Assembly (NCBI RefSeq): GCF_009734345.1
Contig: NZ_CP032551.1
Coordinates: 2,370,001 to 2,402,000 of the forward strand
Source of the DNA: Pseudidiomarina andamanensis
GTDB taxonomy: Bacteria; Pseudomonadota; Gammaproteobacteria; Enterobacterales; Alteromonadaceae
Length of the DNA stretch: 32,000 bases
Direction of reading: 5' to 3'
The position numbers were made by a program, and so were the translations under genes. Of the stretch, positions 1-32,000 are shown piece after piece. Numbering within the stretch: the stretch's first letter is position 1; the number at the start of each line of letters is the position of its first letter. Under the pieces are notes generated by a model that was not told the DNA's origin, did not search any database, and worked only from the letters and a program-made list of their open reading frames with translations.

Positions 1-573
1 GATGATGATATTGACGGCAGCTACGGCGCGGAATCAGTGGATTATCAAAGTTTGCAGTTTCCGTATCGTGCAGCGAACAGTTGGCTGGTTCACGTGAGCG
101 AATTACGCTTAGTGCGTGGTGTGACGGCGCGTATTTATAACCAAATAAAACCGTACGTGTGCGTTATTCCGCGAGATAACAGCCTGAAATTAAACATAAA
201 TACGGTTAAGAAAGATCAGCCAGCTTTGTTGCATGCGGTAACTGTCGGCGCTATGTCGATGGGGGATGCCGCGAGTTTCTTGGCCTCCCGTCGAGAAAGC
301 GGCTATGAAAGTATGGACGATGCGCGTAATAATGGGGCCATAAATGATGCAGCAACGCGCGGCGTGCAACCTAAATTTGTCGGCAACGTGCCCCCAAATG
401 GCGTGACCGCACAAACCATCGGTGGCGCACTTGACGATTTAGATGTGAAAAGTAAGTATTTCCAATTAAACGCAAAAATTGGTTATGGCGATCTAACCAT
501 GGCCGCCGAAAGCCAGTTTTTAATCACCAGCGAGACCGCTGAAGTTTTGTATCGCGGCGCAGGAGAACCCTAG
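1..573 (+). CDS. gspK: Type II secretion minor pseudopilin GspK, C-terminal part (5'-truncated by the window edge)
   Basis: Frame 1 is open from nt 1. It begins DDDIDGSYGAE..DY, which resembles the GspK Ca-binding motif. The gene lies directly upstream of gspL/M/N with a 3-nt gap. Confidence 0.85.
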   Translation, partial: DDDIDGSYGAESVDYQSLQFPYRAANSWLVHVSELRLVRGVTARIYNQIKPYVCVIPRDNSLKLNINTVKKDQPALLHAVTVGAMSMGDAASFLASRRESGYESMDDARNNGAINDAATRGVQPKFVGNVPPNGVTAQTIGGALDDLDVKSKYFQLNAKIGYGDLTMAAESQFLITSETAEVLYRGAGEP

Positions 574-576
574 ATT

Positions 577-1803
577 ATGGAACAACTATTTATCCGCTTG
601 AGCTCGGCTGAACGCGAGCCGCTGCACTGGCTGATTTGGAGCCCAGAGCAAAGCGAACTCATTGCAAGCGGAACGCTGAATGATCTGTCCGAATTAAGCC
701 AACTGACCGATCATGCCCGTAGCCGCGAAGTGATTTGTTACGCGCCGGGTACCGATGTGTTGCTCACTGAAGTTGAGTTACCGAGTAGCGCGATTCGCAT
801 GCTGCCTCAGGTGGTGCCGAATGCGCTGGAAGATGAATTGGCGCAGGATATTAGTGAGTTGCACTTCGCATGGCCTCCAGCGAAGAAGGGGGGTGCAGTC
901 CTTGGACTGCACGTTGCTGTTGTCGCCCGCGATGCCATGCATAAATGGCTATCAGCGCTTGAGCAAGCCGACATCGAATGCGATGAAATTTACCCCGATA
1001 TTTTTATGGTGCCAGCGCCGCAGGTGCAGCCGCAGTTGTCTGAAAGCGAGGAGGGTGCAGACCCAGCTCCGGAGCAAGGACTGCACCCCACCTCCCTAAC
1101 CTTAGGCGAGACGGTGATTATTCGCACCGGGCAGTACACTGGCTTCACCACAGACACCGCGCTCGCGCCGATAGTAACCGAAGGTATGCAGTTGCAGCCG
1201 GTTGAAAAAATGGACATTGAAGTGCCGTTGAGTGTGGTCGCCACCACTTATAATGCGCGCAAATCCACGCCACCGATGATTAATCTTCGTCAGCAAGAGT
1301 TTCGCTCGCAGCACAAAAAGCGTAAAGGCGTGAAAGCAAGCACTTACAAACCTGCGGCGATTGCTGCAGGCGTGTTACTCGCCGTGGCCTACAGTTCGCA
1401 GGTGATTGAGTATGTGCATCTTGGCAATCAAAGTGAACAACTCGAGCAAGCGATTGAGCAAACTTACCGCGATGCGTTTCCGAACGAAAAACGCATTGTG
1501 AACGTGCGCTCGCAGCTTAATCGTCATTTAGAGAGCTTAGGTATGCAAGGCACAAAGTCATCGCCGCTTGAGTTATTGGCGCATCTCGAAAGTGCATTTA
1601 AAGCGAATCGCGATGTCAGACTTGAACTGATTCGATACGATGACAAGACCCTCCGCATGCAGGTAAAAGCGAATAGTTTCGCGAGCTTAGAGAATTTTCG
1701 AAAAGTGGCGAATCAAGGCGGTCAGATTGTCGTCGAGCAAGGGCCTGTGAATAACCAAAGCGGTGCTGTAAGCGGCGCCCTAACCGTGAAGAAGGACGTG
1801 TGA
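577..1803 (+). CDS. gspL: Type II secretion system protein GspL/EpsL
   Basis: 408 aa with N-terminus MEQLFIRLSS..PLHWLIWS, typical of GspL/EpsL. It has a single central TM segment (AAIAAGVLLAVAYSS) and sits between gspK and gspM. It carries two in-frame copies of the palindromic repeat. Confidence 0.85.
   Translation: MEQLFIRLSSAEREPLHWLIWSPEQSELIASGTLNDLSELSQLTDHARSREVICYAPGTDVLLTEVELPSSAIRMLPQVVPNALEDELAQDISELHFAWPPAKKGGAVLGLHVAVVARDAMHKWLSALEQADIECDEIYPDIFMVPAPQVQPQLSESEEGADPAPEQGLHPTSLTLGETVIIRTGQYTGFTTDTALAPIVTEGMQLQPVEKMDIEVPLSVVATTYNARKSTPPMINLRQQEFRSQHKKRKGVKASTYKPAAIAAGVLLAVAYSSQVIEYVHLGNQSEQLEQAIEQTYRDAFPNEKRIVNVRSQLNRHLESLGMQGTKSSPLELLAHLESAFKANRDVRLELIRYDDKTLRMQVKANSFASLENFRKVANQGGQIVVEQGPVNNQSGAVSGALTVKKDV
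882..912 (+). repeat. Palindromic repeat copy A (short form), in frame inside gspL
   Basis: Sequence is GAAGAAGGGGGGTGCAGTCCTTGGACTGCAC, with a GTGCAGTCC/GGACTGCAC 9-bp inverted repeat. It is near-identical to the intergenic copies at 3936 and 4628. It translates as KKGGAVLGLH. Confidence 0.85.
1046..1096 (+). repeat. Palindromic repeat copy B (long form), in frame inside gspL
   Basis: Sequence is GCGAGGAGGGTGCAG[ACCCAGCTCCGGAGCAAG]GACTGCACCCCACCTCCC. The outer arms match the short form and the centre holds a nested GCTCC/GGAGC palindrome. It translates as EEGADPAPEQGLHPTS. Confidence 0.8.
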
Positions 1804-2330
1804 TGCCTAGTTTGTTACAGCAATTTATACAGCGCGTTCCAGGCCTCGAAACACGGTTAAACCAAATGAACCAGCGCGAGAAGCTTTTAGTGAGTGTCGC
1901 TGCTGTGCTATTTGTGGTTACACTCGCGTATTTCATTGCATGGAAGCCGTTAACCGATGGCATCGCTGAGCGCGAAACCAAAGTTGTCGCGCAGCAAGAG
2001 CTATTGCAGTGGGTGCGCGAAAACACCGGCCGCTATTTGTCACAAAAAGGTGGGGTGCAGTCCAAGGACAGCACCCCCACCTCATCCATGAGCGGCAGCA
2101 TGAGCGAACGTGTCACGCGCTTAGCCACCGCCGCCAAAATCGAAGTCACACGCATGCAGCCGCAGTCAGACAGCTTAGTTGTGGTGATAGACGAAGTGCC
2201 ATTTAACGCACTACTTCAGTTCATCGAAAGCCTTGAGACTCAAGCCGGCTTAGTTATTGAACACCTCGATGCGACCGAAGGCGGCGAGCCGGGGATCGTT
2301 CGGGTACGTCGCTTGCAGGTGGCGGAATGA
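1803..2330 (+). CDS. gspM: Type II secretion system protein GspM/EpsM
   Basis: About 175 aa with one N-terminal TM segment (LLVSVAAVLFVVTLAYFIAW). The ATG overlaps the gspL stop (TGATG); the ORF track's GTG at 1800 is an alternative start. Position between gspL and gspN supports the call. Confidence 0.8.
   Translation: MPSLLQQFIQRVPGLETRLNQMNQREKLLVSVAAVLFVVTLAYFIAWKPLTDGIAERETKVVAQQELLQWVRENTGRYLSQKGGVQSKDSTPTSSMSGSMSERVTRLATAAKIEVTRMQPQSDSLVVVIDEVPFNALLQFIESLETQAGLVIEHLDATEGGEPGIVRVRRLQVAE
2049..2083. repeat. Palindromic repeat copy C (short form, symmetric/inverted), in frame inside gspM
   Basis: Sequence is GGTGGGGTGCAGTCCAAGGACAGCACCCCCACCTC. The AA loop, versus TT in the other copies, suggests the opposite orientation. 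It is read in a different frame and translates as KGGVQSKDSTPTS. Confidence 0.75.
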
Positions 2331-3100
2331 TGTCTTGGCGCTGGTTGTTATGGTTAATTCCGTTTTACTTGGTTGCGTTGGTGGCACTGACTCCCGCTGC
2401 GGTGATTAAGTGGGGTGCAGGCCTAGCTCCGGAGCAGGGACTGCACGTCTCCTCCACCAAAGGTACGATATGGAACGGGCGCGCAAATATTAGCGCGAAG
2501 TTGCCAACTGGCGGCACGCTAAATCTTGAAGATGTGCAATGGCAACTGAACCCTTGGAAGTTATTCATGGCAGAAGCGGAAATCGCAATTGATATTCCGT
2601 CGAAGAATTATCTCTATGGCACTGCCACTATCAACGCCGGTATGTCGGAAGCGCAGCTCAAAGCTAATTTTCAAGGCGCAATGCAGCCGGCGATCCAACA
2701 ATTGAAACTTCCCGTACCCATCACCATGGCAGGTAACTTCCAACTTGATATTAATGACTATCAAGTATCTAATTTTAATAGTGGAAAGATCTGTGATGCG
2801 TTAACTGCTACAATCAATGCACGGCGAACTGAAATGCGCATTAACCAGCAATGGCATGAGTTGGGTGACTATTTAGCCAAGCTTTCATGTAATGCGCAAA
2901 ATGGCATCAATGTCGAAATAGACGACAATAACCTCGTCGGTTTACGCCTTAGCGCACAAGTAAATGGGCGCATTGATGCACCGCAAGTAAGCTTAACCGG
3001 TAGTATGAAACCTACGTTGCAGACGCCGCAGCCAATTTCTGAGTTATTAGTTTTCATCGGAAAACCAGACGCTCAAGGCCGATATAACTTCAAATGGTAA
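2327..3100 (+). CDS. gspN: Type II secretion system protein GspN
   Basis: 257 aa with an N-terminal TM segment (WLLWLIPFYLVALVAL) and a GTIWNGRA motif typical of GspN. The start overlaps the gspM stop (ATGATG). It is the last gene of the gsp operon. Confidence 0.75.
   Translation: MMSWRWLLWLIPFYLVALVALTPAAVIKWGAGLAPEQGLHVSSTKGTIWNGRANISAKLPTGGTLNLEDVQWQLNPWKLFMAEAEIAIDIPSKNYLYGTATINAGMSEAQLKANFQGAMQPAIQQLKLPVPITMAGNFQLDINDYQVSNFNSGKICDALTATINARRTEMRINQQWHELGDYLAKLSCNAQNGINVEIDDNNLVGLRLSAQVNGRIDAPQVSLTGSMKPTLQTPQPISELLVFIGKPDAQGRYNFKW
2410..2458 (+). repeat. Palindromic repeat copy D (long form), in frame inside gspN
   Basis: Sequence is GTGGGGTGCAG[GCCTAGCTCCGGAGCAGG]GACTGCACGTCTCCTCCACC. 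It translates as WGAGLAPEQGLHVSST, in the same reading frame relative to the element as copies A and B. Confidence 0.8.
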
Positions 3101-3112
3101 AAAGGAGTACTT

Positions 3113-3925
3113 ATGGATCAAGTCATGACATGGATTAGCGACAACCAAGAGCTAATTCTCAGCTACACAGTGAAATTTATCGTCGCAATTATCATCTTAA
3201 TTGTGGGTAAGATTGTGGCGAATTCAGTTGCCAAATTAATGGGCAAAGGCATGGAGAAACGCGGCACCGATAAAGCCGTAATTAGCTTCCTTGGCGCCAT
3301 TGTTCGTTCGGTCATATTCATTGCCGCCGTGCTAATGGCATTGTCTCAAGTAGGCGTCGAAACCACCTCATTTATTGCCATTTTAGGTGCCGCCGGTTTG
3401 GCGATAGGTCTGTCATTGCAAGGCTCGCTATCGAACATGGCGTCGGGCGTATTAATCATCTTATTCCGTCCATTCCGTGCCGGTGAATACGTGGACGCAG
3501 GTGGCGTTTCGGGTACCGTTGAAGAAGTGAACATCTTCCAAACTATCTTGAAAACACCAGATAACAAAGTGGTATTCGTGCCGAATGCGCAGATTACCGG
3601 CTCACCAATTACGAACTACAACCGAGAAGATACTCGCCGTGTCGATCTGCTCATCGGCGTGTCATACGACGCCGACTTGCACAAAACCAAAGAAGTGCTT
3701 GAAAGTGTGTTGAAAGCCGACGAGCGTTTGCTTAAAGATCCAGCTTGGAACATTCAAGTTCATGCACTGAATAGTTCTTCAGTCGACTTTATCGTCCGTC
3801 CTTGGGTGAAAAGCACTGACTATTGGGGTGTCTACTGGGACTTGATGCGCGAAATTAAAATCGCATTAGACAAAAACGAAATTGGAATCCCTTATCCACA
3901 AATGGATGTGCACCTGCACAAGTAA
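3113..3925 (+). CDS. mscS: Small-conductance mechanosensitive channel (MscS family)
   Basis: 270 aa that aligns along its length with my recollection of E. coli MscS (e.g. LGAAGLAIGLSLQGSLSN, FRPFRAGEYVD, IPYPQMDVHL). AAGGAG RBS lies 7 nt upstream. Confidence 0.9.
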   Translation: MDQVMTWISDNQELILSYTVKFIVAIIILIVGKIVANSVAKLMGKGMEKRGTDKAVISFLGAIVRSVIFIAAVLMALSQVGVETTSFIAILGAAGLAIGLSLQGSLSNMASGVLIILFRPFRAGEYVDAGGVSGTVEEVNIFQTILKTPDNKVVFVPNAQITGSPITNYNREDTRRVDLLIGVSYDADLHKTKEVLESVLKADERLLKDPAWNIQVHALNSSSVDFIVRPWVKSTDYWGVYWDLMREIKIALDKNEIGIPYPQMDVHLHK

Positions 3926-3935
3926 ATTCTGAGCA

Positions 3936-3976
3936 AAAGAAGGGTGCAGTCCTTGGACTGCACCCCACCTCTCGCC
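3936..3976 (+). repeat. Palindromic repeat copy E (short form), intergenic, 10 nt after the mscS stop
   Basis: Sequence is AAAGAAGGGTGCAGTCCTTGGACTGCACCCCACCTCTCGCC. Its 34-nt core is identical to copy F. Confidence 0.9.
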
Positions 3977-4014
3977 TATGCTGAAAGCAGGATTTCAACA
4001 AAAGGAAGACTGCA

Positions 4015-4629
4015 ATGAAACCTTTCGTAACAAAAATGTCAGTTGCTGCGGTAGCGATCGCCGCATTAACAACCGCAGCGCAAGCGCAACAAACCATGCA
4101 GCAACCGAGCTTCGACAAGCTAGGCGTTAGCTATATCAACTACGACCTCGACGGCGAAACCCTCAACGGCGCCGGCCTGCAGTTCAACCGCCACATCAAC
4201 CAAGACTGGTTCCTTGATGTGAATTACATTTACGCCACCGACGACTACACCATTAGCGGCATTGACGTCGATGCCACCGCAAACACCCTATACGGTAACC
4301 TTGGCTTCAAGTTCTACCAAATGAACAACATGGTGGCCTACGCCAGTGGTGGCTTGGTCTACAGCGAAATTGACGTCGACAGCGGCGTTGGTGGATACAA
4401 CGAAGATGACACCGGTTGGAACGCACAAATTGGTATGCGTACGCGCCTCACCGACGCTTTCGAAGTGGACGCGAACGTGCGTCACGTCGACATCTACGAT
4501 GACAGCGATCAAGAGTGGAGCCTCAGCGGCCAGTACTACATCACTAATGAATTCAGCGTAGGCCTTGGTTACACACTTGTTGACTCTGACAACAGCTACG
4601 TCGCGCTCAGTGGCAACTTCCATTTCTAA
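4015..4629 (+). CDS. Outer-membrane beta-barrel protein (OmpA-like/OmpW-like small porin family)
   Basis: It has a signal peptide MKPFVTKMSVAAVAIAALTTAAQA, alternating aromatic/hydrophilic beta-strand patterning, and a C-terminal ..GNFHF ending in Phe. AAGGAAG RBS is present. Confidence 0.65.
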   Translation: MKPFVTKMSVAAVAIAALTTAAQAQQTMQQPSFDKLGVSYINYDLDGETLNGAGLQFNRHINQDWFLDVNYIYATDDYTISGIDVDATANTLYGNLGFKFYQMNNMVAYASGGLVYSEIDVDSGVGGYNEDDTGWNAQIGMRTRLTDAFEVDANVRHVDIYDDSDQEWSLSGQYYITNEFSVGLGYTLVDSDNSYVALSGNFHF

Positions 4630-4670
4630 AAGAAGAGGGTGCAGTCCTTGGACTGCACCCCACCTCTCGC
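4628..4670 (+). repeat. Palindromic repeat copy F (short form), intergenic, overlapping or abutting the OMP stop codon
   Basis: Sequence is AAAAGAAGAGGGTGCAGTCCTTGGACTGCACCCCACCTCTCGC. Confidence 0.9.
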
Positions 4671-4781
4671 TTACAATTTTCACCTTTACAGCCCACTAAC
4701 TACCTGATAGATTTACAAGTGATCACCCACATAGACGTGGGCTGATTGGCCAATCAAAGAAGTAAGGAAGAGGAAAATAGT

Positions 4782-5060
4782 ATGAAAACTTTATCAGCAT
4801 TATTTGCTGCTGCAGCATTGGCTTTAGCGCCAACTGCAATGGCATCTGGTCAAGCCGGTGGCGCTGAGGCATCTGGTTCAGGTGCAGCATTCTCTACTGG
4901 CGCAATGGTAGCAGCTGGCGTTGCTGCAGTTACAGTTTTAGTTGTTGCAACTGACGACGACGACGACTTCGTATCTCCAAAGCCAGTTGAGCCACCAGTA
5001 GTACCACCAGTAAATCCAGGTACTACTACTTCAACCAGCACTACCACTTCAGGTATGTAA
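4782..5060 (+). CDS. yjbE: YjbE/GfcA-like small secreted/membrane protein (module 1)
   Basis: It starts at ATG 4782 with a GGAAGAGGA RBS; the track's TTG at 4746 is unlikely. The protein has a signal peptide MKTLSALFAAAALALAPTAMA, an Ala/Gly-rich region, a hydrophobic stretch, DDDDD, and a Pro/Thr-rich tail ending TTTSTSTTTSGM. This architecture matches E. coli YjbE/GfcA as I recall them. Confidence 0.7.
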   Translation: MKTLSALFAAAALALAPTAMASGQAGGAEASGSGAAFSTGAMVAAGVAAVTVLVVATDDDDDFVSPKPVEPPVVPPVNPGTTTSTSTTTSGM

Positions 5061-5082
5061 GCTCGTTTGAAGTAAAACAAAA

Positions 5083-5115
5083 GTCGCAAGCGAAAGCTTG
5101 CGGCTTTTTTATTTT
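5083..5115 (+). terminator. Rho-independent terminator after yjbE-like gene 1
   Basis: GTCGCAAGC-GAAA-GCTTGCGGC forms a 9-bp stem with one G-U pair and a GNRA-type loop, followed by TTTTTTATTTT. Confidence 0.75.
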
Positions 5116-5130
5116 GTGAAGGTGATAAAT

Positions 5131-5949
5131 ATGTTAATATCGCCCACACAAATAGAGCAAAAAGCCCCAGCAAACAGAACTCAAAATAACAACATGACAG
5201 CCAAACACTCGCTTTACATTCAAATCATCATTTTGGCTCTCATCAGCACGCTAATCAGTGGCTGCAGCGTGCGCCTTCAAAACTACAAAGAAATTGTCAC
5301 TGAGCTCTTCAACACACCAGAAGATGTAACGCTCAGCCAACAAGAAATTGAAGAATTCCCATACGCCGGTAGCTACATACAAGTTGACGAGCGTCCGCGC
5401 GCATTTATGGCATTGGCTTTCGACGATAATGGCGTACTCAAATGGCGCACCGGTGGCGAGGAAATTATCCATACTAAGCACGGCCGCATAACCGCTACCA
5501 ACAACATGAGCGGCGCCATTGCGCACACAAGCAACCTAAAAAACGACCCGTTAGCGTGTTTCCGCGAAGCAATCCGAAGAAACAACCAAGACCTCACCAA
5601 CTGCCCAACAACATGGCAACGTGACATTTGGGTAACTACTGCCACTCCGAACAAAATTGAAGATCAGGCGTATACGTACACCTCAGAATTCAGAGTAGGC
5701 GCCACCGAGCAAGTGAACTTGGCCAATGGCACCTCGCACCAAGTCATTAAAATCGAAGAACGCATAGGCACAAGCGACAACAACGTAGCAACCAACACCT
5801 TTTACATCAGCACCGACAATGCCCGTATCGTAAAATCGCACCAGCTGATTGCGCCTCCAAGTAGCTCACAAAGTAGCTCCGAAAGTACCTTCGCAACCAT
5901 TGAAGAAGTGAAGCCGTACACCTTAGAAGAAGTGAAGAATAACGGATGA
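5131..5949 (+). CDS. yjbF: YjbF/GfcB-family outer-membrane lipoprotein (module 1)
   Basis: It has a lipobox LISGC preceded by MTAKHSLYIQIIILALIST. ATG 5131 has a GAAGGTGA RBS, and ATG 5194 is an alternative start. The track's TTG at 5098 lies inside the terminator hairpin and is rejected. It is paralogous to the N-terminal half of ORF 29582-30970 (shared EI..FPYA..Y.. and LAFDDNG/LGYDDNH blocks). Confidence 0.72.
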   Translation: MLISPTQIEQKAPANRTQNNNMTAKHSLYIQIIILALISTLISGCSVRLQNYKEIVTELFNTPEDVTLSQQEIEEFPYAGSYIQVDERPRAFMALAFDDNGVLKWRTGGEEIIHTKHGRITATNNMSGAIAHTSNLKNDPLACFREAIRRNNQDLTNCPTTWQRDIWVTTATPNKIEDQAYTYTSEFRVGATEQVNLANGTSHQVIKIEERIGTSDNNVATNTFYISTDNARIVKSHQLIAPPSSSQSSSESTFATIEEVKPYTLEEVKNNG

Positions 5950-8900
5950 TTTCGCGCACACTTAAACTCACGGCTATCGCACTCGCTGTAGCAACGGCTG
6001 CAACAAGCGCGTACGCTCAAAGCCAAAAACCAACCGTCGCCGTCAAAATCCAAGGCCCAGAAAAGACACCAGAGTTGCAATTCGCAGGCAGCCCACGCCT
6101 AAGTCAGGTGTACGCGAACGCGCAAATTAAACCAGAAGAAATCTTCTGGCCTGGCGTACGCCTTGTAAGCGCAGAAAAACACAACGAGATCATCCAAAAA
6201 CAAAAGCAGCTCACCCAGCAGCTCTACAAACTCGAGCGCTACTTTCAGCAGGAAGAACAACGCAACTACGCGCAGCTCGCCAATCGCATTGCTGGGCAAG
6301 TCGCCAGTTGGCCAGTTGTAGGCGCAGAGCCAATCGGACGTGGTCATGTCGAACAGGGGCCGAAAGGTACCACCCTCGGTGTCGATATCAATAAAAAGAG
6401 TAGCCTCACTAGCTATTACGACGAAGCGCGCCTCAACATCAATGCAAACCCGCAGCTTCCGCAGGGTTCCAAAGAACAGCCGACGCGGTATCAGTTGCTC
6501 ATGCCAACAATCGAAAAACACCAAACCACGCACCTGCAAGTAATTGGCGCCGTGTGGATGCCGTTCACCATGAGCTATCATCCGCATTTCACTGCGCGCG
6601 AAACGGCGCACAAAGAGAACTTCAAACAGCGCCTCGAAGCAATCACACATAAAGACAAAGTGCTACAAGTTAGCGCGCAAGGTGACGTGCAAGAAATAAA
6701 CATTGATCCGTACAACGCCCACAGCCAAAAATTCTCGGCGGGGGCAAAAATCATCGCGTTGTTCAACACCAGCAAACTGCCCAAAGAATTCAAAGACATT
6801 AACAAGCAAATGGCAGAGCTGGCGAAATACTGGAACCCGTTGCAGCCAACGTTAAAAGAAACCAGCCATTTCACCACGCTGGGCAAATACACGCAAAGCG
6901 AGAAAGACCAACAGCCGCCATTATTACTCTTTGGTGAAGCCGACAAAAAACTGCGTCCAACTACCAGCGATTTCGGCAGCATCGGCCTGTTACAAATGCC
7001 AAGCGGCCGCCACGCCGAGCAGGGCGAGTTCAGCTTTACCTATTATGATCAAGACGAGTACAGACGTTGGGCATTAAACTTGCAGCTGTTTCCCTGGTTA
7101 GAAGCAACCATTCGCTACAACGACATTCGTACGCGTCGATACAGCCAAGATGTTAACTTCTCAGGCGACCAGACCTATAAAGACCGTGGCGTCGATTTAA
7201 AATTTCGCCTTACCGAAGAAAGTCGTTGGATACCAGAGACGAGTGTGGGTATTAGAGATGCTGCAGGCACCGGCTTATTCGCTGGCGAGTACGTTGCCGC
7301 GAGCAAACGTTTTGGCAACTTTGATTTTACTGCAGGTTTAGGCTGGGGCTATCTCGGCAAAAACAATAACGTGAACAACCCATTCTGCGAACTAGCCGAC
7401 GAGTTCTGCAGTAGAACGGACGGTTTCAGTGGCCGTGGCGGTAGCTTCGAAGTCGATAAGTGGTTCAAAGGCAACACTGCCTGGTTCGCTGGCTTGGAAT
7501 ACCAAACGCCGTGGGATCCGCTCAGTATCAAAGTTGAATACGACAGCAATAACTACAAAAATGAGCCATCAACCGTCACCATGCCACAAGATTCCCGCTG
7601 GAATTATGGTTTAGAGTATGACCTTGGCAATAACATGAGCATTAAAGCCAGTTACGAGCGTGGCAATACCCTCATGTTTGGCTTCACCATTCGTACTAAC
7701 TTGGCAAACGCATCACAACCGAAAATTGATAGTCATCCGAAGCGCCCACCAGCGCCGCCGCGCCTAAAAACTGTCGAGCAACTCAAGCAAGCAGAAGAAT
7801 TAAACAAACTGCGCATGGCACTCAACACCGAGGCGAGCACTTGGGTGGATGAAATAGCGCTCAGTGAAGATAACCAAACATTGACCTTATACGGTAGCCA
7901 ATATCGCTATCGTGACAGCGAGCTTGGCCTCGAAAAAATGGGACGCGTGTTGGCAACCGAAGTACCTGACACCATTAAAACCTATCAGTTTGTGAATCAG
8001 TCGGGCAGCATCAACTTGGCGCAAAACAACATTGACGCCGAATTATTTAAAGATGCGATAGCGCGTAGAACCATCAACGCAACCACGCAACAGGCCTATA
8101 GCCGCAGTGAAGTAACGGATAAGCCAGGCGAAACACTTTTCAAAGATGAGTTTGAATTTGCCCAGTTGCCAACGGTGAGTGTGAAGCCGTTTTTAGATCA
8201 AAGTTTCGGGGGGCCAGAAAGCTTCTATATGTATCAAGTAGGCCTTGATGCACGTTTGATCTATTCACTCAGCCCGAATACATATATTTATGGCACCGCT
8301 AGTGCGCGTATTGCCGATAACTACGATAAATTCAATTATACAACTGGCGAAGAAACCGGTGCATTGCCGCGAGTACGCACCTATGTTCGCGAATACGTTA
8401 CCAGTAGCGATATATTCTTGCGTGATCTGCAACTGGTGCATCGTCTTCAGTTAGCTGACAGCTGGTTCGCCGGCGCCTACATCGGTTATCAAGAGCAAAT
8501 GTTTGGCGGATTCGGCGGTGAAGTACTTTATCGCGAACTTGATAGTAACTGGGCGGTCGGTTTAGACGTAAACTACGCAAAACAGCGCGATTGGGAAGAC
8601 CACTTCGGCTTCCGTGATTACGACGTGATTACCGGCCACTTAACGGGTTATTGGCGCCCGAGCTTCCTCCCCAATACATTAATTAGCGTCGCGGCAGGCC
8701 AGTTCTTAGCGGGTGATCGCGGAGTGCAGGTATCCGTTGACCACAAATTCGACAGCGGCATTATCGTTGGCGCTTATGCAGCCAAAACCAACGTATCAGC
8801 GCGAGAATATGGTGAGGGTAGCTTTACCAAAGGCTTCTATATCAGCATTCCGTTTGACATACTGCAGTTACGTTATAGCGCTGGCCGTGGTGCCATCAGC

Positions 8901-8996
8901 TGGACGCCACTAACGCGAGACGGCGGACAAATGCTCGGTGGTGGCGTTGGCTTATTCGGCGCAACCGATAAGCGCAGTCCTTACTACGTTGACTAA
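5946..8996 (+). CDS. yjbH: Fusion protein: YjbG/GfcC-like periplasmic domain (about aa 1-330) plus YjbH/GfcD-like outer-membrane beta-barrel (from about aa 339, nt about 6960)
   Basis: 1016 aa with signal peptide MISRTLKLTAIALAVATAATSAYA. The N-terminal part fits the GfcC pattern (V.V......RL......W, NP.LP.G). The C-terminal part starts DFGSIGLLQMPSGR..QLFPWLEATIRYNDIR, the characteristic YjbH N-terminus. It is clearly paralogous to the ORF starting at 30971. The start overlaps the yjbF-like stop (ATGA). Confidence 0.75.
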   Translation: MISRTLKLTAIALAVATAATSAYAQSQKPTVAVKIQGPEKTPELQFAGSPRLSQVYANAQIKPEEIFWPGVRLVSAEKHNEIIQKQKQLTQQLYKLERYFQQEEQRNYAQLANRIAGQVASWPVVGAEPIGRGHVEQGPKGTTLGVDINKKSSLTSYYDEARLNINANPQLPQGSKEQPTRYQLLMPTIEKHQTTHLQVIGAVWMPFTMSYHPHFTARETAHKENFKQRLEAITHKDKVLQVSAQGDVQEINIDPYNAHSQKFSAGAKIIALFNTSKLPKEFKDINKQMAELAKYWNPLQPTLKETSHFTTLGKYTQSEKDQQPPLLLFGEADKKLRPTTSDFGSIGLLQMPSGRHAEQGEFSFTYYDQDEYRRWALNLQLFPWLEATIRYNDIRTRRYSQDVNFSGDQTYKDRGVDLKFRLTEESRWIPETSVGIRDAAGTGLFAGEYVAASKRFGNFDFTAGLGWGYLGKNNNVNNPFCELADEFCSRTDGFSGRGGSFEVDKWFKGNTAWFAGLEYQTPWDPLSIKVEYDSNNYKNEPSTVTMPQDSRWNYGLEYDLGNNMSIKASYERGNTLMFGFTIRTNLANASQPKIDSHPKRPPAPPRLKTVEQLKQAEELNKLRMALNTEASTWVDEIALSEDNQTLTLYGSQYRYRDSELGLEKMGRVLATEVPDTIKTYQFVNQSGSINLAQNNIDAELFKDAIARRTINATTQQAYSRSEVTDKPGETLFKDEFEFAQLPTVSVKPFLDQSFGGPESFYMYQVGLDARLIYSLSPNTYIYGTASARIADNYDKFNYTTGEETGALPRVRTYVREYVTSSDIFLRDLQLVHRLQLADSWFAGAYIGYQEQMFGGFGGEVLYRELDSNWAVGLDVNYAKQRDWEDHFGFRDYDVITGHLTGYWRPSFLPNTLISVAAGQFLAGDRGVQVSVDHKFDSGIIVGAYAAKTNVSAREYGEGSFTKGFYISIPFDILQLRYSAGRGAISWTPLTRDGGQMLGGGVGLFGATDKRSPYYVD

Positions 8997-9022
8997 GAAC
9001 CGTTGATTAAGAGGGAATTTAA

Positions 9023-10189
9023 ATGGCAAAAGTAGTTGTCGCCGGCACCGGATACGTCGGCCTGTCAAATGCCGTGTTACTTGCACAGCACAACCAAGTG
9101 CATGCGCTCGATATTGTGCAAGAAAAAGTTGACCTGATTAACGCAGGTAAAAGCCCTATTGAAGATAAAGAAATCAGCGCGTTTTTAGCCGAAAAAGAAC
9201 TGAATTTATCCGCGACAACTGACCCAAGTGTTTACGCGGAAGCCGAGTGGGTAATTATAGCAACGCCAACCGATTACGATGCACAAACCAATTACTTCAA
9301 CACGCGCTCGGTTGAAGCCGTGATTGAAACCGTACTAAAGCATAATCCGCAAGCAGTGATGGTGATTAAGTCGACCATCCCGGTGGGTTATACCAACGAG
9401 TTAAAAGCGAAATTTAAAACCGACAATATTATCTTTTCGCCCGAGTTTTTGCGTGAAGGTAAAGCATTACACGATAACCTGTACCCATCACGCATTATTG
9501 TGGGTGAGCGCTCACCACGCGCTGAAGTATTTGCAACGATGCTGAAGCAAGGCGCGATAAAACAAGACGTACCGGTATTATTCACCGATGCCACTGAAGC
9601 TGAAGCGATTAAATTATTCGCAAATACCTTCTTAGCGATGCGCGTGGCATACTTTAATGAGTTAGACACCTATTCAGCAGTGCATGGCTTAGATAGCCGC
9701 CAAGTGATTGAAGGCGTATGCTTAGATCCGCGAATTGGCAACCATTACAATAACCCGAGTTTCGGCTATGGTGGTTACTGTTTACCGAAAGACACCAAGC
9801 AGTTGTTGGCAAACTACGATGAAGTGCCACAGAATATGATTCGCGCGGTGGTGGATGCTAATCGCACGCGCAAAGATTTTATTGCCGAAGATATTCTGCG
9901 CCGTAACCCGAAAGTTGTTGGCGTTTACCGCTTAGTGATGAAGCAGGGTTCAGATAACTTCCGTGCTTCGGCAGTGCAGGGCGTCATGAAACGCTTGAAG
10001 GCCAAAGGTATTGAAGTAGTAGTATATGAACCCGTACTAAAAGAAGAATCATTTTTTAACTCACGTGTGATTCGTGACTTAGAAGAGTTTAAGCGAGTGA
10101 GCGATGTGATAGTAAGCAATCGCCACCAAGACGTGCTTAGCGATGTCGCGGATAAAGTGTACACGCGTGATTTGTTTGGTAGTGACTAA
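9023..10189 (+). CDS. ugd: UDP-glucose 6-dehydrogenase
   Basis: 388 aa with N-terminus [18 protein letters not shown] (Rossmann GxGxxG) and the catalytic-Cys motif [12 protein letters not shown]. Length is typical of Ugd. Confidence 0.92.
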
Positions 10190-10203
10190 GCCATTATAAA
10201 AAT

Positions 10204-10229
10204 CAGCAAGCTTAAGATTAAGCTTGCTG
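10204..10229. terminator. Bidirectional hairpin between convergent ugd and the GT4 gene
   Basis: CAGCAAGCTTAA-GA-TTAAGCTTGCTG is a perfect 12-bp stem. On the minus strand it is followed by TTTTTAT. Its right arm overlaps the last codons and stop of the GT4 gene. Confidence 0.65.
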
Positions 10230-11318
10230 TTCCACCTGTTCTATAATCAGTATTAGTTGATCTATTTTAATTTTAACGTCAAAATTTTCTTGAGCGTAAC
10301 GTATAGAACTTTCTCGCAAACTAGCGCGAAGCTCCGGACTATCAATTAATTTTTTAATATTTCTAACGATACTGTCGATGTCCTTGAAGCTTGAAACGTA
10401 ACCGTTTACACCATTTTCAACAGCATCTTGGCAACCGGGAACATTATAGGTCAATGTCGGTATTCCCATGGCGCTTGCTTCCATAACACATACAGGGAAA
10501 CCCTCGCGTACCGAAGGTAATAACAACACATCAGAATCGGTATATAATTCTTCGATATTTTGAACGAATCCCAGAAATTCGATGTGCTCCCCGAACTTTT
10601 GCTTGATACATTCAATATCGTTGTGGGTAAGAGAGGAAGGATTATTGGGATAATAATCTCCAATAACCTTTAATTTCACATTCAGTCCCAGCGAGAGGCA
10701 CTTTTCTAGTACCGCGAAAGAATCTTTGATTCCTTTATCTTCAATTAGACGACCGACATAAACAAGAGTTAAACCGTTATGAGGTACAATCTGTTGACTT
10801 TGGAACCGCTCCAAGCTTATTCCAATACCATTTGTGACTATATCAGATGGTTGACCAATTTGATTTCGCTCGTCCGAATTACAGAAAACTCTCGCTTCAG
10901 TAAAACGTTTTATTAGCGTTCGGAGAATTGTCTTAGCAAATGTCCGTTTTGTAAAAAAACTACCTAATCCTTCAACCGATAACAATAGACGCTTATTAAA
11001 TAGTGCCAATGTTGGAAGCGAGAAAATAAATGTAGTTAGAAAGAAACAAAGATAGGTTGTGTTTCTGCGTCTCAATCTGAATTTTGTAATTGTCCAATTA
11101 AAGTCGAGAACGCTCCACAGCAGACCAATCCCCTTATTGAATTTTCTAACTGCAACGATCTTGCATCCCATATTTTGCAAGGCTTGCTGTGACTTAATAC
11201 AGTCTGCTGGAGCTATAACATATACGCGCCTGCCATCGGCAATAAATCGAGCAATGTATTCCTTTCGGAAGATATAGGTTGTTCTAATTGAGTTTTGAAC
11301 TATACAAATATCGTTCAT
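10218..11318 (-). CDS. Glycosyltransferase, GT4 (GT-B fold) family
   Basis: 366 aa with a C-terminal E-x7-E-type motif (REGFPVCVMEASAMGIPT). Polysaccharide-locus context supports the call. Confidence 0.8.
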   Translation of the reverse strand: MNDICIVQNSIRTTYIFRKEYIARFIADGRRVYVIAPADCIKSQQALQNMGCKIVAVRKFNKGIGLLWSVLDFNWTITKFRLRRRNTTYLCFFLTTFIFSLPTLALFNKRLLLSVEGLGSFFTKRTFAKTILRTLIKRFTEARVFCNSDERNQIGQPSDIVTNGIGISLERFQSQQIVPHNGLTLVYVGRLIEDKGIKDSFAVLEKCLSLGLNVKLKVIGDYYPNNPSSLTHNDIECIKQKFGEHIEFLGFVQNIEELYTDSDVLLLPSVREGFPVCVMEASAMGIPTLTYNVPGCQDAVENGVNGYVSSFKDIDSIVRNIKKLIDSPELRASLRESSIRYAQENFDVKIKIDQLILIIEQVEQQA

Positions 11319-12196
11319 GAAATTACTCGTTTAACGGTGTAGTAAAGTGTTTTCGAGAGAAAGCTAAAGGAGACAAGACCTCTGTTGCAGGCCGCTTTAT
11401 ACCATTCGCTAAAAACGCCTGCTTGAATGCTTGGACCGAGAAGTTGAACAATCATGAAGTTCTCACGTATCTTCCTATTTTCCGTTAATAAATACCTGTC
11501 GAAAAAATGAAGCGACTTCTCAAGTGACCAGTTATGTTTAATTTTGGCGATCTTGCCCGATTTGACATAATCAACTAGCACATCATCGACAAACCTCAAT
11601 TTGAGTCCGGATGCTTCGGCGTTAATTATGAATTGATAATCTTGATGTCGTGGCAAAGAGCTATCGAAACCGCCAATACGAAGAAAATCTTCTTGTCGCA
11701 TCATTAGTGTTGAGGTTTGGAACGCTAAGTTGTGAAATAATGAGCCAAATAAGTTCTCACAAAACGTTTTTGTAACATCAAATTCACTTGCAACTCTAAG
11801 AGCGGTTACTCGATCCGATGCAACAGCACGTACTCGACAGCTAACGATGCTGGATAATTCAAGAGCATTTAACTGCTTTTCCAGTTTTTGAGGGTACCAA
11901 TAATCATCAGCATCTAAAAAACACAAGACATCTCCGGAAGCATTTCGAGCACCGATATTACGACTATCGGCAGCATTAGTATTCTCATGCTTTTCGATAA
12001 GCTTAATTTCCGATAGGTTAAAACTTTGGAGAATCTGATGTAGATCAACAACATCTTTAGAACCATCGTCAACAATAATAATTTCGAATGGTTTAATTGT
12101 TTGTGACATTAAGCATTCAACTGCATGTTTGATGGTTTTTGATGCATTATATGTGGGTATTACGACGCTAACTTTCATCTTTCTTTTCGTTACCAT
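11315..12196 (-). CDS. Glycosyltransferase family 2
   Basis: It contains VSVVIPTYNASKTI...EIIIVDDGSKD and a DADD motif. The internal ATG at 12178 (MKVSVVIPTYN) is a plausible alternative start. Confidence 0.8.
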   Translation of the reverse strand: MVTKRKMKVSVVIPTYNASKTIKHAVECLMSQTIKPFEIIIVDDGSKDVVDLHQILQSFNLSEIKLIEKHENTNAADSRNIGARNASGDVLCFLDADDYWYPQKLEKQLNALELSSIVSCRVRAVASDRVTALRVASEFDVTKTFCENLFGSLFHNLAFQTSTLMMRQEDFLRIGGFDSSLPRHQDYQFIINAEASGLKLRFVDDVLVDYVKSGKIAKIKHNWSLEKSLHFFDRYLLTENRKIRENFMIVQLLGPSIQAGVFSEWYKAACNRGLVSFSFLSKTLYYTVKRVIS

Positions 12197-13403
12197 AAGA
12201 GTAAGAAGGATTTCGTAATAAAATATCCAAAATTATAAATACCAAAAAGAAGTAAATATATTTATATTTGCTCCCAATGTAATAAGAATAAAAAAACATT
12301 AGATACGAAATTAATATGTAGGACTTCAAATATAAGAGAGTAATTGAAGATTTTCTAATTGATATATATATCGTATTAAATAACGTGTAGAAAATTACGA
12401 ACCCAAAGATAGACAGCGATGCTAAAACAGTGGCAGCACCGGTAATCATATTGTATTTATCGTTTAAAATGAAGCCCATAGAGAGTCTATGTTCAGCATA
12501 GGCACTACCCAAATAACCGAGAAATATATCGGTCGATAGAGTCATTGGAAATACGTTGCTTTCTAATTGATAGAAAAGATTATAATAATTGGGTATCAAA
12601 TAATTCAAGAACGCAAGAACAAGCTCTAGCCCCTCGCTGTTAGAACCCCTGACGAAGAGAGAGAAGAGGGTAAAGAAAGTTAAAAAGAAAAACACAACAA
12701 AATAAAACAGGCTGCGAATTTTTTTGAATCCAACCAACGCTATATAAAACGTCAGAGGGAAAAATAAAGCATCAAAAACCGTATACTTTATTCCGTGAAA
12801 TGCAGATATCAATACTAATCCAATCGCAATTAAATGGTCAAAGAATTTATTATTTCCAATGTAAAATCGTAATGCATACATTATCAAGGCAGGAACATGT
12901 AAAAAGTACAAATAATTAATGTACCAATATTGGCCGAATAAAACTTCATACTTTCGTGGTGCAGTAAACATCATCGATACCGAAAAACCCACGCGATTGA
13001 AATTTAGAAGAAATGCGGTGAAGGCTAGGCCTGACAACAAATAGAAAAACAACTTAATTTTTGCATGCGAATAAGTATTTACGAGAGATAAGTCTAATCT
13101 ATTTCTGCCAACAATTTCTCCTCTCGACTCAACGATGTATCGAGTTAGTAAAAAGGCAAGCGAATAAGAGAGACTAATAATTGTCAACCAAAACCAAGAA
13201 CGCCATGTTAAAGTAAATGAATCTAGAGTTAGCCACCCCTTTTCAGCCCCGATTCCAGCTAGAAAATGTACTGGAAACAATCCTAGAAAGAAAATAAATG
13301 GGGCTGAGAATATAAAGAGAACTTTCCCTTCTGAAGGGTCCGCCCACAAAGCTACTATCAAACTTGATAACGTAACCAGGAGGAATAGCCATGCTTCAAA
13401 CAT
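12168..13403 (-). CDS. wzy: Oligosaccharide repeat-unit polymerase (Wzy-like), multi-pass membrane protein
   Basis: 411 aa, strongly hydrophobic with about 10 or more predicted TM stretches. GC is extremely low (23% in a hand-counted sample, 12241-12340). It is located between wzz and GT genes. No diagnostic motif exists for this family, so the call rests on context. Confidence 0.55.
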   Translation of the reverse strand: MFEAWLFLLVTLSSLIVALWADPSEGKVLFIFSAPFIFFLGLFPVHFLAGIGAEKGWLTLDSFTLTWRSWFWLTIISLSYSLAFLLTRYIVESRGEIVGRNRLDLSLVNTYSHAKIKLFFYLLSGLAFTAFLLNFNRVGFSVSMMFTAPRKYEVLFGQYWYINYLYFLHVPALIMYALRFYIGNNKFFDHLIAIGLVLISAFHGIKYTVFDALFFPLTFYIALVGFKKIRSLFYFVVFFFLTFFTLFSLFVRGSNSEGLELVLAFLNYLIPNYYNLFYQLESNVFPMTLSTDIFLGYLGSAYAEHRLSMGFILNDKYNMITGAATVLASLSIFGFVIFYTLFNTIYISIRKSSITLLYLKSYILISYLMFFYSYYIGSKYKYIYFFLVFIILDILLRNPSYSYGNEKKDES

Positions 13404-13420
13404 AATTGTTAATTACTCAA

Positions 13421-14359
13421 CTATTTTCTTGATGGAATTAAAAGATGCTTGAAAACAATTATAAATACGGAAACAAAACCACCCAAAAATGCTCCGAAAA
13501 TTATAATTAGAATTCTATTGGGTGAGTCCTTTCCCTCTGGCACAATAGCAGGGTCAATTATCGTTAGTACGTAGTCAGGTCGAACATTTGCGAACATTCT
13601 GGTTCTTGTTTGCTGCTCAATTAGATTGTAGAAAACACTCTGCATTTCTGTTAACGAGCTCTCTGCAATTTCATTTTGAAGGTACTCAATGCTGCGATTT
13701 GCTTCTTGGACATCCCTTTCTCGCATGTAATCATTGATGTCTCTTATCAGAGAGGTTACCCATTGGTGGGCTACAATTGGAGAAATGTGAGTTACAGCAA
13801 TATCAATAAGTCCGGTTTCAGGATTTTTTGTGATCTCAATTCTTTCTCGTAATTTTGGAATATAGCTCCAACTTGAAGGTGCTAGGGATTGACTGTTTTT
13901 CTCATTTGTTGCCCATTTCCGTTTGTTTGAGTCGAAAATTTCACGGTTGTATACCAACTGTTCTGTCTGTGGATTCCAGCTCTCGACAGCCATTAGCTCG
14001 GGAAGGATATCGTGTTTTTCTACAAACTCTTTTAAGAATTTGCGCGATGTAAGAGTTTCGATAGCAATTGTTATTTCGTCTATTTTTTTTGTTCCCAAGT
14101 TCAGTCCTGTAAGCGAAACAACACTTGAAATTGGAGATGCTATATTCGACAGCGAATTTGAATCGCCTGACTCTGCAGGAGCAACAATTGCCCCTGACTT
14201 ATAGATATTTGGCTGTGAAAATGCATAAATCCCAAATCCAAGAGCAAAAACAAAAACGGAAACGCTCAGGAATACCCAGTTTTTACGCAATACTAATAAA
14301 ATTTCGAGCAATGAAAATCCGGAGTACTGGTCTTGGCTATGATTTATATTCATGTTCAC
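13421..14359 (-). CDS. wzz: Polysaccharide chain-length determinant (Wzz, PCP-1 type)
   Basis: 312 aa with an N-terminal TM after LLEILLVLRKNW, a long coiled periplasmic region, a Pro-rich segment (DPAIVPEGKDSPNR) and a C-terminal TM. There is no kinase domain. Confidence 0.75.
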   Translation of the reverse strand: MNMNINHSQDQYSGFSLLEILLVLRKNWVFLSVSVFVFALGFGIYAFSQPNIYKSGAIVAPAESGDSNSLSNIASPISSVVSLTGLNLGTKKIDEITIAIETLTSRKFLKEFVEKHDILPELMAVESWNPQTEQLVYNREIFDSNKRKWATNEKNSQSLAPSSWSYIPKLRERIEITKNPETGLIDIAVTHISPIVAHQWVTSLIRDINDYMRERDVQEANRSIEYLQNEIAESSLTEMQSVFYNLIEQQTRTRMFANVRPDYVLTIIDPAIVPEGKDSPNRILIIIFGAFLGGFVSVFIIVFKHLLIPSRK

Positions 14360-14718
14360 AATGTCTCGAAGGTGTCGTTTAGAACTTGGGATATGTCAAA
14401 ATTCATATCCATCCATCAAATTGAGGTTAGCAAATGCGCAACATTTATTTGATTAATTTAGCTTCGATGTCATCTATCGTGTGCTAAGGAGCATTGATTC
14501 TACCAGTGCTAAACTGCACGTCAATGCAAAGGTAGACTATAGTTAATTTAGTATAAAACAGTCGGTGAAGTGTAAAAGTGGGCGATATTGTTAATTTGTT
14601 GCTTCAACACACTGTGGCTTTCAGATAGAATTTATCAAGCTTAACAATTCGATTACTTAAGCTCACCACTCATATTGTGAAGAATCTCAGATTGAATTCG
14701 GGAGTTAGACTGTAAGGT

Positions 14719-15780
14719 ATGTCAATAATTTTACCTATCGTAGCATTACTGGGTACAGCGATAGCGCTGCGGATTATGCATCCAGTTGCAGAATTCATGG
14801 AGCTTTTTGATAAACCATGCAATCGAAAACAGCATAACGGGGCTGTACCTCTAATAGGCGGCGTGGCTGTATTTTTCGGTCTAGCAATTTCTTTGATGGT
14901 ATCGTCGGAGCTAGAACTTCATAGTCGACTGTTTCTAATCAGCGCCGCGATGATGGTATTTATCGGTATGCTAGATGATAAATATGATTTGAGTGTGAGG
15001 TTGCGTCTGGTAGGACAAGTTATCGCTGCAAGTGTGATTATATTCGGTGGTGATCTATATATTTCTAACTTAGGTAACTTACTCGGTTTCGGAAGTGTTG
15101 AATTGGGGTTGGGCGGGGTTCTATTTACCTATCTAGCAATTTTAGCAGCAATGAACGCTTACAACATGATAGATGGTATCGACGGCCTGTTAGGGGCAAT
15201 GGGTATGATTTCCTTCTTTACGCTTGGAGTGATTGCAGCCTTAAATGGGTTAGAAGAAGTACAGTTAATAGCACTTCTTGCGGGCTGTGCGTTAATTCCC
15301 TTTATGTTGTGTAATTTATCTCTATATCCTCGTTATCGCAAAATTTTTATGGGTGATGCCGGCTCAATGTTTGTCGGGTTAGCAATCGTTTGGTTGTTGA
15401 CTATGTCCACACAACCACGTTTCTCGGGTGGAGAACTAATTAGTCCAGTTACCTCATTGTGGTTGGTTGCAATTCCGATAATGGACATGGTTACAATCAT
15501 GTTCCGTCGAATGAAAAACGGTAAAAATCCAACGTCGCCAGACAGAGATCATATTCATCACTTTTATCTAAGAGCTGGATTTACTAGTCAGCAAACATTA
15601 GTCATTCTTTCAAGCCAGGCGCTAATTCTGGCTCTTTTGGGATTGGTTCTGAACCAATTTCAGACCCCAGAATGGGTGTCATTACTCTTGTTCTTAGGCG
15701 CATATGCGGTATATTGTCGTCAGTTTAAGATGTTAAAACGCAAAGCCCGCGCATTAAGCGAAGCTCAACTAGAAAAATAA
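14719..15780 (+). CDS. wecA: Undecaprenyl-phosphate alpha-N-acetylhexosaminyl 1-phosphate transferase (WecA/MraY family)
   Basis: 353 aa polytopic protein with motifs MLDDKYDL, NAYNMIDGIDGL, FMGDAGS and PDRDHIHH, matching WecA. Confidence 0.88.
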   Translation: MSIILPIVALLGTAIALRIMHPVAEFMELFDKPCNRKQHNGAVPLIGGVAVFFGLAISLMVSSELELHSRLFLISAAMMVFIGMLDDKYDLSVRLRLVGQVIAASVIIFGGDLYISNLGNLLGFGSVELGLGGVLFTYLAILAAMNAYNMIDGIDGLLGAMGMISFFTLGVIAALNGLEEVQLIALLAGCALIPFMLCNLSLYPRYRKIFMGDAGSMFVGLAIVWLLTMSTQPRFSGGELISPVTSLWLVAIPIMDMVTIMFRRMKNGKNPTSPDRDHIHHFYLRAGFTSQQTLVILSSQALILALLGLVLNQFQTPEWVSLLLFLGAYAVYCRQFKMLKRKARALSEAQLEK

Positions 15781-15812
15781 TCGCAGTACAAACATATAGG
15801 AAGGAGACGGTA

Positions 15813-18542
15813 GTGCGCCGCATTCTCTCAATTACTGGCCTAGCCATGGTCATGCTATGGACAGGCCTTTTTGCATTTTCCCATTCTGCGCAGGCACAAG
15901 TTGCCGGCGTGACTCCGCAACAGCTCGAACAATTCAAGCAATTGCCTCGCGCTCAGCAGGAAATGCTGGCGCGTCAATATGGTTTTGATCTGTCGCTACT
16001 CGATTCACAAGGCGCAACAGGGAGCCGCACCAACGAAGAACCACAAACGGTATTTCCGCGAGGAACTACATTTGATGAAAACGGTGACCCGATTATTCCT
16101 GAAGACATTCGTGCCCAGTTTGCTGAAGATGAAGGCGTACCGAAGCCATTTGGTTATAAGCTATTCGCCGGTGAGCCAAGCACGTTTGCGCAAGTGACTG
16201 GAGCGCCCGTTCCTAGCAACTACGTTATTGGTGTGGGTGATACCATTTTGGTACAGCTATATGGTAAAGAGTCAAAATCGCATCAGTTGAAAGTTGACCG
16301 CCAAGGGTTAATAACTATTCCTGATCTTGGCCCAATTCAAGTGGCTGGCTTAACGTTTGACAAAATGCGCGAATTGGTTCAGCAAGAAGTGTCGCAGCGC
16401 CTCATTGGTATGCAAGCAGCAGTCAGCATGGGCGAACTGCGCTCTATTCAAATTTTTGTAATGGGTGAGGCACACAAACCGGGTGCTTATACGGTAAGTT
16501 CACTCACGACCATTACTCAGGCGTTGTTTGTCAGCGGCGGTGTGTCAGATATCGCCTCACTACGTAACGTGCAATTAAAACGCGATGGTGAAACCGTTGC
16601 GACGCTCGATCTCTACGATTTTCTCATTCATGGCAACATGGGCAACGACCGTCTATTGCAATCCGGCGATATGGTATTTATTCCATCGCGCGGTGCGATG
16701 GTGACCGTTCAAGGTGAAGTGGTTCGCCCTGCCATTTACGAATTAAAAAATGAAGAAAGCTTAGCCGAAGTGCTTGAGCTGGCGGGTGGTGTATTACCAA
16801 CAGCCTATAAAAAAGCAACGCGTATTGAGCGAGTGCGTGATGGCCGCCGTTTAGTCAGCACGGTTGATCTAGCCAATGCAAAATCGCTGAGCGTAGGCAA
16901 TGGTGACATTGTTGAAGTGCCGAAAGTTTCGAATGAAATTGTCGATTCAATCATGTTGGTCGGTGCCGTTGCACGTCCAGGCTACTATGAATTCAATGCT
17001 GGCATGAAAGTGTCAGACGTTATTACTGACATCAAAACCAGCCTGTTAAGCTATGCCGATTTAGGCTACGGCTTAATTGTGCGCGAGCGCGATAATCGCG
17101 GTAATATCGAATTGCACCAATTTGATGTGGCGGCAGCGGTTGAAGGTGAGGCCGAACACAACAAACAACTCAAAGCGCATGACCAGTTGGTAATTTTCTC
17201 GCGCTATGAAGATAAAAAACTTCAAGAACTCCAGTTAACAGACTGGATTGTCAGCGAAACCGAAAAGCAGCGCAAAGAGCGAGAGCAGTTGCTGAAAGAT
17301 TATCGTCAGAATTATCTGCGTGGTTTAGTCATTCAACAACAGCGCGAATTTGCTGATGAAGACGCCGAAACAGGTGAGTCGGAAGCACAACAAGAATTAC
17401 AAGGCTTGTTTACGCAACGTACACTTGATGATGAAATCAATGCGATGAAAATTCAGAAATATGCTGAATACTCGCGTAATAACTTATTGGAGCCAATTCT
17501 AACCAAGCTGCGTCATCAATTTAGTCAAAGTGGTAATTTGCCACTCGTGTATGTAGCGGGCGAAGTGAAATATCCAGGCGTGTATCCGTTAGTTGAAAAC
17601 GCTGATGCTTCAGATCTCGTCGCAGCAGCAGGTGGCTTGAAAGAGTCGGCCTACCTAGCTCGCGCTGAAATAACGCGTACGCAAGTAAAAGGCGGCGAAA
17701 CCGTTACAGATTACTTAAGTTTTAACTTATTTGACGCGTTAATGGGTAAGCAAAACTTGCCAGTAAAAGGGCGTGACAGCTTAAATATATTTGCCATTCC
17801 AGATTGGCAAAACACGTTAGAAGTCACGCTTGAAGGTGAAGTTAAATTTCCTGGCAAATATACCATTCGCCGCGGGGAAACGCTGACAGCGTTAATTGAG
17901 CGTGCCGGCGGTTTAACTGAATATGCTTTCCCGCGTGGTGCAATTTTCACTCGTGAAGAGTTGAAAGAGCTTGAGCGTCAACGTATGCAGGCACTTGCGC
18001 GTGAGCTTCAGCATGAAGTGGCAACGAATAGCATTACCGGCAATAACCAAAGCAACATGAGTTATTCTCAAACTCGCCAGCTTCTTAAAGATTTAATGGA
18101 AGTGGAACCGGTAGGGCGTTTAGTTATTGATTTGCCTTACGTTATGAGTGGCAGTATGAATGCCGATATTCAGTTGAAAGACGGTGATCGCTTGGTTATT
18201 CCTGCACAGCGTAATACGGTTAACGTCATTGGCGAAGTGCAATTAGCTAGCTCTTTCCTTTACGACGGAAGCTTGAATGTGGCGGACTACCTGCGTCGTG
18301 CCGGTGGTATGCGTAAGAAAGCTGACGAAGAGCGCATCTTCATTGTTAAGGCAAATGGTTCAGTGGAAATGGTTGAGCTCGGAGGCTGGTTCAGTTTAGC
18401 CTCAGACAACCGTCTTGAACCGGGCGATACCATTGTTGTTCCATTAGATACCGAGTACACCAACAATATGGAACTATGGCGCGATGCAACGCAAATTCTA
18501 TATCAAATTGGTGTAGCGCTAGCGGCGTTAACGGCCATCTAA
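15813..18542 (+). CDS. wza: Large outer-membrane polysaccharide export protein (OPX; Wza/OtnA(WbfF)-type with repeated SLBB domains)
   Basis: 909 aa with a GTG start after a GGAAGGAGA RBS. It has a signal peptide without a lipobox Cys, a Poly_export-like motif (YVIGVGDTILVQLYG), several GEV..PG.Y SLBB-like repeats, a charged coiled-coil insert around aa 470-560, and a C-terminal hydrophobic helix (ILYQIGVALAALTAI). Confidence 0.8.
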   Translation: MRRILSITGLAMVMLWTGLFAFSHSAQAQVAGVTPQQLEQFKQLPRAQQEMLARQYGFDLSLLDSQGATGSRTNEEPQTVFPRGTTFDENGDPIIPEDIRAQFAEDEGVPKPFGYKLFAGEPSTFAQVTGAPVPSNYVIGVGDTILVQLYGKESKSHQLKVDRQGLITIPDLGPIQVAGLTFDKMRELVQQEVSQRLIGMQAAVSMGELRSIQIFVMGEAHKPGAYTVSSLTTITQALFVSGGVSDIASLRNVQLKRDGETVATLDLYDFLIHGNMGNDRLLQSGDMVFIPSRGAMVTVQGEVVRPAIYELKNEESLAEVLELAGGVLPTAYKKATRIERVRDGRRLVSTVDLANAKSLSVGNGDIVEVPKVSNEIVDSIMLVGAVARPGYYEFNAGMKVSDVITDIKTSLLSYADLGYGLIVRERDNRGNIELHQFDVAAAVEGEAEHNKQLKAHDQLVIFSRYEDKKLQELQLTDWIVSETEKQRKEREQLLKDYRQNYLRGLVIQQQREFADEDAETGESEAQQELQGLFTQRTLDDEINAMKIQKYAEYSRNNLLEPILTKLRHQFSQSGNLPLVYVAGEVKYPGVYPLVENADASDLVAAAGGLKESAYLARAEITRTQVKGGETVTDYLSFNLFDALMGKQNLPVKGRDSLNIFAIPDWQNTLEVTLEGEVKFPGKYTIRRGETLTALIERAGGLTEYAFPRGAIFTREELKELERQRMQALARELQHEVATNSITGNNQSNMSYSQTRQLLKDLMEVEPVGRLVIDLPYVMSGSMNADIQLKDGDRLVIPAQRNTVNVIGEVQLASSFLYDGSLNVADYLRRAGGMRKKADEERIFIVKANGSVEMVELGGWFSLASDNRLEPGDTIVVPLDTEYTNNMELWRDATQILYQIGVALAALTAI

Positions 18543-18569
18543 CAGCTATCACTTGAGCACGGATGAACA

Positions 18570-20048
18570 ATGATTATAGAAAGTGACTTTCTAAATTTAG
18601 ATACCACTTACCAAGGCGTCGATATCGACGCCTTGCGTGACTTTGCTGACAAACGATTACCCCAAAACTTCGATAAATTAAGGGCTCAGCTCCTACGTGG
18701 CGAGTTTTATAATGCGTCGGAAGATCGGCATGTTAGCCATTGTTTGAATCGTTCAATTCACAACGTCGTCACTGCAGGAAACGGTAAAAATCGGTTCTGC
18801 ACCATCGTACGTGAACTGCGCGCAGGCAAATGGCTCGGCTCTACCGGTAAACCTATTAAGGACGTCGTTAACATTGGTGTTGGCGGTTCAGACCTAGGCC
18901 CAATGATGGGTAGCTTTGCGCTCAAAGAGTTTGCTGACGATAACAGCCTTCACCACTTGAGCGTGCACTTTGTGAGTTCAATGGATGGTGGCCAGTTGTA
19001 CGCCGTACTGCCAATTGTTGACCCCGAAACCACGTTATTCATCATTGCATCAAAAAGCTTCGGCACCATTGATACCTTAGCGAACGTAGATACGGTGCGT
19101 AAATGGATAGAACCAACGCTAACACAAGAGCAATGGCTCAGCCGCCATGTCATTGGGGTTTCAGCCAATAACCAAGCGATGACTGATTTTGGCATCCCTG
19201 CTGCACAGCAACTAAGTTTTGCAGAATCAGTCGGTGGGCGTTTCTCGCTGTGGTCAGCGATTGGCTTGCCGATTGCGCTAACCGTTGGCTCGAACCAGTT
19301 TGGACGTATGCTTGAAGGCGCCAAAGCCATGGATGAGCATTTCGCCAATGCGCCGCTTGAGCAAAACATTCCGCTGCAAATGGCACTTCTGGGCGTTTAT
19401 AACCGTGAAGTACGCGAGATTAATAATCTTGCTGTTTTGCCATACGATGGCCGTTTACGTTACTTACCGAGCTACCTGCAACAGCTCGATATGGAAAGTA
19501 ATGGCAAGCAGGTTGATTTTGAAGGCAATGCCATTGATTACCCAACCGGACCCATTATTTGGGGTGGTTTTGGACCCAATGGTCAACACGCATTCTTCCA
19601 ACACTTACACCAAGGCTATGACAAGTTCTGCGCTGACTTCGTGGCAGTATTAAAACGTGCCGCGCCTGACTTTGAACCGGCTGTTCAAGAAGGCCTAGCC
19701 GAACAGCAGCGCCTCGCTGTGGCGAATTGCTTAGCGCACCGACGCCTCATGTGGTTCGGTGCTGAAAACGGTGAAGCGCGTAACCATTATATTGGCAACC
19801 ACCCGTCGAATTTATTGTTTGTGGATGAGCTCACGCCACAAAGCTTTGGGGCGTTAATTGCTGCTTACGAGCATAAGGTTTTTACGCAAGGCGTGATTTG
19901 GAATTTGAATAGCTTTGATCAGCCGGGCGTGGAGAAGGGCAAGAAGCTTGCGAAGGAAGTTCTCAAGGTACTTGATGGCAAGTCTACGACGGAATTTGAC
20001 GTTTCAACAGACTCCGTTCTCGCTCGTTGTAAACGGACAGATGAATGA
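18570..20048 (+). CDS. pgi: Glucose-6-phosphate isomerase (short, divergent N-terminus)
   Basis: 492 aa with conserved motifs NIGVGGSDLGP, GGRFSLWSAIG, MESNGK, GPNGQHAFFQ, YEHKVFTQG and GVEKGK. It is about 55 aa shorter than E. coli Pgi at the N-terminus. Confidence 0.85.
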   Translation: MIIESDFLNLDTTYQGVDIDALRDFADKRLPQNFDKLRAQLLRGEFYNASEDRHVSHCLNRSIHNVVTAGNGKNRFCTIVRELRAGKWLGSTGKPIKDVVNIGVGGSDLGPMMGSFALKEFADDNSLHHLSVHFVSSMDGGQLYAVLPIVDPETTLFIIASKSFGTIDTLANVDTVRKWIEPTLTQEQWLSRHVIGVSANNQAMTDFGIPAAQQLSFAESVGGRFSLWSAIGLPIALTVGSNQFGRMLEGAKAMDEHFANAPLEQNIPLQMALLGVYNREVREINNLAVLPYDGRLRYLPSYLQQLDMESNGKQVDFEGNAIDYPTGPIIWGGFGPNGQHAFFQHLHQGYDKFCADFVAVLKRAAPDFEPAVQEGLAEQQRLAVANCLAHRRLMWFGAENGEARNHYIGNHPSNLLFVDELTPQSFGALIAAYEHKVFTQGVIWNLNSFDQPGVEKGKKLAKEVLKVLDGKSTTEFDVSTDSVLARCKRTDE

Positions 20049-20986
20049 GTGATACAACATTAAAAAGCGCTTCTCTTTCGATAATCATACCAGCATACAA
20101 TGCTGAGGATTATATCGAAGAAACGCTTGATTCGATAAATAAGCAATCACAGCTACCCGAAGAGATAATCATTGTTGATGATGGCAGCAACGATAGAACT
20201 TGTGAGATTATTCGATCTCATAAATTGATCGATAAGATAAAACTTATAAGTACTGAAAATCGGGGACAAGGTATCGCAAGAAATCTCGGTGTGCGTGAGT
20301 CCTCTAGCGACTATTTATACTTTTTTGACTCGGATGATTTGATAGCTTGTAACTTTGTCCGAGATATCAAAAAGAAACTTAGTCAGAGTAATGATATTGA
20401 CCTTGTTTTTTTCTCAGGAGAGTCATTTCTTGACAAAAATTTAGCGAAATCAAAGTTTCAACCTCGCAGTTATTTACGACCGTTTAAGCTCGATATAGCA
20501 AGTCAACATGAGTTCTTAACTCATATGGTGGCAAACGAAGAACTTTCTTGCAGCCCTTGTTTGTATGTAAGTAAACGCTCGCTATGGTTAGAAAATAATA
20601 TTCAATTTAATTGTTATTTTCATGAGGACGAAGAAGTCTTATACCCATTAATATTCTCTGCAAAAAAATTGAGCATCCTGAATGATGTTTACTTTTTTAG
20701 GCGAATTCGTTCAAACTCAACCATGACCGGTATAAAAACAATAAAGCATACGCTTGGATATGCGGAAGTTTTGAATTCCACAATAAGGTTGTTAAAAGAG
20801 AATAAAAGCGATTCAATGCGAGCTCTATTAATTAGGAGAAGATTAGGTCTATTTGCTCCATCATATGTAGTTGCTGCGAGATGCTCGGAGTCTAGTCTGG
20901 ACGCAAGATTGCTTTGCTTGTCATTGATAAAGTCGCGATCAATAAAGTCGGCTCTTAAGGCTCTTTTTTTCTTAGTGACTAAGTAA
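20045..20986 (+). CDS. Glycosyltransferase family 2
   Basis: It contains LSIIIPAYNAEDYIEETL...EIIIVDDGSNDRT and FFDSDD. The start overlaps the pgi stop (ATGA). Confidence 0.8.
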   Translation: MSDTTLKSASLSIIIPAYNAEDYIEETLDSINKQSQLPEEIIIVDDGSNDRTCEIIRSHKLIDKIKLISTENRGQGIARNLGVRESSSDYLYFFDSDDLIACNFVRDIKKKLSQSNDIDLVFFSGESFLDKNLAKSKFQPRSYLRPFKLDIASQHEFLTHMVANEELSCSPCLYVSKRSLWLENNIQFNCYFHEDEEVLYPLIFSAKKLSILNDVYFFRRIRSNSTMTGIKTIKHTLGYAEVLNSTIRLLKENKSDSMRALLIRRRLGLFAPSYVVAARCSESSLDARLLCLSLIKSRSIKSALKALFFLVTK

Positions 20987-21029
20987 TTAACCTTGGATAT
21001 TTATAGTTAACGACGATGGGAATAGTTTT

Positions 21030-21887
21030 GTGAAAAATATTTTAGGAAAAATCTCCGATCAAATTACATATCGGAAGAATCAAAGCAAGTTACCAATATT
21101 CTATTTCGATCGTACGTTAAACGTTGGTGATATTCTCAATCCCTATTTGATTTCGAAGGTTGCGGGGAAAGATACATTTTTAACCAAGCATCGTACCCAC
21201 GCGCATTTGCTTGCTATAGGCAGTATTATGCATTTTGGAACTGAGCACAGCCATGTATGGGGAAGCGGAATAATAGAAAGTGGTCAACTCCCATCCGATT
21301 CCATTCTCAAAAGAATGAAATTTTATGCCGTTCGTGGAGAATCAACGAAACAACTTTTGCAGGAGCGAGGTGTTTCGCTAGGAAATCTGCCACTCGGAGA
21401 CCCAGCAGTACTTACATCGGATTTCTACTCTCCTAAACGGAGCGATAAGCGGTATAAAGTTGGAATTGTTCCGCACTTTGTCGATTTTGATAATCAGATT
21501 TTTGATGAACTAAAAGAGAATCATGACATTCGCATAATTGATGTACGACAACATCCCGAATCATTCATCGATCAACTTTGCTCTTGCGATCATGTAATTT
21601 CTTCATCACTTCATGGCCTAATTTTGGCGGACACTTATAACATTCCAAATGCTTGGATTAGGTTTAGTGATAGGGTCATCGGTGGTAATTTTAAGTTTTT
21701 GGATTATTACAGCACTACGGATATGGGATTAGATCGTGAACGTCTTAGCCAACTTCAGCCGAAAATTATTAATGACCGGGTAACGCTGAATCAGATTCTT
21801 ACAAATATCGAAAGTGTTTGTCGTATTAATAAATACATATTTGATAAGAAAAGGTTAATGGACTCTTTCCCCAATGTGTTTATTTAG
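21030..21887 (+). CDS. Polysaccharide pyruvyl transferase family protein
   Basis: 285 aa with a GTG start, N-terminal NVGDILNPYLI, and a C-terminal VISSSLHGLILADTYNIPNAWI motif characteristic of the PS_pyruv_trans family (WcaK/CsaB-like). Confidence 0.65.
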   Translation: MKNILGKISDQITYRKNQSKLPIFYFDRTLNVGDILNPYLISKVAGKDTFLTKHRTHAHLLAIGSIMHFGTEHSHVWGSGIIESGQLPSDSILKRMKFYAVRGESTKQLLQERGVSLGNLPLGDPAVLTSDFYSPKRSDKRYKVGIVPHFVDFDNQIFDELKENHDIRIIDVRQHPESFIDQLCSCDHVISSSLHGLILADTYNIPNAWIRFSDRVIGGNFKFLDYYSTTDMGLDRERLSQLQPKIINDRVTLNQILTNIESVCRINKYIFDKKRLMDSFPNVFI

Positions 21888-21968
21888 TTAATATATTGTT
21901 GTATTTGCGGCTGGCAACAGATTCTCTAATCATTACCAAAATAATTAGATAGCGAGTAATTTTTACAA

Positions 21969-23039
21969 ATGAAAATTTTAATTACAGGCGGCGCCGGCTT
22001 TATAGGCTCTGCGGTTATACGGCATATAATTCAAGAAACACAGCACGAAGTAATCAATGTCGATAAGCTAACTTATGCCGGTAATTTGGAAAATCTAACC
22101 TCGGTTGTAGACTCCAGTCGTTATATTTTTGAAAAAGTTGATATTTGTGACCGAGTCAATCTCGATCGTGTGTTTTCTGAATACAAACCAGATGCTGTGA
22201 TGCATTTGGCGGCAGAAAGCCATGTAGATCGTTCCATTGACGGACCTGCAGCCTTTATTCAAACGAATATCGTTGGTACTTATACATTGCTAGAAGCTGC
22301 GAGGAATTACTGGTCTAAGCTGGACACTAAAGAAAAGGAAGATTTTCGATTCCATCACATTTCCACTGACGAAGTGTACGGTGACTTGGAAGATACCGGG
22401 GAACTGTTTACCGAATCAACGCCTTATTCACCGAGCTCACCGTATTCTGCAAGTAAGGCTAGTTCAGATCATCTAGTCAGAGCTTGGCATCGAACATACG
22501 GATTACCTATTCTCATTACCAACTGCTCTAATAACTATGGACCATATCATTTTCCGGAAAAATTAATTCCACTAATGATTCTAAATGCTCTAGAGGGAAA
22601 GCCTCTTCCGGTTTACGGAAAAGGTCATCAGATTAGAGATTGGTTATATGTTGAAGATCATGCGCGTGCATTATTAACGGTTCTCACCCAAGGAAAAGTC
22701 AGTGAAACCTATAATATCGGTGGACACAATGAAAAGCAGAACATTTCAGTTGTAAGGACAATCTGCAGTTTGCTGGAAGAATTAACTCCTCAAAAACCGA
22801 ATGGTGTCGAACGTTTTGAAGACCTAATTACTTATGTAAAAGATCGCCCCGGGCATGACCTTCGATACGCTATTGATGCGACGAAATTAGAAAAAGAACT
22901 TAATTGGACGCCCCTTGAAACTTTTGAGTCAGGTTTAAGAAAAACAGTTAAATGGTACTTAGATAATCTTGAGTGGTGTAAGAATGTACAAGACGGTAGT
23001 TATCAACGCGAACGTTTAGGAAAAGGTGAGACCACATGA
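21969..23039 (+). CDS. rfbB: dTDP-glucose 4,6-dehydratase
   Basis: It contains [24 protein letters not shown] and [15 protein letters not shown] (YxxxK). Length is 356 aa. Confidence 0.93.
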
Positions 23040-23905
23040 AAGGTATCGTTTTAGCTGGAGGATCTGGCACCCGTTTATATCCGATAACTTTAGGCGTATC
23101 TAAGCAGTTATTACCTATTTACGATAAGCCAATGATTTATTACCCACTATCTGTGTTGATGTTGGCAGGAATTAATGAAGTTTTAATAATTTCAACACCT
23201 GAAGATTTACCTAACTTTAAAAAGTTACTTAATGACGGGTCACAATTTGGTATCAAATTATCTTACGCTGAGCAACCTAGCCCTGATGGTTTAGCGCAAG
23301 CGTTTATTATAGGCGAAGAATTTATCGGTGATGATAGTGTTTGTTTAGTGCTAGGGGATAATATCTTTTATGGTCAAGGTTTTAGTCCAAAACTAAAACA
23401 TGCCGCTAGTAAAGCAACTGGGGCAACAGTATTTGGGTATCAAGTAAAAGATCCTGAGCGATTTGGCGTAGTTGCGTTTGATGAGAATCATCGTGCTATA
23501 TCTATTGAAGAAAAGCCTAGAGAGCCGAAATCTAATTTCGCTGTAACCGGACTTTACTTCTATGATAATGATGTGATTCAAATTGCTAAGAGAGTAAAAC
23601 CATCGCTTCGAGGTGAATTAGAAATTACTAGCGTAAATCAGGCTTATTTAGAGCGTGGCGATTTAAATGTTGAGGTGTTGGGTCGCGGTTTCGCATGGTT
23701 AGATACTGGTACTCACGAAAGCCTTTTGGAAGCCGCACAGTTCGTCGAAACAATTGAAAAACGCCAAGGCTACAAAGTAGCCTGCTTAGAGGAGATTGGC
23801 TATTTACAAGGCTGGTTAAGCTGGGAGCAGTTACAACAGACAGGAAAAAATCTTGCTAAAAATGGCTATGGTCAATACTTATTGAGCCTAAAACAGCGTA
23901 TATAA
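23036..23905 (+). CDS. rfbA: Glucose-1-phosphate thymidylyltransferase
   Basis: It contains [36 protein letters not shown]. Length is 289 aa. The start overlaps the rfbB stop. Confidence 0.93.
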
Positions 23906-23914
23906 GGAAATAAA

Positions 23915-25030
23915 ATGATACCTGTTACAAAACCTTTCCTGCCGAACCGCGAAAAGCTTGATAAATATATAGATGGCATCTACGAACGAGAGTGGTTGAC
24001 CAATAACGGCCCGTTAGTACAAGAGTTGACAAAACGTTTAGAAGAGTATTTGGGTGTCGAAAACTTGCTGTTAGTTTCAAATGGCACACTGGCACTTCAG
24101 ATTGCATATCGCGCATTAGGAATTCATGAGAGTAAAAGCGCTAAGGTTGCTGAAGCAATTACTACACCTTTTACGTTTGTAGCTACAGCCAGCTCGTTAA
24201 AGTGGGAGGGTATAGAGCCAATATTTGCAGATATTGACCCGGAAACTTGGTGCCTAAATCCTCAAGGTATCGAACAGAAAATAACTGAGCAAACGGTTGC
24301 TATAGTTCCAGTGCACGTTTATGGAAATGCTTGTGACGTAGAGGCTATAGAAGCTCTTGCGAGAAGACAGAATTTAAAGGTTATTTATGATGCTGCTCAC
24401 GCTTTTGGTGTGAAATACAAAGGGGAAAGCATACTTCGTTGGGGTGACGCAGCAACGTTGAGCTTTCACGCAACAAAGGTGTTCCATAGCATTGAAGGAG
24501 GAGCTATTGTCTTCAAGCATCGAGAGGATATGGAGCGTGCAAAGCGGTTGATGAGTTTCGGAATGACGGGGCCTGAGACTATTTCGGATGTTGGTATAAA
24601 CGCTAAAATGAATGAGTTTCAAGCAGCAATGGGTCTTTGTGTTCTTGATGAAATAGACGAAAATATCAAAGCGCGAGAAAGGCATTGGTATCGATATCAA
24701 AATGAGCTTACTTCGAGTGCGATACTGCAACGGCTAAATAACGTAAGTGACTATAATTTTGCATATTTTCCAGTGCTGTTTAGAAGCAAGGAAGAGCTAC
24801 TACATGTGAGCAGCGGGTTGGCAGATAAGGGAATTATCGCTAGACGGTATTTTTATCCATCTTTGAACGAGTTGGAGATATTCGGGGCTGATTTAACTTT
24901 GCCAATATCTTCCGGTATTGCAGAAAGAATTTTGTGTCTACCAATTTATGCTGGACTAGATGCTAATGACGTGAACTCGATAATAGATATTGTTAAACGT
25001 TTAACTTCAACTTATAAGGAAATGCAGTGA
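23915..25030 (+). CDS. DegT/DnrJ/EryC1-family PLP sugar aminotransferase, likely dTDP-4-keto-6-deoxy-D-glucose 4-aminotransferase (VioA/WecE-type; C4 stereochemistry unresolved)
   Basis: 371 aa with N-terminus IPVTKPFLP...WLTNNGP and the PLP-lysine motif SFHATKVFHSIEGG. It lies directly downstream of rfbB-rfbA. No rmlC/rmlD or 3,4-isomerase is present. Confidence 0.85.
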   Translation: MIPVTKPFLPNREKLDKYIDGIYEREWLTNNGPLVQELTKRLEEYLGVENLLLVSNGTLALQIAYRALGIHESKSAKVAEAITTPFTFVATASSLKWEGIEPIFADIDPETWCLNPQGIEQKITEQTVAIVPVHVYGNACDVEAIEALARRQNLKVIYDAAHAFGVKYKGESILRWGDAATLSFHATKVFHSIEGGAIVFKHREDMERAKRLMSFGMTGPETISDVGINAKMNEFQAAMGLCVLDEIDENIKARERHWYRYQNELTSSAILQRLNNVSDYNFAYFPVLFRSKEELLHVSSGLADKGIIARRYFYPSLNELEIFGADLTLPISSGIAERILCLPIYAGLDANDVNSIIDIVKRLTSTYKEMQ

Positions 25031-25905
25031 GTAAAAATAAATCATCATTAACAAATTTCGATGAATGCTCACCGTTTTTCATTTTAGGAAACCCGCGCTC
25101 AGGCACTTCAATGTTTCGAATGATGTTGAACAGCCACCCTGAGATGGTCGTGCCGCCAGAATGCGGTTTTTTGGAGTGGTTACATTCTGATTTTTCTGAT
25201 TTCTCACCAGAGACTAAAGGTTACGAACAGTTTGCTAAAAGCGTATGTGCTTCTAAAAAATTTGAAACTTGGGGGGTTGAGTACTCGCAATTGTTAGAGA
25301 CTTTGGTCGAGTATTCTCCTCAGAATTATCGCGAGTTGTGTCTGTGCGTTTATCTGTCGTATGCGAAAAAAATTGGGAAAAGAGCTATTCGTGTTGGTGA
25401 TAAAAATAATTATTACATGAAGCGATTAAATGTTTTGGACGATAGATTCCCTCTGTCGAAAAAGGTTTTCATCTTACGAGATGGACGAGACGTGGCATGC
25501 TCCTATTTAAAACTAAATGAAGTTAAAACGACTTCCGAATATTATCCAAATCTGTCATCAAATATTCGAGAAATTGCTGAAGAATGGCGGGTAAATGCCG
25601 AATCAGCAGCCGCTTACGAAAAATCAGGTGCCCTTGTTGTCAAGTATGAAGATTTATTGTCGCAAGCGGATGTGGTTCTCAAAGAAGTGTGTTCTTACCT
25701 ATCAATTTATTATTCGGAAAGCATGTTGGATTTTGCGCAAAACAATGATGAACCAGTCAGCTTTTTGCAGTGGAAAGGAAAGACCACTTTGGACATTCAA
25801 TCTGATAATAAAGGGAATTATAAGACGATATTATCGGATACCGAGTGTGCTGAGTTTGAGGATGTTGCTGGTCAAATGCTCAAATTTCATGGATATATGT
25901 CGTGA
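25027..25905 (+). CDS. Sulfotransferase-domain protein (PAPS-dependent)
   Basis: It has a 5'-PSB-like loop GNPRSGTSMF near the N-terminus and a 3'-PB-like motif ILRDGRDVACSY. The GTG start overlaps the aminotransferase stop (GTGA). Confidence 0.75.
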   Translation: MSKNKSSLTNFDECSPFFILGNPRSGTSMFRMMLNSHPEMVVPPECGFLEWLHSDFSDFSPETKGYEQFAKSVCASKKFETWGVEYSQLLETLVEYSPQNYRELCLCVYLSYAKKIGKRAIRVGDKNNYYMKRLNVLDDRFPLSKKVFILRDGRDVACSYLKLNEVKTTSEYYPNLSSNIREIAEEWRVNAESAAAYEKSGALVVKYEDLLSQADVVLKEVCSYLSIYYSESMLDFAQNNDEPVSFLQWKGKTTLDIQSDNKGNYKTILSDTECAEFEDVAGQMLKFHGYMS

Positions 25906-25921
25906 AAAATCAAAGTAGCCA

Positions 25922-27361
25922 ATGAACCTTTCTCAAAAAACCACAAGTGGAATTATTTGGAACTTTTTCGAGCAATTTGCTCGAAGAGGTTTTGGAGTTC
26001 TAGTTACGCTCGTACTTGCTTATTTTCTAACGCCGGAAGATTATGGTCTAGTAGCAATGATGGCGGTGTTTCTGGCATTAGGTTCTTCGTTAATGCAATC
26101 GGGCTTCAGCCAGGCATTAATAAGAATGCCTGATGTCACTCAGACAGATTACAACACAGCATTTTTTGCCAACATTGTGCTCGGTATTGTTGCTTATGCA
26201 TTATTATTTTTAATCGCACCTTTAATTTCCGTTTTTTATGAAGAGCCACAATTAACTTTACTCATTCGAGTAGCGTCCTTATCGATTGTGATTAGCTCAT
26301 TTCAAGTGGTTCAACAAGCTAGTTTAAGTCGTGAATTGAACTTTAAAGCTCAAGTGAAGGCTGTATTGCCTGCCAGTATCATTTCTGGTGTTATTGCTGT
26401 TTGGTTTGCCTACTTAGATTTTGGAGTCTGGGCTCTTGTAGGGCAAATGATATTGGCTTCGCTTTTACAGACATTGTTTCTATGGTTGGTTCAAGGCTGG
26501 CGCCCTACGAAAGATTTTTCGCTACCCGCGTTAAAAGATATGTATAGTTTTGGATACAAGCTTTTTCTTTCCGGAGTTCTGGATACTATTTTTCAAAATT
26601 TATATGTAGTCGTCATTGCTAAAATATTCTCCGCACCCATTGCAGGCCTTTATTTTTTTGCTAATCAAATAAAGCAAATTGTTATTGCGCAACTCGTTTC
26701 ATCAGTACAAGCGGTAACTTATCCAGCGTTGTCCAAACTCAATACGGATGATGAAATCTTACGTCGTGGTTATAGTCGAGTCATCCGCGCCATAACGTTT
26801 ATCGTTTTCCCAGCTTTAGCTTTTCTGGCTGTACTAGCCGAACCTATATTTTCTATCTTCTTACCTGACAAGTGGTTTGCAGCTGCATCTTATCTACAAT
26901 TAATGTGTTTGGCGTCATTTTTGATACCAGTTCATTCGGTAAACCTGAATATATTGAAAGTCAAAGGTAGGTCAGATTTATTCTTGCTTTTAGAAGTACT
27001 AAAGAAAACCGTCGCAATAGTAATCATGGCGATCAGTCTTCAAGGGGGAATCTATGGGTTATTGGTGGGTCAGATTATTACTTCGGTGATTGTGTTCATT
27101 CCGAATAGTTATTTTTCAAAAAAGTTAATTGGCTATGGTGTATATAGCCAGTTGGGGGACTTTGGCTTTTATGGCTTTTCAGCTGCTGCTGTATCAGTGA
27201 GTACCTTGTTACTTAGTAATTATTATAATGTTGGAGATTTCACCCTGATTTTAATAGGTCTTCCAACCATGATAGTTCTGTATTTTGGGGCTTGTTTCCT
27301 ATTTAAGAAAAGTGATTTGACGATGATGGCTCAACTGTTGAAACCGTCGAAACGAAATTAA
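25922..27361 (+). CDS. wzx: Polysaccharide flippase (Wzx; MOP/PST family)
   Basis: 479 aa with about 12-14 TM segments and N-terminus GIIWNFFEQFARRGFGVLVTLVLAYFLTPEDYGL, typical of PST-family flippases. Confidence 0.8.
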   Translation: MNLSQKTTSGIIWNFFEQFARRGFGVLVTLVLAYFLTPEDYGLVAMMAVFLALGSSLMQSGFSQALIRMPDVTQTDYNTAFFANIVLGIVAYALLFLIAPLISVFYEEPQLTLLIRVASLSIVISSFQVVQQASLSRELNFKAQVKAVLPASIISGVIAVWFAYLDFGVWALVGQMILASLLQTLFLWLVQGWRPTKDFSLPALKDMYSFGYKLFLSGVLDTIFQNLYVVVIAKIFSAPIAGLYFFANQIKQIVIAQLVSSVQAVTYPALSKLNTDDEILRRGYSRVIRAITFIVFPALAFLAVLAEPIFSIFLPDKWFAAASYLQLMCLASFLIPVHSVNLNILKVKGRSDLFLLLEVLKKTVAIVIMAISLQGGIYGLLVGQIITSVIVFIPNSYFSKKLIGYGVYSQLGDFGFYGFSAAAVSVSTLLLSNYYNVGDFTLILIGLPTMIVLYFGACFLFKKSDLTMMAQLLKPSKRN

Positions 27362-27438
27362 GCCGTGGCTTTCGTAAAATTTTCCATGAGGCCTAATTTG
27401 ACTGATAGTCACACAGATCATAATAGAATGAGAGTTGA

Positions 27439-28461
27439 ATGAGTAAAAGCGAATCTAAAGATGTCGATATTAAGTGCGTCGATACCCCGAAGCTAATTAC
27501 GGATCAGTATTGGATTACTAATGACGCTCCGCCACTTGTAACGATTTCATGTACGACATTTAATCAAAAGCATTTTATTGGGAAATGCATCGAGAGCTTT
27601 TTGAGTCAGAAAACAACGTTTAAGATTGAGATTCTCATCTATGATGACGCCTCTGATGATGGCACATCTGAAATCGTACGCCAGTATCAAGAACGTTTTC
27701 CTACTTTGATTAAGACGTTCATTCAAGAAGAAAACCAATTCTCACAGGGGCGTAACGTAAATATAGCCAATTTTAGTTCAGCCCAAGGCAAATTTATTGC
27801 GCTATGCCACGGCGATGATTACTGGTGCTCAGCTGATAAGTTGCAAAGTCAGGTTGAAGCGATGAACAAATTCGATGTTGACATATCTGGTCATGCTGCC
27901 ATCAAAGTAGACGTGAATGATCGTATTCTAGATGGCTTGACTGGTTATCAGGTAAACAAAGTCAAGTACTTTTCTTTTAGGAGTTTAATCGAGAACAATG
28001 GGAACATGTTACCATTTGGCTCAATTATGATTACTGAAAAAGCTAAATCTCGAATGCTTGAATATATGCCACCAGTCACTTTTCATACCGGTATTCAAAT
28101 GCTTGGTGCTTTAGATAAAGGGTTAATCGTACTTCCTGATGTTTTGAGCGCGTACAGAATTGACGTACCAGGCTCTACTACAGAGATTCTACTAAAAGAT
28201 ATCAAACGCGTGGAAAATACAACATTAAGGCGTGTTACAAGTTTTAAGTTCCTCCGAAAACTTTCCAATAGAAGTTATATGAGCGCATTTAATAAGTTGC
28301 TAGCCAAACAGGTTTTACAAGGGAAGCAATTAAGGATTAGTTCTCGGCTTATTGTTTTGCGGGCAGTTCTAGAAAATGAGTCGATCGCAAGTAGGGTAGA
28401 AATTATTATTTTGTTAGTGGCGCACTCTTTTAAAAAAATCGCTAGGTTAATTGTGCGATGA
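27439..28461 (+). CDS. Glycosyltransferase family 2
   Basis: It contains LVTISCTTFNQKHFIGKCIESFLSQ...EILIYDDASDDGT and HGDDYW (DxD-like). Confidence 0.75.
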   Translation: MSKSESKDVDIKCVDTPKLITDQYWITNDAPPLVTISCTTFNQKHFIGKCIESFLSQKTTFKIEILIYDDASDDGTSEIVRQYQERFPTLIKTFIQEENQFSQGRNVNIANFSSAQGKFIALCHGDDYWCSADKLQSQVEAMNKFDVDISGHAAIKVDVNDRILDGLTGYQVNKVKYFSFRSLIENNGNMLPFGSIMITEKAKSRMLEYMPPVTFHTGIQMLGALDKGLIVLPDVLSAYRIDVPGSTTEILLKDIKRVENTTLRRVTSFKFLRKLSNRSYMSAFNKLLAKQVLQGKQLRISSRLIVLRAVLENESIASRVEIIILLVAHSFKKIARLIVR

Positions 28462-28958
28462 AATGGTACGTCATCCGCACCAAGCCGCGGCAAGAACAAC
28501 GCGCATTGGTGAACCTTGAGAATCAAGATATAGAGGCCTATTTGCCGCAAATTACGGTTGGCAAAGTACGCCGGGGTAAGCGTGTGCCGGTAACCGAAGC
28601 GTTGTTTCCTGGCTATATCTTTGCGCAGTTGGATGACTTTGCTGGTCGCTTCCATAAAATCCGTAGCACTTTTGGCGTACAGAAATTGTTATTGTTTGGT
28701 GATAAGCCTGCGACAGTTCCTGACGCACTAATTGACGAATTAAAAACGCTTGAACATGATCCAATCACGCAAACAACAGCAGAACACCAGGCATCACCTC
28801 AAGTTGGCGATCAAGTAGAAATAGCCAACGGTCCGTTTGCTGGGTTTATCGCGAAGATCATTGATTTAGATGGAGATTCTCGTTGTATTGTTCTGCTCGA
28901 TTGGTTACAAAAAGACGTACAAGCCTCGTTTTCGTATACTGAATTGAAAAAAATTTAA
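28458..28958 (+). CDS. rfaH: Transcription antiterminator RfaH (NusG paralogue)
   Basis: 166 aa starting MKWYVIRTKPRQEQRA..., with PLFPGYIF and a C-terminal KOW-like GDQVEIANGPFAGF. It aligns along its length with my recollection of E. coli RfaH. An exact ops site lies 221 nt downstream. Confidence 0.85.
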   Translation: MKWYVIRTKPRQEQRALVNLENQDIEAYLPQITVGKVRRGKRVPVTEALFPGYIFAQLDDFAGRFHKIRSTFGVQKLLLFGDKPATVPDALIDELKTLEHDPITQTTAEHQASPQVGDQVEIANGPFAGFIAKIIDLDGDSRCIVLLDWLQKDVQASFSYTELKKI

Positions 28959-29161
28959 CCTCACTTTAAGTAATAAATGTTTATATTTTACACAAAGAAT
29001 ACTCCCCGCAACCCCGCATCATATAAGCCATTCACATAAATTTAATTTTATTTTGCAGTTGTAAAAATTTAATTAAAATGCTCCAATATCGATAATATAA
29101 ATACAACAATTGAAAGCGCTAAATAGCAGAATAAAACGAGAGTTTGCGCAAGGAGCAAAGT

Positions 29162-29190
29162 GGGAGCTGTAACCTAAGGGCGGTAGCGTG
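29162..29190 (+). promoter_or_regulatory. JUMPStart element containing an ops site (RfaH recruitment site)
   Basis: Sequence is GGGAGCTGTAACCTAAGGGCGGTAGCGTG. The last 12 nt (29179-29190) equal the E. coli ops GGCGGTAGCGTG (consensus GGCGGTAGnnTG). The preceding GGGAGCTGTAA resembles the JUMPStart GGTAGCTGTAAAG block. It lies 110 nt upstream of the yjbE-like ATG. Confidence 0.78.
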
Positions 29191-29299
29191 TCTGAAGGCC
29201 ACCCAAGGCACTGCATAAATATCACACAATTCCGTTGCTAATTTTCTCCGGCCTGCTATTCTTTCATCAGCATTTAAATTCATTTAGGGACAACAACAC

Positions 29300-29578
29300 A
29301 TGACAAAATTGACTTCGTCTTTCGTTGCATTAACTGCAGCCGTTGCTTTCGCAGCAACACCTATGGCATTAGCGAACCCTGAGCCAGCACCGAAACCGGT
29401 TCAGGCTTCAGCTGCAGCACCACAAGCAGGTGCCGCTGCAGGTGGCGCAGCCGCTGGTGGCGCAATTGGTGGTATGACCATCGCTGCCGTTGCTGCAGTC
29501 GCAGTGACCGTTGGTGTTGTTGCTACCGTCGCAACCAATGACGACGACGAAACCCCAACCACGGTGACGAACAACTAA
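29300..29578 (+). CDS. yjbE: YjbE/GfcA-like small secreted/membrane protein (module 2)
   Basis: It has a signal peptide MTKLTSSFVALTAAVAFAATPMALA, an Ala/Gly-rich stretch, a hydrophobic stretch IAAVAAVAVTVGVVATVAT, then NDDDE and a Thr-rich tail. The architecture is the same as ORF 4782-5060. Confidence 0.7.
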   Translation: MTKLTSSFVALTAAVAFAATPMALANPEPAPKPVQASAAAPQAGAAAGGAAAGGAIGGMTIAAVAAVAVTVGVVATVATNDDDETPTTVTNN

Positions 29579-29581
29579 ACT

Positions 29582-30970
29582 GTGATAAAGCAATTCAAAA
29601 CGGCCACTTCTTTAAGTGGCCTTTTTTATGGTTGTTTGGCGGTAGCGGCTATAACCACTCTTTCAGGTTGTAGCTTAATGCGTTCAACCCAGGTGCTGGA
29701 TGAATCTGCCAGTGCTGCCTCGCAAAGTTTGTACTATGCAATTGCGGGTCAACCTGACGTTGAACTGACCGAACAGGAAATTGCCGATCTGCCATACGCG
29801 GCCAACTATGTGGAATTTGATGATCAAGCGCGTGCGCTGATTGTACTTGGTTATGACGATAATCATTCGCTGCAATGGGTATCGGCAAACAATGAAGTGC
29901 TTACCACCAGTTTCGCTGGGCGAGTCATTCGCACCGATAGCTTACTGAGTAATCTTGAACACGTTGCTGATTCTGAAACAGACCCACTGCACTGCATTCA
30001 GTTTGCACCATCGCTTGCGCAAGCACAGCGGTGTAACAACACGTGGCGGCGTACAATTACTACCGAGCACAATGGGCAATTCAGTCAGTGGTTGGTAGAT
30101 ACCATATTTCAAGTTGAAGAAACGCAAGCGAATCGTATCGTTCGTGAGTATGGCGCCGCAGAGCTCTTGTCGGCGAGCGCTGATACGAGAGAGCCAACGA
30201 CGATTTCAATTTCCAATACCTTTGAATATGCAAAGTATAACGACACCTTTCGGCCGGTAGAGTTAACCCAATGGATTAGTCCTGAGTTGGGTATGTTGCA
30301 GCAGCAAGAGGTCAAGGTATATGGTGAATACCTGTCAAATGACGGTAAAAACCTGTCAAAAGACAGGTTTTTGCAAGATCAGCTATTCAGCCAGCCACCG
30401 CAACTCACAAATCAGCAGATGTGGGTGCGCATTGAACGTAGCAATGGCACCAAAGTGGATATCGTCACCGATGATGAGCCGCGCATGAGTCAGTTACTTG
30501 ATGCCGTGCCAACAGCGCAATCGGTGATGTGGCCGCAAACAAAGATCAGCAGCCCGGCACTGAAACAACAATTTGAAGCGCGTAAGCAAGGTATGTATGT
30601 GCGCTTAAAAATGCTCGCGCAAACATACCGATATGATGGCGAAGCTGAGCTTGCGTCAAAATCTGGCGCACTAGCTGATGACTTTTTGACCTGGCCTTTA
30701 AAGCCAAGTTACGTCACTGATTTTTCACGCGCGAAGGCGCGACAGGATTTGTCGCAGAACCCGCTTCTAAACCATGCGCAGGTTGGCGAGCATCGCTTAA
30801 ACAATGAGCCGCATTACACCATTACTCTAAGCGCACACTATAACCAAAAGCAGTTGCCGGCCTTACCAATTGCTGATTATGAATTGCCGAAAGGCTTTCG
30901 TGATGTGAATCAGCAATTACGATTGTTTATGCAATACTGGCACTTTACTGAAGCAGCAGGGCAGCACTAG
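29582..30970 (+). CDS. yjbF: Fusion protein: YjbF/GfcB-like lipoprotein (N-terminal, about aa 1-265) plus YjbG/GfcC-like domain (C-terminal, about aa 270-462)
   Basis: It has a lipobox LSGC. The N-terminal half is paralogous to ORF 5131-5949 (EIADLPYAANYVEFDD..LGYDDNH). The C-terminal half resembles the N-terminal YjbG-like part of ORF 5946-8996 (V.I......RMSQLL......WP, NPLL). The GTG start is uncertain because a terminator hairpin lies in codons 7-16. Confidence 0.68.
   Translation: MIKQFKTATSLSGLFYGCLAVAAITTLSGCSLMRSTQVLDESASAASQSLYYAIAGQPDVELTEQEIADLPYAANYVEFDDQARALIVLGYDDNHSLQWVSANNEVLTTSFAGRVIRTDSLLSNLEHVADSETDPLHCIQFAPSLAQAQRCNNTWRRTITTEHNGQFSQWLVDTIFQVEETQANRIVREYGAAELLSASADTREPTTISISNTFEYAKYNDTFRPVELTQWISPELGMLQQQEVKVYGEYLSNDGKNLSKDRFLQDQLFSQPPQLTNQQMWVRIERSNGTKVDIVTDDEPRMSQLLDAVPTAQSVMWPQTKISSPALKQQFEARKQGMYVRLKMLAQTYRYDGEAELASKSGALADDFLTWPLKPSYVTDFSRAKARQDLSQNPLLNHAQVGEHRLNNEPHYTITLSAHYNQKQLPALPIADYELPKGFRDVNQQLRLFMQYWHFTEAAGQH
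29602..29627 (+). terminator. Rho-independent terminator after yjbE-like gene 2
   Basis: GGCCACTT-CTTT-AAGTGGCC is a perfect 8-bp stem followed by TTTTTT. It starts 24 nt after the yjbE-like stop. Confidence 0.78.
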
Positions 30971-32000
30971 ATGGCATTAACCAGCTCAGCTTTGGTGATA
31001 TTAGCAAGTAGTGCTTGGCAACCCGTTAGCTTTCAGCCTGAAACAGTTAACCAGAGTGACTTCGGTGGCGTGGGGTTAATGCAGACACCAACCGCTCGTA
31101 TGCATGATGAAGGTGAATTTTCGCTAAATTACGTAGATAACGAACAATTTCGTCGCATGTCGGTAAGCTTGCAGGTGTTTCCATGGTTGGAAGCGACGGC
31201 GCGATATACAGATGAGCGTGAACAGATATGGGGTGGTGGTGTCGAATTTAGCAATAATCAAACTTATAAAGATAAAGGGTTTGATGCAAAATTTAGGTTG
31301 TTACAAGAGAGTGAGTACTTACCGCAGGTTTCGCTAGGTATGCGTGACATGGGCGGTACCGGTTTATATGCTGCGGAATACGTCGTTGCAAGTAAACGCC
31401 TTGGTGATTTTGATATGAGCCTAGGAATGGGATGGGGATATTTAGGCCGGCGCGACAATATTTCCAATCCATTTTGTGAAATAGTTGATAAGTTTTGCGA
31501 GCGTCCTGTCCATGTAGACGCTGGCGGCGGTGACTTCGAAATCAAAGAAATGTTTCGCGGTCCGGCAGCTATGTTTGGTGGCCTACAATATCAAACACCG
31601 TGGCCACAACTTCAATTGATGGCAGAATACGACTCGAATGATTACGGTCAAGATCGCGTCGAAACGCCCATTCAAGTCGACAGCCCATGGAACTTCGGTG
31701 CGAACTACGCGGTATCTGAATACCTGAACTTAAAACTCAGTTATCAACGTGGTAACACGCTTATGTTTGGGGCAACCTTCCATTTCAATTTGGCGACGAT
31801 TAGCCAAGCCAAGTACGAGCCAGCGCCACAAAAGGTCGGTTACAGCGAAACGCGCGAACTCAGCCAAGTTGATTACGAACGATTAAGCCAAGATTTACTG
31901 CGCGAAGCTGGCTATAAAGTGCATGCGGTTGAGGCAAATAAAACCCAACAACGCGTAACGCTCTACACCACACAAACGCGGTACCGCAATAGCGAGCAGG
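30971..32000 (+). CDS. yjbH: YjbH/GfcD-like outer-membrane protein (module 2), 3'-truncated by the window edge
   Basis: This ORF is not in the supplied track because it has no stop in the window. I translated it by hand from ATG 30971 and found it open to nt 32000. It reads MALTSSALVILASSAW...SDFGGVGLMQTPTARMHDEGEFSLNY...LQVFPWLEATARYTD...GWGYLG..NPFCE...YQRGNTLMFG. It is collinear with aa 339 onward of ORF 5946-8996. Confidence 0.82.
   Translation, partial: MALTSSALVILASSAWQPVSFQPETVNQSDFGGVGLMQTPTARMHDEGEFSLNYVDNEQFRRMSVSLQVFPWLEATARYTDEREQIWGGGVEFSNNQTYKDKGFDAKFRLLQESEYLPQVSLGMRDMGGTGLYAAEYVVASKRLGDFDMSLGMGWGYLGRRDNISNPFCEIVDKFCERPVHVDAGGGDFEIKEMFRGPAAMFGGLQYQTPWPQLQLMAEYDSNDYGQDRVETPIQVDSPWNFGANYAVSEYLNLKLSYQRGNTLMFGATFHFNLATISQAKYEPAPQKVGYSETRELSQVDYERLSQDLLREAGYKVHAVEANKTQQRVTLYTTQTRYRNSEQ

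What the first reader, a model, noticed from the sequence alone, without database searches (positions are those of the whole stretch)
882..4670. Palindromic repeat family with four in-frame copies inside gspL, gspM and gspN
A conserved element (core GGGTGCAGTCCTTGGACTGCACCCCACCTC, with a 9-bp inverted repeat GTGCAGTCC/GGACTGCAC) occurs six times between nt 882 and 4670. I could not find it in the remaining 27 kb.

Two copies (3936, 4628) are intergenic and share an identical 34-nt core. The other four lie inside three non-homologous T2SS genes without breaking the reading frames. They contribute the peptides KKGGAVLGLH and EEGADPAPEQGLHPTS (gspL), KGGVQSKDSTPTS (gspM) and WGAGLAPEQGLHVSST (gspN).

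Nucleotide-level identity between coding and non-coding copies argues for a mobile or recombinogenic repeat (REP/MITE-like) rather than a shared protein motif. In-frame colonisation of ORFs is best known from Rickettsia palindromic elements and is occasional for Neisseria Correia elements. I do not know of a described equivalent in T2SS genes.

The insertion points look like linker regions: the cytoplasmic domain of GspL, just after the TM of GspM, and just after the TM of GspN.
Basis: seen in the sequence. Interest (0 to 1): 0.72.

Follow-up and report, generated by a model that had tools for sequence, protein, structure and literature searches.

The report
REP palindromes inside T2SS genes
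A short hairpin-forming DNA repeat of the REP type, normally found between genes and tied to a domesticated transposase (RAYT), is built in frame into several type II secretion genes of a marine Pseudidiomarina; this behaviour is uncommon but has been documented for such repeats before.

Summary
Six copies of a GC-rich palindrome (GTGCAGTCC-TT-GGACTGCAC, or a form 12 nt longer) lie between nt 883 and 4668, and none in the other 27 kb. Four are in frame in gspL (two), gspM and gspN. Two follow the stop codons of mscS and an OMP gene.

It is a REP family. In Pseudidiomarina relatives all other copies found are intergenic, 5-30 nt after stop codons. In three related lineages a RAYT (Y1 transposase) gene flanked by that lineage's repeat lies next to or near mscS, just downstream of the gsp operon. 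In one of them it occupies the exact position of window copy 5.

It is not a protein motif. Orthologous sites carry each lineage's own REP sequence, sometimes in another reading frame. Synonymous sites inside the in-gene copies are far more conserved than in the rest of the genes. One filled/empty site exists.

In-gene copies were seen only in gsp genes, up to 8-9 genes per operon, and in four lineage-specific REP variants.

Intragenic REPs are already described (Di Nocera 2013, including P. putida GspE). This is therefore a new member of a known kind with an unusual operon-restricted distribution. No RAYT lies in the window.

The parts
883..920 (-). REP copy 1, short form, in frame in gspL (aa 103-112, KKGGAVLGLH). 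Only the 5' G-run and the 20-nt palindrome are REP-like. The other flank is the conserved VAVV codons.
   Evidence: 37 bits on the minus strand. Length-neutral against orthologues. Loop plus start of strand E108-117 in the AF2 model.
1048..1096 (+). REP copy 2, long form (GGGTGCAGACCCAGCTCCGGAGCAAGGACTGCACCCCACCTCC), in frame in gspL (aa 158-174, EEGADPAPEQGLHPTS).
   Evidence: A true insertion against L022, L023 and P. homiensis. Lies at the C-terminal end of, and just beyond, the low-confidence loop (aa 151-167 pLDDT <50; strand from aa 172). RNA fold -27.6 kcal/mol, z = -4.5.
2045..2085 (-). REP copy 3, short form, in frame in gspM (aa 84-96, KGGVQSKDSTPTS). One arm mismatch (CTGCAC to CAGCAC) turns the Cys codon of the consensus into Ser.
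   Evidence: Read in another frame at the same site in L030. RNA fold -24.1 kcal/mol, z = -5.1.
2405..2456 (-). REP copy 4, long form, in frame in gspN right after the TM helix (aa 29-44, WGAGLAPEQGLHVSST).
   Evidence: Short form at this site in P. gelatinasegens, EA13-11 and L030. P. woesei carries its own REP type there in another frame. Absent in L023.
3934..3973 (+). REP copy 5, intergenic, starting 9 nt after the mscS stop (palindrome core 18 nt after). This is the position where a RAYT cassette sits in a P. gelatinasegens-like genome.
   Evidence: L025 has RAYT between OMP and mscS. The cassette is a clean 1413-bp indel against L010.
4629..4668 (+). REP copy 6, intergenic, directly after the OMP stop. 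The orthologous site is empty in L028.
   Evidence: Filled/empty comparison: about 40 nt absent in L028.
1..573 (+). gspK, 3' part (gene runs off the window start).
   Evidence: Pfam T2SSK_1st and T2SSK. Close relatives carry a further REP arm in gspK upstream of the window start.
577..1803 (+). gspL (408 aa).
   Evidence: Pfam T2SSL and GspL_C. Homologues in Pseudidiomarina.
1800..2330 (+). gspM (176 aa).
   Evidence: Pfam T2SSM.
2327..3100 (+). gspN (257 aa).
   Evidence: Pfam T2SSN.
3113..3925 (+). mscS-family channel gene. In four relatives it is adjacent to, or two genes from, the RAYT gene.
   Evidence: Pfam. Synteny in L021, L025, L027, L048 and L049.
4015..4629 (+). Outer-membrane beta-barrel protein gene, bracketed by REP copies 5 and 6.
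   Evidence: Pfam OMP_b-brl.

Best explanation
The six elements belong to a Pseudidiomarina REP (repetitive extragenic palindrome) family. This is the kind of short GC-rich hairpin that is recognised, and probably spread and maintained, by a REP-associated tyrosine transposase (RAYT) acting on hairpins in single-stranded DNA.

Shown:
- The family is dispersed at low copy number in related genomes, almost always just after stop codons.
- In three related lineages a RAYT gene flanked by that lineage's version of the repeat sits next to or near mscS, immediately downstream of the gsp operon.
- The in-gene copies exist as DNA elements, not as a peptide motif.
- The consensus has no stop codon in any of the six frames, so a copy whose length is a multiple of three reads through.

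Inferred:
- The ancestor of this clade acquired REP copies inside permissive linkers of T2SS proteins, most plausibly because the operon adjoins the RAYT's home locus.
- The copies have since been inherited vertically and kept or renewed at the nucleotide level. This could be by RAYT-dependent turnover, by templated conversion, or by selection on the hairpin.
- The proteins merely tolerate the encoded Gly/Ala/Pro-rich peptides.
- In this window's lineage the RAYT has probably been lost from the mscS-OMP spacer, leaving solo copy 5.
- The intergenic copies probably act, as REPs do elsewhere, as 3' mRNA-stabilising hairpins.
For: Dispersal and position.
- The exact 20-mer occurs only in six Pseudidiomarina/Idiomarina genomes among 185,579 species representatives: 10 in P. 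tainanensis, 7 in P. marina, and 4, 3, 3 and 1 in the others. Two further hits in unrelated genomes look like chance.
- About 50 non-gsp copies in genomes and metagenomes are all intergenic, 5-30 nt after stops and often between convergent genes.

RAYT link.
- Y1_Tnp genes are flanked by the lineage's repeat in P. woesei, in a P. gelatinasegens-like MAG between OMP and mscS, and in L049. In L027 and L048 it is again next to mscS.
- The best NCBIfam hit is 'REP-associated tyrosine transposase', and the only PDB hit is E. coli TnpA-REP 4ER8, with the HUH and Tyr motifs aligned.
- UniProt and NCBI name the cluster members RayT.

Not a protein motif.
- P. woesei carries its own REP type at gspL site 2 and at the gspN site, the latter in a different frame.
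- L030 reads the gspM copy in another frame.
- All three frames are used across the gsp genes.

Nucleotide-level constraint.
- Among codons with the same amino acid, identical codons in REP segments versus the rest of gspL/M/N are 49/52 vs 440/682 (P. marina, p=1e-6), 35/38 vs 316/525 (P. tainanensis, p=2e-5) and 50/52 vs 597/719 (L029, p=0.005).

Mobility or loss.
- L028 has an empty site at copy 6.
- The RAYT cassette is a clean indel between L025 and L010.

Other.
- Outgroups without a RAYT near mscS (L022, L023, L024) have no REPs in gsp.
- The consensus is stop-free in six frames.
- Hairpins fold at -20 to -28 kcal/mol.
Against: - No RAYT lies in the 32-kb window, and none was seen for P. 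marina or P. tainanensis. Ongoing RAYT action in this lineage is therefore unproven.
- Copy number (10-20 per genome) is far below classical REP families.
- The 5' GTAG tag is not clear. GTGG occurs in some copies and GGAG in others.
- The RAYT scores just under the NCBIfam equivalog cutoff (76.4 vs 80 bits).
- gspL copy 1 is length-neutral, as are several single arms in L049. Simple insertion does not explain this.
- The in-gene long forms are imperfect hairpins conserved as such across five genomes. This fits selection on the sequence better than repeated conversion from perfect master copies.
- The census outside the gsp operon used exact 20-mers, so degenerate in-gene copies elsewhere could have been missed.
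Confidence: 0.82

Rival explanations
1. The in-gene hairpins are functional cis elements of the long gspC-N transcript or of its DNA. They could be segmental mRNA stabilisers, processing or pause sites, or binding sites for the neighbouring domesticated RAYT. On this view selection, not transposition, keeps them. This is not exclusive of a REP origin.
For: Synonymous sites in the in-gene copies are strongly conserved. The long forms are conserved as imperfect hairpins across five genomes rather than reset to perfect copies. The same linker positions are occupied in distant lineages by different REP types. The hairpins are stable. The gsp-mscS-RAYT synteny is conserved.
Against: There are no expression data. 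L028 lets copies 1 and 3 decay at the background rate and has lost copy 6, with the operon intact. P. gelatinasegens has decayed copy 1 and P. woesei lacks the gspM copy. Ribosomes would unwind in-frame hairpins.
Confidence: 0.25
2. The elements are a family of intrinsic (bidirectional) transcription terminators that share a sequence by common descent.
For: Intergenic copies sit 5-30 nt after stop codons, often between convergent genes, and many relatives have A-rich/T-rich flanks. Copies 5 and 6 score as terminator-like on the minus strand.
Against: On the strand of the upstream genes, copies 5 and 6 are followed by CCCACCTCTCGC, not a U tract. Four copies lie inside essential parts of an operon, where termination would be harmful. 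Ordinary terminators in the window have unrelated sequences, for example 5079-5108. The RAYT association is not explained.
Confidence: 0.1
3. The repeats reflect a conserved peptide motif shared by GspL, GspM and GspN.
For: Three of the four in-gene copies use the same frame (G-A-x-x-G-L-H).
Against: Identical non-coding copies exist. The gspM copy uses another frame and strand. Orthologous sites switch frame between lineages. Outgroup orthologues lack the residues. Synonymous positions are conserved.
Confidence: 0.01
4. The repeats are uptake-signal-like or operator-like protein-binding sites accumulated by molecular drive or regulation.
For: There are length-neutral occurrences (window copy 1 and single arms in L049), and inverted pairs follow genes, as with DUS/USS.
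Against: No copy occurs in 27 kb of the window or in 6.7 kb downstream in L049. Genome-wide counts are about 10, not about 1 per kb. The stem extends to 16-23 bp, which is typical of hairpins rather than operators.
Confidence: 0.03

Closest known systems
REP/BIME sequences with TnpA-REP (RAYT) of E. coli, and REPIN-RAYT systems of Pseudomonas
   Same: Both are short GC-rich imperfect palindromes, dispersed and mostly just downstream of genes. Both have a single-copy Y1 (HUH) transposase gene flanked by the same repeats. The repeat sequence co-varies with the lineage. The RAYT sits at a conserved chromosomal position.
   Different: Copy number is 10-20 per genome rather than hundreds. There is no clear GTAG tag. 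Stems are longer (up to 16-23 bp) and the hairpin tip changes in 12-nt units. A quarter or more of the copies lie inside coding sequence of one operon. No RAYT was found in this window's lineage.
Intragenic GTAG/CGTC REPs catalogued by Di Nocera et al. 2013 (PMC3733652)
   Same: REP units or dimers are read through in frame and add 7-30 residues to known proteins. The list includes P. putida general secretion pathway protein E (Pput_2288, aa 19-45). Different REPs lie at about the same site in recB of two Xanthomonas species. A GTGG tag variant is known. Idiomarina loihiensis is listed among GTAG-REP genomes.
   Different: There the hosts are scattered, with many DNA-repair genes. Here every in-gene copy seen lies in one 12-kb operon next to the RAYT locus, with up to 8-9 genes hit. 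The orthologous copies track lineage-specific REP sequences and change frame.
Rickettsia palindromic elements (RPE)
   Same: Palindromic repeats are inserted in frame in functional genes, at surface or linker positions.
   Different: RPE-1 type elements are about 100-150 bp, occur in many unrelated genes and have no linked RAYT. There is no sequence similarity.
Neisseria Correia elements and other bacterial MITEs
   Same: Small non-autonomous repeats that can fold and are occasionally fused to ORFs.
   Different: MITEs are 70-300 bp with terminal inverted repeats and target-site duplications. These elements are 24-50 nt, have no recognisable TIR/TSD structure and are linked to a Y1 transposase, not a DDE transposase.

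Membership tests
REP / REPIN-RAYT system | Short (about 20-40 nt) GC-rich imperfect palindrome able to form a stable hairpin | tested here: met
   9-bp arms, extendable to 11-16 bp, with a 2-nt loop or a 14-nt palindromic tip. Fold energies are -20 to -28 kcal/mol, with z between -2.7 and -5.1 for five of six copies.
REP / REPIN-RAYT system | Many dispersed copies per genome, predominantly extragenic and close to 3' ends of unidirectional or convergent genes | tested here: met
   Met in relatives. There are 10 exact copies in 7 separate stretches on two contigs of P. tainanensis and 7 in P. marina, all non-gsp ones intergenic. The same holds in 17 metagenome loci. Copy number is low for a REP family. 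The source genome beyond the window could not be examined.
REP / REPIN-RAYT system | A RAYT (Y1/HUH transposase) gene flanked by the same repeats (REPtron) | tested here: met
   Met in relatives. In L025 the RAYT (3001-3720) is flanked by the long form of this very REP. In P. woesei L021 and in L049 it is flanked by their own variants. Not met in the window itself, where tblastn finds no RAYT.
REP / REPIN-RAYT system | The transposase belongs to the RAYT clade and has HUH and catalytic Tyr motifs | tested here: met
   Pfam Y1_Tnp. The best NCBIfam hit is NF047646 REP-associated tyrosine transposase, at 72-76 bits against a cutoff of 80, well above IS200 at 20 bits. The only PDB hit is TnpA-REP 4ER8, with HFH/HMH and Y-x-x-x-NPV aligned. 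Public names give RayT.
REP / REPIN-RAYT system | Conserved GTAG (GT[AG]G) tetranucleotide at one end of the palindrome | tested here: inconclusive
   GTGG precedes the stem in many copies (AAGTGGGGTGCAG, GAGGTGGGGTGCAG), but others have GGAGGGG or GAAGGG. GTGG is a known variant.
REP / REPIN-RAYT system | Binding, cleavage or mobilisation of the repeat by its RAYT | not testable with these tools
   Indirect evidence only: a filled/empty site at copy 6, lineage-specific homogeneity of copies, and decay in L028.
Rickettsia palindromic elements | Elements of about 100-150 bp, specific to Rickettsia, inserted in many unrelated genes | tested here: not met
   Elements are 24-50 nt, occur in gammaproteobacteria, and in-gene copies lie only in gsp genes.
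MITE (e.g. Correia) | Terminal inverted repeats bracketing a core, with target-site duplication, 70-300 bp | tested here: not met
   The whole element is one hairpin. The filled/empty comparison with L028 shows a roughly 40-nt indel without an evident duplication.
Intrinsic terminator | GC-rich hairpin followed by a U tract on the transcribed strand | tested here: not met
   Copies 5 and 6 have a T-rich tail only on the minus strand, while the upstream genes are on the plus strand.
DNA uptake sequences (DUS/USS) | Genome-wide density of about 1 per kb, including coding regions generally | tested here: not met
   No copy in 27 kb of the window and 1 to 10 exact copies per genome.

The most novel reading that the evidence does not exclude
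A RAYT acts preferentially on its chromosomal neighbourhood and has repeatedly 'written' its cognate REP arms into the coding sequence of the adjacent 12-kb T2SS operon.

Support: four lineage-specific REP variants occupy the same operon, and often the same linker positions (window type, P. woesei type, L030 variant and the unrelated L049 type). L049 has 21 arms in 11.7 kb of gsp genes, against 0 in the flanking genes other than the RAYT itself. Some arms replace native sequence without any length change.

If true, this would be the first natural read-out of where and how RAYTs deposit or renew REPs. It could also mean the REP-RAYT pair has a role in T2SS expression.
Probability: 0.3. Interest if true: 0.78.

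Novelty: new member of a known kind. Interest (0 to 1): 0.55.

Why it matters
How REPs are spread and kept uniform, and what RAYTs do for their hosts, are still open questions. RAYT-driven REP movement has not been directly observed in cells.

This clade offers a compact natural experiment:
- A low-copy REP family sits beside a RAYT at a conserved locus.
- Close relatives have and lack the RAYT cassette.
- One lineage shows decaying in-gene copies and one empty site.
- Orthologous in-gene copies must stay in frame, so every change is visible against a protein alignment.

The data also show that linkers in GspC, D, E, F, J, K, L, M and N tolerate 4-25 extra residues of arbitrary sequence. This is useful for anyone engineering or tagging T2SS components.

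For annotation, these segments should not be read as conserved motifs or domains.

Tried and rejected
- A first search with a 3-nt loop found nothing. The loop is 2 nt.
- A relaxed HMM search for degenerate copies or single arms in the remaining 27 kb found none.
- Rfam at E<=1 over 1-6000 gave no relevant family.
- tblastn with five Pseudidiomarina RAYTs found no RAYT in the window or in the P. marina and P. tainanensis loci. The homologue search and cluster look-up showed none named for those species.
- The terminator reading was rejected for the sense strand.
- I suspected that pairs spaced about 720 bp elsewhere (L001, L005) marked a duplicated OMP cassette. They flank PagL and MsrA genes instead.
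- Recombination between flanking REPs as the cause of RAYT loss was rejected. The L010/L025 breakpoints lie outside the solo REP.
- I considered a peptide-word search for REP-encoded peptides in other proteins. I dropped it because 11-residue matches cannot reach usable E-values in a database of 5.8 billion sequences.
- The one L038 copy that looked like it lay inside a gene is intergenic.

Full report
**Observation**

The six copies are real. Mismatch-tolerant and gapped pattern searches, repeat finding and direct reading place them as follows:
- 893-912 and 1055-1086 in gspL
- 2055-2074 in gspM
- 2415-2446 in gspN
- 3944-3963, 18 nt after the mscS stop
- 4639-4658, 9 nt after the stop of an OMP beta-barrel gene

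The arm motif with a variable spacer is found 8 times (strand-matches) against 0.02 expected. Pfam confirms gspK (partial), gspL, gspM, gspN, mscS and OMP_b-brl.

The loop is TT. My first pattern, with a 3-nt loop, failed. Copies 2 and 4 are a long form in which the loop is replaced by a 14-nt palindrome, which adds 12 nt. The gspM copy fits the family better on the minus strand.

With flanks, the element is about 36-40 nt: AGAGG(T/A)GGG-GTGCAGTCC-WW-GGACTGCAC-CCC(A/T)CCTCT.

An HMM of 57 family members, run unfiltered at E<=50, finds nothing else in the 32 kb. The remainder of the window is a polysaccharide synthesis and export cluster with ordinary, unrelated terminators.

**Where the family occurs**

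GspL homologues place the window in Pseudidiomarina. The closest proteins are 95-96% identical and come from metagenomes.

The exact 20-mer occurs in only six Pseudidiomarina/Idiomarina genomes among 185,579 species representatives:
- P. tainanensis: 10 copies
- P. marina: 7
- sp. EA13-11: 4
- P. gelatinasegens: 3
- MAG 34-48-12: 3
- EA15-06: 1

Two further hits in unrelated genomes look like chance. The scan of metagenome contigs gave 17 more loci.

Outside the gsp operon, all roughly 50 copies are intergenic. They lie 5-30 nt after stop codons, frequently between convergent genes, and next to OmpW, OMP, PagL, MsrA and similar genes. This is the classic placement of REPs (Di Nocera et al. 2013, PMC3733652).

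**Link to a RAYT**

I fetched the gsp loci of relatives through their GspL proteins. This revealed a Y1 transposase gene close to the operon in several lineages.

- *P. woesei.* The order is gspN-mscS-hipBA-RAYT-pagL-OMP. The RAYT is flanked on both sides by that lineage's repeat, GAGGGGGCGGCCCCTGGTCCGGACCAGGGTCTGCACCCCTCTCTC.
- *A P. gelatinasegens-like MAG (L025).* The RAYT lies between OMP and mscS, exactly where the window has solo copy 5. It is flanked by GGGGTGCAGTCCCAGCTCCGGAGCTGGGACTGCACCCC, the long form of the window's element.
- *Strain R04H25 of the same species level.* This strain lacks the 1413-bp cassette (REP-RAYT-REP-orf124-REP) through a clean indel.
- *Two further lineages (L027; L048/L049).* These have the RAYT next to mscS with yet other REP sequences.

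The protein matches Pfam Y1_Tnp. Its best NCBIfam hit is 'REP-associated tyrosine transposase' (72-76 bits, cutoff 80; IS200 scores only 20 bits). Its only PDB hit is E. coli TnpA-REP (4ER8), with the HUH and Tyr motifs aligned. Public records name cluster members RayT.

No RAYT is present in the window or in the P. marina and P. tainanensis loci.

**DNA element, not protein motif**

*Lineage-specific sequence and frame.*
- At gspL site 2 and at the gspN site, P. woesei carries its own REP type. At gspN it is in a different reading frame from the window.
- At the gspM site, L030 reads the same nucleotides as AVQGLHPTS, whereas the window reads GVQSKDSTPTS. Compensating indels on either side restore the frame.
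- Across gsp genes, all three frames of the element are used. The consensus has no stop codon in any of the six frames.
- The gspN site holds a short form in P. gelatinasegens, EA13-11 and L030, and a long form in the window clade.

*Nucleotide-level constraint.* The table gives, among codons with the same amino acid, how many are identical in the REP segments and in the rest of gspL/M/N.

| Compared with | REP segments | Rest of genes | p |
|---|---|---|---|
| P. marina | 49/52 | 440/682 | 1e-6 |
| P. tainanensis | 35/38 | 316/525 | 2e-5 |
| L029 | 50/52 | 597/719 | 0.005 |
| L028 | 31/43 | 386/653 | not significant |

In lineage L028 the copies decay at the background rate, and the copy after OMP is missing as a clean indel of about 40 nt.

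*Insertion status against outgroups* (L022, L023, P. homiensis; these have neither a RAYT near mscS nor REPs in gsp):
- gspL site 2 is a true insertion.
- The gspN site adds 3-7 residues.
- The gspM site adds 2-4 residues.
- gspL site 1 is length-neutral.

*Structure.* An AlphaFold model of GspL has a low-confidence loop at residues 151-167 (pLDDT <50). Site 2 (residues 158-174) spans its C-terminal end and runs up to the next strand at 172. Site 1 falls on a loop plus the first residues of a beta-strand.

**The operon as a hotspot**

In-gene copies are not limited to the three genes seen in the window.

| Lineage | gsp genes carrying copies |
|---|---|
| L030 | gspC, D, F, J, K, L (two), M, N |
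| P. woesei | gspD, E, F, J, K, L, N |
| P. gelatinasegens | gspK, L, M, N |
| L029 (95% relative) | arms in gspF, gspJ and gspK, upstream of where the window starts |
| L049 | gspC, E, F, H, I, J, L, M, N |

L049 is the most striking. Its REP is unrelated in sequence (GGGGGCTGACACC / GGTGTCAGCCCCC). The 12-mer arm, allowing one mismatch, occurs:
- 21 times inside the gsp genes listed above;
- 9 times around and within the RAYT;
- never in hsp33, mscS or the 6.7 kb downstream.

About 0.05 occurrences are expected by chance. Several of these arms sit in regions with no length difference from orthologues.

So one operon, next to the RAYT locus, has been populated by REP sequence in lineages with different REP types, often at the same linker positions.

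**Mechanism**

*Shown.* The family has REP identity. It is associated with a RAYT in relatives. The in-gene copies are DNA-level elements. Synonymous positions within them are conserved. There is presence/absence polymorphism.

*Inferred.* REP copies entered permissive linkers of T2SS proteins in the ancestor of this subclade. The most likely reason is the adjacent RAYT. The copies are kept uniform by RAYT-dependent turnover, by templated conversion, or by selection on the hairpin.

*Unresolved.* The imperfect long forms are conserved as such across five genomes. This argues that conversion from perfect masters is not the whole story, and it leaves room for a function of the hairpins in the gsp transcript. 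The length-neutral copies (window site 1 and the L049 arms) are not explained by simple insertion. I could not decide between a templated replacement and stepwise change.

Copies 5 and 6 are not canonical terminators on the sense strand. A role as 3' stabilising hairpins is assumed only by analogy with REPs elsewhere.

**Comparison and novelty**

Intragenic, in-frame REPs are already documented in several species. They include a REP dimer in P. putida GspE and different REPs at the same recB site in two Xanthomonas species. GTGG-tagged variants are known, and Idiomarina loihiensis is listed among REP-bearing genomes.

I found no paper on this Pseudidiomarina family in the searched library. RPE and Correia elements are functional analogies only. 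Their defining features of size, TIR/TSD and host range are not met.

The finding is therefore a new member of a known kind. What stands out is the restriction of in-gene copies to one operon beside the RAYT locus and their lineage-specific renewal. This gives a moderate interest score, and a more novel reading (local RAYT action) that the data allow but do not prove.

Noticed in passing
L049:960-14571 (Pseudidiomarina sp. metagenome scaffold; GspL P0017): An unrelated REP type (GGGGGCTGACACC/GGTGTCAGCCCCC) has 21 arm occurrences inside nine gsp genes, in several frames. Nine more lie around or in the adjacent RAYT, and none in the other neighbouring genes. Some arms are length-neutral against orthologues.
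   Followed up: partly
L025:2891-4303 vs L010:2599-2605: A 1413-bp cassette (REP-RAYT-REP-orf124-REP) is present in a P. gelatinasegens-like MAG. In strain R04H25 (92-95% identical flanks) it is replaced by 5 nt. The right end coincides with a REP. The 124-aa ORF was not identified.
   Followed up: partly
L048:644-661 and 895-918; L049:13648 and 13901: Half-REP arms also lie inside the coding sequence of the RAYT gene itself in this lineage.
   Followed up: no
window 2066-2074; L010 gspK (about 6625-6660): REP-encoded Cys codons of the consensus are replaced in the in-gene copies. TGC becomes AGC in gspM, and GCSPCS becomes GGSPSS in P. gelatinasegens GspK. This suggests protein-level selection against Cys in these secretion-system proteins.
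   Followed up: no
L021:8464-8507 and GspL homologues P0007-P0012 (alignment A1, columns about 170-215): At gspL site 2 the P. woesei-type REP is expanded in 12-nt units (GGTCCGGACCAG, encoding GPDQ). This gives DQGADHAPDQGADQGLH-type repeats of variable length. The same 12-nt periodicity occurs in intergenic copies, so it is not due to coding.
   Followed up: partly
window 4690-4745: A highly conserved intergenic stretch (CTGATAGATTTACAAGTGATCACCCACATAGACGTGGGCTGATTGGCCAATC, with a small CCCAC...GTGGG hairpin) lies upstream of the 104-aa ORF. It is conserved in P. marina, P. tainanensis, L028 and L030 and may be a regulatory leader.
   Followed up: no
window 4746-5060 and 5079-5108: A small ORF has a signal-like N-terminus and an Asp/Pro/Thr-rich low-complexity tail, with no Pfam match. 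A canonical intrinsic terminator follows it.
   Followed up: no
window 5946-8996 and 29582-30970: YjbH is fused to a GfcC-like N-terminal domain (1016 aa). A second, longer YjbF paralogue (462 aa) lies at the far end of the polysaccharide cluster. A NusG/RfaH-like paralogue is at 28458-28958.
   Followed up: no
window 18612-18635: A perfect 24-nt palindrome (CAAGGCGTCGATATCGACGCCTTG) lies near the start of the pgi gene. It is unrelated to the REP family.
   Followed up: no
L030:13339-13520: The mscS-OMP spacer of this contig holds a run of N between two REP arms. This may be an assembly gap, perhaps caused by REP or RAYT repeats.
   Followed up: no

Follow-up and report, generated by a model that had tools for sequence, protein, structure and literature searches.

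In the present study, we analysed a 32,000-nt stretch of the Pseudidiomarina andamanensis genome (contig NZ_CP032551.1; hereafter, the window), in which two polysaccharide loci probably lie side by side, each with a YjbEFGH/GfcABCD-type outer-membrane module of its own at the head. The two diverged paralogous modules of a preliminary description were confirmed by open reading frames and Pfam searches, and the fusion genes reported there were present: in module 1 a single reading frame for G and H (GH, 1016 aa with a signal peptide), and in module 2 one for F and G (FG, 462 aa with the lipobox LSGC) followed by a free H (H2). Judged from their sequences and those of their relatives, both fusions are genuine. 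Positions below are those of the window, and all features given with coordinates lie on the + strand.

Two adjacent loci

Locus A (~4.7-28.4 kb) would be an accessory locus headed by module 1. After E1, F1 and GH it contains ugd, glycosyltransferases, a candidate Wzy, Wzz and a WecA-like transferase, and also a long KpsD/WbfF-like exporter (909 aa), pgi, sugar-modification genes and Wzx. Locus B (from 29.2 kb) appears to be a genus-wide core operon made of an ops element, E2, FG and H2 and then, by synteny, wza-wzb-wzc. Apart from the fusion of B and C, this would be the gene layout of the group 4 capsule operon of E. coli. H2 is interrupted by the end of the window, and the downstream wza-wzb-wzc are placed here from relatives. 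These three genes come after module 2 in P. marina, three relatives from metagenomes (L017-L019) and nine other Pseudidiomarina loci (L003-L011), and the E-FG-H-wza-wzb-wzc operon is the layout in every relative examined. P. marina is the closest named relative, with proteins 76-87% identical and the same layout as the window. Because wza-wzb-wzc comes next in relatives, module 2 is regarded as opening a second operon of gfc type.

An RfaH-like NusG paralogue (28458..28958; Pfam NusG and KOW) is located directly 5' of module 2 and is found there in every relative examined. By motif scan, an exact ops element, the 12-mer GGCGGTAGCGTG, was found in the module 2 leader (29179..29190), 110 nt ahead of E2, and P. 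marina has the identical element; GGCGGTAGnnTG is the ops consensus of RfaH. The scan found no ops element ahead of module 1. The module 2 operon is predicted to be under RfaH control.

Five of the nine other Pseudidiomarina loci, those of P. woesei, P. donghaiensis, P. indica (twice) and one MAG, have no locus A. In these five, ugd and/or pgi, then rfaH and the core operon come immediately after gspN, or after mscS and an outer-membrane protein gene where present. Since its operon occurs in five loci without locus A or module 1, module 2 is independent of the genes upstream of it.

The preliminary description had placed the two modules as brackets around one locus, in which case they would be redundant or cooperating and serve the polymer encoded between them. 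Both modules do share one strand, with ~20 kb of polysaccharide genes between them, and the presence of a truncated G in module 2 (G2) beside a full-length G in module 1 (G1) in one genome makes some sharing between the modules conceivable. Against this arrangement, module 2 follows rfaH with a separate leader that contains ops, it continues into wza-wzb-wzc in every relative, and the five loci above hold the complete E-FG-H-wza-wzb-wzc operon with neither locus A nor module 1. We therefore consider a single bracketed locus unlikely and prefer two adjacent loci. The polysaccharide that each module presumably serves is assigned by gene neighbourhood alone, and both modules could act on one and the same polymer.

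Module 1 and the G-H fusion

Module 1 starts with E1 (4782..5060), a putative YjbE/GfcA-like small secreted protein of 92 aa. This assignment rests on position and composition, because neither E1 nor E2 of module 2 gave a match in Pfam or NCBIfam at E <= 0.1. The two E proteins share one design (signal peptide, Gly/Ala-rich hydrophobic stretch, DDDDD cluster and Thr/Ser-rich tail) which, together with the first position in the module, resembles by eye that of E. coli GfcA/YjbE and of the Idiomarina E proteins. The gap between E1 and F1 contains a terminator-like hairpin with a T-run (5079..5108; 13 pairs in the hairpin scan), which is kept in P. marina with one change in the loop. F1 (5194..5949) is a free YjbF/GfcB-type protein of 251 aa that scored 104 bits (8e-30) against Pfam YjbF (PF11102; cut-off 25.9). 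Its open reading frame spans 5098-5949, and the ATG at 5194 is most likely the true start, since P. marina has a stop codon 5' of the matching ATG. F1 is predicted to be a lipoprotein by its signal, which as read from the translation ends in ...LISTLISGC (lipobox LISGC).

The ATG of GH (5946..8996) and the F1 stop overlap by 4 nt. The protein, examined by Pfam, hhalign, AlphaFold/DSSP and Foldseek, consists of a signal peptide (aa 1-24), a GfcC/YjbG-like domain (aa ~26-298) and a YjbH/GfcD two-barrel part (aa 339-1016). The linker of ~40 aa that had been proposed between the two parts was recovered in the AlphaFold model, with aa 299-332 at pLDDT <50 and a low-confidence linker region to aa 338. 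The H1 domain (6960..8993) starts at SDFGSIGLLQMPSGR and lacks a separate signal peptide. It matched Pfam YjbH (PF06082) at aa 340-1008 with 773 bits, covering positions 2-657 of the 658 in the model, and it shares 55-58% identity with the unfused H proteins of Idiomarina xiamenensis and I. tyrosinivorans. The GH model has a mean pLDDT of 75, and the GH and FG models were built on shallow alignments (18 and 29 sequences). In the GH model, DSSP assigned 12 strands (aa 361-585), a mixed alpha/beta region (aa 610-733) and 13 strands (aa 743-986), which agrees with the two-barrel description of GfcD (PMC8592465, PMC11494523).

The G1 domain (6021..6839) was compared with GfcC by three methods. Pfam GfcC_N matched aa 31-126 with 29.2 bits, over the cut-off of 22.1, and GfcC_C matched aa 228-292 with 16.9 bits, under the cut-off of 20. 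With hhalign, G1 aligned to E. coli GfcC and YjbG at a probability of 93% (E 3e-7; aa 11-292 against 9-241, GfcC having 248 aa). The top four Foldseek matches in the PDB were all 3P42, the structure of GfcC (E 4.5e-10, TM 0.71, 273 columns). The AlphaFold model shows a low-confidence insertion at aa 130-166, and the domain closes C-terminally with the helix LPKEFKDINKQMAELAKYW. On the predicted structure, G1 is a complete GfcC, having the amphipathic C-terminal helix as well as the two beta-grasp domains (PF20616 and PF06251; 3P42).

Module 2 and the F-G fusion

E2 (29300..29578), the putative YjbE/GfcA-like small secreted protein of module 2 with 92 aa, precedes every F-G fusion examined. Just 3' of it, within the signal-peptide codons of FG, lies a terminator-like hairpin followed by TTTTTT (29602..29621), identical in P. 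marina. FG (29582..30970) has a GTG start, and its lipobox, read from the translation as ...ITTLSGC and kept in relatives, predicts an acylated lipoprotein. Four parts were recognised by Pfam, PDB sequence match, Foldseek and hhalign: a YjbF/GfcB domain at aa ~36-250, a spacer of low complexity, a segment (aa ~276-415) equivalent to GfcC's N-terminal half and, at the end, a conserved helix (aa 434-454). The F part is well supported, as aa 49-240 scored 88 bits (9e-25) against Pfam YjbF (cut-off 25.9 bits), the sequence matched PDB 2IN5 at 4.6e-10 and the FG model matched the same entry (YmcC fold) with a Foldseek E of 6e-11 and TM of 0.71. The FG stop (TAG) abuts the ATG of H2 in the same frame. 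H2 (30971..32000), a free YjbH/GfcD homologue, is covered for 343 aa up to the window end and matched Pfam YjbH over model positions 2-311 (378 bits, 1.7e-112). It is 52-55% identical to the H proteins following F-G fusions in other Pseudidiomarina.

GfcC-like domains had been expected in both fusion proteins; the 1016-aa protein showed this directly, with GfcC_N over the cut-off and 3P42 as structural match, and the 462-aa protein only indirectly. In the latter, aa 288-361 scored 20.2 bits (7.5e-4) against Pfam GfcC_N, under the cut-off of 22.1, and GfcC_C gave no match. The direct hhalign comparison of G2 with E. coli GfcC/YjbG was not significant (E 0.27), and with Foldseek the FG model found 3P42 only at rank 11 (E 0.14). 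Such values would suit an extension of YjbF that is peculiar to Idiomarinaceae and unrelated to GfcC, module 2 having lost its G. This explanation is highly improbable in view of the strong and collinear profile matches between G2 and G1, which itself has a confirmed GfcC fold. Their likeness is detectable by profile comparison only, at an hhalign probability of 97% (E 3e-11), and with the long F-G fusions as master the match to G1 rose to 98% (E 3e-14, 235 columns). Moreover, the alignment of F-G fusions shows that G2 is without a block of ~45-75 aa corresponding to the second beta-grasp (GfcC_C). Longer F-G fusions of other Pseudidiomarina carry this block, as does the free G of I. xiamenensis, and in these longer fusions it matches the C-terminal domain of GfcC (E 3e-4, with further matches of a purpose-built HMM). 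The terminal helix motif LPxGFRDxNxQL is common to G2, G1, the G of I. xiamenensis and E. coli GfcC/YjbG, the precomputed Pfam annotation of one relative (P0133) names GfcC_N, flagged as weak, and none of the F-G operons examined has a separate G gene.

The direct match to GfcC is weak, and the identity of G2 rests on transitive profile matches via G1 and the longer F-G fusions. As far as can be read from these alignments, G2 is half a GfcC, with the N-terminal beta-grasp and its helical hairpin and the C-terminal helix, the second beta-grasp being deleted. Reduced to the N-terminal domain plus the last helix, it is a truncated derivative and no full member of GfcC/YjbG.

Conservation, divergence and origin of the fusions

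The G-H fusion is kept in 12 protein clusters (P0001-P0012; 1015-1036 aa, 44-88% identity) that include four or more named species. Clusters P0121-P0139, nine genome loci and further clusters contain the F-G fusion, which occurs across Pseudidiomarina and in I. tyrosinivorans. Eight of the nine loci belong to named species of Pseudidiomarina and the ninth to an unclassified MAG, and in all nine a free H follows FG. A search for the F-G fusion gave 499 matches in 1.84 billion proteins; among the best 150 representatives of these, ~18 are 479-611 aa long, about half of which (~9) match both the F and the G part in one stretch. In databases the fusion is named only "YjbF family lipoprotein" (I. 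tyrosinivorans, Pseudidiomarina), and no description of it was found in the literature searched.

That one or both fusions result from a sequencing or assembly error (missed stop, frameshift) or represent a decaying pseudogene is effectively refuted. The NCBI annotations of three close relatives (P0122, P0124, P0126) start FG at an internal Met, which makes the gene calling of FG uncertain; the N-terminus with the lipobox is nevertheless in frame in P0121, P0127-P0130, P0132 and P0133. Intact fusion reading frames occur in many independent assemblies, down to 44% identity for GH and 27-31% for FG, and invariant residues flank each fusion junction on both sides.

The identity between the two H proteins, put at 40-50% by eye, was measured as 47% over 321 aa, and the F parts are 31% identical over 157 aa. 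H1 and H2 are each 44-47% identical to E. coli GfcD or YjbH. Since they are as distant from each other as from these proteins, the duplication of the module was not recent, as had been supposed. By identity, H2 goes with the H proteins that follow F-G fusions, and H1 with the G-H fusions and the Idiomarina H.

Three architectures are found in one family: unfused genes in I. xiamenensis, the F-G fusion in I. tyrosinivorans and in every core operon of Pseudidiomarina, and the G-H fusion in the group of marina, gelatinasegens, salinarum and taiwanensis. As the ancestral genes would overlap by 4 nt (ATGA), small changes at a junction could yield either fusion.

Proposed mechanism

Based on E. coli and on published models, F would be a LolA-like lipoprotein anchored to the outer membrane's inner leaflet, G would reside in the periplasm and have Wza-like beta-grasp domains, and H would be an outer-membrane protein of two barrels. 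The F-G pair may dock on the periplasmic face of H, and the resulting complex may help to export or anchor the polysaccharide made by the neighbouring genes. In E. coli, binding was measured in 2021 at ~100 nM for GfcB-GfcC and 28 uM for GfcBC-GfcD (PMC8592465). Published models give GfcD two barrels and a lateral gate (PMC8346858, PMC11494523), with a 12-strand barrel, a periplasmic alpha/beta middle and a 13-strand barrel (PMC8592465, PMC11494523). In module 1, the flexible linker of ~40 aa would tie the C-terminal helix of G to the periplasmic N-terminus of H, and in module 2 the C-terminus of F would be tied to the N-terminus of G. The fusions would thereby turn two neighbouring contacts of the F-G-H complex covalent, and by analogy a physical complex is likely in Pseudidiomarina.

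The preliminary description took the two fusions as Rosetta-stone evidence for such a complex. The reasoning is sound and it is not new: the Burkholderia G-H fusion OtnG was cited in 2011 as evidence for a GfcC-GfcD interaction (PMC8592465), it is listed among fusion-based predictions in PMC4017328, and both contacts have been measured as above. The F-G fusion is a second, independent genomic witness for an already measured contact. Since the complex has already been shown in E. coli, the paired fusions are a useful comparative detail and no discovery.

Comparison with known systems

Locus B is most similar to E. coli gfcABCDE-etp-etk, in which likewise a small protein rich in Thr, GfcA, comes first, then the LolA-like lipoprotein GfcB/YmcC, the periplasmic beta-grasp protein GfcC/YmcB and the two-barrel outer-membrane protein GfcD/YmcA, and gfcE-etp-etk correspond to the wza-wzb-wzc that follow module 2 in relatives. 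Short gene overlaps, of 1-4 bp in gfc (PMC8592465), and the folds of 2IN5 and 3P42 are common to the E. coli operon and these modules. However, as described beforehand, all eight genes (gfcABCD, yjbEFGH) are separate in E. coli K-12, whereas in module 2 B and C form one polypeptide, with C lacking its second beta-grasp, and in module 1 C and D form one; the identity of H to GfcD is only 44-47%.

The E. coli yjbEFGH genes resemble module 1 as a four-gene set without adjacent wza-wzb-wzc and with pgi nearby. They are unfused, reported to be Rcs-regulated and located outside any Wzx/Wzy cluster (PMC8117528), whereas module 1 stands first in a complete biosynthetic locus. With 995 aa, Burkholderia thailandensis OtnG has the G-H architecture of the 1016-aa GH at nearly equal length, in a host from a different class of Proteobacteria. 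The existence of an unfused relative in Idiomarina suggests that the two fusions arose independently.

Finally, the suggested relationship to Vibrio wbf genes is supported by the descriptions in PMC7829505 and PMC8592465. In those loci wbfE-wbfD-wbfC-wbfB (orf1-wbfDCB) occur with wbfF/otnA and wzz/otnB and are described as separate genes, unlike the G-H fusion of locus A. Locus A and the Vibrio capsule loci share the combination of a yjbEFGH-like module, a KpsD/WbfF-like exporter, a Wzz-type protein and ugd.

Results

The open reading frames (ORFs) of both modules, taken from the ORF list and its translations, were as the preliminary description had them; E, F, G and H stand here for YjbE, YjbF, YjbG and YjbH (GfcA, GfcB, GfcC and GfcD). 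In module 1, E1 (4782-5060) is followed by F1 and by the 1016-aa G-H fusion, GH (5946-8996), the ATG of which overlaps the F1 stop by 4 nt. The F1 ORF runs from 5098, and its start is most likely the ATG at 5194, since in P. marina the equivalent ATG is preceded by a stop codon. In module 2, E2 (29300-29578) is followed by the 462-aa F-G fusion, FG (29582-30970, GTG start, lipobox LSGC), and by H2, which begins at 30971 and runs past the window end. Strong Pfam matches placed YjbF in F1 and the N-terminal half of FG, and YjbH in H2 and the final two thirds of GH. NCBIfam gave no match for any of the six module proteins, and E1 and E2, which share their design with GfcA/YjbE, had no profile match in Pfam either.

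The GfcC-like domain that had been proposed for GH was found. Its G part, G1, matched Pfam GfcC_N with 29.2 bits, above the curated cut-off of 22.1, and GfcC_C with 16.9 bits, just under the cut-off of 20. A profile of 12 G-H fusion proteins aligned G1 (aa 11-292) with E. coli GfcC and YjbG (aa 9-241/248) in hhalign (93%, E 3e-7). The AlphaFold model of all 1016 aa had a mean pLDDT of 75. In a Foldseek comparison with the PDB, chains of the crystal structure of GfcC, 3P42, took its first four places (E 4.5e-10, probability 1.0, 273 columns, target TM 0.71). Profile and fold comparison were needed here, since PDB sequence search with GH or FG did not find 3P42. The H part of the model consists of 12 strands, an alpha/beta domain and 13 strands, which agrees with the architecture described for GfcD (PMC8592465, PMC11494523). 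Between G and H, aa 299-332 had pLDDT below 50, consistent with a flexible linker in the model, and a distal linker motif, PP.LWLGE...RP..SDFG, is kept among the G-H fusions. A relic signal peptide in this linker was considered and dropped; it had no convincing similarity to the signal peptide of Idiomarina xiamenensis H. The G-part alignments are shallow.

For FG the preliminary description held only in part. Its F half matched GfcB/YmcC (2IN5) both in sequence (4.6e-10, PDB search) and in fold (E 6e-11, TM 0.71). Its G part, G2, reached 20.2 bits with GfcC_N, under the cut-off, and had no GfcC_C match in Pfam; compared directly with E. coli GfcC/YjbG it was not significant (hhalign E 0.27), and 3P42 appeared at rank 11 in Foldseek with the FG model (E 0.14). 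G2 did match G1 (hhalign 97% probability, E 3e-11, G1 aa 29-173 with FG aa 278-398), and the longer F-G fusions of other species, used as master, matched G1 at 98% (E 3e-14, 235 columns). The assignment of G2 to the GfcC type is thus weaker than that of G1 and indirect, passing through G1 and the long F-G fusions, and it concerns the N-terminal half. The longer fusions (534-567 aa) carry, directly before the terminal helix, a block such as "VGLT..YVYVIDAFGVITKVPMQ...AIAEQPGAVVLYSI" (alignment A1 of F-G proteins), and this block has its match in the C-terminal beta-grasps of both GfcC and the free G from I. xiamenensis. The window's FG and its closest relatives are without this block and pass from "HYTITLS" to "IADYELPKGFRDVNQQL" in 14 residues (A1). 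Therefore, G2 consists of the N-terminal beta-grasp with a helical hairpin and the terminal helix; on this alignment it is a truncated G, without the second beta-grasp of GfcC. No other part of the FG alignment is as conserved as the terminal helix, LPxGFRDxNxQL..F.Q.W, which is found again in G1 and in the G of I. xiamenensis, and in a looser form in E. coli GfcC/YjbG. The public annotations of the closest F-G proteins (clusters P0122, P0124 and P0126) begin at an internal Met (MRSTQVL...), losing the signal peptide and lipobox, and name the YjbF half only; both the start site and the naming are likely annotation errors.

Both fusions are kept across many protein clusters and genomes, and a sequencing error is therefore excluded; the fused ORFs are genuine. 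The closest named relatives are P. marina (GH 87% and FG 76% identical) and P. maritima (FG 84%). The G-H fusion occurs in 12 clusters, with lengths of 1015-1036 aa and identities as low as 44%, and its named carriers are P. marina, P. gelatinasegens, P. salinarum and P. taiwanensis. Next in the ranking come unfused H proteins (~700 aa), from Idiomarina and from further genera. The F-G fusion occurs in 19 clusters. An HMM search of 1.84 billion representatives returned 499 matches; among the best 150 of these, about 18 were 479-611 aa long, about half of which (~9) match both halves in one stretch, and the remaining matches listed were free F (~210-250 aa) or free G (~250-290 aa). A scan of species-representative genomes gave nine F-G loci, eight of them in named Pseudidiomarina species and one in an unclassified MAG, and in each the F-G ORF is followed by a free H. 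Cluster look-up added Idiomarina tyrosinivorans, the database name for the F-G proteins being only "YjbF family lipoprotein", and a further word-index search with the FG alignment found no new proteins.

The genes are unfused in I. xiamenensis, where two E genes, F (255 aa), G (292 aa, with both GfcC Pfam domains) and H (713 aa) precede a long exporter, and G and H overlap by 4 nt. A long exporter also follows E, FG (510 aa) and H (707 aa) in I. tyrosinivorans, and F (247 aa) and GH (1031 aa) in P. taiwanensis. Since the Idiomarinaceae hold the unfused, F-G and G-H versions, both kinds of fusion arose in one family from genes overlapping by a few bases. We infer that such an overlap is a junction at which a small change could merge the reading frames.

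The two modules had been described as bracketing one locus, and this part of the description was not upheld. In P. marina, which has the layout of the window, the genes behind H2 (698 aa) encode Wza (379 aa, Wza_C), a phosphatase of the low-molecular-weight type and Wzc (744 aa). Three metagenomic relatives with a short FG show the order rfaH, E, FG, H, wza, wzb, wzc, and all nine other Pseudidiomarina loci have the same core-operon order (L009 begins inside FG). Locus A, that is, module 1 with the polysaccharide genes behind it (~4700-28400), is missing in five of these nine: L005, L007, L008, L010 and L011, from P. woesei, P. donghaiensis, P. indica (twice) and one MAG. There gspN, or mscS and the gene of a small beta-barrel outer-membrane protein (OMP) where present, run straight into ugd and/or pgi, rfaH and the core operon. 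Module 2 is therefore part of an operon of its own, which is core to the genus and present in five loci that are without module 1, and locus A is an accessory insertion at a fixed chromosomal site. On synteny, each module is assigned to its neighbouring locus, and module 1 is placed at the head of the accessory one, whose insertion point lies between the OMP gene and pgi/rfaH. The nearest relatives of H2 are H proteins that follow F-G fusions (52-55%), and those of H1, the H part of GH, are other G-H fusions and free Idiomarina H (55-58%); H1 and H2 share 47% identity, and they are no closer to each other than to E. coli GfcD/YjbH (44-47%). The region thus contains a core and an accessory locus in tandem, each for capsule or exopolysaccharide.

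Upstream of module 1 lie gspK-L-M-N, mscS and the OMP gene. In P. marina the last two of these are separated by genes that the window is without (L012 6407-7867), namely a Y1 transposase, a gene for a HigB-like toxin and a small ORF; P. taiwanensis has the transposase at this site too (L016 4305-5015). Between the modules, ugd is followed by two glycosyltransferases, a protein of 411 aa that no Pfam family matched (a candidate Wzy) and Wzz (13421-14359, without a kinase), these on the minus strand, and then by a WecA-like transferase. A 909-aa exporter comes next (15813-18542, plus strand; Poly_export, six SLBB matches); it has no Wza_C, its GfcC_C match at aa 821-881 stays under the cut-off (17 bits against 20), and by its domains it looks like the KpsD/WbfF (OtnA) type, not the Wza type. 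Then follow pgi, a GT2 gene, a pyruvyl transferase (21030-21887), rmlB, rmlA, an aminotransferase, a sulfotransferase (25027-25905), Wzx, a second GT2 and an RfaH-like NusG paralogue. GC content is 0.32-0.42 at 10000-15000 and 20000-29000 against 0.46-0.51 in the flanks, which fits strain-specific sugar genes; the sulfotransferase and the pyruvyl transferase lie in these stretches and hint at a sulfated, pyruvylated polysaccharide. The pgi gene (18570-20048, plus strand) is within the polysaccharide cluster in the window and in all Idiomarinaceae relatives examined, and in E. coli K-12 it is directly upstream of yjbEFGH (L002 1-1408), so that pgi beside yjbEFGH-type genes may be an old linkage.

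The leader of module 2 contains an exact ops 12-mer, GGCGGTAGCGTG, at 29179-29190 on the plus strand, 110 nt upstream of E2 and within the 342-nt gap after the rfaH-like gene (28458-28958); it is kept in P. marina (L013 9503-9514) and suggests a regulator encoded beside the operon under its control. No ops within one mismatch was found in the E1 leader of module 1. Terminator-like hairpins with T-runs follow both E genes (5079-5108 and 29602-29621, plus strand) and are kept in P. marina; they may attenuate transcription, leaving E in excess over F, G and H. The second lies within the signal-peptide codons of FG, and the encoded peptide "TATSLSGLFYG" is kept in relatives. The E1 leader also has a small hairpin, CCCAC-ATAGAC-GTGGG (~4726-4741, plus strand), with one compensatory change in P. 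marina (CTCAC...GTGAG, L012 ~8776-8796); the stem is 5 bp and this may be chance.

At 30968-30973 the FG stop TAG is followed at once by the in-frame ATG of H2. This junction is limited to the window, P. marina and the metagenomic relative L017, other relatives having out-of-frame overlaps, and in this subgroup the H2 signal peptide (MALTSSALVILASSAWQ) lacks both Lys and Arg. The shared frame of FG and H2 prompted a search for a natural F-G-H triple fusion, and none was present among the best 120 H homologues or five related junctions. More speculatively, low-level readthrough of the TAG could give a three-part F-G-H protein.

Discussion

In E. coli, the outer-membrane lipoprotein GfcB has a LolA-like fold, and GfcC combines two beta-grasp domains resembling those of Wza with an amphipathic helix at its end; they form a heterodimer (KD ~100 nM) that binds GfcD (KD 28 uM) better than either protein alone (PMC8592465). 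Models of GfcD show two barrels with a periplasmic domain between them, and a lateral opening in the second is the proposed exit for lipid-anchored polysaccharide (PMC8346858, PMC11494523). By analogy, the two fusions of the window would join those same partners in the order F-G-H. With F attached to the outer membrane from the periplasmic side, G in the periplasm and the first strand of H turning its N-terminus to the periplasm, the expected topology would be consistent with both fusions. In GH the linker back to H follows the terminal helix of G, and we infer that the helix stays periplasmic there.

The F-G and G-H proteins offer ready-made single-chain constructs for structural work on the complex, and G2 would be a natural deletion marking an expendable part of G. 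In a more far-reaching reading, which we consider rather improbable, the Idiomarinaceae would supply a natural series (unfused, F-G, F-G minus the second beta-grasp, G-H) for dissecting GfcBCD/YjbFGH, and the truncated FG, if fully functional, would show both that the second beta-grasp of G is dispensable when G is tethered to F and that the invariant terminal helix (LPxGFRDxNxQL...W) is what engages H. The position of this helix just before a periplasmic linker in GH would then argue that, unlike the C-terminal helix of Wza, it does not cross the outer membrane; an F-G-H readthrough product is a more speculative addition. The annotation of the F-G proteins also calls for correction, as they are labelled YjbF lipoproteins only, with a start codon that often removes the lipobox.

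The gfcABCD/yjbEFGH module is widespread. YjbH/GfcD is described as the largest multi-barrel outer-membrane family (PMC8346858). In the searchable literature, with subscription papers mostly outside it, there was no mention of an F-G (GfcB-GfcC) fusion, of its restriction to Idiomarinaceae or of its truncated form, nor of both fusion types together in one genome. The central proposal, that the fusions point to an F-G-H complex, was correct but not new, because the G-H fusion was known and the complex has since been measured. OtnG of Burkholderia thailandensis (995 aa) was described as a GfcC-GfcD fusion suggesting coupled function (PMC8592465), and a survey of predictions from fusions includes OtnG and gives the 2011 paper on the structure of GfcC as the source of the idea (PMC4017328). 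Since binding was already measured in E. coli, the fusions add little on the interaction of F, G and H. In comparison with the known systems, GH has the G-H architecture of OtnG, and the module 2 operon, as read in the relatives, has the same arrangement as E. coli gfcABCDE-etp-etk, except that B and C are unfused in E. coli.
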